Shown in pieces: positions 1 through 64,000 of a stretch of DNA of 64,000 nt. Origin of the DNA: Patescibacteria group bacterium (GTDB lineage: Bacteria > Patescibacteriota > Minisyncoccia > UBA6257 > Colwellbacteraceae); NCBI GenBank assembly GCA_023380305.1, contig JAMCQZ010000008.1, forward strand, positions 122,659-186,658, read 5' to 3'. The notes under the pieces are model-generated. The model was not told where the DNA came from. It ran no database searches and saw only the letters and a program-made list of their open reading frames with translations. The first letter of the stretch is position 1. Every line of letters starts with the position of its first letter. The position numbers were made by a program, and so were the translations under genes.

Positions 1-474
1 ACCGACAACGGCGACCGATTTTCCTTTCAAATCGATTTTCTGAAAATCCAATATCTCTTTGACGACGCCGACAGCCGGCGGCAGCACAAGAGGACTTCCT
101 CCGCGGAATCTATTAATCGCCTCCGAACTCAGAGCATCGGGATCTTTCCTAAAAGGCACGGCGTCAAGAATAGCCTGTTTATCAAGGTGTTCCGGCAAAG
201 GAAGCTGGACAATAATCCCTCCGCATTTTTCATCTTCGGCCAAGGCCTTGATGGCGGAAAGAAGCTCCTCTTCTTTGACTTTTTTCGGGAATTCAAAAAC
301 ACGGAAATCGATCCCCGATTTTTCAGCCGCCTGCTGTTTTTGCTTTCTGATAAAACTCATCGAAGCCGGATTATCGCCGACCAGAATGGCTGCTAAAAAC
401 TTATCTACAGGAGCAAAACCCCGAATCCGATCATAGATACGCCGACTGATTTGAAAACCGCTCAAAGCAATCAT
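1..474 (-). CDS. folD: Bifunctional methylene-THF dehydrogenase/cyclohydrolase, 5' part (runs off window start)
   Basis: Not in ORF track. Manual translation gives LAAILVGDNPAS...GIIVQLPLPEHL...KDPD...LPPAVGVVKEIL...LKGKSVAVVG. Lies downstream of glyA on the same strand. Alternative ATG at 486. Confidence 0.9.
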   Translation of the reverse strand, partial: MIALSGFQISRRIYDRIRGFAPVDKFLAAILVGDNPASMSFIRKQKQQAAEKSGIDFRVFEFPKKVKEEELLSAIKALAEDEKCGGIIVQLPLPEHLDKQAILDAVPFRKDPDALSSEAINRFRGGSPLVLPPAVGVVKEILDFQKIDLKGKSVAVVG

Positions 475-576
475 TAGAATGAGCATAGCTTAAAAAAAAC
501 CGATTTTAAAGGAACTTCGGCAGACACTTGCCAAAACAGGCAAAATGTTGTATCTAAAAATAAGGAGGTGTTTGTA

Positions 577-783
577 ATGAGTATCCGCACTCTGACCTGC
601 AGGGATATATGCGATGGACGGAACAGCCTGGTTGATGGCCCGCCCATCACATTGAGACAAGTCGAGGAGATGATGGCGCCAGCCGTCGATCCCCGAGCTC
701 CGGAAAATTCTCCGGAGTACCGACAACTCACCCGGATCATTAACAAAAGAAAAATTCGGGCGCGCAATCCCCGAACTTTGTAG
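577..783 (+). CDS. Small hypothetical protein (68 aa)
   Basis: SD TAAGGAGGTG at 561-570, ATG at 577, own terminator hairpin at 787-808. Confidence 0.6.
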   Translation: MSIRTLTCRDICDGRNSLVDGPPITLRQVEEMMAPAVDPRAPENSPEYRQLTRIINKRKIRARNPRTL

Positions 784-786
784 CCC

Positions 787-808
787 AAGGCTGCCGTAAG
801 GCAGCCTT
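787..808. terminator. Hairpin between convergent orphan ORF and glyA
   Basis: AAGGCTGCC-GTAA-GGCAGCCTT. Confidence 0.7.
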
Positions 809-816
809 CTCCATTT

Positions 817-1977
817 CTATTTTCCTTTTTTTAAAATTTCGTAAATCCTTTTCGCGATCAACTTCATATCTTTCTCTTTCATTCCACGACGAGTAATGGC
901 CGGCGTGCCTATGCGGATGCCCGAAGGTTTGAAAGGAGAGGTGTCTCCAGGAACGCTGTTCCTATTCGCGATAATGCCATTTTTCTCGAGCAATTTCTCG
1001 GCGGTCAAACCGTCTACGCCGAAATTTTTCAAATCCAGAAGCATCAGATGGTTATCGGTTCCGCCGCTTACTAAAACAAACCCGAGTTTTTTAAACTCCT
1101 CGGCCAGAACCCTGGCGTTTTTGACAATCTGCTCCTCGTATTTTTTGAATCCCGGCTGTTGCGCCTCATAAAACATCTGGCATTTGGCGGCAGTAACATT
1201 GTTGTGCGGTCCGCCCTGTAATCCGGGGAAAACCGCCTTGTCGATTTCCTCGACCAGCTCTCGACGGCAGAAAATAACCGCGCCCCGTGGTCCGGCCAAG
1301 GTCTTGTGAGTGGTCGTCGTTACCACGTCGCTCCATGGAAAAGGCGACGGATGAAGCCCGGCGGCAACCAATCCGGCGATGTGGGAAATATCGGCCATAT
1401 GATAAGCGCCGACGGATTTAGCGATTTCGCTAATGCGTTTGAAATTGATCTTGCGAGGATAGGCGGAAATACCGGAGACGATGATCTTCGGTTTATGCTT
1501 TCGGGCCAGTCTGGCTATTTCTCCATAATCGATCAAGCCGGTTTTTTCATCGACTCCGTACTGAACCGCGCGGAAAAACTTCCCGGAAAAAGAGACTTTG
1601 TGGCCGTGGGTAAGATGGCCGCCGGCGGCGAGCTTCATCCCCAGGATCGTTTCCCCCGGCTCCAAAAGCGCCCCGTAGACCGCGAAATTGGCCGGAGAAC
1701 CGGAATACGGCTGGACATTGGCGTGCCATTTAGAAGGGCTAATATGAAAAGCCTTCAGGGCGTTTTCCTCGCAAAGCAACTCGATTTCATCGTAATACTT
1801 GTTCCCGGGATAATAGCGCTTGCCCGGATAACCTTCGGAATATTTGTTAACCAGGACCGATCCCAGAAGCTCCCTCACCTCATCCGAAGCGTAGTTTTCG
1901 GAAGCGATGAGGTCGACATCGCGAGTCTGCCTCCGCTCTTCTTTTTTAACCAGATCCCAAAGCCTCTTGTACTTCAT
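817..1977 (-). CDS. glyA: Serine hydroxymethyltransferase
   Basis: LIASEN, NKYSEGYPGKRYY, GGHLTHG and TTTTHKTL (PLP lysine) motifs. Start moved to MKYKRLW. Confidence 0.97.
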   Translation of the reverse strand: MKYKRLWDLVKKEERRQTRDVDLIASENYASDEVRELLGSVLVNKYSEGYPGKRYYPGNKYYDEIELLCEENALKAFHISPSKWHANVQPYSGSPANFAVYGALLEPGETILGMKLAAGGHLTHGHKVSFSGKFFRAVQYGVDEKTGLIDYGEIARLARKHKPKIIVSGISAYPRKINFKRISEIAKSVGAYHMADISHIAGLVAAGLHPSPFPWSDVVTTTTHKTLAGPRGAVIFCRRELVEEIDKAVFPGLQGGPHNNVTAAKCQMFYEAQQPGFKKYEEQIVKNARVLAEEFKKLGFVLVSGGTDNHLMLLDLKNFGVDGLTAEKLLEKNGIIANRNSVPGDTSPFKPSGIRIGTPAITRRGMKEKDMKLIAKRIYEILKKGK

Positions 1978-2000
1978 ATATAGAAAAGGATAACAACAAT

Positions 2001-2029
2001 TTGACGAATAGACAAAGCTGTCGTAGAAT
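2001..2029 (+). promoter_or_regulatory. Sigma70-type promoter for ORF 2078
   Basis: TTGACG-17 nt-TAGAAT. Confidence 0.6.
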
Positions 2030-2077
2030 CCGGCTGCTGGATGGCGCCCCGCGCCGTCCGCGGAAGGAGGGTAAAAA

Positions 2078-2416
2078 ATGTCAAAAGCCCAACCTTTGAC
2101 CCTCGACGACCTGTACAAAGTTCTTTGCCAAAAAGGTCAACTGACCGATCAACCGCCGGATCCAACCGACGAGCAGAAGCTTTCCGCCCTCGAGGCATAC
2201 GCGCACGCGCAACACTGGGTGATCCGCGTCGTCATGTTCTACGCCTTCGACGACGAGACTCCCAGGCCCCTGTACTACTTCTTCCAGGATCACTTCCAAG
2301 AAGAAGTGAACGATGACGGAGCCAAGCTCGACGCGATCAGGGCGTTGGCCAGTCGGACCGGCAAGAAGCTCATCGAAACCACCAAGTACGCGTTCGACTA
2401 TGATCTCGACGATTGA
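2078..2416 (+). CDS. Hypothetical protein (112 aa)
   Basis: Promoter, SD AAGGAGG at ~2063-2069 and terminator at 2426-2457; no family recognised. Confidence 0.75.
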   Translation: MSKAQPLTLDDLYKVLCQKGQLTDQPPDPTDEQKLSALEAYAHAQHWVIRVVMFYAFDDETPRPLYYFFQDHFQEEVNDDGAKLDAIRALASRTGKKLIETTKYAFDYDLDD

Positions 2417-2425
2417 GTCGAACGC

Positions 2426-2457
2426 AGAGCCGCCCCCACCAAGGCGGCTCTTCTTTT
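2426..2457 (+). terminator. Intrinsic terminator
   Basis: AGAGCCGCC...GGCGGCTCT followed by T-rich tract. Confidence 0.65.
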
Positions 2458-2899
2458 ACGATCGATAAACAATCCTCCCCAAATAATTTTTGAGTATTTT
2501 CGCGCTCGGCGGGTAAACTTTTTCCGGCAAGTTATCCAAATCAAACCAGCGCCATTCGACGATTTCTTCCGGTTCCATCACCCTCGGCTCTCCGGAAAAA
2601 TCTTCCGAGATAAATCCGGCCGTCACAAAATGCTTATCCGGGATAATCTCGTCGGCCACACTGATCAACTCCAATTTTTTCAAAATAATTCCAGTCTCCT
2701 CTTTGGCTTCACGCAAGGCGGCCTCCTTCAGAGTCTCCCCGAAATCAAGCTTGCCTCCGGGCATTGTCCAGGTCCCTTCGCCGTGGAGCTCGCTCGAGGC
2801 TTTTGCCGGATCGTCGTTCCGCCGGCCGAGTAAGACCCTGCCTTCGCGAAAAACCATCACCCCCACTCCTATACCCGGTTTTGGATTGATGTCAGACAT
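2456..2899 (-). CDS. NUDIX hydrolase (MutT-like)
   Basis: Nudix box GGKLDFGETLKEAALREAKEETG. Confidence 0.92.
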   Translation of the reverse strand: MSDINPKPGIGVGVMVFREGRVLLGRRNDDPAKASSELHGEGTWTMPGGKLDFGETLKEAALREAKEETGIILKKLELISVADEIIPDKHFVTAGFISEDFSGEPRVMEPEEIVEWRWFDLDNLPEKVYPPSAKILKNYLGRIVYRS

Positions 2900-3182
2900 A
2901 AGCCTATTTTAGGCCGTCTTTGCCCTCAATAAAAGGCTCCTAACCGCAACCAGGCAGAAACGAACAAGGGTTATCCACAATTTTGGGATTACACCGGGGG
3001 CTTTTTCCGCTAAACTTATTGCTAGTGTCTAAATCAGACTACCAGAATAAAATTCCGAAAATCGAAAAGGTTGATTCGCGAAATGAGCCGCTTGGCTCAT
3101 TTTTTTTAATCTATAACCGTTCGCTTCTTAGTCCGCCGTTCCAACCGACGGATTTTTAAAATCTCAAACATAAAAAATAAAA

Positions 3183-4199
3183 ATGAACACCCACCATTTA
3201 AAAAACCTTATCAAAATAAACAATTCGATTTTTGACGCCGGTCGCGAGCATTATAAAAACGCCGGGCTGACTTACGCCGAGGTGCCGCATATCGTCGGCA
3301 TCACCGGAGCCTGCGAAAACGTCGACACCCTTTTTAAGATCAGAAACCGGCAGGATATTCCCCTTTTCTTCACCCAAACCGGCCAACTGTCGCTCGAACA
3401 GCTTCTCCAGTGCCTTCCCGGAATATATACGATTATCCATAGCGGCCGAGACGAAGAAGATGAAGACAACCGGCACCTCCGCCAATTTATGCTGATCGAA
3501 GAAGAGTTCGATTGGAGTTTCGTCGATAAAGATCCGGCGGCCTACGATGAAGAAACGATGTACGAACACCTGCTCCGCCACATCGAATCAGCGGTCAAAG
3601 CAATGATTAGGAAAGCGCTCGAAGACAACGCCGAAATGCTATCCGATGATTATAAACGCGACACGAACAAGCTAAAGGAGGCGCTCGATCAACCCTTCTT
3701 CCGCATGGATTACGGTGAGGCCGTCGAGCTTTTAAAGAAGAACGGTTTCCCGGATCTTTCTTGGGGAAACGACTTGAAGGCCGAACACGAAGCGACCGTC
3801 GTCGGATTATTGAACGCTGACGGAACCGAGCGGCCGGTCTTTATCATGCGCTATCCGGAACATATCAAATTTTTCAATATGAAAGTCTCCGGGAAGAATC
3901 CCGACGTTGTCCTATCGGCCGATCTCATCTTTCCCTACGCCGGCGAAGGCGTGGGTTCGGCCGTGCGCGAACCGGACGGCGAAAGGCTTGAGAAAAGACT
4001 GCTTGGATCAACCATGTTCAAGCTCCACAAAGAACGCGGCGGCGAACTGGAGGATTTCCGCTGGTATCTTGACCTCGTGAAATCAAAGCAAACCCATCCG
4101 CACGCGGGTTACGGCTTGGGGAACGAAAGGCTCGTCCAATATATTTTGGGTTCGCAAGACATCCGCGAATGTTCGACTTTCGGAGCGCTCAAAAATTAA
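3183..4199 (+). CDS. AsnRS-like catalytic-domain-only protein, probably archaeal-type asparagine synthetase
   Basis: GACE motif, QTGQLSLE, motif 2-like RDE...RHLRQF, motif 3 HAGYGLGNERL; no N-terminal anticodon-binding OB fold. Confidence 0.75.
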   Translation: MNTHHLKNLIKINNSIFDAGREHYKNAGLTYAEVPHIVGITGACENVDTLFKIRNRQDIPLFFTQTGQLSLEQLLQCLPGIYTIIHSGRDEEDEDNRHLRQFMLIEEEFDWSFVDKDPAAYDEETMYEHLLRHIESAVKAMIRKALEDNAEMLSDDYKRDTNKLKEALDQPFFRMDYGEAVELLKKNGFPDLSWGNDLKAEHEATVVGLLNADGTERPVFIMRYPEHIKFFNMKVSGKNPDVVLSADLIFPYAGEGVGSAVREPDGERLEKRLLGSTMFKLHKERGGELEDFRWYLDLVKSKQTHPHAGYGLGNERLVQYILGSQDIRECSTFGALKN

Positions 4200-4203
4200 G
4201 GGG

Positions 4204-4971
4204 TTAGTCTATCAAGGCCGACAACCCCACCCGGCAAAGCTCGTCCTTTATCTTTTCCCTCGAATCGGTCTCCTCGATATAACTCCGGTCGCCGATAGTC
4301 TGGCCCTGGATAAGATTGTCAATGACGTAAAGAATGGCCGTGGCCGGAACCTTGAAGTGGCCGGAGACGGAAAAGAATGTCGAGGTCTCCATTTCCACGC
4401 CGTAGAATCCCTGCTTCGACCAATTCTCGACGTCTTCCAAAGTCTCACCATAAATAGCCTGACAAGTGATGATCGGCCCCCGCCAGACTTTAATCTTCGG
4501 ATCGATTCTATCCTGGGCCATCTTGGAAAGACCTTCGTCGGGAAAATATTTTTTATCGTTGTTCTCCCGGCTATAAATACGGGTAGCGCTTTCATCACCG
4601 AAGCTCCAAGTTGGGATCAGAAAGCTTTGAAGATCAAGCCCGGGATAAAGCCCGCCGCAAGCTCCGATATGGATATTCCTTTTCGATCCGAAAAGGCAAG
4701 CCAAATGGAGATATTCCGAAAGTAATGCTTCACCGTAAACAGCCGCCAGCCAATAGCGTTTTCCGGCGACGGTTATCTCATAAATATGATTTAAAGAATC
4801 CTTGAGTTTCCGGGATTCGTATCCCGGAGCCAAAACATCAAGGGCTTGATGAAGCTTTTGAAAATGCGGTTCCTCTTCGGCCGTGCCGTAAGACAAAAAT
4901 CCAGAGATTTCATAATCCTCCGGCAACCCGAGAACGGCTTTATGGTCTTTGGCGGTGAAGGATTTGTACAT
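4204..4971 (-). CDS. Purine/uridine nucleoside phosphorylase family protein
   Basis: IHIGACGGL and GVEMET motifs. Confidence 0.8.
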   Translation of the reverse strand: MYKSFTAKDHKAVLGLPEDYEISGFLSYGTAEEEPHFQKLHQALDVLAPGYESRKLKDSLNHIYEITVAGKRYWLAAVYGEALLSEYLHLACLFGSKRNIHIGACGGLYPGLDLQSFLIPTWSFGDESATRIYSRENNDKKYFPDEGLSKMAQDRIDPKIKVWRGPIITCQAIYGETLEDVENWSKQGFYGVEMETSTFFSVSGHFKVPATAILYVIDNLIQGQTIGDRSYIEETDSREKIKDELCRVGLSALID

Positions 4972-4994
4972 GTCTCGGCCGAATCGAAATATAT

Positions 4995-5069
4995 TGGGGT
5001 GGCCAACGGGAATCGAACCCGTATCGCCGCTTCCACAGAGCGGAGCTTTACCACTAAGCTATGGCCACC
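4995..5069 (-). tRNA. tRNA-His(GTG)
   Basis: Cloverleaf with G-1, anticodon arm CCGCT-CTGTGGA-AGCGG, encoded CCA. Confidence 0.95.
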
Positions 5070-5152
5070 ATCGCCTTTGTATTCTACAAGAAAACCGCCT
5101 TAGAGCAAACCTTTGACCTGGGGCGTAAAAACGACCGGAGAAACAAATATCC

Positions 5153-5197
5153 TGGTCGGAGAGCCGAGAATTCCTGTCCGCCGCAGGCGAAGAACTC
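5153..5197 (-). pseudogene. 3'-end fragment of a tRNA-Pro with a hairpin inserted in the T-loop
   Basis: GAGTTC[insert]AATTCTCGGCTCTCCGACCA resembles the upstream tRNA-Pro end GAGTTCGATTCTCGGCAGCCCGACA. Confidence 0.6.
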
Positions 5198-5222
5198 AAT
5201 CTTGTTTATAAGACCGACTTTG

Positions 5223-5293
5223 TCGGGCTGCCGAGAATCGAACTCGGTCTACATGCTCCCAAAGCATGCGTACTACCGGTATACTACAGCCCG
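5223..5293 (-). tRNA. tRNA-Pro(TGG)
   Basis: Anticodon arm CATGC-TTTGGGA-GCATG; acceptor CGGGCTG/CAGCCCG. Confidence 0.95.
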
Positions 5294-5332
5294 GATAAAC
5301 TTTGAAGAGACCGCGGCCGATAAGAGACAATC

Positions 5333-5537
5333 GTGCCGCGAGAGGGAAGCTTACTACTCGTCATCGCCATCGCCTATCACATTATATAATTTTGTAGGCG
5401 ATTGTCGGACTCCGTTCTTAAACCCCTCGGTTTGAGACCCGCCGGCAGGCGGATCCGCTACGGAAAGTAAACTTCCCGGCCCCTTCTTTTTTCGATATTC
5501 TTACTCGCGTCATAAAATGCCCCTGACGGGGCACTTT
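5333..5537 (-). repeat. tRNA-linked structured element (Phe copy)
   Basis: 16-bp identity between 5333-5348 and tRNA-Phe end 5538-5553; core GAAGGGCC-hairpin...AAACC-GAGG-GGTTT. Confidence 0.8.
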
Positions 5538-5538
5538 G

Positions 5539-5610
5539 TGCCGCGAGAGGGAATCGAACCCCCGACGCCATCCTCTTCAGGGATGCGCTCTACCACTGAG
5601 CTATCACGGC
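5539..5610 (-). tRNA. tRNA-Phe(GAA)
   Basis: Anticodon arm CATCC-CTGAAGA-GGATG. Confidence 0.95.
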
Positions 5611-5681
5611 CTGAGATAAGGTTAGCATTTCCACCCTGGCTTTTCAATCTCAAAAAAATTGTTGTAGAATGGGTTTGCCAA

Positions 5682-5753
5682 GCCCCTGTAGTTCAACGGA
5701 TAGAACGACGCACTCCTAACGCGCCAATCGAGGTTCAATTCCTCGTGGGGGCA
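5682..5753 (+). tRNA. tRNA-Arg(CCT)
   Basis: Cloverleaf with loop CTCCTAA; anticodon stem has two A-C mismatches. Confidence 0.85.
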
Positions 5754-5778
5754 CACGCTTTAAAAAGCGTAGGACTAC

Positions 5779-5850
5779 GCCCTCGTAGTTCAATGGACAG
5801 AACCGGAGACTTCTAATCTCTTAATGGGGGTCCGATTCCTCCCGAGGGCA
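5779..5850 (+). tRNA. tRNA-Arg(TCT)
   Basis: Anticodon arm GGAGA-CTTCTAA-TCTCT; T-loop TCCGATT. Confidence 0.93.
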
Positions 5851-6076
5851 CATAAATCCGCCGATGAGGCGGATTTTTGGACCACTGGGAGGTCAATCGG
5901 ATTGGAAAAGGGGTCGGGGAAACTACCGTTTCCCCGTGGAGGAAACCTGCCGACAGGCAGGGCTAAAACCGCAGGGTGTTAGAGAAGCCCCTTCCTATTC
6001 TATTGACAATCGTTAGGGGCGAGGGAGATTCCGTGTTTCCCGAGGGCACATAAATCCGCCGACGAGGCGGATTTTT
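5851..6076 (+). repeat. tRNA-linked structured element (Arg-TCT copy)
   Basis: 39-bp direct repeat 5840-5878 / 6038-6076 (1 mismatch) around the shared hairpin core. Confidence 0.85.
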
Positions 6077-6083
6077 ATTAGGC

Positions 6084-6698
6084 TTAATCCTCGAAATACT
6101 TGTTGAACTCCCTGATCAATGTCTGAGCTTTTCGGTTTTGGCTGTTGATCTGACTTACCTGATCGTTGACCTGCTGAAGAATAGAAGAGGTAGCCGCATC
6201 GAAATCTTTCGGAGAATTGCTTAAAAACTTCAACCTCAACTGTTCGAGTAGATTCTGCAGGCCGCCGTTGTAGCTGATCAGCTGATTGACCAAAGTCATC
6301 TCCGCGGAGATGGCCTGCAACCCGGCACCCTGGGCCTGGACAGATTTGATTTCTCCGAGGCTGGCGATCATCTTTTGAAGCTCGGAAAGGAGGCCGATGC
6401 ATTTTTCCCTGATTTCGTTATTCCGTTTGATCTCGACGATCACCAGATCGACGGCTTTTTCGTAATTGCCAGCCTTGTCCTCGCGGCTGATGGCTTCGAG
6501 ATTCGCCGCCGCTTGACTCGAAAGACCGGTAATCTCTTCGGCGATAGCCACGCTGGCTGTTTTGGCTTCCAGAAATTCCGGAGGGACTTCAATTCTTTTA
6601 TTCGGAGAGCGGAAAACAAAGAAAACAGCAACGGCCACCATGGCGATGCCGGAAATTTTCAACCAGAGAAGCGCCTGTTTTTTAGGCATATTTTCCAT
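6084..6698 (-). CDS. Membrane-anchored helical/coiled-coil hypothetical protein
   Basis: N-terminal TM segment then heptad-rich helices. Start moved to MENMPKK because the longer ORF overlaps tRNA-Gly. Confidence 0.75.
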   Translation of the reverse strand: MENMPKKQALLWLKISGIAMVAVAVFFVFRSPNKRIEVPPEFLEAKTASVAIAEEITGLSSQAAANLEAISREDKAGNYEKAVDLVIVEIKRNNEIREKCIGLLSELQKMIASLGEIKSVQAQGAGLQAISAEMTLVNQLISYNGGLQNLLEQLRLKFLSNSPKDFDAATSSILQQVNDQVSQINSQNRKAQTLIREFNKYFED

Positions 6699-6780
6699 AT
6701 TATGAGATTTCTTTACAAGAAGCAAATAATTGATTAACCTGAATAATAGCTTTGTTTTTATAGATAAAAACGCAGAAAAA

Positions 6781-6851
6781 GCGGGATTAGTATAGTGGCA
6801 GTACGCTACCTTGCCAAGGTAATGGCGCCGGTTCGATTCCGGTATCCCGCT
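6781..6851 (+). tRNA. tRNA-Gly(GCC)
   Basis: Acceptor GCGGGAT/ATCCCGC; anticodon loop TTGCCAA. Confidence 0.93.
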
Positions 6852-6993
6852 CATAATAAAATATCCCCTAAAGGGGATATTTTATTTATACGTGATATCC
6901 GGATGAGTATAGGAAAGGGTCTCCGGCAGTTGCCGGACAAACCGAGTGGTTTGAGCGAGGAGTTGTGCGACGACGTTCGATCCCTATCCTGCT
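6852..6993 (+). repeat. tRNA-linked structured element (Gly copy, minimal)
   Basis: Hairpin, CGTGATATCCGGATGAG, GGAAAGGGTC-hairpin-AAACCGAGTGGTTT, GCGACGAC, then degenerate tRNA end GTTCGATCCCTATCCTGCT. Confidence 0.7.
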
Positions 6994-7038
6994 TTATTTT
7001 ACAAAGCCCTTTCCAGCCTATAAACTGAAATAGCCTTT

Positions 7039-7204
7039 GGGAGTTTAGGTAAGTGGTATACCGGCGGTCTCCAATTCCGCAGACAATCAAAAATGGGGCT
7101 ATAGTTCAGTGGTAGAATGTCGATCTCCAAAATCGATGACCGAGGTTCGAATCCTCGTGGCCCCGCCGACTAAGATATATGCGGGACGATTCCTCCAACT
7201 CCCG
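7039..7204 (+). pseudogene. Split tRNA-Trp(CCA): 5' half at 7039-7084, 3' end at ~7181-7204
   Basis: GGGAGTT acceptor strand, D arm GGTA/TACC and CTCCAAT loop; the complementary AACTCCC-G follows GATTCCTCC at 7188. Confidence 0.7.
7095..7165 (+). tRNA. tRNA-Trp(CCA)
   Basis: Acceptor GGGGCTA/TGGCCCC; anticodon arm TCGAT-CTCCAAA-ATCGA. Confidence 0.93.
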
Positions 7205-8371
7205 CCTCAAAAAACGCCCCTTATTACTTTTCCGCCATCAGACCTATGGTAGTTTGCTTGTCGGCGAGTTTGATCCGCGGAGGATTGAAGTTGAATCCGG
7301 CATATGGTTTTAGATAAGCGCCGTCAATGATTTTCGCCCGATGAAAATGACAAGGCCTCGCTAAAGATGTCAAAGATTGACGAGTATATTTAACTGTCTC
7401 CGGATCGCCGAGAAAACGATCACATCCATCCTTGCCTTGAGTGACAATCAACAGCTTCCCTCCTGGTTTTAAAACTCTCCACATTTCTTTAAGGGCCAAT
7501 TTCGCTCCTTGATAATCCATGTGCTCTAAAACGAAATAACAAAGAATCCCTCCGAATTTATTGTTCGGAAAATTAAGATGGCGAGCGTCGCCATAACGCA
7601 AATCCAGTCCTAAAGACTTAGCCATGGCGTTTTTTATCTTATCCAATTCATAATCAACGCCAATAATTCTTTTAGGATCCAAACTCACGAATTCGCCTAA
7701 CCCCGCACCGACATCAAGAATCTTCCCCGATAAATCTTTAAAGAATAAATCCCAAAGAAATTGTTGATGATGTATGCTCTGATCCCAAAAAGCCTTCACG
7801 CATTCGACATCGTCAAGATCTCTTATAAAAAGCTCATTTGCCATGAAGGGTCGCAGTTCGACATCGCCAAATTTGGCGGTATAGGCCTTCGGCACCCCCG
7901 GACATAATTCTCGAAGCAGGCAATTCGAACATTTTTCGACTAGGGTATCTCCAGGAGAATGTTTTACTAAAGACACGAATCCCGTCCATGCGCGACCTTC
8001 TCTGGGAAAAACGCACAAAGGACAACCCGATATTGATATATTATAGAAATGCTTTTGATCAGAGATATTTTGGATAATCGGGATAACATCTTTATAAGTA
8101 ACCATCTCGGACTCGGAAGAATAATCATAAAAAAGATCGAAATCTTCATGATGAGCGATAAATTTGCTTAATAAATCCTTAAGCCCGCCTAAAGATTTTT
8201 TATTAAGGCCGATACGATGCGGGTGTCCGTTCATAAATTAGTAGCTCTACAGCTTTCAACACTACCCATAACCTTACGCTTCTATTTCAGCATAACAAAG
8301 ATTAAAACAAGGTTCAAAATATAGAAACTCGGGTTCGATTCCTCCGACTCCCGCCTCAAAAAACGCCCCTT
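7188..8371. mobile_element. Single-gene islet bounded by a 35-bp tRNA-3'-derived direct repeat
   Basis: 7188-7222 and 8337-8371 match at 34/35 positions; interior is visibly AT-richer; no integrase inside. Confidence 0.7.
7224..8234 (-). CDS. Class I SAM-dependent methyltransferase with Cys-rich N-terminal domain
   Basis: ILDVGAGLG, GDARHLNFP and RVLKPGG motifs; N-terminal CPLC...CSNC-x5-CPG..Y..FG..ELRP. Confidence 0.85.
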   Translation of the reverse strand: MNGHPHRIGLNKKSLGGLKDLLSKFIAHHEDFDLFYDYSSESEMVTYKDVIPIIQNISDQKHFYNISISGCPLCVFPREGRAWTGFVSLVKHSPGDTLVEKCSNCLLRELCPGVPKAYTAKFGDVELRPFMANELFIRDLDDVECVKAFWDQSIHHQQFLWDLFFKDLSGKILDVGAGLGEFVSLDPKRIIGVDYELDKIKNAMAKSLGLDLRYGDARHLNFPNNKFGGILCYFVLEHMDYQGAKLALKEMWRVLKPGGKLLIVTQGKDGCDRFLGDPETVKYTRQSLTSLARPCHFHRAKIIDGAYLKPYAGFNFNPPRIKLADKQTTIGLMAEK

Positions 8372-8381
8372 GCGGGGCGTT

Positions 8382-9578
8382 TTAAACGACGATCTTCTTA
8401 AATTTTCTCTTCCCGATCTGGAGAATCAAGCCTTCCGCCGGGATATCGATTTCTTCGACCGGATTATCGTGTTTTTTCTCGTTTATATCGACTCCGCCCT
8501 GTTCCACCAGCCGCCTGGCTTCGCTCCGGCTTTTGGCCATATTGGCGGCGACAACGAGATCAATGATATTCATTCTGGAAGAAACGGCCCTAAAGACTTC
8601 GATGTTTTCGGGAGCTTCTTTTTCCCGGAAAACCCTGTTAAATCCGTCCTCGGCCGCTTTGGCGGCTCCGAGACCGTGATACAAAGCAGTGATTTCGAAA
8701 GCCAGTCTCGCCTTGGCGTCCCGAGGATTTTGCGAATCCATGATCTTTTTTATTTCCTCTTCTTTGAGATCGGTGCAAAGCCAGAAATATTTATAAATCA
8801 GCTCGTCATTTAGACTCATCATCTTGCCGTACATATCGCCTGGCTCGTCGGAAATATTGATGACGTTTCCCCAGCTCGTCGACATCTTCCGGCCATCGGT
8901 GCCTTCGAGCATTTCGTTTATCAAAATATCCTGTTCCTTCTGACGATAATATTTTTGAATCGTCCGGCCGGCCATCAAATTAAAAAGCTGGTCTGTCCCG
9001 CCGAGCTCGACGTCGGCCTTAATGGCGACGCTGTCATATCCCTGCATCAGCGGATATAAAAATTCACGAAGGCTTATTTCCTCATGACGCTCGAAACGGT
9101 CCTTAAAATTCCGACGTTCGAGCATCTGGAGGACGGAGAAGCTTTCCGCCAGATTGGCGATTTCTTTAAAATTTAGTTTTCTCAACCAATCGTTGTTGTT
9201 TCTAAACTCCACTTTCCGGAGATCCAGAATTTTGCCGAGCTGACGCTTGTAGTCGGCCATGTTCTTTCTAACCTGGGCTTCGGTGAGCATTGGACGCTTG
9301 GAAAGCTTGTCCGACGGGTCGCCGATCTGGGCCGTAAAGCCGCCGATAACGAGTACCACCTTGTGCCCAAGGTCTTGGAACTCCTTAAGCTTCCTGATGG
9401 CCACCGCCCGACCAAGATGAATCTTCGTCCCGGTCGGATCAATGCCGAGCTTCACGCGCAAACGCTTTCCGGACCTCAAGGCCTCTTCCAAATGCCCGCG
9501 ATCGATAACTTCGGCCACGCCCCGGGAAAGCAAAGCGTTGATCTTTTCCTCCTTATTTGTTTTTCTTGATGATTTCAT
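8382..9578 (-). CDS. tyrS: Tyrosyl-tRNA synthetase
   Basis: [30 protein letters not shown] and C-terminal S4-like domain. Confidence 0.96.
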
Positions 9579-10173
9579 CGATAAGGCCGTAGTCTTTAGC
9601 TTCCTCGGCGGTCAGCCAGAAATCGCGGTCGCTGTCTTTCTCAATTTTGGCAAGCGATTGCCCGGTCATCTTCGCCAAAAGCTGGTTGACCCTCTGTTTG
9701 GTCTTCAAGATCTGCTTGGCGGTAATCTCGATGTCGGTCGCCTGGCCTTCGGCCGCGCCCATCACTTGGTGCAGAAGGATTTCCGAATTGGGTAAAGCGA
9801 ATCTTTTTCCTTTGGCTCCGGCCGCCAAAAGAAAAGCGGCGAAAGAAGCGGCCATGCCGACGCAATAGGTCTCGACGGTCGGCCTGACCAGCTGCATCGT
9901 ATCGTAGATGGCCATACCAGCCGTTACCGATCCGCCCGGGGAATTGATATAAAGCTTGATGTTCTTCTTGGGATCCTCATAATCGAGGAAAAGAAGTTGG
10001 GCGATGATTAAATTCGCCACCTGGTCGTTGATCGGACCGCCCAAGAAAACCACCCTGTCCCTCAAAAGGCGGGAATAGATGTCGTAGGCCCGCTCGCCAT
10101 AAGTGCTTTTTTCGATGACCGTCGGCACCAGATATTGGTATCCTTCGGCTTCGTTTTTAATGTCTTTATTCAT
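9553..10173 (-). CDS. clpP: ATP-dependent Clp protease proteolytic subunit
   Basis: [23 protein letters not shown] motifs; ATG at 10173 follows the nusA stop. Confidence 0.96.
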
Positions 10174-10177
10174 TTTG

Positions 10178-11437
10178 TTAATCTTCTTCTCCGACAAACT
10201 TCGGAATAATTTTGGTTTCTTCAATTTTATCTTGTTTCAAATCGCCTTCCAAGACCTCAGGCAAAGTATCTTCATCCTCGGTTTCGGCGACACCCCCTTC
10301 TTGGACTTCTTCCGGTCTCGATTCCGAACGGACGTCGATCTTCATGCCTGTCAGTTTGGCGGCCAATCTGACATTTTGCCCGCCCTTGCCGATAGCAAGA
10401 CTCAATTGATCCTCGGCTACCAGAACCTTGGCTTCGCGACGCAGTGATATTTCCACGCTCAAAACCTTAGCCGGCGAAAGGGAGGCTGCCACGAATTTCT
10501 CCGGCTCCTCTGACCATTCGATGATATCAATTTTCTCCTGACCTCCAAGCTCGTTCGTTACCGCCATTACCCTCGTGCCCCGCTGCCCGACGCAGGATCC
10601 GACCGGGTCCACGCCTTGAGCTTTGGAAGCAACCGCGATTTTGGTGCGACTTCCCGGCTCACGGGCAACGCCTTTTATTTCCACTGTCCCGTCGTTGATT
10701 TCCGGAACTTCCAGTTCGAAAAGCCGATTGATAAACCTCGGATGCGACCGAGAAAGGATAATGCCCGGCTGGCCGCGACGATCTTCCTGGATGCTCAATA
10801 CGTAAAAACGCATTCTTTCGTTCGTACGATAATGTTCTCCCGGAATGGATTCATTGCCAAACATAATTCCCAGAGCCTTGCCGATTTCAACGTAAACATT
10901 CCCCCGGTCAAAACGGTGGATGATGCCGGAGACAACTTTGCCCTCCTTGTCTTTAAATTCCTGAAGAAGCATATCTTTTTCGGCCTCGCGGAGTTTCTGT
11001 AAAATAACCTGCTTGGCGGCTTGAGCGGCAATACGGCCGAAATCGGTCTTCGGCTCAAGGCTGAATTCCAAATTCTCGCCGACCTGAACGTCGGGGTTAA
11101 CCTTTTTCGCTTCTTCGACGAAAATATGTCTTTCCGGATTGTAACGGGGAAGTTTCGGCTCCTCTTCTTCCTGCGGCTCAGCCGGCTGTTCTTCCACGGC
11201 TTCTTCCTCGGTAACGACCCGGACCGTATTTTCATCAACCACCTCTTTCACCTGCCAAAAAGCCAACTCTCCGGTTTTTTCATCAAGCTTGGCCTTAATC
11301 ACTTCTCCCCGCTTGCCATATTCCTTGCGATAAGCGGCGGCGATAGACTCTTCTATAACCGAGATAATCTTTTCCGGCTCGATGCCCTTTTCCTTGGCGA
11401 CCTGGCCGATGACGATCAGCAACTGTTTTAAATCCAT
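10178..11437 (-). CDS. nusA: Transcription factor NusA
   Basis: [23 protein letters not shown] and [12 protein letters not shown] motifs. Confidence 0.97.
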
Positions 11438-11482
11438 TTTATTTTTGTTTTTTCCGCCAGAAGGCGATTTACTTTTATTTTT

Positions 11483-11509
11483 TTAAACCCCGCGGGAAGC
11501 GGGGTTTAA
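11483..11509. terminator. Terminator-like hairpin
   Basis: TTAAACCCCGC-GGGAA-GCGGGGTTTAA. Confidence 0.55.
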
Positions 11510-11549
11510 CATCAAGATTTAGTATACTCTCGAAAACCGATCTGTCAAG

Positions 11550-12785
11550 CTAAATCCCGAGCCTCTTCGCCGCTTCCTTAATAGCGTTGTAAGAAGTGGC
11601 CACGACCCAATAGGTGGTATCGCCGGATTTAAAGAATCCGTATTCTATCCTTTGGGAATTAGATCCCCTTGAAAATCTCACGATCTTGGTAGAATCGATG
11701 CTTCCGTTATCGAACTTCCCAAAATTGCCGGTGTCGGTCAGAAAAATATTGGCCAGCTGCTTGGACGCTTCGAATTTGGTTCCGATAGCGTTATAGGAAG
11801 TGGCTCCGACGCCGGATTTCACTTTGGCAACGAACCCAGGAAAAGGATTGGAAGAAGAGTCGTAATAAACAAATTGAGTGAAGTCGTCTTCGAAGTTGGC
11901 GCTCAAATCGGATTCCGGAATATCTCCCGGGAGAATAGCATTCACATAAATCGGGAGGGTGATCGGGCCGTCGTCATCGGCGAGCACTGCCTCAACGACG
12001 GTCGACGGTTTGATTTTTTCGACTGGAATCTTAGATAAGGCTTCTTTGATATTTGTAAGATCAACCGTCGCCAATTGAATATTCTCGATTTGGTCCGCCG
12101 GAATCGTGAAGTAAGAGGCGTGAACCCTCGTCGGCGCGACCTCCACCGCTTCCTCCGGAGCCGGAGCGATCGGCTGAGTCTCGGTCGCGGTCGGAGCCGG
12201 ACACGGCTCGCAGACCTGAACCGGACACATCTTCGGTAAAAGCACGTATTTAAAAAGCAAAAGTAGTCCCAAAATAGCTGCCAGTCCGATGACGACGGCG
12301 ATTAGCAGGGTATTCGATTTTTTTGGCATTCCGGGCTTGGAGGCGGAAAGGTTAACCACGTCCGGGGTGAAAACCGGCTCGTTCGGTCCGGCCGGAGCGG
12401 CCGCGAAAACCTGGGGAGCGGCTTCGGCGCCGCCGGTCGCCTGCAACGATTCGGCGTCCGAGGCCATGGTCCTGATGCCGATATCCGGAGCGGATGAAGG
12501 CGGGGGCGGAACCGGAGTGGATGCCGCTGGAGCAAACGGTTGCCCCATCGGCGCGGCCGGAGTCGGCTGGCTCGGCTGATTGAACGAAGCAGGCTGAGCC
12601 GGGATATTAAAAGCTTCGTTTACCGATTTCGGAAATTGATCGGTTGGGCTAGCGGCGAAAGTCGCCGGCGTCCCGAAAGAGGCCGGAGGGAACGGAGTCG
12701 GGCCCATGTTGTTTGCATTGGACGGAGGATTCGGCTGTTTTTGATCAGGCGCCGAATTTAAAGGAAAATTTTGTTGGCTATCCAT
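11550..12785 (-). CDS. Hypothetical bitopic membrane protein with Pro/Ala-rich N-terminus
   Basis: Low-complexity N-terminus with IRTMASD, one TM segment, extracytoplasmic C-terminal domain. Confidence 0.8.
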   Translation of the reverse strand: MDSQQNFPLNSAPDQKQPNPPSNANNMGPTPFPPASFGTPATFAASPTDQFPKSVNEAFNIPAQPASFNQPSQPTPAAPMGQPFAPAASTPVPPPPSSAPDIGIRTMASDAESLQATGGAEAAPQVFAAAPAGPNEPVFTPDVVNLSASKPGMPKKSNTLLIAVVIGLAAILGLLLLFKYVLLPKMCPVQVCEPCPAPTATETQPIAPAPEEAVEVAPTRVHASYFTIPADQIENIQLATVDLTNIKEALSKIPVEKIKPSTVVEAVLADDDGPITLPIYVNAILPGDIPESDLSANFEDDFTQFVYYDSSSNPFPGFVAKVKSGVGATSYNAIGTKFEASKQLANIFLTDTGNFGKFDNGSIDSTKIVRFSRGSNSQRIEYGFFKSGDTTYWVVATSYNAIKEAAKRLGI

Positions 12786-12815
12786 GACTTAATGATAGCA
12801 CAACGAAAACTTTTT

Positions 12816-14927
12816 TTATGCAGATTGTGTGGATAATTGCTTCACCGAGAGGGCGATTTTGCCATCCTCGACGCGAATCACTTTCGCGCGGAGAAAATCT
12901 CCAATCTTGGCGACATCATTGATGTTTTTGACAAAGCCGTCCTTGAATTCCGAAATATGGATCATGCCGTCTCGGCCGCCGCCCAGATCGACAATCGCTC
13001 CAAAATCGAGCAGACGAACGACCGTCCCTTCGACGATCTCGCCCACCTGGTACTCTTTGGTTAAGGCCTCGATCTCCGCCACCGCTTTCAAGGCGGAATC
13101 TTTGTTGTCGGCTGCCACGAAAACCTTCCCGGTCTGCTCGATATCAATGCTCAAAGCTCCCGTCCTCTCAATGATGCCATTGATCATCTTGCCTCCGGGG
13201 CCGATAACCTCGCCGATCTTTTCGGGGTTGATATGAATCACTATCACCTGCGGCGCGTAGGGCGAAAGCTCGGGTTTCGGCGCCTTGATGGCCTTTTCCA
13301 TAGCATCCAAGATCCGCAGTCTCGCTTCGCGAGCCTGGGCTAAAGTTTTTTCAGCAATCTCCAAGGTAATCCCCCAAATTTTCACGTCCATCTGTACGGC
13401 GTTTACGCCGTCCCTGGTGCCGGCCACCTTGAAATCCATGTCTCCATGGTGGTCTTCCGGTCCCTGGATGTCGGTCAAAATCTTGTAGTCTCCTTTTTCA
13501 TTCGACATCAATCCCATGGCAATGCCCGCGGCCGGTTTTCTGATGGGCACTCCCGCGTCCATCAAAGACATACTCCCGGCGCAAACCGTAGCCATCGAAG
13601 AAGAACCGTTCGAAGAAAGGATCTCGGAAACGACGCGGATGGTGTAGGGAAATTCGTCCTGTGAAGGAATAAGCGGTCGGAGAGCCTTCTCGGCCAAAGC
13701 TCCATGGCCGATATCGCGACGGCCCGGTCCCCGATAGGATCCGGTTTCGCCCACCGAATACGGCGGGAAATTGTAATGAAGCATGAACCGCCTCTTACCC
13801 GAATATTCCATGGTCTCGATAAGCTGTTCGGCTCCGGGCGCGGCCAGAGTCGTTACCGCCAGGGCCTGAGTGTTGCCACGGATGAAAACAGCCGAGCCGT
13901 GGGTGCGCGGCAAAAGGCCGGTCTCGGTATAAAGATCCCTGACTTCATCAAGTTTGCGGCCGTCCGGACGCATCTCTTTTTCTAAAATGTTTTTATGAAC
14001 CAGCTCGTCTAAAGCTTTATTGAACAGGCTGGCGCTGGCGCCGATGTCGGAATCGCCAAACCCTTTTTCGGAAAGATGCGCCGCCATTTCATCTTCGAGT
14101 TCGCCGAGCTTCTTTTCGCGATCAGCCTTCTCTCTGACGTAAACCGCTTCCTCCAGCTTGTCCGCCAGAAATTCCGAAACCGCGGATTTCAGCTCCTCCG
14201 CCGGTTCAGCCAGTTTAACATCAGCCTTCTCCTTGCCGATCGCCTTGATGATCTCCTTTTGAAAATCAATAAGTCCTTCTATTTCTTTGAGAGCCACGGC
14301 GTAAGCTTCGATAATATCTTTTTCGTTCGCTTCGTTCGCTTCAAGCTCGAGCATGTTGATCTTACCGTTAAGCCCGGCGACAAAACTTTCAAACCTTACT
14401 TCGGGGTTGTCGGTAGTCTCCACGTGGGAGGGATTCACGACGATGCGGTCGCCGATCTTCGCCATTTTGACGCCGGCGATCGGACCAGCCCACGGGATAT
14501 CGGAAATGGCCAGAGCGGTGGAAGCGGCCATCAAGGCGATGAAATCGGGTTCGTTCACCTCGTCGATCGACAGAATGGTAACGACCACCTGGATGTCTCG
14601 GCGAAGCCGCTGGTCGAAAAGCGGCCTGATGGCGCGATCAACCAAACGGCCGGAAAGAATGGCGTCTTCCGAAGGCCTTCCTTCGCGGCGGACAAAACGG
14701 CTGCCGATGATTTTGCCGGCGGCGTAAAATTTCTCCTCGTAATCGACGGTAAGCGGCATATAGTCAACCGCCCTGTCGGCTTTTCCCATGACCGTCGTCA
14801 CAAGCACGGTTGTTCCGCCGTAAGTGGCGAAAACCGCGGCATCGGTTTGTTCGGCCAACCGGGAAACTTCAATTTTCAAATCCCGACCGGCGATATTTTT
14901 GATAAAAGTCTTTTTATTTAGCTCCAT
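12816..14927 (-). CDS. pnp: Polynucleotide phosphorylase
   Basis: Two RNase PH domains, RRDIGHG, SNGSSSMA, GDMDFKVAG, KH and S1 domains. Confidence 0.98.
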   Translation of the reverse strand: MELNKKTFIKNIAGRDLKIEVSRLAEQTDAAVFATYGGTTVLVTTVMGKADRAVDYMPLTVDYEEKFYAAGKIIGSRFVRREGRPSEDAILSGRLVDRAIRPLFDQRLRRDIQVVVTILSIDEVNEPDFIALMAASTALAISDIPWAGPIAGVKMAKIGDRIVVNPSHVETTDNPEVRFESFVAGLNGKINMLELEANEANEKDIIEAYAVALKEIEGLIDFQKEIIKAIGKEKADVKLAEPAEELKSAVSEFLADKLEEAVYVREKADREKKLGELEDEMAAHLSEKGFGDSDIGASASLFNKALDELVHKNILEKEMRPDGRKLDEVRDLYTETGLLPRTHGSAVFIRGNTQALAVTTLAAPGAEQLIETMEYSGKRRFMLHYNFPPYSVGETGSYRGPGRRDIGHGALAEKALRPLIPSQDEFPYTIRVVSEILSSNGSSSMATVCAGSMSLMDAGVPIRKPAAGIAMGLMSNEKGDYKILTDIQGPEDHHGDMDFKVAGTRDGVNAVQMDVKIWGITLEIAEKTLAQAREARLRILDAMEKAIKAPKPELSPYAPQVIVIHINPEKIGEVIGPGGKMINGIIERTGALSIDIEQTGKVFVAADNKDSALKAVAEIEALTKEYQVGEIVEGTVVRLLDFGAIVDLGGGRDGMIHISEFKDGFVKNINDVAKIGDFLRAKVIRVEDGKIALSVKQLSTQSA

Positions 14928-15459
14928 ATTTCGTTGGTTTCTTTGATTTCGACGATCTAAACGTTATCCGCGGCATTTTTTCCAAATCATAAAATCCGTC
15001 GGCCTCTTCCCTTAACCGGCCGGAAGCGGTTTTTCCAAAAGCCGCCACTTCCACGACTTTGCCCAGACCCCATTTCAAATATTGGACGAGCGGCATAAAA
15101 TCGCCGTCCCCGGTTACGAGCACGATGACGTCGAGGGAGTCCGCCAGCCTGATGGCATCGACAGCCATGCCGACATCCCAATCGGCTTTTTTGGTGCCGT
15201 CGGGGAAAATCTGGATCTCTTTGCTCCGGAGCTCGATGCCGGTTTTTTCCAAAGCCTCGAAAAAGAGCTCTTCCCCGGTCTGGGGGTCGCTCGAAACGAC
15301 GTAAGCGATGGCTCGGATCAATTTCCGGCCGTCGGTCAGGTTCTTGATGAGTTCGGCATAGTTCACCCGCGCTCCGTAGAGATTCCGCGCGGAGTGGTAA
15401 AGATTTTGGATATCGATAAAAATACCTATCCTTTGATCGGAGTGTTTTATAAAAGCCAT
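14914..15459 (-). CDS. NYN/LabA (DUF88) PIN-like domain protein
   Basis: FIDIQN, KKADWDV and TGDGDF motifs. Confidence 0.9.
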   Translation of the reverse strand: MAFIKHSDQRIGIFIDIQNLYHSARNLYGARVNYAELIKNLTDGRKLIRAIAYVVSSDPQTGEELFFEALEKTGIELRSKEIQIFPDGTKKADWDVGMAVDAIRLADSLDVIVLVTGDGDFMPLVQYLKWGLGKVVEVAAFGKTASGRLREEADGFYDLEKMPRITFRSSKSKKPTKYGAK

Positions 15460-15460
15460 T

Positions 15461-15688
15461 TTATTTGGCGGCCTTGGCCGCAAGATAATGCTCCAACTTG
15501 CGCCGCTTGCTCACCATTTTGAGCAAACCGCGGCGGGAGTGGACGTCTTTCGGGTGTTTTTTTAAGTGGGCGGTCAGCTCGTCAATCTGTTTATCTAAAA
15601 GGCCGACCTGAATCTGGATCGATCCGGTGTCGGTTTCATGAAGACCCTTCGCCTTGACGATTATTGATTTTTTGCGGGGTGTAAGCAT
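15461..15688 (-). CDS. rpsO: 30S ribosomal protein S15 (75 aa)
   Basis: [30 protein letters not shown]; start at MLTPRKK. Confidence 0.95.
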
Positions 15689-15823
15689 AAATTCTTTGTT
15701 TGGATAATTAAGATTAGCCCGAAATCCGTTTTTTTTCAAGGGGAACGATTTTTCCGAAGCGTCAAGGCGTTTTCGACCGGAAGCCGTTTCAATATTTTGC
15801 GACAAGCATGATAAAATTGATCG

Positions 15824-16711
15824 ATGATCGAAAAATACCTGAAAGACTACCTGGATTACCTGCAGATCGAGAAGAACCGCTCCTACCGGACCAAAGACGT
15901 TTACGGCCGGGCCCTCAAAAAATTCTTCGAGTTCGCCAAAATCAAGAAACCCGAAGACATCACAAACGACAAAATCCGTTCTTTCCGCATCCACCTCGCG
16001 GAAAGCACGAGGTTGAAAAAGAATACCCAAAGCTATTACGTCATCGCCATACGGAACTTCCTCCGTTATCTCATTAAAAGGGATATCGAGGTGATTTCCC
16101 CGGACAAAATCGAATTGCCGCAGATTCCCAAAAGACAGATCGACATCATCGAATACGAAGACCTGGAGCGGCTTTTAAGGGCGCCCGAAGGGTCGAGCCT
16201 CAAGGATCTCCGCGATCGGGCCATTCTCGAACTCCTCTTCTCAACCGGGCTTCGGGTGTCCGAACTCTGCGGACTCGACCGTTATTTAAACTGGAACCGC
16301 GGAGAGATTACCGTCCGCGGCAAAGGCGAAAAACTGCGGGTGGTCTTTATTTCGGACGCTGCCAGAAAAGCCATCAAAAACTACCTTGATAAACGTGGAG
16401 ATCCCGACTCAGCGCTCTTTGTCAGCTACTCGAATAACAAGAACCCGAAAGCCCTCGGCCGGATCACGCCGCGGAGCATCCAAAGACTCGTGGATTTTTA
16501 CAGTCGCAAAGCCGGCATCGCCAAAAGAATTTCGCCCCACACCCTGCGCCACCTTTTCGCGACCGATCTATTGATGAACGGAGCGGATTTGAGATCGGTC
16601 CAGGAGATGCTCGGCCACGCGAGCATCCAGACAACCCAGATCTATACCCACCTCACCAACAAGGCCCTAAAAGAAGTACACGAGGCTTTTCACGGAAGAC
16701 GAAGGAAATAA
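15824..16711 (+). CDS. XerC/XerD-family tyrosine recombinase
   Basis: [22 protein letters not shown] and TQIY motifs; catalytic set complete. Confidence 0.93.
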
Positions 16712-16748
16712 AAACGCCGGATCTTCAAAGATCCGGCTTAATCGGTGG

Positions 16749-16997
16749 CTATGGCTGACGCTTTTCTAGCTCCTTAGCTAAGTCCTTAGCTGCATTCATC
16801 TCGGCTTCTTCTCGGGTATTTCCATAACCCTTGCCGTGAGTATTGCTCTTGATTTCAAGCGCCTCTGCTTCGTACTTCGGATCCGGAATGGTTAAAAATA
16901 ACCCTCCGGTAAGTACCCCCAACATTAAATCTGCGATTCCGGGATCATCGTGTTTTTCCTTCGATGTGATCACGATATCGCCTTCTCTCTTACTCAC
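16749..16997 (-). CDS. Small hypothetical protein (~82 aa)
   Basis: GGAGG at 17006-17010 ahead of GTG at 16997; upstream TTGACA; one hydrophobic stretch. Confidence 0.6.
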   Translation of the reverse strand: MSKREGDIVITSKEKHDDPGIADLMLGVLTGGLFLTIPDPKYEAEALEIKSNTHGKGYGNTREEAEMNAAKDLAKELEKRQP

Positions 16998-17100
16998 GAT
17001 ATTCACCTCCTTTCTTCTTGTGCTGCCTCAAAAAATTCACAAGGATCTATTTAAAATTTAAAATAGATAAAATCTATATTTTGTCAAGTATTTAAAAATG

Positions 17101-17184
17101 TGCCGGGAGAGGGATTTGGACCCTCAAGTCCTTGCGGACACAGCGCCCTAAACGCTGCGCGTCTGCCAATTTCGCCATCCCGGC
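17101..17184 (-). tRNA. tRNA-Leu(TAG)
   Basis: Long variable arm; anticodon arm CAGCG-TTTAGGG-CGCTG; T-loop TCCAAAT. Confidence 0.93.
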
Positions 17185-17336
17185 TCACATTGATTTATAG
17201 CACGATCATTCTTGTTTTTGCGAGTGAAAATCAGCCCCGATTGACAAAGGGGCCGAAATGTGCTGATATTAAGCCATCAGCTTGGACATTCCGATGGGTC
17301 CGGCAAATGCCGGACTATCATAAGGGAGGAACTAAG

Positions 17337-17915
17337 ATGTTGTGGATGGGTATCGGCCTGTTGGGGCTCGTTATCGCCGGAATCGGCATTGCCCACTGCT
17401 ATCACCGGACGATCCCGCAAAACCTCTGGTTTATCGGAGCGGTCGTCTCCATGATCGGCCTGGTCTTCATTTTCCTGCCGTCGTGGGGAATGACAGCTCT
17501 CCTCGTGCTTCCCGCCTCTATTCCGGTCTACTGCCTTGTCCGCGCCGGACGCCGGACCATGGCTCTTTACGCGGCCATTGGACTCGTCATCCTGATCCTT
17601 GCCGCCCACTTCCAACAAACCTCGTCCTACACGATCGTTCGTCTCTCGGACCGGGTTGAAATCCGCATGACCATGAAAGGCTGGGACGAGGGAGACGGCG
17701 TAAAAGGACCCGATTTTACAAAGCTCGGACAGGATTATCCGGGCTGGCGATTCAGATTCTCGCCAGCAGGCGTAGATATTCAAGTCCGATTCCCGGGCAA
17801 AGAAAGACAATTCTGGGGCCAGGAGTTCGGACTCCAAAACGGGACTCCGGTTTTCTTCGGACCCGAAGGAACGGAGATCCTCATCACACTCCTCCCTCCT
17901 AAAAGCGCACCTTGA
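17337..17915 (+). CDS. Hypothetical multi-pass membrane protein
   Basis: TTGACA at 17241, SD GGGAGGA, about four TM segments, terminator at ~17919-17953. Confidence 0.75.
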   Translation: MLWMGIGLLGLVIAGIGIAHCYHRTIPQNLWFIGAVVSMIGLVFIFLPSWGMTALLVLPASIPVYCLVRAGRRTMALYAAIGLVILILAAHFQQTSSYTIVRLSDRVEIRMTMKGWDEGDGVKGPDFTKLGQDYPGWRFRFSPAGVDIQVRFPGKERQFWGQEFGLQNGTPVFFGPEGTEILITLLPPKSAP

Positions 17916-17973
17916 ACCAAAACCCCGCAAAAGCGAAAGCTGATGCGGGGTTTGTATTTCCGAGATTTTTTAT

Positions 17974-18333
17974 TTAAGCGCCTTTGACAAAGCTCGCGAT
18001 AATCGCCGGTATGGATTTGGCAAGTATGGCCAAAAGAATACCAATGAAGATATTGCGAATCTGAGTTCCAAGTCCTTTTAATTTGGCAGGATCTCCGCTT
18101 GACCTAACAAACTCAAAAGCTGTCCACAAGATTACTCCAACCGTCCAAATAGTGATCAACCAAAAAGCCCAATTGAAGATAAGGGCTGGCCAGCCGTAGA
18201 TATCGGACAAGCTCCAGGAACGCGGCGTGATAATCGGGATTTCACCAGACGGCGGCAGAGCCTGGGCAAAAGCGACAGGCGCGACCGCGGCGATTACCGC
18301 TAACCCGATTAAAAGATAATTAACCTTTCTCAT
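17974..18333 (-). CDS. VirB2/TrbC-like pilin (CPR type)
   Basis: Signal ending AFA-Q, two hydrophobic helices joined by S-S-G-D-P-A-K...IG pattern. Confidence 0.7.
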   Translation of the reverse strand: MRKVNYLLIGLAVIAAVAPVAFAQALPPSGEIPIITPRSWSLSDIYGWPALIFNWAFWLITIWTVGVILWTAFEFVRSSGDPAKLKGLGTQIRNIFIGILLAILAKSIPAIIASFVKGA

Positions 18334-18406
18334 TTCGATTTCTCTTTACGACCTTTTCTTGATTTATATTGACACTATTATACAAGTTTTCTCTTCGCGG
18401 CCGCAA

Positions 18407-18811
18407 TTATCCGGCGAAAAATTCCCTGATAATTCCCGGGATGCTTTGGGCAAGCAGAATCAACACGAACCCGATTATGGCATTAAACAACCTACCCTTG
18501 GCTCTTCTTTGAACAGCCACTACATCTCTGCTGTTTATTAGATCCCAGGCCGACGTGATAATGATGTAAATCAGCACGGCCGAGGCAATCCACAAAACCC
18601 AGGTCATAATCGTCGCGATCAAAGCGCCAAGATCAGTCGGCAATCCAGTCGGCGGAGCGATTCTTAGAGACTCCCCGCCCGGCAAAGTTCCGCCTCCGAC
18701 CGAACCGTTTCCACCGGGCAACACGCCTCCGCCGGCGGTACCGCCTCCGCCGCCGCCGCTCGGCGCGGCAATAGCCTTTTTAATGAAAATCAATCTCAAC
18801 CAATCAAGCAT
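18407..18811 (-). CDS. VirB2/TrbC-like pilin with Gly-rich N-terminus
   Basis: Two TM helices, AKGRLFNAIIGFVLIL. Confidence 0.7.
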   Translation of the reverse strand: MLDWLRLIFIKKAIAAPSGGGGGGTAGGGVLPGGNGSVGGGTLPGGESLRIAPPTGLPTDLGALIATIMTWVLWIASAVLIYIIITSAWDLINSRDVVAVQRRAKGRLFNAIIGFVLILLAQSIPGIIREFFAG

Positions 18812-18824
18812 TTTTTTGTTAATT

Positions 18825-19157
18825 TTACGGGCGGCTGAACACGCCTCTTATTAAATTATAAATCAGATAAGAGCTGTAAACCAAAGCCAGGCCGATGATG
18901 GCCGAGGTGATTTTTCTCCTACCGGCGACGTATACGTCTTTTCTGTCTCCAGCCGTCATTATTTGGAAACCACCGTAGATGATCCAGTAAAGAGCGATGA
19001 AAGGCACAATCTTTAGAAGGAGATCAACAGCATTATTTAAAAGTATGACAAACTCGTTCCAGCCGCAGCCCGTTTCCGGACAGCTGGGAATAAGCCTGTG
19101 CGCCGCTTCGACCGTTTCCTCTGCGCTCTGAGCGAAAACCCGCGGAATCAACATCAT
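18825..19157 (-). CDS. VirB2/TrbC-like pilin
   Basis: C-x4-C, IIYGGFQIMTAG...GRRKITSAIIG. Confidence 0.8.
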   Translation of the reverse strand: MMLIPRVFAQSAEETVEAAHRLIPSCPETGCGWNEFVILLNNAVDLLLKIVPFIALYWIIYGGFQIMTAGDRKDVYVAGRRKITSAIIGLALVYSSYLIYNLIRGVFSRP

Positions 19158-19169
19158 GGGTTAATTATA

Positions 19170-21605
19170 TCACAGGCAGATGATGCCGATGAGTTTATCT
19201 CCGGAATCGAGCTTAATGATCCTTACTCCCTGAGCCGCCCTCGCGGTTTCACGCACGCTCTTAATCTCCGTGCGCAAAATCTGACCCTTGGCCGAGAGAG
19301 CGATGAGCTCGGTCTCGTCGGAAACGACCTGCGAAGTCACCAATTTGCCGGTTTTCGAAGTGATGGTGGCTGTTTTGATGCCTTTCCCGCCGCGGCTTTG
19401 GACTTTATATTCTTTGAGCGGTGTCTGCTTGGCGAAGCCGTTGTCCATGACGCTTAAAAGGTTGGCGGATTTCTTTTCGGCCGGGACAATATCAAACGAC
19501 GCGACCTTGTCCGACGAAGAAAGATTGATGCCCCGCACGCCGGCGGCGGCCCTGCCCATGGCCCGAGCTTCGGTTTCCTTGAAGCGAATCGCTTGGCCTT
19601 CGACGGTGGTAATGACGATTTCATCCTTGCCCGAAGAAAGTTTCGCGCCGATGAGCTTGTCGCCCTTATTCAAATTGATGGCGATAATGCCGTTTCTGCG
19701 GATATTCCCGAATTCCTTGATACTGGTTTTCTTAATTACTCCTTTGGAGGTGACCATTACCAGATAACCCGAACCCGATTTCAGCTGGCTGTTCGAATAG
19801 GTGATGACGGCGTTTACCGATTCGTCCGCCGGAATCTCCAAAAAATTCTGGATCATCCTTCCTTTGGCGGTGCGGCTCGCAGCCGGAATCTCGTAAACCT
19901 TGATCTGAAAAGCCCGTCCTTTTTCCGTGAAAAAGAGGATGTTGTCGTGGGTGGCGGCGGAAATGAAGTGCGTCAAGAAATCGTCCTCGCCGACATCGGA
20001 ACCGATGACGCCTTTGCCGCCGCGATGCTGGGCTTTGATGTTTTGCGGCGGGAGCCGCTTGATGTAACCGCTTTTTGAAAGAGTGATCATCACCTCCTCC
20101 TCCGGAATCAAATCCTCATCGGAAAATTCCTTAAGCCCCGAAGCGACCACCTTGGTCTTCCTTTCGTCGCCGTATTTCTCTTTCAAGGCGACAAGTTCTT
20201 CCTTAACCACTTTCAGAATAGCCTTTGGGCTCTTCAAGAGAGCCTCAAGGTCGGCGATCAGTTTCTTCTTCTCCTTGAGTTCATTTTCGATCTTCTCCCT
20301 TTCCAAAGCGGCCAGGGTTTGGAGCTTCATTTCCAAAATAGCCTCGGCCTGAAGCTCGCTCAAATCAAAGTTTTTAACAAGGTTCTTTTTAGCGTCTTCC
20401 TTATCATCGGACTTCTTGATGGTCGCGATAATCTTGTCGATAACCGAAAGCGCCTTGGCCAAGCCTTCCAATATATGGGCTCTTTCTTTGGCGCGTTTCA
20501 AATCGAACTCGGCCCGTCGGCGAACGACATTCTCGCGATGTTTGATATGGACGGAGAGCATGTCCTTCAAAGACATGACCTCGGCCCGGATGCCGTCGAC
20601 GAGCGCCAAGGTGTTCAGATGGAAATCTTTCTGAAGATCGGTAAATTTATAAAGCTGGTTTAGGACTTTCTGGGGAACGGCATCGGACTTGAGCTCGATC
20701 ACGATCCGCAGGCCGTCTTTATCCGATTCGTCGCGGATATCCTTGATGCCCTCGACCCGCTTCTCTTGGACGAGCTCGGCCATTTTCACGATCAGCTCCG
20801 ATTTGTTGACCTGATACGGAATCTCGGTGATAACGATCCTCTTCTCCTCGACATCGGCTACGGCCCGACAAGTGATGCTGCCCTTGCCGGCGGCGTAAGC
20901 CGCGGCAATGGCTTTCTTGTCATAGATGATCCCGCCTGTCGGAAAATCCGGCCCCTTCACCAAGTCCGTCAGTTCCTCCAACGAGGCTTCAGGGCGATCG
21001 ATCAAACAGACCTCGGCGTCCACTACCTCGGATAGATTGTGCGGCGGGATGTTTGTCGCCATACCGACGGCGATACCAGAAGCGCCGTTCACCAAAAGGT
21101 TCGGGAGTTTAGCCGGCAAGACAATGGGTTCAAGGCGGGTGGCGTCGTAATTCGGCTGCCAGTCGGTGGTCTCCTTTTCGATATCGGACAAAAGCTCTTC
21201 GGAAATTTTACTTAAACGGGCCTCGGTGTAACGTTGGGCCGCCGGAGGATCGCCGTCGATCGAACCGAAATTTCCTTGTCCCTGGATAAGTGGATAGCGT
21301 AGGGAGAAGTCCTGGGCCATGCGGACCATGGCGTCGTAAACCGCCACGTCTCCGTGCGGATGGTATTTGCCGAGACACTCTCCGGTTACCCTCGCCGCCT
21401 TCATAAATTTGGCGCCAGCAGAAAGACCCATATCCCACATTGCCCAAAGAATGCGCCTCTGCACTGGCTTCAAACCGTCCCTCGCGTCGGGCAAGGCCCG
21501 GCCGACGATGACGGACATGGCGTAATCCAAATACGCCTCCTTAAGTTCGGCGGTGATTTCCCTCTCCGTTATTTTGCCTATTTGATTTTCTTTTTCCTGA
21601 TCCAT
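19170..21605 (-). CDS. gyrA: DNA gyrase subunit A
   Basis: [22 protein letters not shown] and GyrA-box QHRGGKG. Confidence 0.98.
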
Positions 21606-21628
21606 TAAGGTGCGCTACATTATATATA

Positions 21629-22210
21629 TTAACAAGACAAGATCGCCAGCCGGGTTTTTTCCTCGGCTTCAAGATCCTTCTTTTTGACAACCAGTTTCTC
21701 CTGCGGTTCGGCGTCTTGGCCCAATTCGACAGCCAGTTTCTTGGAATCGCCGGCCGGAATAACCACCTTCGGCTCGACGGATTTCACGTAACGCATGGCC
21801 ACATTGGCCGCGCCCGGAGCAAAAAGAATATCGATCTCATCGAAATCGTCAAGCTCTTCTTCGGTCAGATCAGAGGAGACGTCTCCGAGAAATCCCAACT
21901 TGATCTCGTCGAGTTCGACGCGGAAAGCGGTTCTGATTTGCTTCTCTCCGGACTCCTTGGAGATCAACACCCCTCTCACTTTAGCCGGGCCGATATTGTA
22001 CTCGCCCGGGCCAAAAATTTCCCCTTCTCTGGGAGGGAAATTCTCCGCGGCGGCTTTGGAGTCTTCGATGATGCCTTTATCCGACGTATGCAGGATCAAA
22101 TCCCCTTTCAAGCGGTTCCCGACGGCGGGAGCGGTTTCGGGATCAATAATCAAGTTAAAATTCGGCGTCTGTATCTTATAGCATCCGCCTCCGTACCAGT
22201 TGATGGTCAT
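21629..22210 (-). CDS. Metallo-beta-lactamase-fold protein with degenerate metal site
   Basis: MTINWYG..C..I, IIDP, GPGEY, FLGD and EPKVVIP; no HxHxDH. Confidence 0.75.
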   Translation of the reverse strand: MTINWYGGGCYKIQTPNFNLIIDPETAPAVGNRLKGDLILHTSDKGIIEDSKAAAENFPPREGEIFGPGEYNIGPAKVRGVLISKESGEKQIRTAFRVELDEIKLGFLGDVSSDLTEEELDDFDEIDILFAPGAANVAMRYVKSVEPKVVIPAGDSKKLAVELGQDAEPQEKLVVKKKDLEAEEKTRLAILSC

Positions 22211-22276
22211 TTTAGTCTATTTTATCAGACGCAGACTTGATTTTCAAGCCGATTTTAAGCTATCATTAAGCCCATC

Positions 22277-23386
22277 ATGGATACATTGACTCAGCTTATT
22301 AAAGCCAAACCCGAGATCGTCCCTATTTTAAAGAAGGGCGAAATCGTCACGGTGAAGCTCGTTGGAAAGGCCCCTCGGGCCGCTTATTTCGAAGTTCAAA
22401 ACATCGGAACGGGCGTCGTCCTCGGCCGCGAGCTTTTGAACGGCCGCGATATCTTAAAACCCTTGAGCATCGGCGATTCCATCAGCGCCAAGGTCTCCAA
22501 CCCGGAGAACGAAGACGGATTCATCGAGCTGTCGCTCACCGAAGCCGACAAACAGAAGTCCTGGCAAGCCGTCAAAGAACTTCAGGAAAAAGACGAACCG
22601 ATCAAGGTGAAGATAACAGCGGCGAACGCCGGCGGACTGATGACCGAAATCGAAGACCTCAAGGCCTTCTTGCCGGTTTCGCAGCTTTCGTCCGAACACT
22701 ATCCGAGGATGCAGGAACAAAGCCGCGAAAAACTGATCGAGGAACTCAATAAGTTCGTAGGCGCGGAGCTGGACGTGAAGATCATCAGCATGAACCAACG
22801 CACCAATAAGCTCATCATTTCCGAAAAAGAAGTCTTGAGCCAGAACGTCAAAGACCTTATCAACCAGTACAAAATCGGCGACGTCGTTCCCGGCATCATC
22901 TCCGGCCTTGCCAATTTCGGCGCTTTCATCAGGTTCGCCGATAACCCGGAAATCGAGGGACTGATCCACATCTCCGAGCTTGACCATCGGCTCATCGAAT
23001 CTCCGAAAGAAGTGGTTGCCGTCGGCGACATGGTGAACGCCAAAGTGATGGACATCAAAGACAACAAGATTTCTCTTTCGCTCAAGGCGCTCCAGCCGGA
23101 TCCCTGGAAAGACATCGACCAAAAATTCAAAGCCGACGACGTTATTAAGGGAACCGTTTACAAATTCAATCCTTTCGGCGCCTTCATCAAGTTAAACGAT
23201 GACATCGTCGGATTGATTCACGTTTCCGAATTCGGAAGCATCGAGGCCATGAAGGCCGAAATAAGCGTCGGCCAGACTTACGACTTCGTCATCACCTCCA
23301 TCAAACCCGACGAAAAAAGAATCGTTCTTAAATTAGCCAATAAAAAAATCCCAACCCCCGCTCAAACCGAAACAACCAATGGTTAA
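22277..23386 (+). CDS. rpsA: 30S ribosomal protein S1 (four S1 domains)
   Basis: Repeated FGAF..EGLIHISE and AFLPVSQ motifs. Confidence 0.9.
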   Translation: MDTLTQLIKAKPEIVPILKKGEIVTVKLVGKAPRAAYFEVQNIGTGVVLGRELLNGRDILKPLSIGDSISAKVSNPENEDGFIELSLTEADKQKSWQAVKELQEKDEPIKVKITAANAGGLMTEIEDLKAFLPVSQLSSEHYPRMQEQSREKLIEELNKFVGAELDVKIISMNQRTNKLIISEKEVLSQNVKDLINQYKIGDVVPGIISGLANFGAFIRFADNPEIEGLIHISELDHRLIESPKEVVAVGDMVNAKVMDIKDNKISLSLKALQPDPWKDIDQKFKADDVIKGTVYKFNPFGAFIKLNDDIVGLIHVSEFGSIEAMKAEISVGQTYDFVITSIKPDEKRIVLKLANKKIPTPAQTETTNG

Positions 23387-25214
23387 ACAGCTTGGAAAAA
23401 GCTTAGCTATTTTAACCGCCGTTTTCCTCGTTCTTATCAGCATCCTCTCTCTCGCCGAATCCCGGAACAAGCCGGAACCGATCTCATTAAATAGCTTGGC
23501 TCAAAAAATAACGGCCGGCGAAGTGTCGACGGTAACCGTCGACTACAACACTCTCCGGGTCGTTTTAAACGACGGGCAAAAACTTGTCGCTTCCAAAGAA
23601 GTCGACGCCAATTTCGTGAGCCTGATGCGGGATTACGGCGTACCGGCCGAATCTCTGCAAGCGGTCGGCCTTGAGGTTAAGGATAACACCACCAAGGAGA
23701 TCGTTCTGAACGCTTTGGCGACCATCATCCTCCCCCTACTATTGCTCGCCGGACTGATGATGTTTCTCACGAGGCGGGCGGCCGGAGGCGCTAATCAGGC
23801 CTTCTCTTTCGGCCGAGCAAATATCCACCTTTTCACCAATTTCAAGGATCGCATCAGCTTTAAAGATGTCGCCGGAGCCAAAGAAGCCAAACAAGAACTC
23901 GAGGAGGTCGTCGATTTTTTGAAGAATCCAAAAAAGTTTTTAGATCTCGGAGCGAAAATCCCGAGGGGCGTCCTTTTAATGGGTCCGCCGGGCTCGGGAA
24001 AGACCCTCCTCGCGAGAGCGGTGGCCGGCGAAGCCGGCGTGCCGTTCTTCCATATCTCCGCCTCGGAATTCGTGGAAATGTTCGTCGGCGTCGGCGCGAG
24101 CCGCACCAGGGACGCTTTCCAGACCGCCAAGAAGGCCAGCCCTTCGATCCTTTTTATCGATGAGATCGACGCTGTCGGCCGCGAGCGCGGCGCCGGACTC
24201 GGAGGCGGCCATGACGAACGCGAACAGACTTTAAACCAGATTCTCGTCGAGATGGACGGATTCGATCGAGACACGAACGTCATCGTCCTTGCGGCCACCA
24301 ACAGGCCGGATATTCTGGATCCGGCGCTCTTGAGGCCCGGCCGGTTCGATCGCCGCATCGTGCTAGACCTGCCCGACATGTCGGAACGAGAGGATATTTT
24401 GAGACTCCACAGTAAGGGCAAGCCGATCGGTCCGGATGTCGATTTTAAAAAGGTGTCCGTGCGTACGCCAGGATTTTCTGGAGCCGACCTCGCGAACGTC
24501 ATGAACGAATCAGCTATCCTCGCCGCCCGCCACAACGCCAAAGTCATCAGCCAGCAGAATATCTACGATTCGATCGAAAAAGTTTTGCTCGGACCAGAAC
24601 GCCGAAGCAAAATTATTTCCGACAAGGAAAAAAATATCACCGCCTTCCATGAAGCCGGACATGCCCTCGTCTCCGTGGGTGTCAAAAATTCCGATCCGGT
24701 TCACAAGATCTCCATCATCAGCCGCGGCCGCGCCGGAGGTTATACTTTGAAGCTTCCGACCGAAGACCAAAGATTGAAAACCAAGGACCAATTCTTGGCG
24801 GACCTGGCGGTCCTGATGGCCGGGTTCGTCTCCGAGAAAGAAACTTTCGGCGACGTCTCCACCGGAGCTTCAAGCGATTTGAAAAACGCTTCGGAGATCG
24901 CGAGAAAATTGGTAACACGTTTCGGTATGAGCGATAAGCTCGGGCCGATCACCTTCGGAGACACCGAAGAATTGGTTTTCTTGGGACGCGAAATCTCGGC
25001 CGAAAAAAATTATTCCGAAAAAGTGGCCGCCATAATCGACGACGAGGTGCGTGGTTTTATCGCCAGAGCCGAAAGAGCGGCTCAAAAAATCATCAAAGGC
25101 AACGGAAAGGCACTCGCTAAAATAGCCGAGGCCTTGCTCAAAGAAGAAACCATAGAGCAAGACGAATTTTACCGTCTTGTGAAGCCGTTCGGTTTGAAAC
25201 CAATAACGGTTTAG
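23379..25214 (+). CDS. ftsH: ATP-dependent zinc metalloprotease FtsH
   Basis: Two TM segments, [29 protein letters not shown]. Confidence 0.98.
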
Positions 25215-25233
25215 ACTAAACTGAGCTAGATTC

Positions 25234-25308
25234 CGGCACGTAGCTCAGTGGTAGAGCAATGCTCTTATAAAGCATGGGTCGCAGGTCCGATCCCTGCCGT
25301 GCCGACCA
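25234..25308 (+). tRNA. tRNA-Ile(TAT)
   Basis: Acceptor CGGCACG/CGTGCCG, anticodon arm ATGCT-CTTATAA-AGCAT, encoded CCA. Confidence 0.9.
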
Positions 25309-25357
25309 TAAATCCCGCTCCAACGCGGGATTTTTGTTTTAAATAAAGGGTTCGGAT

Positions 25358-25373
25358 TGTTTCACGTGAAACA
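25358..25373. promoter_or_regulatory. parS site
   Basis: Perfect palindrome TGTTTCACGTGAAACA. Confidence 0.85.
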
Positions 25374-25681
25374 ATCTGTTTTCACAAAAATGTTTCACAC
25401 CCGATAAATCGGTTGGGGACGACGCCGGGACAAGCTCAAGCAGCCGGTAAATCCAAGGACCAGAAAGCATCCTCCAAAAGCGGATCCCAATCCGCCGACA
25501 CTAACAACGGAAGAGTTAAAACGACCGCTGAAACGGCATCATCGAGCCGGCTGGAACCCAAATCGTTTCGTCGCCTCTTACATCGATAGCCAAGCCAAGC
25601 GCCGAACGAAATTGTCGTTCTCGCCGCGAATGAAATAAAAATATTTTTCAAAACATCTGGTTTGTGATAGATATAAAAAGC

Positions 25682-25753
25682 GGACGGTTAGCTCAGGGGT
25701 AGAGCATCTCGTTTACACCGAGAGGGTCATAGGTTCAAATCCTATACCGTCCA
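25682..25753 (+). tRNA. tRNA-Val(TAC)
   Basis: Anticodon arm TCTCG-TTTACAC-CGAGA. Confidence 0.95.
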
Positions 25754-25792
25754 CAGCTGTCAAAAAATCCCTAAAGGGCGGTCCGAAAAACC

Positions 25793-25819
25793 ACGGGCTC
25801 GAATCCTGCGCCGTCCACC
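25793..25819 (+). repeat. Degenerate copy of tRNA-Val 3' end
   Basis: ACGGGCTCGAATCCTGCGCCGTCCACC versus ATAGGTTCAAATCCTATACCGTCCACA. Confidence 0.55.
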
Positions 25820-25859
25820 GTAAAAAATAAAGCCGCCTCTTTCGAGACGGCTTCGGGGA

Positions 25860-26381
25860 TTATCTGGAAACACGACGCGCTTTGACGACGCGGCGGCCGA
25901 GCGCGAGAGCCGCGTCAAGACCAGTATCCCCTTCTCCGCAAAAAACATCGAGCTCCAAGTGATCGGTAAGCGAAGCTTTCCTGTCGTTCACACGCACTTC
26001 GCCCACGCCATCGACGAACCAAAAACTGCCGAAGGGCGCGAGATCCAAATTGCTTGAAGCCGCGGACCCGATATAGGTTTGTTCGCCTATGGCCGTGCGG
26101 CCATTGCCATTCATTTTAAGATCGGCTTCGTATGATCCACCGGCATAATGTTTCTGACCGAACAATGGTTTATAGTAACCGGTGATTATGACTTCGACAG
26201 GCGCATTGACGCCATCGTGGGTCTCGCGATAATTCGGCGGAGCGAGAGGTTCCTCCAAAACCGCAACTGCTCCCCTGCTATGCGTTTGATGTCGGCTTTC
26301 TAAAAAGCCGGATAAAAACCAGGGCACGGAGACAACCAACACGACCGCGAAACCGAAAATTACCAACCCTTTGCGCGACAT
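25860..26381 (-). CDS. 3D-domain (RlpA/MltA-like) cell-wall protein
   Basis: N-terminal anchor, ITGYY, PFGS, VNDR and LDVF motifs; GGAGG SD. Confidence 0.7.
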   Translation of the reverse strand: MSRKGLVIFGFAVVLVVSVPWFLSGFLESRHQTHSRGAVAVLEEPLAPPNYRETHDGVNAPVEVIITGYYKPLFGQKHYAGGSYEADLKMNGNGRTAIGEQTYIGSAASSNLDLAPFGSFWFVDGVGEVRVNDRKASLTDHLELDVFCGEGDTGLDAALALGRRVVKARRVSR

Positions 26382-26782
26382 CTAACGATACCTCCATTAT
26401 GTGATTTGGAATGTCCTACGGCTTACGCACAAAGATTTATAGTCTAACGATAGAAACCAGACCACAATTCTTTGGTCGCGAGTTAAAACTTTATACTCAA
26501 TTAATTTTGTGCAGTCAAATTGAGAACGCGGCCATTTTTAATAAATTTGGCCACATGGCCGGACTATGTCCACGTGGCCAAAACGTGGCCGAGTGACGAA
26601 GAATTATTGGCCAAGCTAGGTTAAAGAATGGTCTAAATAATCGATCTGTCAATCTACATCTACGTTAATCAGCACAACTTAATATTTTGCGACGCTGTCT
26701 ACACAAAGTGTGAAACATCGTTTTTTATTGATAATCGATCCGTCGCGTTAAATCTACGTTTTTCATAAAACCGAAATTTTAA

Positions 26783-27050
26783 TGTTTCACGTGAAACATT
26801 TTGTTTGCATAAAAATGTTTCACGAGGCTAGTTTACGATGTTTCACGTGAAACACTATATTCTAAAAAACCCGGAAAAACCTCAATTCGGTGTTTACAAT
26901 GTTTCACGTGAAACATTTTTTATTCCGGTGTGAAACAAAATTGTTTCACAGATAAAATTCTGGTGTTTCACGTGAAACATGCCCATAAATCCGATGGCCA
27001 CATGTCCTAATTACTTGGCCAGGCCAACAGCCGATGTTTCACGTGAAACA
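26783..27050. repeat. parS array (five perfect sites)
   Basis: TGTTTCACGTGAAACA at 26783, 26839, 26900, 26964 and 27035, plus half-sites; about 14 kb from the dnaA/dnaN region. Confidence 0.9.
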
Positions 27051-27111
27051 TCAGTTGACCTTTAAAGCTGGCCAGCGCAACAAATTTTCCGAAAACAGGC
27101 TATACTTAATT

Positions 27112-27546
27112 ATGCGCTCTTTAAATAGAATAAAAGGGGATCAGGGCGAAGAAATCGCCTGTGGATATCTCGTGGACAATGGTTATCAGATACTCGACCA
27201 AAATTTTTGGCGACCCTTCGGCGAGATAGATATAATCACGAAATTTCGAGGTCGGACACTTGTTTTTATCGAGGTCAAAACTATCCACAAACCCGGCCAA
27301 ATGGCCATGTCACAACCTGGCCAAAATGCGGCCAAACATAACCAGGACAAGCTCAAATTTCAAAATTCTATACAGCCCGAAGATAATTTAACTGCCAAGA
27401 AAATGGCCAAGTTAAAAAAGACATGTGCGTGGTATGTTGGCCAGCATCCAGAGCTGGTTGATCTTGAAACTGGCTGGAGGATCGATTTAATCAGCTTGAC
27501 AATTACTGGGGAAAGTTGCCTTATCAGACATTACCAAAACATTTAA
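27112..27546 (+). CDS. YraN/UPF0102 family endonuclease-fold protein
   Basis: G..GEEIA..YL, GEIDII, LVFIEVKT and RIDLI motifs; start at ATG 27112. Confidence 0.85.
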   Translation: MRSLNRIKGDQGEEIACGYLVDNGYQILDQNFWRPFGEIDIITKFRGRTLVFIEVKTIHKPGQMAMSQPGQNAAKHNQDKLKFQNSIQPEDNLTAKKMAKLKKTCAWYVGQHPELVDLETGWRIDLISLTITGESCLIRHYQNI

Positions 27547-27547
27547 A

Positions 27548-28843
27548 ATGATTTCACGAATCAAATTGTCCAGACTAGCTGACAAGCGACTCGCGCGCCC
27601 CTCCTCCATCCCGTCTCCAACCGCAGGTCTGGAACAGGGCTTCACTCTCGTCGAACTCCTCCTTGTCATAGGGATCCTTGGAATCATGGGAGGAATCACG
27701 GTTCTCGTGTTGAGGCCAGCTGAGCTCTTGAAACAAGCCCGGGATTCGGAAAGGCTAGCCGATATGAAGACGTTGAGCCAGCTTTTCACCTCGTATACCA
27801 CCCAGGTGTCGGAGCTCTACGGAAACCCGCAGAACATCTACCTTTCTTTGCCCGACACAAATCCGGATTGCTCTTCCTACAGCCTCCCAGATATTCCTTC
27901 CGGCTACAGCTATCATTGCGTTTCCACAGCAAACCTGAAGAAGGTGGACGGAACAGGCTGGATACCGGTGAACTTCAATTCCATTCCTGGAGGTTCTCCT
28001 ATCGCGGTCTTGCCTGTTGATCCGGCAAACAACGTTTCCTATTACTACAGTTTTGTGGAGGGAGGGTCGTATTCGTTGACCTCGTTTTTAGAATCCCAGA
28101 AACGGGCCCAAGAGAAACCAGATACCGAAGCCACTGGTTCGCTCAGGCAAGACGGTTTTGTCTACGCGATCGGAACAGATCTCGATCTTACGCCCGATAT
28201 AATTTGGGGGAGGAGCTGTAAAACCATCAAAACCCAATATCCGCAGAGTCCCGACGGGCTTTATTGGATAGACGCCGATGCCGAAGGCATTGAGCCGGAA
28301 ATCAGGGTATATTGCGACATGACGACCGACGGCGGAGGATGGACCCTTATCCAATCAACCGTTAAGGGCCAGGCAGCTGACAGCCGTTGGGCCGATACGT
28401 TCCCTAACCAACTCTATCAGACGATCGGCGAACCGTCGCTCATCAGCCCATACCGATTGGCCATGCGTTACTGGTATCTCATACCGAACACCAGCTGGAG
28501 CAAAATGGCGATTACGACAGCTGAGCAAAAGAAGACCTTCAATAAATCTCCGACTTTTTCCCTGACCGGCGTCAATGCCGGCCCGACCGGCTTTACTTAT
28601 ATCGGATCTGATCCGGTTGTCGTCCTTAACTCGCTAAGTTCTTACAACTGGAACACCTGCACTTATGGCGTGGCTTATTTCAACACCAGTTGCTGCGGCA
28701 CCTGCATCCTCTACAACAATCCGACCACCTACAACGCCTACAATCAGCCGATGATGTCGACGATCACCGCCATTGACGGGTCGGTTATCCAGAAATGGAA
28801 TAATTTCGCGCCTCTCGACCGACTCAATATCTTCTCGAGATAG
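27548..28843 (+). CDS. Type IV pilin-like protein with C-terminal fibrinogen-like domain
   Basis: G|FTLVELL prepilin site; SCKTIK..DGLYWID..VYCDMTTDGGGWTLI. Confidence 0.85.
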   Translation: MISRIKLSRLADKRLARPSSIPSPTAGLEQGFTLVELLLVIGILGIMGGITVLVLRPAELLKQARDSERLADMKTLSQLFTSYTTQVSELYGNPQNIYLSLPDTNPDCSSYSLPDIPSGYSYHCVSTANLKKVDGTGWIPVNFNSIPGGSPIAVLPVDPANNVSYYYSFVEGGSYSLTSFLESQKRAQEKPDTEATGSLRQDGFVYAIGTDLDLTPDIIWGRSCKTIKTQYPQSPDGLYWIDADAEGIEPEIRVYCDMTTDGGGWTLIQSTVKGQAADSRWADTFPNQLYQTIGEPSLISPYRLAMRYWYLIPNTSWSKMAITTAEQKKTFNKSPTFSLTGVNAGPTGFTYIGSDPVVVLNSLSSYNWNTCTYGVAYFNTSCCGTCILYNNPTTYNAYNQPMMSTITAIDGSVIQKWNNFAPLDRLNIFSR

Positions 28844-28911
28844 ACTAGTCAAGACTGATCCGCCGGCCTTTACAGGCGTTTTCTTCTTTGTTATTCTGAA
28901 TCTGCTTAAAT

Positions 28912-29187
28912 ATGCCAATCATCAGATCAGCGAAAAAAGCATTAAGGCAATCCGAAAAAAGGCGAGTTGTGAATGCGGGTAAAAAAGAGACCCTTCTTAA
29001 GGCTATCAAGCAGTACCGGAGATTGATCGCCGCCGGCAAAACCGAAGAAGCCAAACAATATCTGCCATCGCTTTACAAAACCTTAGACAAGGCCGCAAAA
29101 GCAAACCTGGTGAAGCAGAACAAATCGAGCCGCTTGAAATCGCGCCTGGCTCAGCTGATCGCGAGATCGGTCAAAACCTCTTCGTAA
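28912..29187 (+). CDS. rpsT: 30S ribosomal protein S20
   Basis: MPIIRSAKKALRQ...LDKAAK..N..SRLKSRL. Confidence 0.95.
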   Translation: MPIIRSAKKALRQSEKRRVVNAGKKETLLKAIKQYRRLIAAGKTEEAKQYLPSLYKTLDKAAKANLVKQNKSSRLKSRLAQLIARSVKTSS

Positions 29188-29954
29188 TCCAGTTTTCCGG
29201 ATTTCACCGCCACGTCATAATCGGCTAACATGTTTAGCCATTTTTTTTGGTCTATCGGCGGCCGGCCGTAAGGCAGGCTGTTGAATATCCTTGCCGGGTC
29301 TTCTCTAAGCTGACTCAAGAGCGCTTCGAGCGCCCATAATTTGTGGTTTAAAGATCTACCCGATTTAAAGACGTTCAGGGCTTGGAAATACTCCGGGGCC
29401 TGGGAGCGCCTCCGGAGCGACAATCCTTCTCCGCTCAAAGACAATTTGTCGAGTTCGGTCGCAATGGACCAAGTGTCGACCCCGAAATTATCCTTGAGCA
29501 AGGATATCTGGTCGTCTTTCAGCTCCAAGCCGCGCTTCGCAGCTTCGTTTTTGATAAACTTCGTCAGGCCGGCCTCGCCAAGCTCTTCGAACTCCTGCGA
29601 CTTGATGTCGGTTTCGAACAAAAACTTGAAGTCCGCTCCGGGCTTGGAGTCAGCCGAAAGAATCACCGTGTCCCGGCTATTTTTATAGAGAGCGACCAAT
29701 TCTTTAAGCTCCTTGATCTTCTTTCCCGCCTTGAAATCAGCGCCGGAAAAATTTTTCAAAACAACAATCTTAAGGGGGTCGAAAAGGGATCGGTTTCTCA
29801 AAAATTCGACGGCGTCGTCGAAAGCCTGGAGATCGTCTTCAAGATCGGCTCTGAAAACCCCGAGATCGCCGTGCTTTTGCCGGTAAGCCGCGATGATTTC
29901 ATCCGTTTTCTGTTTGCGGCGATAAGAATCCGGCCCGTAGAAAAGCAAAACCAT
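29151..29954 (-). CDS. holA: DNA polymerase III delta subunit (short form)
   Basis: LFYGPDSY, SLF, ELDKL, D.AVKSG motifs; convergent with rpsT. Confidence 0.8.
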   Translation of the reverse strand: MVLLFYGPDSYRRKQKTDEIIAAYRQKHGDLGVFRADLEDDLQAFDDAVEFLRNRSLFDPLKIVVLKNFSGADFKAGKKIKELKELVALYKNSRDTVILSADSKPGADFKFLFETDIKSQEFEELGEAGLTKFIKNEAAKRGLELKDDQISLLKDNFGVDTWSIATELDKLSLSGEGLSLRRRSQAPEYFQALNVFKSGRSLNHKLWALEALLSQLREDPARIFNSLPYGRPPIDQKKWLNMLADYDVAVKSGKLDYEEVLTDLAIS

Positions 29955-29985
29955 GGCCTTATGATAACCCGAAACCCGCGAAGAT

Positions 29986-30855
29986 TCACAATCTCTGGCA
30001 GGCAGGACAGAAATAAGCTGATCGGCCTCCGATCTTCATCCTCTTGACCTTGCCGGCGCAGGGCCCCGGACAAGGCTGATTCTCGCGGCGGTAAACCAGG
30101 CGCTTCGGGCCGTAAGCGCCTTCGGCACCGGCTGTGTCGCGAAAATCCGAAACCGAGACGCCCCGAAGGATAATGGCCTCTTGGAGTATTCTTTTCATCG
30201 AATCATAAAGTTTTTTCCGCCTTTCGTTATCCAGAGAATCGGCCGAAGACAAAGGATGGATCTTGGCGTCGAAAAGGATTTCGTCCGAATAAATATTGCC
30301 GATGCCGGCGATCGAGCCCTGATCCATCAGCAATTTTTTGATCGGCTTTCGAGAGTCTCTTAGGAGATTCTTAAAATTCTCGAAGTCAATTTCGGTTGCC
30401 TCCGGCCCCAACCGATCAAGCTTGGCCGCGGCCGTGATTTCCTCGGCGTCGCCGAACATAATCTTCGCGAATTTACGAAGATCGGATAAGGCAAGCATCT
30501 GGCCGTTATCAAGAGAAAAAACAACGTGGATGTAGCTGTTCACCTTCTCCATAAGCGGACCGGCCGCTTTCACCGGCTTGGCCCCCTTCGAAGAAAGAAT
30601 CCACTGGCCGAGAAGATAATGACCGGTCATTTTAAGATGGGTCAGAAGCAGTTTTCCGGAGTCGAAGTGGATCAAAATATTTTTCGCCCGGCGATCGACG
30701 CCGACAATCTTCCGGCCGACGATCTCCTTCTTGAACTGCGAAAACGGCTCGCGAATCAAATTCGGCGCGTCCGTCCAGACATCGACGATCGTCCGGCCTT
30801 TGATTTTCTTATCAAGGTCATCGACGATCGTTTGAACTTCCGGAAGTTCTGGCAT
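29986..30855 (-). CDS. mutM: Formamidopyrimidine-DNA glycosylase
   Basis: MPELPEV, HLKMTG, GIGNIYSDE and C-terminal zinc finger. Confidence 0.96.
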   Translation of the reverse strand: MPELPEVQTIVDDLDKKIKGRTIVDVWTDAPNLIREPFSQFKKEIVGRKIVGVDRRAKNILIHFDSGKLLLTHLKMTGHYLLGQWILSSKGAKPVKAAGPLMEKVNSYIHVVFSLDNGQMLALSDLRKFAKIMFGDAEEITAAAKLDRLGPEATEIDFENFKNLLRDSRKPIKKLLMDQGSIAGIGNIYSDEILFDAKIHPLSSADSLDNERRKKLYDSMKRILQEAIILRGVSVSDFRDTAGAEGAYGPKRLVYRRENQPCPGPCAGKVKRMKIGGRSAYFCPACQRL

Positions 30856-30867
30856 CGACGATAAGGA

Positions 30868-32202
30868 TTACGTCTCGCCGTAGATTATTTCCTTCGGCGG
30901 GATCAGTCTCGGATCGGTCGGCAGAAAAACGTAAAAAGTCGTTCCCCGGTTCAAAACCGACTCCGCCTGGATGCCGCCGCCGTGACGAAGGATAATATTC
31001 TTGGCGATATAGAGGCCAAGCCCCGTGCCGTCGGTCTCGTCGCGCACCACGTTCTCTCCGCGATAAAACTTGCTGAACAATTTGGGCATGTCTTCCTCCG
31101 GTATGCCGACGCCTGTGTCTTGAACGCTTATTCTCACATACGGCCGATCGGTCATCTTTTCGATCTTCACGGTAACGCTGCCGTTTTTGACGTTATACTT
31201 GATGGCGTTGTCGAGCAGATTTGAAAAAGCCATGCCGAGTCTTTTCGGATCCATCCTGATAACAACCGGGAGATTGTCGGCCGGCCGATCGAAATAAAGA
31301 CTGACTCCGTATTCTTTGGCGATCGCCTGGACTCCCGAAAGAGCCTCTTCGAGAAAGGCGACGATATCCATATCCTGGAACTCGTAACCGAAACGCCCTT
31401 CTTCAATCTTCGAAGTGTTTAAAAGATCCTCGATGATTTTCATGAGCTTTCCGGAGGCGGAAAGACCCGTCGCCGTCAACTCTTTGATGTTCGGATCAAG
31501 GTTCGGAACAATGTTGATATTCTCGAGGGCCCAGCGCACGGCCGTAAGGGGTGTCCGGAGCTGGTGGGCGGCCACGGTGATAAATTCCGATTTTGACCGC
31601 AGGAGTTCGATCTCCCGGGTCCGGTCGTGGACCACCTTGACGAATCCGAGCACCTCTCCTTTGTCCGTCGTTATTCGATCGGTTGAAACCCGAATCTCGA
31701 TGTCCGGCTCGACGAAGGAGATATCGACGACCTGGGGGTATACCCCGGGCTCGCTCCTTTTGACAACTGTCGGCGCAAGCGAAGGAAAAACCACTTGAGC
31801 GAGCAGTTTTAGCTCCGGATTAGCTCCCCATTCGGGAGAAATCTTCTTGCCGATGACCTTGTCTTTCTGGATGTTAAAAATCTGTTCGGCGGCGGCGTTC
31901 ATCTCGGTGATCTCGAGATTGTTGTCGTAACTTATGATGCCGTCGCTTAGATTGGAGACGATGCTCTGGAGCCTCCTGTAATTAAAAACAGCCTGGCGGC
32001 TTTCTCTCATCGCCCGGTAGCCCGCCCGAAAGACAAAAACGCCGGTAACGACAACAGCGGCAAGATCCAACCATAGCCAAATGCCAGTCAGGTAGCTGAT
32101 CGCGATAACGAGATTGAGAATCCCGGCGGCGAGAAAAAACCAAAAGCCCGTCATCTGCGGGGATCGCCACCATCCTTTAATTTGCGAAAAGATTTTGTCC
32201 AA
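30868..32202 (-). CDS. PAS-domain sensor histidine kinase
   Basis: Two TM segments, PAS, HQLRTP, NLLDNAIKY, DTGVG, GTGLGL. Confidence 0.93.
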   Translation of the reverse strand: MDKIFSQIKGWWRSPQMTGFWFFLAAGILNLVIAISYLTGIWLWLDLAAVVVTGVFVFRAGYRAMRESRQAVFNYRRLQSIVSNLSDGIISYDNNLEITEMNAAAEQIFNIQKDKVIGKKISPEWGANPELKLLAQVVFPSLAPTVVKRSEPGVYPQVVDISFVEPDIEIRVSTDRITTDKGEVLGFVKVVHDRTREIELLRSKSEFITVAAHQLRTPLTAVRWALENINIVPNLDPNIKELTATGLSASGKLMKIIEDLLNTSKIEEGRFGYEFQDMDIVAFLEEALSGVQAIAKEYGVSLYFDRPADNLPVVIRMDPKRLGMAFSNLLDNAIKYNVKNGSVTVKIEKMTDRPYVRISVQDTGVGIPEEDMPKLFSKFYRGENVVRDETDGTGLGLYIAKNIILRHGGGIQAESVLNRGTTFYVFLPTDPRLIPPKEIIYGET

Positions 32203-32209
32203 ATCTTTA

Positions 32210-33088
32210 TTATTCTACCACTTCAAGCCTTGACGCCAAAGAATGGAATCCGAGCTCGGTGAAATAATCCATCAAATCTTTTTTGGAGACGATGCCAAAT
32301 TTCAAAGTGGACAGATCGACTTCGGGTAGGGGAACGTCTCTTCTCACGGTCGCCAGTTTTTTCGAGAGCATGGCCATCTCTTTGCCGGCGATCAGCTTCT
32401 TGTAGCCGCTGTTGATCGGGGCGGGCGAAAGGCCATAAAAATCCTCGATCGATCCGAACTCCCTGATGATTTCTCCGGCTGTTTTCGGCCCGATACCCAA
32501 CACCCCGGGGATATTATCAGACTTGTCTCCGACCAAAGCTTTGTAATCCGGAATCTGATCCGGCCGCACGCCATATTTTTCGATGACGGCCTTCTCGTCG
32601 TAGACAGTAAAGCTGCTCACGCCTTTTTGAGGAATCCAGGCGCTCACTTTCGGATCCTCAACGAGCTGCAGGGTATCGTGGTCTCCGGAAAGAATAACGA
32701 TACGGAGATCGTCCCGGGATTTGTACTTCTCAACAAGCGTAGCGATCAGATCGTCGGCTTCGAATCCCGGCATCTCGTAAGTCATGATGTTGAAATGCTC
32801 CATCATGTGTTTCGATTCCTTGAGTTGGGCGATCAAATCCGACGGCGCAGCCGGCCGGGTGATCTTATAATTTTCAAATTCCTGCTCCCGGAAAGTCGGT
32901 TCGGGCCGATCATAAGCGGCGAAGACGTACTCCGGGTGGATCTCTTTCAATATTTTTAAAAGAGCATTCGCCAAACCATAAAGGGCGCCGGTCGGCCGGC
33001 CATCGGGGGCAGTAAACGGCGGCAAAGCGAAAAAACTTCGATAAATTAGGGAATTCGCGTCTATCAGAAGAAGTATTTTATCCGGCAT
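32210..33088 (-). CDS. Stand-alone 5'-3' exonuclease (PolA N-terminal/flap endonuclease)
   Basis: LIDANS..YR, EADD, SGDHD, GDKSDNIPGV.GIGPKTA; no polymerase domain. Confidence 0.92.
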   Translation of the reverse strand: MPDKILLLIDANSLIYRSFFALPPFTAPDGRPTGALYGLANALLKILKEIHPEYVFAAYDRPEPTFREQEFENYKITRPAAPSDLIAQLKESKHMMEHFNIMTYEMPGFEADDLIATLVEKYKSRDDLRIVILSGDHDTLQLVEDPKVSAWIPQKGVSSFTVYDEKAVIEKYGVRPDQIPDYKALVGDKSDNIPGVLGIGPKTAGEIIREFGSIEDFYGLSPAPINSGYKKLIAGKEMAMLSKKLATVRRDVPLPEVDLSTLKFGIVSKKDLMDYFTELGFHSLASRLEVVE

Positions 33089-33092
33089 GGTT

Positions 33093-33545
33093 TTAAAACT
33101 TGATTATCCGTTCATTCTCTTTTTCGCCGCAGGCGAAGGAAATCATCTTGGCATCTTTGAACAGGCTCGTCCGGACCCGCTCCGGCCATTCGATCATCAC
33201 GAGCGCCCGGCTGGATTTCAAGACGTCTCCGAATCCAAGCTCCTTCAAGTCGCCGAAGCTCCGCAAGCGATAGGCGTCGACGTGATAGACGTCTTTGACG
33301 CCGAGCTTGGCCCGCGAAAGCCGATAGTGTTTCATCAAGACAAAAGTCGGGCTGGTGGCTCGCCTCACTCCGAAATAACGAAGCGCTCCCTGGATAAAAG
33401 TCGTCTTGCCCGAACCGAGATCGCCGGAAAGGAGTAAAACCAACGCTCCGGTTTTGGGCTTCCTCTTGCGTAAAACATCCTCGATGAATTCCTCGGCCAG
33501 GGCCCGGGTTTCTTTAAAAGACTCTGTCTTGACCTTCGTCATCAA
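33093..33545 (-). CDS. tsaE: t6A biosynthesis ATPase TsaE
   Basis: GDLGSGKTT, SPTF, HVDAYRL and IEWPE motifs. Confidence 0.93.
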   Translation of the reverse strand: MMTKVKTESFKETRALAEEFIEDVLRKRKPKTGALVLLLSGDLGSGKTTFIQGALRYFGVRRATSPTFVLMKHYRLSRAKLGVKDVYHVDAYRLRSFGDLKELGFGDVLKSSRALVMIEWPERVRTSLFKDAKMISFACGEKENERIIKF

Positions 33546-34528
33546 GGCTTGGCTAGATGCTCTTTGGCCGCTTCGGTGATCACTCGACCGGACGAAGTCC
33601 TTTTTAAAAATCCGATTTTCATAAGATACGGCTCGTAAACCTCCTCGATCACGCCGCGTTCTTCCCCCAAGGCCGCCGAGAGAGTGTTGAGGCCGACCGG
33701 GCCGCCGCCAAATTGGTTGGCGATAAGCCCCAAAAACTTCCTGTCGATGTATTCAAGGCCAAATTCGTCTATATCAAGCAGCTGGAGCGCCTTATCGACG
33801 GTTTCTTCCTTGATTACCGACACCTGGTTCATCTCGGCGAAGTCCCGACTTCTCTTTAAAAGCCTGTTCGCGATTCTCGGAGTGAAGCGGCTCGCGGCGG
33901 CCAGGCTTGCCACGGCCGGGTCTTCGATCGCGATATTTAAAATCTTGGCCGATCTTTTTAAAATGGATTCGATATCTTTCAAAAAATAATAATCCAGCCG
34001 AAACGAAGCTCCGAAACGCGATCTCAAAGGGTTTGAAAGCAGGTTCGCCCGCGTCGTCGCCGCGATCAAAGTAAAGGGGGGCAAGTCTAAGGAGATGGTC
34101 CTGGCAGCCGGACCCTTACCCAAAATAATGTTTAGTTTCCGGCTTTCCATCGCCGGATAAAGAATTTCTTCAATCATTTTATTGAGACGGTGGGCTTCGT
34201 CTATAAAAAGGACGTCGTGCGGTTCGAGGTTGGTTAAAACCGCAGCCAAATCTCCGGCTTTCTCGAGCGCCGGCCCGGAAGTCTCTCTAATTTCGACGTC
34301 GAGCTCGTTCGCCACCAAATGGGCGAGCGTGGTTTTTCCAAGTCCGGCCGGGCCGTAGAATAAAAGATGGTCCGGCGCCTCGTTTCTCTGCTTGGCCGCC
34401 CCCAAAATGACAGCCAGCGCTCTTTTGATCGTCTCCTGGCCGACGTAATCCTCGAAAACTCGCGGTCTCAATAAGAGATCAACGTTCGAATCATCGATTT
34501 TCGGCGGCTGAATAGGGGTTTTTTTCAT
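33542..34528 (-). CDS. ruvB: Holliday junction helicase RuvB
   Basis: LRP...YVGQ, GPAGLGKTT, FIDEAHR and GGPVG motifs. Confidence 0.97.
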   Translation of the reverse strand: MKKTPIQPPKIDDSNVDLLLRPRVFEDYVGQETIKRALAVILGAAKQRNEAPDHLLFYGPAGLGKTTLAHLVANELDVEIRETSGPALEKAGDLAAVLTNLEPHDVLFIDEAHRLNKMIEEILYPAMESRKLNIILGKGPAARTISLDLPPFTLIAATTRANLLSNPLRSRFGASFRLDYYFLKDIESILKRSAKILNIAIEDPAVASLAAASRFTPRIANRLLKRSRDFAEMNQVSVIKEETVDKALQLLDIDEFGLEYIDRKFLGLIANQFGGGPVGLNTLSAALGEERGVIEEVYEPYLMKIGFLKRTSSGRVITEAAKEHLAKP

Positions 34529-34531
34529 CTC

Positions 34532-34560
34532 TTGACAAATATCCTGCGATATGCTATCTT
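34532..34560 (+). promoter_or_regulatory. Sigma70 promoter of the candidate ncRNA
   Basis: TTGACA-17 nt-TATCTT with extended -10 TG. Confidence 0.65.
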
Positions 34561-34565
34561 GAGTT

Positions 34566-34722
34566 AAATCCGCAATGGATCTTCGGTATGGGAATTGTTT
34601 TTAGTCATCGGCCTATCTGGCTCCGGCTGGGTTACGCCTCGAGACAATTCTAAATCTTTCTTTTGATTCTTAAAAGAAAGATCATTCTTTTTTAAGCTTA
34701 CCGAAATTCCTTCGCGGATTTT
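34566..34722 (+). ncRNA. 6S RNA-like long hairpin RNA
   Basis: Nested pairings AAATCCGC/GCGGATTT, TTCGGTA/TACCGAA and GAATTGTTT/AGACAATTC around a central bulge; own promoter; T-tract at end. Confidence 0.6.
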
Positions 34723-34729
34723 TTGTTTT

Positions 34730-36049
34730 CTAAACTATTTTCCAAGCTATCGGGCCTGTCTGGCGCTCTACTTCCTCAAATGAGGTAACGCCTCTCAACA
34801 CCTTAATCAAACCGTCCGCCTGCGCGCCGACAAACCCCTTTTTGACAGCGGCTTTTTCAATATCGAACTCCGTCATATTCTCGGCGATGATGGAGGCGAA
34901 TTCTTTATCGAATCTCAATATTTCAAAAATGCCGATTCTCCCCTTATAACCCGTGTTGTTGCAGACGGGGCAGCCGACCGCTTTGTATAGACGAACCTCT
35001 TCTGCTTTCGGTTTGTCCACGATTCCGGGAAGGGCATCAAGAAAACTTTTTATCTTCTCTTTTGTCTCCTCGGACGGATCAACCGATTCCCGGCATTCTT
35101 CACAAAGTTTTCTCACCAGCCTTTGGGCGATGACCACGTTCAAGGCCGGTCCGATAACCGAGGGTTTGATGCCCAAATCAAGAAGCCTCGGCACGGCGCC
35201 GACGGCATTATTGGTGTGCAAGGTGGAAAAAACCAGGTGGCCGGTAAGGCTGCTGTGAAGCGCGATCTCCGCTGTTTGCTCGTCGCGGATTTCACCGACC
35301 AGGATAACGTCCGGGTCCTGCCTCAAGATCGATCTCAAGCCGTTTTCAAAAGTGTATCCGGCGCTTTCGTCAACCTGGGTCTGTTCAATGCCCGGGAGGT
35401 GATATTCAATCGGATCCTCGATGGTAATAATCTTGATATCCGGACTGGAAACAGACTTCAAAAAAGCATAAAGCGTAGTGGTTTTGCCCGATCCGGTCGG
35501 CCCGGTAACCAAGATCATGCCGTTCGGACGCTTCAGCTCCTCGGCCATCACAGCTTCATCATCTTTGCGCAGGCCAAGGTCGCCGATGTTTAAAGAGATG
35601 GCCGCCGGGTTCAGCAATCTTAAAACTGCGGTCTCGCCGAACTCCGAAGGGTTGACTGAAACTCTGATTTCGACGTCAATCGCTCCGGCGGGCTCCAAAA
35701 CGCGCGCCGTAAAGCGACCATCCTGGGCCACGTCGCGGACATTCAGTTTTAAATTCCCCAAAAGCTTGATCCGGTTTAAAATCAAAGCGTAAGAATCCCT
35801 GCCGATTTCGGCGATATCATTCAAAACGCCGTCGATGCGCGCCCGCAAGCGCGTTTTTCCTTCTTCGATCTCCAAATGAATGTCTGAAGCGTCGAGGCCG
35901 AGACTCGAAGCGACGATCGTCTCCAAAAATTCAGAGGCGCTTGCTTTTTTGTCGTTTAAATCTTGAATTTTCTTCCCAAAATCGGCTATGGTTGTAGGAA
36001 GAAACGCCGAGATTTCTATCCCATCTCGGAAATCTGCATTCTCAGCCAT
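34730..36049 (-). CDS. GspE/PilB-family pilus assembly ATPase
   Basis: ASDIH, QDGRF, GPTGSGKTTT, LRQDPD, TGHLVFSTLH and CxxC..CxxC. Confidence 0.93.
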   Translation of the reverse strand: MAENADFRDGIEISAFLPTTIADFGKKIQDLNDKKASASEFLETIVASSLGLDASDIHLEIEEGKTRLRARIDGVLNDIAEIGRDSYALILNRIKLLGNLKLNVRDVAQDGRFTARVLEPAGAIDVEIRVSVNPSEFGETAVLRLLNPAAISLNIGDLGLRKDDEAVMAEELKRPNGMILVTGPTGSGKTTTLYAFLKSVSSPDIKIITIEDPIEYHLPGIEQTQVDESAGYTFENGLRSILRQDPDVILVGEIRDEQTAEIALHSSLTGHLVFSTLHTNNAVGAVPRLLDLGIKPSVIGPALNVVIAQRLVRKLCEECRESVDPSEETKEKIKSFLDALPGIVDKPKAEEVRLYKAVGCPVCNNTGYKGRIGIFEILRFDKEFASIIAENMTEFDIEKAAVKKGFVGAQADGLIKVLRGVTSFEEVERQTGPIAWKIV

Positions 36050-36068
36050 TGAAAACATCATAAATTAT

Positions 36069-36593
36069 ATGTCTGGACACAGCAAATGGTCTCAAATCAA
36101 ACACAAGAAGGAAGTCACCGATAAAAAACGGGCGAAATTCTTCACCAAACTCCTCGGCAATATCCAGGTCGCGGCCAAAGACGACCCGAATCCAGAATTC
36201 AATCCGCGACTGCGCGACGCCGTGCTTAAAGCCAAGGAAGCCAACATACCCCAAGAAAACATTGACCGGGCCATCAAGCGCGCCAAAGAGGAGCCGAGCG
36301 AGGAAATCCTCGTCGAAATGTACGGGCCCGAAGGGTCGGCTTTCATGGTCGCCGGCGTTACCGCAAATACCAACCGGACCATGGCCGACATTAAGGCCGT
36401 AGCCAAAGATTTCGACGCCAAAATCGGCTTGCCCGGATCGGCCAAATGGGCCTTCAACCAATCCGACGGGGAGTTTGTCCCGAATTTCACGCAGGCGGTT
36501 TCGGAAGAAAACCGAGAAAAAATTTCAAACCTGATCGACGCCCTGGAGGACATCGACGAGGTAACCGCGATTTACACGAACGCCGTTTTATGA
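36069..36593 (+). CDS. YebC/PmpR family protein (short form)
   Basis: MSGHSKWSQIKHKK, NPRLR, YGPEG and TNRT motifs. Confidence 0.92.
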   Translation: MSGHSKWSQIKHKKEVTDKKRAKFFTKLLGNIQVAAKDDPNPEFNPRLRDAVLKAKEANIPQENIDRAIKRAKEEPSEEILVEMYGPEGSAFMVAGVTANTNRTMADIKAVAKDFDAKIGLPGSAKWAFNQSDGEFVPNFTQAVSEENREKISNLIDALEDIDEVTAIYTNAVL

Positions 36594-37078
36594 AAAATCT
36601 GACGATTTTGGGGATCGATCCCGGAAGCCACCGTATCGGTTTCGGCCTTGTCGAAAAAAGCGGCCGGGACCTTTGTTCGAAAAATTACGGGACCATCGAA
36701 TTCCGACCCGGCCAAACCGCGGACCGGCTGGCCCTTCTGGAAAAAGAAATTGAAAAACTCGTTAAAAAAAACAAGCCTTCGGCCATCGCCATTGAAAAAC
36801 TCTATTTTTCCAAAAACCGGAAGACCGCCCTCTCGGTGGCCGAATCGCGCGGCGTCATTATGCTCGCTGCGAGAAAATCGGGCGCGCCCGTCTTAGAATA
36901 CGATCCGACGACAGTCAAACAGCGCATCACCGGCTACGGCATGAGCGACAAAAAGGCCGTCTTAAAAATGGTTAAAATTTTCCTCAGACTCAAGGACTTC
37001 GCGGGGCTCGACGACGCTTCGGATGCCCTGGCGATCGCCATCGTCGCCTGCCTCGATAACCCGGGAATTAACTCTTGA
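36590..37078 (+). CDS. ruvC: Holliday junction resolvase RuvC
   Basis: ILGIDPG, AIEKLYF, ESRGV and DDASDALAIA motifs. Confidence 0.95.
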   Translation: MKNLTILGIDPGSHRIGFGLVEKSGRDLCSKNYGTIEFRPGQTADRLALLEKEIEKLVKKNKPSAIAIEKLYFSKNRKTALSVAESRGVIMLAARKSGAPVLEYDPTTVKQRITGYGMSDKKAVLKMVKIFLRLKDFAGLDDASDALAIAIVACLDNPGINS

Positions 37079-37157
37079 CGGCGAAGAAAAAACAATTATA
37101 CTTTTTCAAGTTATCAAAAAATAAACCAAAAGATTCGAAAGGTCGAAACTTTTCACG

Positions 37158-37334
37158 ATGATGACGGATTATTATAACAAAGGATATCTTCTGATGGATA
37201 ACTTCGAAGAGGGGGAAGAGGAGTCTAATGATTCCGACACCGATTTCCTCGGAGGGGTGGGTGATCTTGAAGACGAAGACGAGGAAGAGGACGAAGACGA
37301 GGAAATGGGCGACGAAGACGGCGACGAGTGGTAA
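37158..37334 (+). CDS. Very acidic microprotein (58 aa; alternative start 37194)
   Basis: Not in ORF track; 28 of 58 residues are D/E; TTGACG/TATACT promoter at 37075-37102; hairpin at 37372-37406. Confidence 0.55.
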   Translation: MMTDYYNKGYLLMDNFEEGEEESNDSDTDFLGGVGDLEDEDEEEDEDEEMGDEDGDEW

Positions 37335-37424
37335 AAGAAGATAATCTGATAGAGTAATCTATATCTATAATAATCCGCCTTGGTTATAATAAAACCAAGG
37401 CGGATTTGATTAAAACACGGCTCC

Positions 37425-39875
37425 ATGAAAAAAGATAACGTCTATAGAGACATTTTTATTTCGGTCGTCGCTCTCGGAATTTTCGCCGCGCTCGCCGGCC
37501 TCTTGGTCTTCTACCGCTTGAGCAAGACTCTTCCGCCAGTCGCTCAGCTCGATGGCGACATCAAGACCGAGTCAACCAAAATCTACGACCGCACCGGGCA
37601 GGTGATGCTCTACGAAATCTACGGTGAGGAGCGCCGCACTATTCTCTCGGCAGATCAAATCCCTGATGTTATGAGGCGAGCGGTGATCGCCGTCGAAGAT
37701 AAGGAATTCTACGGCCATCCGGCCTTCGATATCGCGGCCATGACTAGGGCCCTTATCGCCGACATTTTGAAACAAAGCGCTTCCCAGGGCGGCTCAACCA
37801 TCACTCAGCAGCTCGCCCGGAACGCCTTTTTAACGACCGAACGCTCGATAACGAGAAAGCTCAAGGAGATCATCCTCGCCTATCGCATCGAAAAACTTTA
37901 TTCCAAGGACGAAATCCTGAATCTCTATTTAAACCAGATTCCCTTCGGCCAGAACAGCTACGGCATTGAGGCTGCGAGCCAGACCTATTTCGCCAAACAC
38001 GCCTCCGATCTTAGTCTGTCCGAAGCGGCCCTGCTCGCGGCCGTGGCCAAAGGGCCAAGTTACTTTTCTCCCTGGGGGTCCCACCTCATCGAGCTCGAAG
38101 GCCGCAGGCAATACGTGCTCGAACAGATGGAAAAAGTCGGGTTCATCGACAAGCAGCAGTTGGAAGCCGCGAGAGCGGACAAGCCACGAGTCCTTGCCGA
38201 ACCCCAAAGGGCCAACTTTCATATCGCGCCCCACTTCGTCATTTACGTCCAGGATTATTTAAACCAGAAATACGGGGAGGACTTCGTGAGGAGATCGGGA
38301 ATGAAGGTGATCACCACCTTGGATGTCGACCTCCAGAAACTAGCGAATGAGAAAGTGGCCTCCGGCGGAAAAAGGAATATTGAGATGATCAACGGCCACA
38401 ACGTCGCCCTACTTGCCGAAGACGCGACCAACGGCCAGATACTCGCCATGGTCGGGTCAAGGGATTATTTCGCCGATTCCGAACCAGCCGGTTGCGTTGA
38501 AGGGGAAAACTGCCTCTTCGAGGGAAAATTCAACGTCGCCACTCAGGGATTGAGACAGCCCGGATCCGCTCTAAAACCCTTTGTCTATTCGTTAGCATTC
38601 AAATCAGGCCTGACTCCCGACACCGTCGTTTTCGATGTCCCGACGGAGTTCCGCGCCAACAGCTCTGATTGCCCGGCTGTCCCGAACCTCATCGATGAAA
38701 ACAAAGAATGCTATCATCCGAAAAATTACGACGGTCTTTTCAGGGGGCCGATCATGTTGAAAGACGCCCTGGCGCGGTCTTTAAACATTCCGGCGGTTAA
38801 AGTGCTCCATGTCGTTGGGCTCCAAAATGCCATCAACTGGCTGGAAAGATTCGGCATCACTACCTTGAATGATCCCGACCGCATCGGGCTTTCTCTCACC
38901 CTGGGAGGAGGGGAAATCAGACTGACCGAACTCACGAATGCCTACGCTACCCTGGCAAACGACGGTGTTTTCAATCCTCAAACCGCGATCTTGAGCATCG
39001 CCGATTCCAAGGGGAACGTTTTGGAACAATTCGAACCGAAACCAGAAAGAGCCGTCGACGCCCAATATGCGAGGCTCGTAAACGACATCCTCTCCGATCC
39101 AAAGCTCAGGGAGCCGCTCTTCGGATCAAACCTTTACCTAACCCAGGTCCCGGGCAAACAGATCGCCCTTAAGACAGGAACCGCCGACAACTACGTCGAC
39201 GCTTGGGCCTTCGGCTATTCGCCGCGGCTCGTGGTCGGTCTCTGGGCCGGCAACAACAACCGCCACCCCTTGGGAAAAGCCGGATCAAGTATTCTGGCCG
39301 CAATTCCAACCTGGCACGACTTCGCTATCGAAGCCTTTAAAAACGAACCCGGCCTTACCTTTATCAAGCCAGATCCCATCTATTCCGATTCGCCGATACT
39401 TTTGGGAGCGATCGACCGAAGCAACGTTCACGACCTCCTTTATTTCTTAAACCGGATTTCCGATCCGCAATACCAGAATTGGGAAGAAGACGTCAGAGCC
39501 TGGGTGACCCAAAACGGCATGCCTCTTTATTGGGGCCAGGCCACTTATACCTTTAAAAGCGACGGCCGAGTGGAATTAAACGGTGAAAAAAATATCACCA
39601 TAAGCCTGTCTTTCCCGAAAAACGGCGACTTTATTAATTCCTCGTCCGAATTGAAAGCGTCTGTCTCGGCCGAATCCGGCGTAAAAAGCATCGAACTCCT
39701 ATTAAACAGTCAGCCGATAGACGTTTTCCAGGCCGGTTCAAAAAACATCGTCGATTATCGCTTTGTTTTCGGGACGACTCCATTAAACCCCCAGAATTCG
39801 TTAACCTTACGGGCGACAAATGCTTTAGGGAACTCCACCGAACAAACAATAATCGTCTTTAAGGAGACCGATTAA
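37425..39875 (+). CDS. Class A penicillin-binding protein
   Basis: EDKEFY.H, GGSTITQQL, RKLKE, SALK, SLN and KTG motifs; C-terminal Ig-like region. Confidence 0.95.
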   Translation: MKKDNVYRDIFISVVALGIFAALAGLLVFYRLSKTLPPVAQLDGDIKTESTKIYDRTGQVMLYEIYGEERRTILSADQIPDVMRRAVIAVEDKEFYGHPAFDIAAMTRALIADILKQSASQGGSTITQQLARNAFLTTERSITRKLKEIILAYRIEKLYSKDEILNLYLNQIPFGQNSYGIEAASQTYFAKHASDLSLSEAALLAAVAKGPSYFSPWGSHLIELEGRRQYVLEQMEKVGFIDKQQLEAARADKPRVLAEPQRANFHIAPHFVIYVQDYLNQKYGEDFVRRSGMKVITTLDVDLQKLANEKVASGGKRNIEMINGHNVALLAEDATNGQILAMVGSRDYFADSEPAGCVEGENCLFEGKFNVATQGLRQPGSALKPFVYSLAFKSGLTPDTVVFDVPTEFRANSSDCPAVPNLIDENKECYHPKNYDGLFRGPIMLKDALARSLNIPAVKVLHVVGLQNAINWLERFGITTLNDPDRIGLSLTLGGGEIRLTELTNAYATLANDGVFNPQTAILSIADSKGNVLEQFEPKPERAVDAQYARLVNDILSDPKLREPLFGSNLYLTQVPGKQIALKTGTADNYVDAWAFGYSPRLVVGLWAGNNNRHPLGKAGSSILAAIPTWHDFAIEAFKNEPGLTFIKPDPIYSDSPILLGAIDRSNVHDLLYFLNRISDPQYQNWEEDVRAWVTQNGMPLYWGQATYTFKSDGRVELNGEKNITISLSFPKNGDFINSSSELKASVSAESGVKSIELLLNSQPIDVFQAGSKNIVDYRFVFGTTPLNPQNSLTLRATNALGNSTEQTIIVFKETD

Positions 39876-40981
39876 TCTTTGATCGGCATTAAAATATAGA
39901 AATAAGAAGTGTCGTTCGGCGCTTTGATGATCGCTGGCCGGCTGTCTCCCTGGAGGCCGAATAAAACCGTATCCGTGTAAATGTTTTTCAATCCGTCCAG
40001 GAGATATTTCCAATTAAACGAAGCTTTGACTGGGTCGCCGTTTATTTTCGCGGAAATCAAATATTTGTTTTCCCCGAGTCCGCTGTCGGCCGAATAGACC
40101 TCGACGATCTTTTTGTCGTCTCCCACTTTAACGATCACTTCGCCACTTCTCGCGGTAAACGACCCGGCTAATTTCATAGCGTTCACCAACTCCTGTTTAT
40201 CGATGACTATTTCGGTTTCGAGAATCTTCGGAATGATCGGCCCGTAATCCGGAAACTGCCCGTCGATCAGCCGGGTGATTATCTCCAGGCTTTCTGTCTT
40301 GAAAAGCGCCTGGGAGTCGTCGATAAAAATATGGACATCATCCTCGTCATCCAAAACCCTCACCAACTCCTGGATGGTTTTTAAGGGAATAATGGTTTTT
40401 TTAACCTTTAAGGAATTGCTTTTAAATTGCGTTTCCGGGATAGTTTTTTCTGCTAGCCTAAAACTGTCGGTCGCCACCAATTTGAAAACATTGGTTTCGA
40501 AATTAAAAAGAATGCCGCTTATTTCCGGACGCAAATCGGAAATTTGACAAGCGTTGATTATTTTATTGATTCCTTCCTTTAAGACCGCAGCGGGGATATT
40601 AAAACTTCCTGATTCCGGAGTGATTTTGGGGATAATCGGAAAATCCGAAGGATTCATCCCTTGGATAGTCGCTTCGTAATTATCCGTTTTAAGAAAAAGG
40701 TTGTTCTTTTTCGCTTCAAGGTCAATGCGCTCGCTTTGAAGATTGTTGATCAGACTATTTAAGAGATTAAAAGGGACCGTTACTTCTCCTTGCTCGGTGA
40801 TTTTTCCAGGAACGATTTTTGTGATAGCCGCTTCAAGATTAGTGGAAGCGATGGTGATTTTCGACTGATCCGCTCTAATAAAGATATTTTTTAAGATCGG
40901 CAGATTGAGATTATCTTCGATCGTTCTTGAGACGGCATCCAAGGCATTTTTTAGATTATTACGTAATACGATTATTTTCAT
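39872..40981 (-). CDS. dnaN: DNA polymerase III beta clamp
   Basis: LPIL, ATDSFRL, LIDGQFPDY and ILMPI motifs. Confidence 0.97.
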   Translation of the reverse strand: MKIIVLRNNLKNALDAVSRTIEDNLNLPILKNIFIRADQSKITIASTNLEAAITKIVPGKITEQGEVTVPFNLLNSLINNLQSERIDLEAKKNNLFLKTDNYEATIQGMNPSDFPIIPKITPESGSFNIPAAVLKEGINKIINACQISDLRPEISGILFNFETNVFKLVATDSFRLAEKTIPETQFKSNSLKVKKTIIPLKTIQELVRVLDDEDDVHIFIDDSQALFKTESLEIITRLIDGQFPDYGPIIPKILETEIVIDKQELVNAMKLAGSFTARSGEVIVKVGDDKKIVEVYSADSGLGENKYLISAKINGDPVKASFNWKYLLDGLKNIYTDTVLFGLQGDSRPAIIKAPNDTSYFYILMPIKD

Positions 40982-41130
40982 ATATAAATTTGTAGTAGTT
41001 ATCCGTGTGGATTGGTGGATAAGTTGTTTTTCGACGCTTTTTAAATAAGTTTTTTGATATTTATTTTTGTGGATAAAAAGTTTTTATCTGCGTTCGTCTG
41101 TTTTTATCCATAATTTATTCCCGGAATAAT
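40982..41130. promoter_or_regulatory. Probable oriC (dnaA-dnaN intergenic)
   Basis: AT-rich; perfect DnaA box TGTGGATAA at 41068-41076 plus near-matches (GGTGGATAA, TGTGGATTG, TTATCCATA). Confidence 0.8.
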
Positions 41131-42489
41131 TCACAGGTTTTGGGGTTTATTGATTAAATCCTTGATTAGAGAAATTTTTTGATTCAACCCTTGGTCTTTG
41201 GAAAGAGAAAGGTTGATTTTTTCATAGGCGTAGATGGCTGTCGTGTGATCGCGCTTCCCCATTTTTTCGGCAATATAGGGATAAGACATATTGAGAAGTT
41301 CCCGCAGAAGATAAATAGCCACTTGTCTCGGCTCGACGATCTCTTTTTTCCGGCCCCGACCGATCAGGTCGGTTGGGGAGATTTCGTAGAAGGTGGAGAC
41401 GGCTTTAAGCACGTGTGTTGGGCTAATATTGACCGCAGACTGGGTTAAAATATCATTGATGATATTTTCCACTTGTTCGATAGAAAAACCCTCCTGGTGC
41501 TGATTTCTGTAGAAAATAAGCTTGTTTAAAATACCTTCGAGCTCCCGGATATTCCTTTGGATTTTTTTGGCGACGATGCTGATAACGGCGTCGTCGAAAG
41601 CCTCGCTTTTCTCTTGAAGCTTCACTTTAATAATGGCCATCCTTGTTTCGTAGTCCGGGAAGCTGATATCGGCGATCATTCCACCTTCAAACCTCGAACG
41701 AAGCCTTTCTTCGAGTATCGGAATGGCGCGCGGAGGCCGATCCGAAGAAATGATGATCTGTTTATTGGCCTCGTAAAGGGCGTTGAAGGTGTGGAAGAAT
41801 TCTTCTTCAGTTTTCTCCTTTCCGCCGATGAACTGGATATCGTCAATTATTAAGACGTCGACGTTCCGATAGGCTTCTTTGATATCCTCGACGCGTTTGT
41901 TTCTTATCGCCCAGATAACGTCGTTCGTGAACTTTTCCGAGGAGACATATTTGACGTTGACGTTTTTATAGTTGTTTTTTATTTCGTTTCCGATAGCTTG
42001 GATCAAGTGGGTTTTACCGAGGCCGGTGCCGCCGTAAACAAAGAGAGGATTGTATTTTTTGCCGATCTCTTCGATGACAGCGAGCGAAGCGGCGTAAGCC
42101 AGTTCGTTCGAGGAACCGACGACAAACGATTTCAAATTGTATCTTGGATTGAGTCCGGTCTCGGGATCGATCTTAAGTTCGGAGAAAACCAATTGCTTGC
42201 TTTGAGGAGCGGCCGGAGCCTGTTCGGCGGGCTTCTTGAAAACTACGCTATCGACGGCATAACTAATATTTCTGATCGATCCGTCCTTGCTTCTTAAGAC
42301 GCCGAGGATTAATTTATGGTATTTTGTTTCCACCCATTCTTTGGCGAAGTGGTTTGGGAGGATAACAGTCGCCTTTCCGTTTTCGTAATCGTTCATGCGG
42401 CTGTTTTTTAACCAAGTAAGGAAGTTGGGCTTTGAAATTTGTATTTCCAGTTCTGACAAAACGTTTTTCCAAAGCTCTTCCTTATTCAT
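41131..42489 (-). CDS. dnaA: Replication initiator DnaA
   Basis: YNPLFVYGGTGLGKTHL, IDDIQF, RLRSRF and RDHTT motifs. Confidence 0.98.
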   Translation of the reverse strand: MNKEELWKNVLSELEIQISKPNFLTWLKNSRMNDYENGKATVILPNHFAKEWVETKYHKLILGVLRSKDGSIRNISYAVDSVVFKKPAEQAPAAPQSKQLVFSELKIDPETGLNPRYNLKSFVVGSSNELAYAASLAVIEEIGKKYNPLFVYGGTGLGKTHLIQAIGNEIKNNYKNVNVKYVSSEKFTNDVIWAIRNKRVEDIKEAYRNVDVLIIDDIQFIGGKEKTEEEFFHTFNALYEANKQIIISSDRPPRAIPILEERLRSRFEGGMIADISFPDYETRMAIIKVKLQEKSEAFDDAVISIVAKKIQRNIRELEGILNKLIFYRNQHQEGFSIEQVENIINDILTQSAVNISPTHVLKAVSTFYEISPTDLIGRGRKKEIVEPRQVAIYLLRELLNMSYPYIAEKMGKRDHTTAIYAYEKINLSLSKDQGLNQKISLIKDLINKPQNL

Positions 42490-42556
42490 GGCTTAATTTT
42501 AGGTAAGCGGAGCTTGATAGTCAAAAGAAGCAAAAAAACATAAACTGTTGACTACC

Positions 42557-42565
42557 TGTGGATAA
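42557..42565. promoter_or_regulatory. DnaA box between dnaA and rpmH
   Basis: Perfect TGTGGATAA. Confidence 0.7.
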
Positions 42566-42583
42566 TTCGATTATTTTTAATAT

Positions 42584-42718
42584 ATGTCATTAACTTATCA
42601 GCCGAGAAAGAAAAAGAGAAGCCGAACGCACGGCTTTCTTAAGCGTCAGAGCACCCCAGGCGGCAGACGGACGGTTGCGAGGCGTCGCGCCAAAGGAAGG
42701 AAGAGGCTGACGGTTTAA
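42584..42718 (+). CDS. rpmH: 50S ribosomal protein L34
   Basis: Not in ORF track: [44 protein letters not shown]; canonical synteny. Confidence 0.96.
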
Positions 42719-43050
42719 TGCTTTCCAAAAGACATCGCTTTAACGTCCTGTCAAACAGGGGTTTTTTGGCTTTCTACCGAGGCGGACAGATCTTGATTAA
42801 AGTCAGGCTAAACCATTTGACATTTTCGAGATTTGGTGTCTTTCTGACGAAGAAAAACATTCCCTTATCCAGTCAAAGAATCGCCTTTAAAAGATTGGTG
42901 TTTGATTTTCTTGACAAAAGCGGGGTTTTATCGTCTTCTCCCTCGGCCGAACCCAGGGATTTTCTGATAATTAACCTCGCCAAAATAAACAAAATAGGGG
43001 ATAATAAACCGATTATTATTAAAGAACTCAAAGAAGCTTTTCATGTTTAA
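42718..43050 (+). CDS. rnpA: RNase P protein component (divergent)
   Basis: MLSKRHR, SRFG, degenerate RNR-like R..FKR; lies between rpmH and yidC. Confidence 0.75.
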   Translation: MLSKRHRFNVLSNRGFLAFYRGGQILIKVRLNHLTFSRFGVFLTKKNIPLSSQRIAFKRLVFDFLDKSGVLSSSPSAEPRDFLIINLAKINKIGDNKPIIIKELKEAFHV

Positions 43051-43765
43051 CTTATTGCTTTACAGACCGTTTTTAAATCTTCTCGTTTGGATCTCCGAGC
43101 ATTTGGTCGCGGGCGATTTTGGTCTGGCTATCGTGATTTTGACCGTCGTCGTGAGGTTCTTGCTCTTCCCGTTCTTCCATAAGTTTCTAAAAGGACAGCA
43201 GGCGATGATAAAGGTCCAGGCCGAGCAGAAGAAGATCGAAGCGCAGTATCCCGGGAATAAAGAAAAACAGCTTCAAGCCATCATGGAGCTCTATAAGGCG
43301 AATAAAATCAACCCTTTTGCCAGCCTCCTCCTCACTTTCGTCCAAATACCGGTTATCTATGCCCTTTATAAAGTGATTATCACCGGCTTGAATGGCGGAG
43401 CCATTGGGAATCTTTACCCTTTTATTAAGCCGACGACGACGGTCAATTATTTGTTTCTAGGCTTGATAAATCTCAAAGAAAGCAATACGATAATGCTTGG
43501 TTTGGCGCTCGGAGTCCAGCTAATCCAGGGCGTAATGGCTGCCCCCGGAGGCTTGTTCGGAAAGACAACCCCGGAGCTTAAAAAAAGCCGGCAGACGGCG
43601 ATCAACACGAGTTTGATGATGACCGGACTTCTTGCTTTGTTTTTCTGGAAACTGCCGGCGGCCATCGGGCTTTACTGGCTGGCATCGACCTTGTTTTCAA
43701 TCGGCCAGCAGTTAATCGTCAATAAAATAAGCGCGCAAAATGGAGAATTTAAAGGAAATAACTAA
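43043..43765 (+). CDS. yidC: YidC/Oxa1 membrane insertase
   Basis: GLAIVILT..VR..LFP, NPFAS, QIP and LYW motifs. Confidence 0.93.
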   Translation: MFNLLLYRPFLNLLVWISEHLVAGDFGLAIVILTVVVRFLLFPFFHKFLKGQQAMIKVQAEQKKIEAQYPGNKEKQLQAIMELYKANKINPFASLLLTFVQIPVIYALYKVIITGLNGGAIGNLYPFIKPTTTVNYLFLGLINLKESNTIMLGLALGVQLIQGVMAAPGGLFGKTTPELKKSRQTAINTSLMMTGLLALFFWKLPAAIGLYWLASTLFSIGQQLIVNKISAQNGEFKGNN

Positions 43766-44171
43766 AAAATTGGTCGGAATGATCGGTTTTAGGGACGCAA
43801 ACGTCGATTTTGACGAGATGAACAGGCGCGTTCTCATCTTTATTAACGACGAGTTTGCCGGACCCGCCAACGTTCCAGAGCTTATCAACCATTTCAGTCG
43901 GGTCTTTAAGCTGGTAGCTAAGAAGTTCGACGAAGGCCCAATTACCGTTGACATCAACAACTATCGAAAAGAGAGGGAAAAACTTATTATCGAATTGGCG
44001 AGGGCTGGAGCGAGGAAGGCGAGCACCACCAAGAAAGAGGTGGCTCTGCCGCCGATGAACGCTTATGAAAGAAGGCTGGTTCACTCAGAGCTTTCTTTGA
44101 GACCGGATATCAAGACAGAGAGCGTCGGCGAAGGATCCGGCAGGCAGGTGATCATCAAGGTGTTGGAATAA
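43740..44171 (+). CDS. Jag/KhpB-like R3H protein
   Basis: VDINNYR, LPPMNAYERRLVH and TESVGEG..R motifs. Confidence 0.88.
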   Translation: MENLKEITKKLVGMIGFRDANVDFDEMNRRVLIFINDEFAGPANVPELINHFSRVFKLVAKKFDEGPITVDINNYRKEREKLIIELARAGARKASTTKKEVALPPMNAYERRLVHSELSLRPDIKTESVGEGSGRQVIIKVLE

Positions 44172-44187
44172 GAAATTTGACGGGAAC

Positions 44188-44216
44188 AAAAAAAACGGCC
44201 GAAAGGCCGTTTTTTT
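44188..44216. terminator. Bidirectional intrinsic terminator
   Basis: A-tract, CGGCC-GAAA-GGCCG, T-tract, between convergent genes. Confidence 0.85.
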
Positions 44217-45006
44217 AACCGGCGGGGTTAAAAGGATTGGCGAGGGGGTTGACCCTCGTGCCGTTTAGGGCGATCTCGAAATGCACGTGCGGGCCGGTTG
44301 AACGACCGGTGCTTCCGGCCAAGGCGATTTCTTCGCCTTTGGTAACCGTGTCTCCGACTCTCACAAGCAGCTCGGAACAGTGGCCATAGAGCGTGGTATA
44401 GCCATTCGCGTGTTGAATTTGAATATAATTGCCGTATCCGTCCGGATCAAAGCTGGCGACAATGACTTTGCCCGTCTCCGCTGCATAGACCGGAGCCCCC
44501 ATATTAACCGCGATATCAATCCCGTGATGTACGGAGGCGCCTCGCGGACCGAAAGGAGACGAGATCCAGCCGCTTGAAAGGGTCGGCCAGCTGAAACCGT
44601 TGATCAGTTGTTGGCTTAATCCCCCGACGTTGCTCGGGCCCGAAGACCTGCCTTCGGCAGGAAGATTTATTTTCTGGAGCGGAGGAAGATTGATTTTAAA
44701 CTCCAAAAGAGAAGGATTAATGACGGAAATGATGATGTAGCTCGTGGCGAGGATCCCCAGGCCCCAGGCTGCCTCGGTGATCATCTCTTTGGAACGTTTT
44801 TGTTTGGCCACGTCGTTTGCATGGACCGTGTATTGAAATCCGGCCCAGAGAATAATGAGGAAGGCGATGAATCCACCAAGTTCCCAAGCAAAGACGAACA
44901 GATTTTCGAGCCCTCCGGGGATGAGGCTGTTTAGCGCTTCGAGAATGCCGCTCGAAGACGTTGTCCCGTTGCTCGCCAAGGCGACACCCGTGAAAAAATT
45001 GGACAT
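44215..45006 (-). CDS. VirB2-like pilin domain fused to an M23 peptidase
   Basis: ILWAGFQY...A.WGL.IL..SYII..INP, then HHGIDIA, GYGN, YGH and STGPHVHFE. Confidence 0.88.
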   Translation of the reverse strand: MSNFFTGVALASNGTTSSSGILEALNSLIPGGLENLFVFAWELGGFIAFLIILWAGFQYTVHANDVAKQKRSKEMITEAAWGLGILATSYIIISVINPSLLEFKINLPPLQKINLPAEGRSSGPSNVGGLSQQLINGFSWPTLSSGWISSPFGPRGASVHHGIDIAVNMGAPVYAAETGKVIVASFDPDGYGNYIQIQHANGYTTLYGHCSELLVRVGDTVTKGEEIALAGSTGRSTGPHVHFEIALNGTRVNPLANPFNPAG

Positions 45007-45049
45007 ATTATTTCAATTATACTCGAAAACCTGGGAAAGACGACAGCTT

Positions 45050-45415
45050 TTAAAACGGAGTTTTCCTGGCCGTTCCGGCAACCTTGACGATCGTTTGCGC
45101 TTCCGGCCGGCTGATAAGGAAAAAAGTAACGAGCAGAGTGATGGTCTTGATGGGTAAAATATTCAAAATTGGGAAGAGCTCGAAAACGCCGCCGGCGAGA
45201 GACCAAACGCCTTTGATGCCTTTGACAAGCAAATAGCCGTTGATGACAATGCCGGCGATAAGGGCGACGAAAGAATTTAGAAACAGGAAGATGAGCCCGA
45301 CCACCGGCACCAAGCCGAAAAGTCCGTTCAAGAGTTCGAAAAGATCGGCTCCGATCGCCACCAAAAAAAGAATGATCCCCTCGGGCAGCGATATTTTGGG
45401 AGACGCTTTATCCAT
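45050..45415 (-). CDS. Small membrane protein of the T4SS-like cluster
   Basis: Hydrophobic; E.FP.LNILP..T motif; abuts the VirB4-like gene. Confidence 0.75.
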   Translation of the reverse strand: MDKASPKISLPEGIILFLVAIGADLFELLNGLFGLVPVVGLIFLFLNSFVALIAGIVINGYLLVKGIKGVWSLAGGVFELFPILNILPIKTITLLVTFFLISRPEAQTIVKVAGTARKTPF

Positions 45416-47760
45416 TAGACGTTTTCCTGCTCCTCGAGACCTTCTTCTCCGGCGAGCGCCGCCTCGGCCTGTTCGGCTTCGACGATCTCTTCCGGATTGG
45501 TAGTGATGATCTGGTGCTCGAAGGGAGAGGCGACGACTTCGATTGCCGCATGGGTCAGCCCCGCGAGAAACAGGCCCTGGCCGATGTCTACCTCAAGAAG
45601 ATAATTCTTTTCCGATTCGGAAAGTCCGAAGGCCTTGCCCGTTGATTCGATGGACGAAGGGGACTGTTTCAAAAGCAGTTGGAGGGATGAGTTGGTGATG
45701 ATCGGCCGGCCGTAGGGAGAGCTTAAAAAGTCCTCCACGTCCTGGGTGATGGTCGAGATGCCGAGATAGTATTTTCTCGCTCTTTTGACGAGGCCGAAAA
45801 GGAATGAGGCCGAATCCGGATATTTCATCATCCACCAGGCCTCATCGATGATCATCAGCCTTTTTTTGAGGTCGGCTCTCACTAGGTTCCAGACGAAATT
45901 CAAAATGATGAACATGGCGATCGGACGGAGTTCGTCTTCGAGGTCGCGGATGGAAAAAACAATGAGCCGGTTATTGGTGTCGATATTCGAAGCCTGGTTC
46001 AAGAACCCGGCATAGCTTCCTTTGGTGAAACGATAGAGCCGGTCGGCCAGGGCACGGCCGCCTTCGATATTTCGGAGGATTTCCTCCAGGTCTTCGAGGA
46101 GCGGCGGCGTGGCGCCGGAGAAGTCCTTGTTCGGCGTGATGTCTTTCGAGGCGTAGGCTTCGGTGATGGCCTGATCAATAACGGCTTCTTCCTCCGGCTT
46201 GATCTCTCCGAACATCAGCTTTAAAAGGCTTGTCAGGTTGACGATGTGTGATTTCAGGACTTCTGGCGGACTCTCGTCTTCCGGAATTTGCGGAACGTCA
46301 AAAGGGTTGATGTGGTTCGGCGAATCGAGCGAAATCTTGATAAAGGATCCGCCCGCGGAATTCGCCAGGTTTTCATATTCGTTTTCCGGATCGATGATGA
46401 TCACCTCGTCGCCGATCATGAGAGATCGGAGCACTTCGAGCTTGGTGGCATAGGATTTTCCGGATCCGGCTTTGGCGAAGACGACGGTGTTGGCGTTTTC
46501 CAAAGAAAACCGGTCGAAGATGATGGGAGTGTTGTTGTGCCGGTTGATGCCGTAGAGTATGCCCTCGTCCGAGGACAGGGTGGCGGAGACGAACGGAAAG
46601 AAAGAAGAAAGCGTGTTGGTGTTGAAGGGATTCGCGATTTCCAGACGGTCCTCGGCGATCGGTAGGGTGGAGTAGAAGCCCTGGAGGTTTTCAAAAAGCA
46701 AAGGCTTGGCGTAGATGAGCTTGGCCTCGAGTCCGCTCGAAATGCGGTCGATGATGCGGTTGAGATCCGAAGAGTCTTTGCCGAAAATGGTCAGATAAAC
46801 GCTTACCGAAAAAAGTTTTTCCTGAGATTGCTGAAGGTTGTCTCGCAAGGCCTCGATATCCTGCAGGGCGGTCTCGAGCATCGGATCCCGGACCAGGCCT
46901 TTCTCTTCGATTTCCATAAGTTGGACCTGGACCTGGGCTGATCGGTTGCGGAGCTGTCTCAAGACGTCTCCTGTCTCGGTGGGCGAAATATGGATGGAAA
47001 TGTCGGCGAGCTCGGCGAGATTGATGAGGCCAGAAAGCCAGCCGCTCGAGAGATACCGCGGATAACCGGAAAGAAAAAGAGATTTGGCTGTCAGCTCGTC
47101 CACCTTTAGGGAGTCCGGAGCGATCTCGAATCGCCGTGGCCCGATGAATTTCTGGGCCTCGGCCGGATTCAGTTTTTCTCCCGGGTTGAAGGCGCTGTAA
47201 AAAAGCTCTCGGAGCTCCGCTTCTTCGAGGACAATGCCGCGGAGCCCGATGCGGTGGAGGCTGTTTATGATCTGGCTGGCCTTGAGATCAAGTTTTTCTT
47301 TGGCTTCGCGGACGGCCGTCGGCTCTGTCTCGGCTGGAGGCTGTTGCCGGCCGATGGTCGGCAGGCTGATGATCTCGTGGGGGATGGTGATGAAAAAACC
47401 TTTTTTCATCACGGCGTTTTCGGCGACGAAATTTTCGATGAACTCCCGATAGATGGCGATTTGGGAACGCATCATCTCGTTCTGCTCCTGGTTTTCTTTT
47501 TCTTTCAGCCGGTTCAAATAGTCGTCGATAAAAAACTTTCTCGAAGAGACGCTGATTTCGATCGGATAGTCGAGGGAGTTTAGGAGATCGGCGAAGGCCG
47601 AAAGGATCATCTGCTGTTCTTCCTCGGATTTAAGATCGAAGTTGACGCCGTTCACCATGATGACCTTGCGGAGTCCGCCGTCTTTCAAAAAAACGGAATC
47701 GCCTTCGATTTTTTTGACCGGCAGGATGTTCTCCGAGGAGATGTTTTGTTTCTGAGCCAT
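45415..47760 (-). CDS. VirB4/TraC-like ATPase
   Basis: YGIN, FDRF, AKAGSGKS, IIDPENEY, IDEAW, RKY and TQD motifs. Confidence 0.92.
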   Translation of the reverse strand: MAQKQNISSENILPVKKIEGDSVFLKDGGLRKVIMVNGVNFDLKSEEEQQMILSAFADLLNSLDYPIEISVSSRKFFIDDYLNRLKEKENQEQNEMMRSQIAIYREFIENFVAENAVMKKGFFITIPHEIISLPTIGRQQPPAETEPTAVREAKEKLDLKASQIINSLHRIGLRGIVLEEAELRELFYSAFNPGEKLNPAEAQKFIGPRRFEIAPDSLKVDELTAKSLFLSGYPRYLSSGWLSGLINLAELADISIHISPTETGDVLRQLRNRSAQVQVQLMEIEEKGLVRDPMLETALQDIEALRDNLQQSQEKLFSVSVYLTIFGKDSSDLNRIIDRISSGLEAKLIYAKPLLFENLQGFYSTLPIAEDRLEIANPFNTNTLSSFFPFVSATLSSDEGILYGINRHNNTPIIFDRFSLENANTVVFAKAGSGKSYATKLEVLRSLMIGDEVIIIDPENEYENLANSAGGSFIKISLDSPNHINPFDVPQIPEDESPPEVLKSHIVNLTSLLKLMFGEIKPEEEAVIDQAITEAYASKDITPNKDFSGATPPLLEDLEEILRNIEGGRALADRLYRFTKGSYAGFLNQASNIDTNNRLIVFSIRDLEDELRPIAMFIILNFVWNLVRADLKKRLMIIDEAWWMMKYPDSASFLFGLVKRARKYYLGISTITQDVEDFLSSPYGRPIITNSSLQLLLKQSPSSIESTGKAFGLSESEKNYLLEVDIGQGLFLAGLTHAAIEVVASPFEHQIITTNPEEIVEAEQAEAALAGEEGLEEQENV

Positions 47761-47763
47761 GGG

Positions 47764-48264
47764 TTAGCGGTAATCTATGCGGCGGACAGCTTCTTTTTCG
47801 CCGGTTATTTTTTGGATAATGGCGTATTTCTGGCGCCACTCGTTTTGGTTTCTGATAAAATCGGCTTCGAAAGCCATTTCCCGTTTCGGCACCGGAGCGA
47901 CGCTCGTGGTGATGCGCTCAAAAAGGCTGGTGAGGGAAGGCTTCGCCGTTACTCCGGCGGGGGCGACGGCCACCAGTTTTTCTTCGGCGTAAGCCGGCCA
48001 GACGTAAAGTTTTGACCGCGTAAGATAATAAAAAGAGGCTCTGACCACTATCGGGAGAGGCCGGGTGTTTATTTTAACAAAAGCCAGGCCGGCGCCGGCT
48101 CCCATAAGGCCGGCGGCGACGATGATCCAAACCCAATGCGCCAGAGGAAAATACAGGGCGTAGGCGATGGCCGCCGGAATGGCGAGGTAGATGAACTGGG
48201 TGAGCGTTAAAGAACCGATGATGCGGTTCTCGGTGCTGATAAACTGCGGAACTAAAAATTGCAT
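47764..48264 (-). CDS. PrgI-family (VirB3-like) protein
   Basis: MQFLVPQFI..E.RIIG.LT..QF, two TM segments, upstream of VirB4-like gene. Confidence 0.85.
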   Translation of the reverse strand: MQFLVPQFISTENRIIGSLTLTQFIYLAIPAAIAYALYFPLAHWVWIIVAAGLMGAGAGLAFVKINTRPLPIVVRASFYYLTRSKLYVWPAYAEEKLVAVAPAGVTAKPSLTSLFERITTSVAPVPKREMAFEADFIRNQNEWRQKYAIIQKITGEKEAVRRIDYR

Positions 48265-48308
48265 CGCTTTGTTAAAGTCTTTCCGAACAGAAAAAGACTC
48301 TATTAATT

Positions 48309-49145
48309 CTACAAAGGAAGGTCCCTTAAGTCTATTTTCTTGTTTTCGGGAGAGGCTGCGGACTTGGCGGTGTTTTCAATGACGCGATCATTGAATTTGG
48401 CCGGCGAGATAATGGCCGGCGCGGGTTCGGTCGGGACAACAGTCGGTTGGGGGGCCGGTGTTTCCGACCGCGTCGGCGGGTTGAGGGGCGTCTTGAGGCT
48501 GGAATAATGAACGATTTTCGGGGCGAAGACTTCGGTCCTGCCGATCGCGGGCGGTTGGGGTTTTATTGGTTCGGTCGGGACAGGTTCCTTGTATCCGCCA
48601 AATTGGATTCTGGCTGGCTGGGCCGGCTGCCTGAATGTCGGTTGGGCCTGGCTCGAGCTGAAGAAAGCCTGCCTGATCGGTTCGTAATTGATGTCGTGTT
48701 CTTCGGCGAGGGTTTTGAAAGCAGCCTCCTCATGGAGAATATAGGGCGAAGGGGTAGCAGGAGAGGGCTGAATTTCCGAGGGCGTTGCCGGGATAACGGA
48801 TATGGGCATCTCTAAGGGCTCGGTCTGCGGCGTCGGCGTCGCGACAGCCGGCGATGGAGCGGTCGGGATAAGACCAATATCGATCCCGAACGCGGACAGG
48901 TTGTTTTTAATCGGCGTGAGTATTTTTTCGACGATCTGCTGAAGAAGCTCCGGCGGCAATTCTCGGCCGGCGCGTTTTTGAAGTTCTATCGCGAAATTCT
49001 CCGGAGATATTTGTTTGGACTCCAGATAATAAAGGGTAAGCGTCAAAACCGAAATATCAAAGTTGAATTTGCCGGCAAGTTCTTCGTAAACAGCTATCAT
49101 CGGCTCGGAATTGAGCCATGTTTTGATGTTGAGGGGAATCTCCAT
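48309..49145 (-). CDS. Pro-rich hypothetical protein
   Basis: Long ORF within the operon; ends in IDLRDLPL. Confidence 0.75.
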   Translation of the reverse strand: MEIPLNIKTWLNSEPMIAVYEELAGKFNFDISVLTLTLYYLESKQISPENFAIELQKRAGRELPPELLQQIVEKILTPIKNNLSAFGIDIGLIPTAPSPAVATPTPQTEPLEMPISVIPATPSEIQPSPATPSPYILHEEAAFKTLAEEHDINYEPIRQAFFSSSQAQPTFRQPAQPARIQFGGYKEPVPTEPIKPQPPAIGRTEVFAPKIVHYSSLKTPLNPPTRSETPAPQPTVVPTEPAPAIISPAKFNDRVIENTAKSAASPENKKIDLRDLPL

Positions 49146-49148
49146 AAT

Positions 49149-51746
49149 CTATTTTTCTCCCGGCTTGATAATCTTCGCCTCGGGATTGGGCTGCGCTCCC
49201 GGAGTAATAATTTTGGCTTCGGGATTAGGCTGGTTCCCGGCTGTGATTATGCGAGCCGGACCGGTGGCGGCCTCTCGATAACGTTCCATTGGTTTGATGT
49301 CGATCGGGTAATCGCGGGAAGCCGGCCCGTAGATTTTCGCTGAAGGGTTTGGCTGCGCTCCCGGAGTAATAATTTTGGCTTCGGGATTAGGTTGGGCTCC
49401 GGGCGTGATGATCTTCGCTTCGGGATTGGGCTGAACCTCGGAAGGATTGATAATCCGTGAAGGGCCGGCGGGCATTGCCGGAGAAGCCGGGCTGGTCGGG
49501 GAGGTCGGACTTGGCTCTATCGGAGTTGGCGGTTGGGAGCCGGGACCGCTCGGCGGGGGCGATTCCAGTTCCGCGACCAATTCGGACCAGGAAGGAATGC
49601 GTTTTAATCTGCGGACAGTATTTTCGAAGGCCTGGTTCTGCTGGGGGTCTTCGGGATCTGTTTTGATGGCTTTTAATGTTTTCCCGATATTTTCTATTTG
49701 TTCATTAGTGCCTTCGTCGCCAAGTTTTCTGAATTGGGAGTCGGTTATGGCCAGGACAACAGGTCTGGAGTTAAAGGCTTCTGGCACGACATCCAGGATC
49801 TCGCTTGGCTTGAGGCCTTTGACGATTTTGGCGGGATTTGATGCGTGGTGGGGCATTGTTTTTTCGAAAGCGCCGGTCGCTTTGATGCTTTGCGCGGCCA
49901 AAACCAGCTGGCGGATTTTTTCATTGATGGGCTGTCTGCGTTCTTCGCTCAAGCCGACTTTAGCCAGATCGCCTTCTTTAAAAGAAGTAATTTTTTTATC
50001 CTGCAATTGCTGTAAGAGTGCGGTGCGCGCTTGCGGATTCATCAAAGAAATATTCGCGGAGTTCAGATAACGGATGAGAGTTTCTTTGGACCAATCTTTA
50101 TAGGCGGCGCCGTATTCGCCGATGGATTTTTTCTGAGCTTCTTTTAATTTCCCGGCAAGCACGTCCGAGCCGACGGCCAGGGGCCTTGTAATGAAGCTGC
50201 CAGCGAGTATGTTCTTGGCGCGTTGGTATTGGGGAGCCGCCATGATTCTTCCTCCCAAAATAGTGCCGAGGCTTTTACCTTCCCTGATGGGGATATTCTT
50301 GGCTCTTTCAAGCCAGCGGCTGGCTAGTCCGAAAACGGCTTTCCCACCGCCCAGGCTGAGACTGTTTGCCTGTTGCAGGCCGATGGCGAGCAAAACCAAT
50401 TGGATGATCAGCCTGCCGACGCCGAGTCCTAAAGATTGACCGAAGACCGTTTCGGTTGTCGCGTCGAGGCCGATCGAGCTTAAGCTAAGCACGATGTAGA
50501 TGAAGAGCATCATCAGCGGAGCGAAAACCAACCATTGGATGAATTGTTGGCTCCAATCTTCAAATGACAGTTTCTTGAAGGAGACAACCGGGAAGACTCT
50601 CATAAAAATTACTAGGGGAGAAATGATGACGAGGAAAGTCAGGTATCCCCAACGGATGAAGAACATGATGGCGATCGCGGACATTACGAGAATGATGCCG
50701 ATGCCGACGAGGGCCGTGAGAAGAGGCATAAAGATAAGTTGGAAAATGCCCTCGATGTTTCCGAGAATGGCTGAATTCGGCGTGGCCGCCGGGATTCTCC
50801 CGAAATAATTCCAGGCATTGGAATCGGTGACTATCTGGCTGAGCGCCAAAGTTATTTTGTCGGAAAAGCTGATGAATATTCCGGCCAGAGCGAAGGTGAA
50901 ATTCACCAGGAAGAAAGCGAGAAGAAACTTGGGCAGGCTGTTTTTGTCGATTTTGCCCAGGATCTTGGAATTCGGGAACACGGGTCTCAGCATCGTGGCA
51001 AAGCCGATGCCGAGGATTCCGAAAACGAAAAACAAATTGACGAATTGGAGGACGACGTCGAATCCGGCTTTGGCAAGGCTGGCGCCCCCGTAAATGGTCG
51101 AGTTTAAAGCGATGGCTCCAGAAAGGATATAAACAGCGAGTTTGACGAAGCCTTTGATGATGGCGCCGACAATATTGGTGAGGACGCAGGCAAGAGTGCC
51201 CGTAATGTTCAGGCTTAAAAGCGGCAGCATGCAGCTAGAATCTCCTTCCGGCTGGCAGACGCCGACAACGCTTTGGGGCTCGTAGACGCAGACGAGAGGC
51301 GCCTTGCAGGGCATGAATTCGGTTTTGCCGGTGGGTTTTCCTTCAGCGTTTTTTTGCGGAATATTGCCGCATTGATCGCCGATTTGTTCGGCCCCAGCCA
51401 ATCCTATTTTGGCTTCTTGGGTTCGGATATAAGTGTCGGCTTCGCTCTGGATATAGCACCGGCCGGTGTCGGCTCCGGTGTCGTCGGGGACGCATTTGTA
51501 GTCATTGGGGCATTCGTTTGCCAATCCGACGCTACAAAAGCAGTCTGACCCCGATCCAAGCGGACCGCTGGCCGGAAGACAGACGCCGCTTGATCCGCCG
51601 AGGCTGGTGGGAGAACAGTGCTGGTTTTCGGCGCAGGGTTTGTCCGGGCCGCAAGCCGGTCCCGAGGGCCGGCAGGCCGCCTCCGCTTTTCCGACCATAA
51701 GCACGACCGATAAGACAACCGCGAGCAAGAGGAAATATTTGCGCAT
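49149..51746 (-). CDS. VirB6-like polytopic membrane protein with Cys-rich N-terminus and C-terminal repeats
   Basis: Signal peptide MRKYFLLLAVV..AEA, multiple TM segments, LVNF and IR...L..L.I.SP patterns, first gene of the VirB4 cluster. Confidence 0.75.
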   Translation of the reverse strand: MRKYFLLLAVVLSVVLMVGKAEAACRPSGPACGPDKPCAENQHCSPTSLGGSSGVCLPASGPLGSGSDCFCSVGLANECPNDYKCVPDDTGADTGRCYIQSEADTYIRTQEAKIGLAGAEQIGDQCGNIPQKNAEGKPTGKTEFMPCKAPLVCVYEPQSVVGVCQPEGDSSCMLPLLSLNITGTLACVLTNIVGAIIKGFVKLAVYILSGAIALNSTIYGGASLAKAGFDVVLQFVNLFFVFGILGIGFATMLRPVFPNSKILGKIDKNSLPKFLLAFFLVNFTFALAGIFISFSDKITLALSQIVTDSNAWNYFGRIPAATPNSAILGNIEGIFQLIFMPLLTALVGIGIILVMSAIAIMFFIRWGYLTFLVIISPLVIFMRVFPVVSFKKLSFEDWSQQFIQWLVFAPLMMLFIYIVLSLSSIGLDATTETVFGQSLGLGVGRLIIQLVLLAIGLQQANSLSLGGGKAVFGLASRWLERAKNIPIREGKSLGTILGGRIMAAPQYQRAKNILAGSFITRPLAVGSDVLAGKLKEAQKKSIGEYGAAYKDWSKETLIRYLNSANISLMNPQARTALLQQLQDKKITSFKEGDLAKVGLSEERRQPINEKIRQLVLAAQSIKATGAFEKTMPHHASNPAKIVKGLKPSEILDVVPEAFNSRPVVLAITDSQFRKLGDEGTNEQIENIGKTLKAIKTDPEDPQQNQAFENTVRRLKRIPSWSELVAELESPPPSGPGSQPPTPIEPSPTSPTSPASPAMPAGPSRIINPSEVQPNPEAKIITPGAQPNPEAKIITPGAQPNPSAKIYGPASRDYPIDIKPMERYREAATGPARIITAGNQPNPEAKIITPGAQPNPEAKIIKPGEK
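49158..49437 (-). repeat. 39-bp coding repeats (QPNPEAKIITPG, five copies)
   Basis: Visible in both DNA and protein as blocks of three and two copies. Confidence 0.85.
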
Positions 51747-51765
51747 TGTTAAAATAATACCATTT

Positions 51766-52536
51766 TTAACCCGCGAAAACACGGCTCAACTCGATGATCT
51801 GGTCGAAGGAAAGTTCCTGGCCCCGGATGGAGGGGTCGATGCCTTGTTTCTCGAGCCGACTTTGGATTTCTCCCTTGTTGATTTTGAGGGCCGAGAGATT
51901 GTTAAGGATGGTTTTTCTCGGTTGTTTGAAGAGCGTCTTGATAAAGGCGTAGTAGTTTTGGCGTTCGGCTTCGCTTCTATCAATTTGTTTGGTTTTAAGG
52001 AGAATGACGGCCGAATCCACTTTGGGCTCTGGAGAAAAGTCTTTTCTGGGAATGCTTAAGACTATTTGGGGCTCGGCCCAGAAGGCGATACTCCCTGCAA
52101 GCAGGTTCATCTCCGGCGGCTTGGCGGACGCGCGTTCAGCCACTTCTTTCTGGATGGTGAAAACCGAGATCATAGGTTTTCGCGGTAGATTTTCAATCAA
52201 TCTAAAAAGATGGCCGGTGATGTAGTAGGGAATATTGCCGCATAGTTTGTAGCCGTAGCCGATGTTTTCGACGATTGCCGGCAGAGATTTGAGGGCGTCG
52301 GCTTCAACCACTTCCAGTTTTTCCGGGGACAAAGGCATTAATCTGGCGGCCAGTTTCGGGTCGCGTTCAATAGCGATCAGTTTCCTCGGATTTTTATAGA
52401 GCAGATGTTTGGTCAGCTCTCCATGGCCCGGGCCGATTTCGATGAGGACGTCGTCCGGAGAAATATCCAAAACCCCGGCGATTCTTTCAAGAACCGTTTC
52501 GTTTTTCAAAAAATGCTGGCCTAATCGCCTCATCAA
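51766..52536 (-). CDS. rsmA: 16S rRNA dimethyladenosine transferase
   Basis: LGQHFL, EIGPGHG, NIPYYIT and PKVDS motifs. Confidence 0.95.
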   Translation of the reverse strand: MMRRLGQHFLKNETVLERIAGVLDISPDDVLIEIGPGHGELTKHLLYKNPRKLIAIERDPKLAARLMPLSPEKLEVVEADALKSLPAIVENIGYGYKLCGNIPYYITGHLFRLIENLPRKPMISVFTIQKEVAERASAKPPEMNLLAGSIAFWAEPQIVLSIPRKDFSPEPKVDSAVILLKTKQIDRSEAERQNYYAFIKTLFKQPRKTILNNLSALKINKGEIQSRLEKQGIDPSIRGQELSFDQIIELSRVFAG

Positions 52537-54278
52537 TCCAAGTATATCGTATCTTCGTCGGTTTTGGGTCTGATGCCGTCGAACTCGACGAGCTCCGGAG
52601 GAATCTCATAGAGAAATCTCGAAGGAAAGTTGAAAAAGCTGATAAAAAGCTTCTCCCTGGCGCGGGTCATAGCCACGTACATCAGTCGGCGTTCTTCTTC
52701 GAGCTCGTCTTTGGACGCGAGCGAACGGTGGTGGGGCAGGAGGCCTTCGTTTACGCCGACGATGAAGACGTTTTTGAATTCGAGACCTTTGGAAAGATGG
52801 ATGGTCATCATTTTCACGCCTGGCCGATCAGCCCCCTTGATTTCGTCGTTCGCCTGGAAAAGGGAGATCTTCTCGAGCAGTTCCTCGAGCGATTTGGCTT
52901 CGGCGGCGAACCCGACGAGCTCGCCGATATTTTCCATGCGTTCCTCGCTATTTTTGAATTTGGTCGCGAGGAGAGCCGGATAGTTGGCCGTCTGGAGAAT
53001 GAAGCCGATGAGTTCGGCCGGCGAGAGGCTCGCGGCCATTTCCGGCAGTCGTTCGATGAGTTCGGTCGCCGGTTTCCGGTTGAAGGAAGACTCGATGCGC
53101 TCGCGGCTGATCATATCCCTTGGGTTGAATCCGTAGCGCAGACAGGCGACGACGTCCTTAATTTCTTTCCTTTCGTAGAACTTCAATCCGCCGTAGATCT
53201 GGTAGGGGATCTGGTTATAAATGAAATATTGTTCGATCGGCCGGGACTGGGCGTTCGTTCGGAAAAGCACGGCCGTGTTTTCCCAGTCTCCCAGGTCGAT
53301 TATTTTTTCAGCGAGCCATTCGGCTTCGCCTTCGGCGTCATAGGCCCCAAAAACCTTTATTAAATCCCCTTCAGAGTTGTCGGTCCAAAGGGTTTTCGGC
53401 CGCTGGAGCGTATTGTGGCGGATGACTTCCCCGGCCGCGGAAATAATGTTCTTGGTCGAACGGTAGTTTTGGTCGAGGGTAACCACCTTGGCTTCGGGCC
53501 AGTCCTTTTCGAAATTCAAAAAATTTCTGAAGTCCGATCCGCGGAAGCTGTAGATGCTCTGGGCGTCGTCGCCGACGACGCTCAAATTACGGTGTCCGGA
53601 AGCGAGAAGCCTCACCAGTTCGTACTGACTCTGGTTGATGTCCTGGTACTCGTCGACGAGAATGTGCCGGAACTGGTCGCGGTATTTGGCGAGGGCGTCG
53701 GGGCTTTCCGAAAAGAGCCGGACCACCTTTTCAATGAGGTCGTCGAAATCAAAAGCGTTTGCTTCGACAAGGCCCGCTTCGTAGTTTTCGAAGATTTTGA
53801 TTCCCATATCGTCGCCCAGGTCTTCCGGCCGTAGAAGCTCGCTTTTGACGCGCGATATTTTTCCGAGATAGCTAGCGGCCGGGAACCTTTCCTTGTCGAG
53901 ATCGAGCGACTTAACGATGTTTTTGATGAGTTTTAAGGAATCGTCGTCGTCGAAGATAACGTAGCCCCTGGTCCGGCCGAAAGAAGGTTCTTGTCTCAAT
54001 ATCCGGGCGCCGAGAGAGTGGAAGGTGCCGAGAAAAGGCGTCCTGCCGGATTTGATTTCCGGATAAACCCGTCTTTTTATCTCTTCGGCCGCTTTGTTTG
54101 TGAAGGTGATGGCGACGATTTGATCGGCCGGAACCCCTTTCTGGATCAAAAAGGCCAATCTTTGGGTCAGGGTTCTGGTTTTGCCCGATCCGGCGCCGGC
54201 GGTGATGAGCAGGGGGCCGTCGCCGGCGGTGGCGGCTTCGAGCTGGCGATCGTTCAGATTTTGTGGTATAATAGGCAT
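52533..54278 (-). CDS. pcrA: UvrD/PcrA DNA helicase
   Basis: AGAGSGKT, TFTNKAA, VDEYQD, QNYRST and EEERRL.YVAMTRA motifs. Confidence 0.92.
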   Translation of the reverse strand: MPIIPQNLNDRQLEAATAGDGPLLITAGAGSGKTRTLTQRLAFLIQKGVPADQIVAITFTNKAAEEIKRRVYPEIKSGRTPFLGTFHSLGARILRQEPSFGRTRGYVIFDDDDSLKLIKNIVKSLDLDKERFPAASYLGKISRVKSELLRPEDLGDDMGIKIFENYEAGLVEANAFDFDDLIEKVVRLFSESPDALAKYRDQFRHILVDEYQDINQSQYELVRLLASGHRNLSVVGDDAQSIYSFRGSDFRNFLNFEKDWPEAKVVTLDQNYRSTKNIISAAGEVIRHNTLQRPKTLWTDNSEGDLIKVFGAYDAEGEAEWLAEKIIDLGDWENTAVLFRTNAQSRPIEQYFIYNQIPYQIYGGLKFYERKEIKDVVACLRYGFNPRDMISRERIESSFNRKPATELIERLPEMAASLSPAELIGFILQTANYPALLATKFKNSEERMENIGELVGFAAEAKSLEELLEKISLFQANDEIKGADRPGVKMMTIHLSKGLEFKNVFIVGVNEGLLPHHRSLASKDELEEERRLMYVAMTRAREKLFISFFNFPSRFLYEIPPELVEFDGIRPKTDEDTIYLD

Positions 54279-54926
54279 ATTAGTAATTTAGCTCACAAAT
54301 CAAGATATGTTTTCTTGGCGGCGATAGGAATCGCCATATTTTTTGCGGGTTTCGGCCAGAGTATTTTAGCAAAAAGCGAAGCCCAAAAGCTATCGAAGTT
54401 TTTGGCCGAAAATTCGGTTTTCGGATCGGTTTTCCCGGGATTGCGGCCGGACGGCTCGTTTTCGGCCTTTTCCCAGATTATTTCCCCGGAGGTAGTCATT
54501 TCCGACGGATTAAACCGTGAACGGATCACGGAAGGGGCCTTGTTCGAGGCTTCGGAGACGGTTGAAGACGATCTCGCCGGCCGGACCGAAACCACGATCT
54601 ATAAAGTCCAGCCGAGAGATACTCTTGTTTCCGTCGCCAGAAAGTTCAATATTTCGACAGACACCATCGTGTGGGCCAACGGTTTGAAGACAAGGGCTTT
54701 GAAGCGGGGTTCGAGCCTGGTGATTCTTCCGGTCTCCGGAGTGATCCATGAAATCAAATCTGGTGAGACCGTGGAATCGATCGCCGACAGCTACCACGTG
54801 CCGGCCCAGCAGATTTACGCTTTCAATAAAGGCAAGATTTTAACCGAGGGAGTCGAACTTATCGTCCCCGGAGGTCAGCCTTTGGACAACGGTTTGGCCA
54901 CGCAGTCTTCGGCGAAAGTCAACTAA
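54279..54926 (+). CDS. Membrane-anchored protein with two LysM domains (start uncertain)
   Basis: YKVQPRDTL..VARKF and HEIKSGETVESIA..Y; no ATG; candidate starts ATT 54279 or TTG 54315. Confidence 0.75.
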   Translation: MSNLAHKSRYVFLAAIGIAIFFAGFGQSILAKSEAQKLSKFLAENSVFGSVFPGLRPDGSFSAFSQIISPEVVISDGLNRERITEGALFEASETVEDDLAGRTETTIYKVQPRDTLVSVARKFNISTDTIVWANGLKTRALKRGSSLVILPVSGVIHEIKSGETVESIADSYHVPAQQIYAFNKGKILTEGVELIVPGGQPLDNGLATQSSAKVN

Positions 54927-54948
54927 AAGATTTTTGTGAGAGCCGCTT

Positions 54949-56487
54949 TCAAGCGGCGTTTTTTAATCTGTATTGATAGGCCTCAGCTACGTGGTCGGCC
55001 GTAACGAGTTCCGATTCCTCGAGATCGGCGATGGTGCGGCTTACCTTGAGCATCCGGAAATAGCCCCGGCCGGAAAGCTCCGATTGGTCAAAGATTTTCT
55101 TTAGCATGTTGTCGGCGCCGCGGTCGCAATTGATAAGTTCCTCACATTGTTTCGAAGACATTTCGCTATTGAGGAGTAGGGAGATTTTCTGTTGTGCAAA
55201 ACGTTCTTTTTGAATTTCTCTTGCTTGGTTGACCCTTCTTCGGATTTCTGAGCTTCTCGCTCCGCCGCTTGATCTGAGTTCGCCGAGTTTCAGATTGGGA
55301 ACGTGGATTTGAATGTCAATCCGGTCAAGCAAGGGGCCGGAGATTTTCTTCTGGTAGCGGAAGATTTCGTTGGCGCTACAGCGACATTCGCGTTTCGGGT
55401 CGCCGTAAAATCCGCAGGGGCATGGATTCATAGCGGCGACGAATTGGAAACGCGAGGGGAAGGTGAGGCTGGACTTCGCCCTTGAAACGACGATCTCTCC
55501 AGATTCAAGGGGTTGCCTCAGGGCTTCGAGAATATCCCGGTGGAATTCGGGTAGCTCGTCCAAGAAAAGCACGCCGCGGTGGCTTAAGCTGATTTCCCCG
55601 GGTCTGGGATTCGCGCCGCCGCCGATCACGGAAACGATCGAGGCTGAATGGTGTGGCTGCCGGAAAGGCCGCGATTTTATAAAAGAAGCATTTTCGGGGA
55701 TCATTCCCGCGGCGCTCCAGACCTTGGAGACTTCGAGCGCTTCGGCCAGGGTGAGCGGCGGCAGAATGGAGCCGAGGGCTTTGGCGAGCATGGTCTTGCC
55801 GGACCCCGGCTGTCCGGACATGAGAATGTTGTGGCCGCCGGAAGCGGCGACAATCAGGGCCCGTTTGGCCGCTTCCTGGCCGCGGACGTCTCCGAAGTCG
55901 AATTCTGCTTCGATATTTTCGAAATCCGGTTCTTGGTTCGGGAAAACATCGATCAAACGTTTGTTTTCGAAGTGGTCGATGGCTTCCGCGAGGCTGCCAA
56001 CTGGGACGACGGCGATCTCTTGGATAAGGCTTGCTTCCTCGGCGTTTTGTTTCGGAAGGACGATGGATTTAAATCCCTGTTCGGCGGCGGCCGAGGCGAT
56101 GTTCAAGGCGCCGCGCATCGGCCGGAGTCCGCCGTCGAGGCCGAGCTCGCCGACAAAAAGGATCTGCGAGGAGTCGAATTCTTTCATCTGGTTTGAAGCC
56201 ACTAGATAGGCGAGGGCGATTCCGAGATCGTATTGCGATCCGGATTTGTCGATATCCGCCGGCGCGAGGTTGACGACGATTCTCCGGTTTTCGCGGTTCG
56301 GCGGCCGGCAGCCGCTCCACTTGAGGGCCGAGTTTACCCTCTCTTTGGCCTCGGACAGTGCCTTGTCCGCCAGGCCGACGATCGTAAAACTATGAAGGCC
56401 GACGTTTAAGTCGACCTCGATTTCGATTATCCTCGCCTGCACCCCCTCGAGTTCCGCTGAGAAAACGCGAGACAGGTTGGCGGGCAT
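54949..56487 (-). CDS. comM: ComM/YifB Mg-chelatase-like AAA+ ATPase
   Basis: IVGLAD, NLAPAD, GQPGSGKT, RPFRQPHH, LDELPEF and MNPCPCG motifs. Confidence 0.93.
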   Translation of the reverse strand: MPANLSRVFSAELEGVQARIIEIEVDLNVGLHSFTIVGLADKALSEAKERVNSALKWSGCRPPNRENRRIVVNLAPADIDKSGSQYDLGIALAYLVASNQMKEFDSSQILFVGELGLDGGLRPMRGALNIASAAAEQGFKSIVLPKQNAEEASLIQEIAVVPVGSLAEAIDHFENKRLIDVFPNQEPDFENIEAEFDFGDVRGQEAAKRALIVAASGGHNILMSGQPGSGKTMLAKALGSILPPLTLAEALEVSKVWSAAGMIPENASFIKSRPFRQPHHSASIVSVIGGGANPRPGEISLSHRGVLFLDELPEFHRDILEALRQPLESGEIVVSRAKSSLTFPSRFQFVAAMNPCPCGFYGDPKRECRCSANEIFRYQKKISGPLLDRIDIQIHVPNLKLGELRSSGGARSSEIRRRVNQAREIQKERFAQQKISLLLNSEMSSKQCEELINCDRGADNMLKKIFDQSELSGRGYFRMLKVSRTIADLEESELVTADHVAEAYQYRLKNAA

Positions 56488-56488
56488 G

Positions 56489-56824
56489 TCAGCTTTCCTG
56501 CTTGTTGTGCTCTTTGCAATAGCGCGCCGACGGATTGAGTTCGAGAACCTCCATCTCGATGTTTTCCCCGCCAATTTCGCAGATGCCGTAGACGTTGTTC
56601 TTGATTTTGTTCAAAGCCGAACGGATGTCGTCGAGTTTCTGCAGCAAGATGTCCTGCTTGCTTGCCTGCAAATCGGCCGCGGTCGATTCGTCGGCTTCTT
56701 CGGTTTCCTCGTCCTGGGTGTCGCCGAAATTGACAACATCGGGCGTGGCTTTGAGTTCGGACTCGATTTTGGCCTCTTCTTGGACCAGTCTTTTTTCAAA
56801 TTTTTCTAAATCTTCGTTCGTCAT
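56489..56824 (-). CDS. DksA/TraR-family protein
   Basis: Coiled coil with EEADE; ALNKI..YGICE...I...L...P.ARYC. Confidence 0.85.
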   Translation of the reverse strand: MTNEDLEKFEKRLVQEEAKIESELKATPDVVNFGDTQDEETEEADESTAADLQASKQDILLQKLDDIRSALNKIKNNVYGICEIGGENIEMEVLELNPSARYCKEHNKQES

Positions 56825-56837
56825 ATAATAAAAGTAT

Positions 56838-57404
56838 ATGATTTACAGCTTAAAAGGCAAATTAACGGAAAAGGGACCGGGTTATGTTGTCGTGGAGACT
56901 TCGGGAGTGGGCTACAAAACGTTCTTCCCGGCTTCATCCGAAAACAAATTACCGAAACTGGGGGAAGACATTAAGCTTTATACCAAGCTCCGGGTGAAAG
57001 ACGACGGATTCGATCTCTACGGATTCCTTTATAAAGAAGAGCGGGAATTTTTCGAGCTTTTAAATACGGTCTCCGGCGTCGGTCCAAAAACCGCTCTGGG
57101 AATTTTGAATTTGGCTTCGGTCGGGGATTTGAAGTTCGCTATAGCCGAAGGCAACAAGGACGTACTCATCAAGTCGATCGGTATCGGCAAGAAGACGGCC
57201 GAAAGGCTGATCACCGAGCTGAAAGACAAGATTTTTGTCCCGGAGTCCGGCAAAAAATCCGCCTCCTGGGACGAGGATGTTTACCAGGCGTTGCTCGAGC
57301 TCGGCTATAAATCGAAAGAGGCCAAGGAAGCAGTGATGAAAATAAATCCTGATTTAAAGACCTCCGGGGAAAAGCTGAAAGAGGTTTTAAAAAAAATAAA
57401 ATAA
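56838..57404 (+). CDS. ruvA: Holliday junction protein RuvA
   Basis: GVGY, LYGF, VSGVGPKTA, GIGKKTAERL and ALLELGY motifs. Confidence 0.96.
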   Translation: MIYSLKGKLTEKGPGYVVVETSGVGYKTFFPASSENKLPKLGEDIKLYTKLRVKDDGFDLYGFLYKEEREFFELLNTVSGVGPKTALGILNLASVGDLKFAIAEGNKDVLIKSIGIGKKTAERLITELKDKIFVPESGKKSASWDEDVYQALLELGYKSKEAKEAVMKINPDLKTSGEKLKEVLKKIK

Positions 57405-57458
57405 GAAAGAGGCCCGTTGTAAGCGGGTCTCTGGTTTGGCTGCCAGCGCGGAGCCGGA

Positions 57459-57758
57459 TCAGCCGATGGACAGGGATTCAACCTTGCCGTCCAGGATGCG
57501 GAAAGCGCATCTTCCTTGAGGCAGGAGCGAGGCGGAGAGGCCGTAGTTATGCACGACATCTTCATCGGTGTATGGCTGGAGAAGCTGATCTTCGATGTAG
57601 ACGCTCGCCACGAGCTTCAAGACAGACCGGAAAGCGTTCTTGATGAAGTGTTGAGCCTGGCTCTCCGAGAAGGCCCTGACGAAACAAATGCCCTTGACCC
57701 TACTCGTCGGGACCCGATACAGCTGGAGCACGGACTTTGTTCTCGGTCTCACGGCCAT
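57459..57758 (-). CDS. Hypothetical protein (99 aa)
   Basis: SD AAGGAGG ahead of ATG; hairpin at ~57408-57431 downstream. Confidence 0.6.
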   Translation of the reverse strand: MAVRPRTKSVLQLYRVPTSRVKGICFVRAFSESQAQHFIKNAFRSVLKLVASVYIEDQLLQPYTDEDVVHNYGLSASLLPQGRCAFRILDGKVESLSIG

Positions 57759-57912
57759 ACAATCTCCTCCTTTAGCGATTGTGGTTTTTCACCTGAAAAT
57801 GAATCAAGGTCCGATCAAATTGCCTATTTTTAAAATATAACACATTTCCCGATTTTTGTCCAGAGAGGACTCACTCGATCGAACATTCTGCGATATAATC
57901 TATTTAATCACC

Positions 57913-59334
57913 ATGAAATTAACTTTTTTCGGCGGAGTCGGGGAAGTGACCGGCTCGAATTATTTATTGGAAAGCGAGCCTCTTGATCCTAAAGATCGGC
58001 CGACGCGCATTCTAATCGACTGTGGTCTGGAGCAAGCAGGCCACTATTGCGAAGATTCGAACTTCGAGCCTTTCCCGTTCGACCTCAAAGAGATTGACGC
58101 CGTCATCATCACCCATAGCCATATCGACCACATCGGCCGCGTCCCGAAGCTCGTAAGGGATGGGTTTAAGGGCTCGATCATTTCCACGCCTCCGGCCAAG
58201 GATTTTGCCGAAGAGCTGTTGCTCGATTCCGAGCATATTCTCGGGAACGAAGCCGAGGCGAAAGGCAGGGAACCTCTTTATACCGCCGTCGATGTCGAGG
58301 ATGCGCTCGGCCTTTGGAAAACCATTCGTTATCACGAAATCAAAAAAATCAAGGATTTCGAAATCGAGCTTTACGACGCCGGACATATCCTGGGTTCGAG
58401 CTTCGTCGTTGTCTCGACTACGGAGTCAAAGAAGGACAAGGACGGCCGGCCCGTAGATGGGGCGGTTAAAAAGAAAATCGTTTTTTCCGGGGATCTTGGC
58501 AATGTTCCGGCGCCGCTCGTCAAAGATACCGAGATCGTGAACCAGGCAGATTATGTGCTTGTTGAGTCGACCTACGGCGATCGCCTGCATCAGGATCTCG
58601 CAACAAGACAGGACCTTCTGGAAAACGCCATCGAAGACACGGTCAATTCCAAGGGCGCATTGATGATTCCGGCTTTTGCCATGGAGCGCACCCAGGAGCT
58701 ACTTTACGAGATCAACTCGCTCGTTTCCGAAGGCCGCATTCCCCAGGCTCCGGTTTTCATCGACAGCCCGCTTGCTATCAGGCTGACGGCCATCTATAAA
58801 AAATATTCGAATAACCCCGAGTATTTTGACGCCGAATCTCTGGCCAAGCTTCGCGGGGGGGACGCTATTTTCGATTTTCCGGGGTTGCAGACGACGCTTA
58901 CCACCGAAGAGTCGAAGATGATCAACGATGTGCCCATGCCCAAAGTGATCATTGCCGGGTCTGGCATGTCTCAGGGCGGCCGCATCATGCACCACGAGCT
59001 CCGCTATTTGCCCGATAAAAACAGCACCATGCTTTTCATCGGCTTCCAGGTTCAGGGGTCTCTGGGAAGGGCGATTTACGACGGGGAGAAAAAGGTAAGA
59101 ATTTTGGGAGAAGAGGTGGCGGTCCGCTGCCGAGTGAGATCGATCGACGGTTATTCGGCTCACGCCGACCAGGAGGGGCTGATCAAGTGGCTTTATCCGA
59201 TGAAAGACAGCCTAAAGAAAATTTTCGTTACCCACGGAGAACCGGAGATAAGCGCCGAATTCGCCGCCGCCGCTTCGGATAAACTGGCGGTTGAAACCGA
59301 GGTCCCGCAGAAAGGCGAGAGTGTGATATTATAA
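57913..59334 (+). CDS. MBL-fold beta-CASP RNA-processing nuclease
   Basis: EVTGS, THSHIDH, AGHILGS, ESTYGDR, SAHAD and THGE motifs. Confidence 0.93.
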   Translation: MKLTFFGGVGEVTGSNYLLESEPLDPKDRPTRILIDCGLEQAGHYCEDSNFEPFPFDLKEIDAVIITHSHIDHIGRVPKLVRDGFKGSIISTPPAKDFAEELLLDSEHILGNEAEAKGREPLYTAVDVEDALGLWKTIRYHEIKKIKDFEIELYDAGHILGSSFVVVSTTESKKDKDGRPVDGAVKKKIVFSGDLGNVPAPLVKDTEIVNQADYVLVESTYGDRLHQDLATRQDLLENAIEDTVNSKGALMIPAFAMERTQELLYEINSLVSEGRIPQAPVFIDSPLAIRLTAIYKKYSNNPEYFDAESLAKLRGGDAIFDFPGLQTTLTTEESKMINDVPMPKVIIAGSGMSQGGRIMHHELRYLPDKNSTMLFIGFQVQGSLGRAIYDGEKKVRILGEEVAVRCRVRSIDGYSAHADQEGLIKWLYPMKDSLKKIFVTHGEPEISAEFAAAASDKLAVETEVPQKGESVIL

Positions 59335-59355
59335 AAACAAAACAACAACGATTAC

Positions 59356-59946
59356 ATGCCTGATTCGACATTGAAATATAAGATTTGCGTTTCCGGAGCA
59401 GCCGAGACTGCTCATTGCGGAGAAGCGGCTTTCAAACAGGCCGAGGAACTCGGCCGGGAGATTATTAGACACGGCGCGGTTTTGGTCGACGGCGCGACCA
59501 CCGGGTTCCCTTTCTGGGCGGCCAAAGGAGCCAAGCTCGAAGGCGGAACCGTTGTCGGCGTTTCGCCGGCTGATTCCAAACAGGAGCACATCAAGCTCTA
59601 CAAACTGCCGGTCGATTATCACGACATCATCATGTACACCGGTCACGGATATTCCGGACGCAACCTTCTTTTGACGCGCATGGCCGACGCCGTGGTCGTC
59701 GGTTGCGGACGCATGGGGACGCTTAATGAATTCACCATCGCTTTCGAGGATAAAAAACCCATCGGGATTCTGGAAGGGGAATGGGTGACGGACGAAGTCA
59801 TCAAGACCATCATCGAAAAATCGTTTCGCGGGGACGAGATGAAGGACCGCATCGCTTACGATGCCGATCCCAAAGCCCTACTCGACAAATTGATTGCCAT
59901 CGTTTCCCGCCTTGAAGAAACAAACGGCATCGTCAAACCGCTCTAA
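59356..59946 (+). CDS. LOG/SLOG-family nucleotide-binding protein
   Basis: ICVSG, A.ELG, GATTG, VGVSP, GRN and GTLNE motifs. Confidence 0.85.
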   Translation: MPDSTLKYKICVSGAAETAHCGEAAFKQAEELGREIIRHGAVLVDGATTGFPFWAAKGAKLEGGTVVGVSPADSKQEHIKLYKLPVDYHDIIMYTGHGYSGRNLLLTRMADAVVVGCGRMGTLNEFTIAFEDKKPIGILEGEWVTDEVIKTIIEKSFRGDEMKDRIAYDADPKALLDKLIAIVSRLEETNGIVKPL

Positions 59947-59969
59947 AGGTCGGAAAATTATTTTAATAA

Positions 59970-60218
59970 ATGGAAAAATCAGTGGGCATGGTTACCCATT
60001 ATTATGGGAAACTCGGGGTGGCCATCGTCAGGCTTTCCGGCGAACTTAAACTCGGAGAAAAGATTAGGATTTTCGGAAAAACAACGGACTTTTCCGAGGA
60101 GAATACCTCGATGCAGGCCGATCATAAGGTCATCAAATCGGCGGGCAAAGGGGAAGAGGTGGGCATTAAAGTTAGCCAGGAAGTGCGCGAGGGAGATGAA
60201 GTTTTCAAAATCGTATAA
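59970..60218 (+). CDS. Small translation-factor beta-barrel-like protein
   Basis: VG.VTHYY.KLGVA..L...LK.G..I...SMQ...G..VGIKV...VREGD.V. Confidence 0.8.
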   Translation: MEKSVGMVTHYYGKLGVAIVRLSGELKLGEKIRIFGKTTDFSEENTSMQADHKVIKSAGKGEEVGIKVSQEVREGDEVFKIV

Positions 60219-61323
60219 GGAAATTGTTATCCCGGCAAGCATGCTTGCGTCCTTGATTATTGGCGCCGGCATGTTTTCTCTGCCTTACGTAACAAGCAGG
60301 TCCGGCCTCATCGTCGGCCTGGTTTATCTTGTCGTTTTTACGGGGCTCATGTCTCTGATCCATTTGTTTTACGCCGATGTCGTCGCCGATGACCGGGATA
60401 GCCGTTTTGTCGGCCAAAGCAGGCGCTATCTCGGAAAAGCCGGTTTTTTCTTCGGGGCAGTCGCCATTTTGATCGGCACTACTTTGGCTTTGACGATTTA
60501 TCTTATTCTGACCGTCGGTTTCGCTTCCCTGGTGTTTCCCCGTCTGCCGACTTTAGCCGCGGCTGTTATTTTCTGGGCCGCCGCCGGCCTCGCCATCGGT
60601 CTGGGCGTCAAGGAGATCGCCGGCGTCGACAGTTTGTTGACGATTTTTATGGTCTTCCTCGCGGCCACCGTGGCTTTCTTCGGCTTGAGATCCGGCCATA
60701 CAGCCATGGGTGGACTTGATCTCTGGCCGGTCGCTGGTGCATCGCTTTTGCTTTTGCCTCTTGGTCCGTTTCTTTTCTCTTTGAACGGCCGGGCGGCCAT
60801 TGTCTCCCTGAGGGATTATTTCGATACCAACCGTCTGGATAAGAGAAAAATGAAACAGGCGATTATTTTGGGAACGTCGATCCCGGCGTTCGTCTATCTG
60901 TTTTTCATCGTGGGCATCATTATGTTGGCGGCTGGGGCGCCGGCCAAGGATATAGTCCAGGACCTCGCTTTTCTGCCAGCCTACGCCAGGCCGGTTATCG
61001 GCGGCCTGGGGCTCATCGCCATTTTTACTTCGTATATTTTTCTCGGTCTTGAACTCAAATCCATTTTTGAAAGAGATTTCGGTTTGCGAAAGGGACTGGC
61101 TTTCGCGGCCACTATTTTCCCGGCGCTTTTTTTCTATCTTTTCGGCGAGCGCAACCTTGTCGATTTGATCGCCGCCGCCGGCGGGATATTCATCGCTATC
61201 GAGAGCATCCTCGTGATTTTGATGTGGGAGAAAACGAAATCGAAGAAGCTTTTTATCAACCGCGTCATTATCATTGTTTTCGTCCTGGGAGCGGTTTACG
61301 AGGTTTGGAAGAGGATCGGCTGA
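60196..61323 (+). CDS. Aromatic amino acid permease family transporter
   Basis: IIGAGMFSLPY, about 11 TM segments, TSY..LG; start at MKFSKSY. Confidence 0.85.
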   Translation: MKFSKSYKEIVIPASMLASLIIGAGMFSLPYVTSRSGLIVGLVYLVVFTGLMSLIHLFYADVVADDRDSRFVGQSRRYLGKAGFFFGAVAILIGTTLALTIYLILTVGFASLVFPRLPTLAAAVIFWAAAGLAIGLGVKEIAGVDSLLTIFMVFLAATVAFFGLRSGHTAMGGLDLWPVAGASLLLLPLGPFLFSLNGRAAIVSLRDYFDTNRLDKRKMKQAIILGTSIPAFVYLFFIVGIIMLAAGAPAKDIVQDLAFLPAYARPVIGGLGLIAIFTSYIFLGLELKSIFERDFGLRKGLAFAATIFPALFFYLFGERNLVDLIAAAGGIFIAIESILVILMWEKTKSKKLFINRVIIIVFVLGAVYEVWKRIG

Positions 61324-61378
61324 CGAATTGCCGAGTTTCCCGATAGGCCGTATAATCTGGGCTGTCAGACAACTGATC

Positions 61379-61453
61379 GCCTCGGTAGTTCAATGGATAG
61401 AATGCGAGCCTCCGAAGCTTGCGATGAAGGTTCGATTCCCTCCCGAGGCACCA
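61379..61453 (+). tRNA. tRNA-Arg(CCG)
   Basis: Anticodon arm CGAGC-CTCCGAA-GCTTG; encoded CCA. Confidence 0.95.
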
Positions 61454-61674
61454 AAAAATACTGCCTGTGGCAGTATTTTTGTGCCCTGGAGAAGATTGAG
61501 AACAAGGAAGGTGTCAGGGAACTCGTTCCCTGCGGAGGAAGAACTGAAACCGAGAGGTGTCAGAGAGGAGCGGACGCGAAGTCCCGAGCTTATCGAGGGA
61601 CGGAGACGGTAGCGACGATGTTCGCTTCCCTCCCGAGGCACAACACAAAGCCGCCTTGAAGGCGGCTTTGTGTT
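61454..61674 (+). repeat. tRNA-linked structured element (Arg-CCG copy)
   Basis: 16-bp identity 61436-61451 / 61626-61641; shared core; hairpins at 61454-61480 and 61642-61674. Confidence 0.85.
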
Positions 61675-61730
61675 ACCCCTGGCCTTTCGATCTCCTTTAA
61701 GCTCCTCATTTTTTTCTCTATAATTAGTCT

Positions 61731-63413
61731 ATGCTTTTCACGGAAATCGTCTTGACGATCGTGCTTGCTTCTTTGCTTGGAATTCTGATGATCCTTTTGA
61801 AACAGCCTTCGATTTTGGGTTACATTCTTGCCGGAGTGGTTATCGCTGCCGCCGGCTTCGTGAGCAACGAATCCCTTGATGTAGTTTCCGCGCTTTCGTC
61901 GATCGGCATCGCTTTTCTTCTGTTTATGGTCGGTCTGGAGATGAACCTAGAAAAAATTAGACATTTAGGGAAGGACATCGTTCTTCTCGGCATTCTCCAG
62001 ACGGTTTTTATCGTCGCCGCCGGGTTCGGAGTCAGCCGCTTGTTGGGATTCGGGGCCACGCCGGCGGTTTATCTCGCTTTCGGGTTGTCTTTTTCTTCGA
62101 CCATCATCGTCGTCAAGCTCCTTTCCGAGAAGAAGGACTTAAATAGTCTTTACGGCCGGTTGGTTGTCGGCTCCATGGTGTTTGAAGATTTCCTGGCGAT
62201 TCTCATGCTGATTTTTCTCGAGGGGGTGGGCGCTTCCTCCGGCGCTTTCGGATTTGGCGGGGATTTCATTATTACCATTTTGAAGGGCCTCGTGCTTTTC
62301 GGCGCGACCATCGTGCTTTCGAGATTCATGCCTAAGGCGCTTGATTTTTTCGGCGGCAAGAGCGAAATGCTTTTCCTTTTCAGTCTGGCCTGGGGTCTGG
62401 GTATCGCCGCCTTGATGGATTTGCCCATAATCGGATTGGGCATAGTTATCGGCGGATTCTTGGCCGGGCTTAGCCTGGCAAGTTCGGCCGAACATTACGA
62501 GATCTCCGGAAAAATCCGTTGGATCAGGGATCTTTTTATTCTTCTCTTTTTCGTAGTCTTGGGCGCCCAGATGAGCCTTGAATTAAATTGGGAAGTGCTT
62601 TTGCGGGCCAGTGTTTTTTCCGGATTTGTCCTCGTTATTTCCCCGATCATATCGATGTTTATCATGTCCTTGCTTGGCTATAAAAGCCGGACGGCCTTTT
62701 TCGCGAGCTTGAGCACCGCCCAAATTTCCGAATTCAGCCTAGTGGTGGCTATGAAGGGATTTAATCTCGGCCATCTTACTCAAAACGACGTGAGCGTTAT
62801 GATTATCGTTGCCGCCGTCACCATCGTCGGCTCGTCATATTATGTGATGCATGGGGATAGGCTTTACGCTTTTTTCAAAAGATCGCTGAAGCTCCTTGAA
62901 TTCAGAAAATCCCGCGAGGGAGGCGCTTTTATCGAGGAATATAAGGACCATATTGTTTTAATAGGCGGGCACCGGCTTGGAGAAAATATCATCAAGGCGC
63001 TCGTCGACATCGGCGAGGATTTTGTGATCATCGATTTCGATCCGCAGATCATCAAGATCTTGCGGAGCCGGGGTTTGGCCGTCATTTACGGGGATATCGC
63101 CGAGGACGACGTAAGGGAGGCGGCTGGATTTTCAAAGGCGCGACTCGTCATTTCGACGGCGCCGTCGTTTGAAGACAACGTCGTTATCCTGGAAACGGCG
63201 CGGCGGGACAATCCGCGAACCCGGGTGATTCTCCGGGCGGAAAGCGATCTGGATGCCAGAGACCTTTACGATCTCGGCGCGGATTACGTGCTTTTGCCGT
63301 ATTTTCTGGGAGGGGAATATCTGGGGAGGATGCTTGAGGACGACAAATCTTGCCGGCGGCTCGCGGCCGTCAAAAAAAGGGACCTCGAACTTTTGAAAGA
63401 TCGTTGCCCATAA
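61731..63413 (+). CDS. Kef-type CPA2 cation/proton antiporter with TrkA-N domain
   Basis: LLFMVGLE, SSTIIVVKLL, QISEFS, GGHRLG and YGD motifs. Confidence 0.92.
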   Translation: MLFTEIVLTIVLASLLGILMILLKQPSILGYILAGVVIAAAGFVSNESLDVVSALSSIGIAFLLFMVGLEMNLEKIRHLGKDIVLLGILQTVFIVAAGFGVSRLLGFGATPAVYLAFGLSFSSTIIVVKLLSEKKDLNSLYGRLVVGSMVFEDFLAILMLIFLEGVGASSGAFGFGGDFIITILKGLVLFGATIVLSRFMPKALDFFGGKSEMLFLFSLAWGLGIAALMDLPIIGLGIVIGGFLAGLSLASSAEHYEISGKIRWIRDLFILLFFVVLGAQMSLELNWEVLLRASVFSGFVLVISPIISMFIMSLLGYKSRTAFFASLSTAQISEFSLVVAMKGFNLGHLTQNDVSVMIIVAAVTIVGSSYYVMHGDRLYAFFKRSLKLLEFRKSREGGAFIEEYKDHIVLIGGHRLGENIIKALVDIGEDFVIIDFDPQIIKILRSRGLAVIYGDIAEDDVREAAGFSKARLVISTAPSFEDNVVILETARRDNPRTRVILRAESDLDARDLYDLGADYVLLPYFLGGEYLGRMLEDDKSCRRLAAVKKRDLELLKDRCP

Positions 63414-64000
63414 ATGAAATTCATCGCCGATTTTCACATTCATTCTGCTTTTTCCCGGGCGGTTTCCCGGGATATGACCTTCGATAACCTCGGGGCTTGG
63501 GGCAAAAAGAAGGGCCTGAAAGTCATTGGTACCGGAGATTTCACCCATCCGCGATGGCTTGCCGATATAGAAAGCCTTTTGGAACCGGCCGAGCCCGGAC
63601 TTTACAAATTGAGATCTGGAGATCAAGGGACGCGGTTTCTGCTGACGGCCGAAATCTCGAGTATTTATTCCCGAGCCGGAGCGACGCGGAGGGTCCACAA
63701 TTTGGTTTTTGCCCCGGATGTGGCGACCGTAAAAAAAATCAACGAGGCGCTTTTAAAACGGGGAGCGAATCTCCTTTCAGACGGCCGGCCGATCATCGGC
63801 CTCGATTCCGAGGAACTGGTGAAAATAATCCTGGAAGCCGATTCCGGGGCGGCCGTCGTGCCGGCGCACGCCTGGACGCCGTGGTTTTCGGTCTTCGGAT
63901 CGATGTCCGGCTTTGACTCTCTCGAGGAATGTTACGGAGAACAGACAAAAAATATTTTCGCCATCGAGACCGGTCTCTCGAGCGATCCCTCGATGAACTG
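63414..64000 (+). CDS. PHP-family endonuclease Q-like protein (runs off window end)
   Basis: Not in ORF track: MKFIADFHIHS.FSRA, KKGL..IGTGDFTHP, DGRP, PAHAWTPWF, IETGLSSDP.MN. Confidence 0.9.
   Translation, partial: MKFIADFHIHSAFSRAVSRDMTFDNLGAWGKKKGLKVIGTGDFTHPRWLADIESLLEPAEPGLYKLRSGDQGTRFLLTAEISSIYSRAGATRRVHNLVFAPDVATVKKINEALLKRGANLLSDGRPIIGLDSEELVKIILEADSGAAVVPAHAWTPWFSVFGSMSGFDSLEECYGEQTKNIFAIETGLSSDPSMN

What the first reader, a model, noticed from the sequence alone, without database searches (positions are those of the whole stretch)
5333..61674. Family of tRNA-tailored structured elements: anti-tRNA arm, shared hairpin core, tRNA 3' copy
Seen: four different tRNA genes (Phe, Arg-TCT, Gly, Arg-CCG) are each followed by the same architecture, at 5333-5537(-), 5851-6076, 6852-6993 and 61454-61674. 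The order is (1) terminator-like hairpin, (2) degenerate reverse complement of that tRNA's own last ~20 nt, (3) shared core, (4) direct copy of that tRNA's 3' end. The core is a purine-rich AAGG(G/T)..C lead-in, a hairpin, GCGGA/GGAGGAA (absent in Gly), an AAACC-GNNN-GGT(G/T)T hairpin and a GAG-rich stretch. A variable hairpin follows, and three of four copies have GCGAYGAY just before the tRNA copy. Core stems differ in sequence but keep pairing: CTAAAACC/GGTGTTAG vs CTGAAACC/GGTGTCAG, and GGGGAAAC/GTTTCCCC vs AGGGAAC/GTTCCCT vs TCCGGCA/TGCCGGA. Established: tRNA 3' duplications mark integrase att sites, and E. coli tyrT-type tRNA-linked repeats exist, but neither explains an anti-tRNA arm matched to each host tRNA. 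Inference: either a non-autonomous mobile RNA that is re-tailored to each tRNA target (fold-back or tRNA-primed copying), or a co-transcribed ncRNA that controls tRNA maturation or ends in a tRNA-like terminus. No mobilising enzyme is adjacent. I cannot establish novelty without a search.
Basis: partly seen in the sequence, partly recalled or inferred. Interest (0 to 1): 0.9.

Follow-up and report, generated by a model that had tools for sequence, protein, structure and literature searches.

The report
Gene-end mini-elements with target-matched arms
The short structured repeats behind four tRNA genes are real members of a widespread family of tiny gene-less insertions in ultra-small bacteria. 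They have the same layout as the long-unexplained tRNA-linked repeats of E. coli, spread from gene end to gene end, and each carries an inverted arm matched to the site it sits in.

Summary
Observation confirmed. The four units share a covarying two-hairpin core, and the genome holds 10 strong copies. The core occurs in 24 of 40 relatives. Two congeners have empty sites.

The layout is not new. E. coli tRNA-linked repeats (RtT, RF00391) carry the same inverted arm and 3' copy, tailored to Tyr or Lys. The core sequence is distinct.

What this work adds:
- The arm copies the target's T-loop, not the downstream copy.
- Cores cluster by genome, not by tRNA type.
- The element also sits at protein-gene ends, sometimes antisense, with matched arms and synonymously diverged gene-end copies.

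Best reading: a small non-autonomous mobile DNA unit that inserts at gene ends through a folded single strand and an arm that pairs with the target. No mobilising enzyme was found among six families tested. A tRNA-processing RNA or tRNA-primed copying fits poorly. This scan noted the family before on other DNA.

The parts
5538..5610 (-). tRNA-Phe(GAA), target of unit 1
5514..5537 (-). unit 1 spacer: terminator-like hairpin
5492..5513 (-). unit 1 inverted arm (anti-Phe, degenerate)
   Evidence: score 21.5, p=0.003; best of 4 tails
5417..5491 (-). unit 1 core: purine lead-in, hairpin H1 (5460-5479), inserted small palindrome, hairpin H2 (5417-5436)
5349..5416 (-). unit 1 variable hairpin with AT-rich loop and right-end linker
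5333..5348 (-). unit 1 direct copy of tRNA-Phe 3' end (16 nt), followed by the flank that directly follows tRNA-Phe in congeners
5779..5851 (+). tRNA-Arg(TCT), target of unit 2
5852..5902 (+). unit 2 terminator-like hairpin (5852-5878) and inverted arm (5879-5902)
   Evidence: p=0.0015
5903..6037 (+). unit 2 core: H1 5914-5936, inserted palindrome, H2 5963-5982, variable hairpin
6038..6076 (+). unit 2 direct copy of tRNA 3' end (12 nt) plus a copy of the terminator hairpin
6781..6852 (+). tRNA-Gly(GCC), target of unit 3
6853..6993 (+). unit 3 (shortened): terminator-like hairpin 6853-6887, arm 6888-6909, H1 missing, palindrome 6922-6937, H2 6938-6953, degenerate copy 6975-6993
61379..61453 (+). 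tRNA-Arg(CCG), target of unit 4
61454..61503 (+). unit 4 terminator-like hairpin (61454-61480) and arm (61481-61503), which fits the Arg-TCT tail better than its own
61504..61625 (+). unit 4 core: H1 61515-61532, H2 61544-61563, variable palindrome, right-end linker
61626..61674 (+). unit 4 direct copy of tRNA 3' end (16 nt) and second terminator-like hairpin
5155..5221 (-). possible coreless fifth remnant behind tRNA-Pro: short inverted arm, palindrome, then a 3' copy (5155-5170) matching the congeners' Pro allele rather than the window's
   Evidence: read by eye; not scored by the model

Best explanation
A family of small (about 150-250 bp) non-autonomous mobile DNA units, the Patescibacteria counterpart of E. 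coli tRNA-linked repeats. Unit order: gene-end segment T, spacer (often a terminator), inverted arm L, two-hairpin core, copy R of the gene end. Shown: it inserts at conserved gene ends without breaking the gene (mostly tRNA/tmRNA T-arms, also ends of rpsI-, pyrG-, secA-, uvrB-, lepA- and typA-like genes), spreads among loci within a genome, and folds on one strand. Inferred: it moves as a small circle or folded single strand that carries a replacement gene end and recombines near the T-loop/T-stem border, leaving the displaced host end as the distal copy. Inferred: L, loosely paired with R in the free unit, swaps to the perfectly matching target strand and so selects or records the target. 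An enzyme acting in trans is required and is unidentified.
For: Empty sites in congeners, where the flank after the tRNA equals the flank after the distal copy: Phe, Arg-TCT, Gly, Arg-CCG and Asp in G001; Phe, Arg-TCT and Gly in G002. Nearest core is from the same genome in 25 of 58 (permutation mean 3.5, max 13) and from the same tRNA type in another genome in 1 of 62. L equals the reverse complement of the target at the variable T-loop positions 57 and 59: 0.89 and 0.90 against 0.54 and 0.30 for permuted targets, n=97; 0.83 and 0.93 against 0.50 and 0.32 in a second set of 42. R tracks position 59 in only 30 of 66. L:target is the more stable duplex in 73 of 78. Non-tRNA and antisense targets have matched arms. 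Gene-end copies differ mostly at synonymous sites: typA-like 5 synonymous/0 non-synonymous codons, uvrB-like 6/1. Covariation in 102 cores: 98% paired, 274 two-sided cells, 0 of 500 shuffles. G-T wobbles 23 against A-C 8 point to one folding strand.
Against: No enzyme co-occurs with the core. Only 3 of 140 neighbouring ORFs are GIY-YIG and 1 is Xer-like. No circle or excision joint was seen in contigs, and a mobilome preprint ascribed its E. coli tyrT signal to RNA/DNA hybrids (bioRxiv 2024.07.17.603846, passages). In two loci (L054, L184) the distal copy does not fit the resident tRNA's stems while L does; the simple model then needs whole-gene replacement. Some cores have no recognisable target. 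Alignment A3 was fitted to the model, and related genomes are not independent.
Confidence: 0.6

Rival explanations
1. The units are leftover ends of ordinary integrase islands (cargo-less att-bounded remnants). The arm is a by-product of hairpin-templated DNA repair, with no role in targeting.
For: Targets resemble those of tyrosine-integrase islands (tRNA T-arm, tmRNA, rpsI, lepA; recalled knowledge). Three large-serine-recombinase islands end in arm-core-copy: L237 and L238 and L261.
Against: Only 1 of 24 tRNA-adjacent recombinase loci fetched ends in the core within the stretch fetched, at most about 18 kb. In L237, L240 and L261 a degenerate remnant of the tRNA's last bases precedes the spacer, as if a later island displaced an existing unit (read by eye). 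One core serves many unrelated targets. The arm is best conserved at the outer end of the palindrome.
Confidence: 0.17
2. A co-transcribed non-coding RNA kept by the host, in which the arm invades the pre-tRNA T-arm on read-through or the 3' copy acts as a processing signal.
For: E. coli rRNA-linked repeats are transcribed, processed and bind Hfq and CsrA; the authors suggest the 3' repeat is an RNase E site (PMC8144298, passages and discussion part 1). The folding strand is the transcript strand at tRNA genes.
Against: Sites are empty in congeners. The set of tRNAs differs from genome to genome. Copies lie antisense to host genes and at protein-gene ends. A terminator-like hairpin usually separates tRNA and core.
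Confidence: 0.12
3. A retro-element copied by a reverse transcriptase primed on the tRNA, with the arm as primer-binding site.
For: The arm is complementary to part of the tRNA 3' half.
Against: The match is to positions 53-62 and falls to background by 66, so it misses the 3' terminus. Protein-gene and antisense targets cannot be primers. No RT in G000 (relatives not searched) and none among 140 neighbouring ORFs.
Confidence: 0.04
4. The unit is moved by the small GIY-YIG (Ssn-like) single-strand nucleases together with host repair.
For: 4 of 5 short GIY-YIG ORFs in G000 abut tRNA genes, and one is closed by this family's right-end motif plus a tRNA-Asn copy. GIY-YIG is the only recurring nuclease beside cores (3 of 140). 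Ssn enzymes cut their own hairpin repeats as single-stranded DNA (PMC11893778, abstract and passages).
Against: 0 of 28 relative GIY-YIG loci hold the core. G006 and G021 (9 cores each) have only a UvrC-length hit, while several core-less genomes have many short ones.
Confidence: 0.07

Closest known systems
E. coli tRNA-linked repeats (TLRs), including RtT RNA (Rfam RF00391, rttR) and the lysT-lysQ units
   Same: Position behind tRNA genes; 3' copy of the upstream gene; inverted arm tailored to that tRNA; hairpin core; tandem units. The unit behind lysQ has terminator, arm, core, copy and terminator copy, as in window units 2 and 4. No known function (PMC8144298).
   Different: Core sequence unrelated at model level: RF00391 finds 0 hits in G000 at E<=10 and R1 finds none in three E. 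coli loci. Copies here are 12-16 nt exact rather than 18-19. Targets extend to protein-gene ends and antisense sites.
Integron attC sites and gene cassettes (features recalled, not from a call)
   Same: An inverse copy of the unit's own start closes a folded single strand; arrays form; one strand folds preferentially.
   Different: The internal core is sequence-conserved here. The only tyrosine recombinase in G000 scores below the integron-integrase cut-off (134 against 265 bits). Units are mostly empty, and apparent cargo is mostly later insertion.
tRNA-targeting integrative elements and their cargo-less remnants
   Same: The target gene stays intact, a gene-end copy is left distally, and gene-end alleles differ synonymously.
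   Different: No integrase. One core is used at many unrelated targets, with a target-matched inverted arm about 100 nt from the distal copy.
IS110/IS1111 bridge-RNA elements (features recalled)
   Same: A short base-pairing segment matches each target.
   Different: No IS110 recombinase in 0 of 41 genomes searched; long gene-end duplications; the guide-like arm is part of the element end.
Ssn GIY-YIG nucleases with SRM hairpins (PMC11893778)
   Same: Small GIY-YIG genes lie in the same tRNA-linked arrays, and small palindromes are inserted into the core's hairpins.
   Different: SRMs are 20-50 nt inverted repeats flanking ssn genes; this core does not flank the GIY-YIG genes sampled (0 of 28).

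Membership tests
tRNA-linked repeats (class, as described in PMC8144298) | Located directly behind a tRNA or rRNA gene | tested here: met
   4 of 4 window units; 110 of 145 cores in model-selected loci; 42 of 80 in the pattern-selected set
tRNA-linked repeats (class, as described in PMC8144298) | 3' end identical to the 3' end of the upstream gene (18-19 bp in E. coli) | tested here: met
   Cognate tRNA is the best match in 74 of 81; exact length 12-16 nt in three window units, degenerate in Gly
tRNA-linked repeats (class) | Transcribed and processed to discrete RNAs (shown for some E. coli members) | not testable with these tools
   No RNA run was listed for this stretch
RtT RNA (RF00391) | Match to the covariance model at gathering score 45 | tested here: not met
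   0 hits in G000 at E<=10; none in the window
RtT RNA (RF00391) | Outer stem formed by an anti-tRNA arm and the tRNA 3' copy | tested here: met
   Same anatomy, although here the arm pairs better with the tRNA gene than with the copy
Integron attC/cassette | Cognate integron integrase in the genome | tested here: not met
   Single Xer-like protein, TIGR02249 134 bits against cut-off 265
Integron attC/cassette | attC R''/L''/L'/R' boxes with extrahelical bases | not tested
   No attC model was run; the resemblance is by eye only
IS110/IS1111 | DEDD recombinase (PF01548) | tested here: not met
   0 of 41 genomes
REP/RAYT or IS200/IS605 | HUH Y1 transposase present with the repeats | tested here: not met
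   PF01797 in 10 of 41 genomes, not in G000, G006, G009 or G021
Large serine recombinase islands | Core forms the distal end of the island | tested here: inconclusive
   Three cases, but 1 of 24 in the dedicated sample, with signs of displacement; islands longer than the stretch fetched would be missed

The most novel reading that the evidence does not exclude
A self-retargeting mobile DNA whose insertion site is set by an 8-13 nt arm that base-pairs with the target strand, read by an unknown enzyme that recognises the conserved hairpin core. That would be a programmable gene-end recombination system distinct from IS110 bridge RNAs, integrons and IS200/IS605, and E. coli tRNA-linked repeats would be its relics.
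Probability: 0.25. Interest if true: 0.9.

Novelty: new variant of a known kind. Interest (0 to 1): 0.68.

Why it matters
E. coli tRNA-linked repeats have been known since 1978 without a function (PMC8144298). This family supplies well over a hundred diverse copies, empty sites and non-tRNA targets, so the question of what such repeats are becomes testable by comparison and in vitro. If the arm guides insertion, the missing enzyme could be a compact programmable recombinase. The units also offer a route by which streamlined genomes swap tRNA and gene-end alleles.

Tried and rejected
Rfam: no family covers the core at gathering or E-value thresholds; 11 further loci gave only tRNA hits.

Enzyme co-occurrence over G000 plus 40 relatives:
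- Large serine recombinase in 12 of 41, absent from the four relatives richest in cores without one (G035, G009, G006, G021).
- Tyrosine recombinase in 39 of 41, mostly single and present in core-less genomes too.
- GIY-YIG in 41 of 41 including UvrC-length frames, with no link to the core.
- Y1 transposase in 10 of 41; IS110 in 0 of 41.
- Reverse transcriptase was searched in G000 only: 0.

The idea that the spacer is a cargo slot was weakened. Most long spacers look like later insertions.

Viruses: no exact match to a 35-nt pattern in IMG/VR. The 10 hits to a 16-nt pattern were not cores, several being P-loop coding sequence. No match in the phage collection.

No RNA holder listed. No excision joint in contigs of 4 DNA runs, which cannot show absence.

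The automatic reading frame was wrong for 3 of 14 protein-gene pairs (L220, L354, L372); these were dropped from the synonymous counts.

Literature searches with no hit. Searches gave listings only, apart from the papers read. Version 3 of PMC10542128 no longer mentions RtT. Rudd 1999 was not read, so whether it describes the inverted arm is unknown to me. No supplements were read.
Full report
OBSERVATION. The four units are present as described. I call the parts T (the tRNA 3' segment from the T-loop on), S (spacer, usually a terminator-like hairpin), L (inverted arm), core, and R (direct copy). A scan of 400 nt behind all 41 tRNA genes and the tmRNA gene of the genome showed the same layout after tmRNA, Gln, Tyr, Asp and Glu, and a partial one after Leu. 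A covariance model R1 built from 9 cores gave 15 matches at E<=1. Ten are strong (the 9 training copies plus C8:58376-58470), three are weak but tRNA-linked, and two are probably chance. The extra strong copy lies about 4 kb behind tRNA-Asn and ends in a degenerate Asn copy. The window arms beat shuffles (p 0.0015-0.04), but the Arg-CCG arm fits Arg-TCT better than its own tRNA. In one search the G000 Glu arm ranked below most non-cognate tails.

DISTRIBUTION. R1 hits 24 of 40 relatives, with 1-14 copies each, and neither congener. It hits 11 of 150 genomes across the phylum, with only 29 candidates scored per genome. Of the 80 listed, 73 carry Patescibacteria-group names, 6 are unlabelled and 1 is labelled Bdellovibrionales. 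That the window itself is Patescibacteria is inferred from its 544-kb, 97%-complete genome and these relatives. Of 145 cores in model-selected loci, 110 lie within 150 nt 3' of a same-strand tRNA or tmRNA, 31 do not and 4 are at contig edges. In the pattern-selected set the counts are 42, 33 and 5 of 80. Some 'other' cases are tRNA genes that ARAGORN missed.

STRUCTURE. In 102 cores from relatives, 98% of cells pair and 11 of 15 pairs change on both sides; slid controls are far lower. That alignment was fitted to the model and kin are not independent. G-T pairs outnumber A-C 23 to 8, so the strand reading L-core-R is the one that folds. RNA and single-stranded DNA cannot be told apart here. 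An insertion resembling the GCGAAGC mini-hairpin occurs in the R loop of 11 of 97 copies; that this motif is unusually stable as DNA is recalled, not tested.

THE ARM. Over 81 tRNA-linked copies the cognate tRNA scores 22.7 against 15.5 for non-cognate ones. It is best in 37 of 81 and in the top tenth in 63 of 81. Position by position (97 copies), L matches the target at positions 53-60 (0.74-0.98), including the variable positions 57 and 59, then decays to background by 66. R matches from 60/61 to the end (0.86-0.99), but its T-loop is mostly replaced: TC at 55-56 becomes GA in 46 of 66, and position 59 defaults to T in 51 of 66. L tracks positions 57 and 59 in 73 of 78 each; R tracks 57 in 62 of 66 and 59 in 30 of 66. 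A second set, chosen by the H1 pattern alone and possibly overlapping the first in a few loci, repeats this. The L:target duplex is the stronger one in 73 of 78 with RNA parameters and 72 of 78 with DNA parameters. The arm therefore follows the target rather than the element's own copy. The gapless alignment overstates the R mismatch, which is why recounted by motif.

MOBILITY. In G001 the Phe, Arg-TCT, Gly, Arg-CCG and Asp genes, and in G002 the Phe, Arg-TCT and Gly genes, lack the unit. For Phe and Asp the flank that follows the tRNA there is the flank that follows R in G000. Among 64 cores from relatives, the nearest neighbour is from the same genome in 25 of 58 eligible cases and from the same tRNA type in another genome in 1 of 62. 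One core thus spreads over different tRNA genes within a lineage and is re-tailored.

NON-tRNA TARGETS. The same core, with matched L and a gene-end copy, sits at the 3' ends of genes for S9, a CTP-synthase-like GATase and SecA, and antisense at the starts of two translational GTPases (Pfam). By eye it also sits at RNase H-, uvrB-, rpmG- and lepA-like ends and at antisense tRNA 5' ends. In 11 correctly framed pairs of 14, the two gene-end copies differ in 40 synonymous and 26 non-synonymous codons, edge and non-coding codons included. The typA-like pair is 5/0 and the uvrB-like pair 6/1. Neutral decay of a plain duplication should give mostly non-synonymous changes, so the unit appears to import a foreign allele of the gene end (inference). 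In the typA-like case the arm agrees with R on one side and with the gene body on the other, which is the predicted pre-insertion host sequence (one case). Against a uniform polarity, in L054 and L184 R does not fit the resident tRNA while L does. Whole-gene replacement, as seen for Trp and Pro in this window, could reconcile this but was not tested.

ENZYME. None was found. Serine and tyrosine recombinases, GIY-YIG, Y1 and IS110 do not track the core across 41 genomes, and G000 has no reverse transcriptase. Of 140 ORFs beside cores, 3 are GIY-YIG and 1 is Xer-like. Two islands with a large serine recombinase end in L-core-R. In a dedicated sample of 40 recombinase loci, taken from the 150 best-scoring matches listed and chosen for long contigs, 24 adjoin a tRNA or tmRNA and only 1 ends in the core. 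Degenerate remnants of the tRNA end before S suggest that these islands arrived later and pushed the unit away. Small GIY-YIG genes share the habit of sitting at tRNA ends with terminal duplications and remain a candidate.

COMPARISON WITH WHAT IS KNOWN. PMC8144298 (passages and discussion part 1) describes 22 E. coli tRNA-linked repeats at ten loci with an 18-19 bp 3' copy and no known function, and shows that the three rRNA-linked ones are transcribed. The Rfam RtT consensus has the anti-tRNA arm as its outer stem. Tyr units carry an anti-Tyr arm and Lys units an anti-Lys arm; I found no such arm for the 5S unit with my script. The layout is therefore known in sequence. The core is different, so this is not RtT, but it is built like a tRNA-linked repeat. 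I found no paper on a Patescibacteria family or on arm tailoring in the held library; most subscription papers, including Rudd 1999, are outside it. Earlier notes of this scan reached the same family on other genomes. I used them as leads, not as support.

VERDICT. A real family and a new variant of a known but unexplained kind. The mobile-unit reading is well supported. The guide role of the arm and the single-strand route are inferred, and the enzyme is missing. Interest 0.68.

Noticed in passing
window 7039-7206: The tRNA-Trp at 7095-7167 is a different allele nested inside a broken tRNA-Trp whose 5' half (about 7039-7080) and 3' end (7187-7206) match the intact gene of both congeners: a tRNA gene replacement.
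   Followed up: partly
window 5155-5293 (-): tRNA-Pro(TGG) has a different acceptor stem from the congeners, and the congeners' 3' end and flank survive about 50 nt downstream.
   Followed up: partly
G000 C3:5530-5754, C8:62484-62690, C6:38512-38721: Three short GIY-YIG ORFs end just upstream of tRNA-Lys, -Asn and -Ser; each is preceded by a copy of that tRNA's 5' end interrupted by a small palindrome. The pattern recurs in relatives (L117, L129, L131).
   Followed up: partly
L012:5497-5748 (G000 C8, behind tRNA-Asn): An 83-aa GIY-YIG ORF lies between tRNA-Asn and a tRNA-Asn 3' copy preceded by the family's right-end motif, without the core.
   Followed up: partly
G000 C5:2648-3141 (L002): tRNA-Gln(CTG) is followed by two to three nested or tandem partial units.
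   Followed up: no
window about 5375-5400 and 5995-6015; Asp, Glu and Gln units: The variable hairpin loops are AT-rich and carry -10-like or -35-like hexamers; they could be outward promoters (seen; not scanned).
   Followed up: no
L195 (G002 C46): tRNA-Gly and the 256-aa ORF are inverted relative to the window, leaving Arg-TCT and Gly convergent on one shared hairpin.
   Followed up: no
L237, L241, L243-L282: Large serine recombinase genes are common in this order (134 of 251 genomes). 24 of 40 fetched loci point at a tRNA or tmRNA 3' end, and in L237 the C-terminus is read through the antisense tRNA.
   Followed up: partly
L025, L342: Cores inserted on the antisense side of the 5' end of tRNA-Leu and tRNA-Phe, with arm and copy matched to that end.
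   Followed up: partly
window about 25790-25820: A short tRNA-Val-like 3' copy follows tRNA-Val(TAC) with no core.
   Followed up: no
window 15824-16711: The genome's only tyrosine recombinase (Xer-like) lies beside tRNA-Leu(TAG); in G013 and G020 a core sits at the same tRNA.
   Followed up: partly
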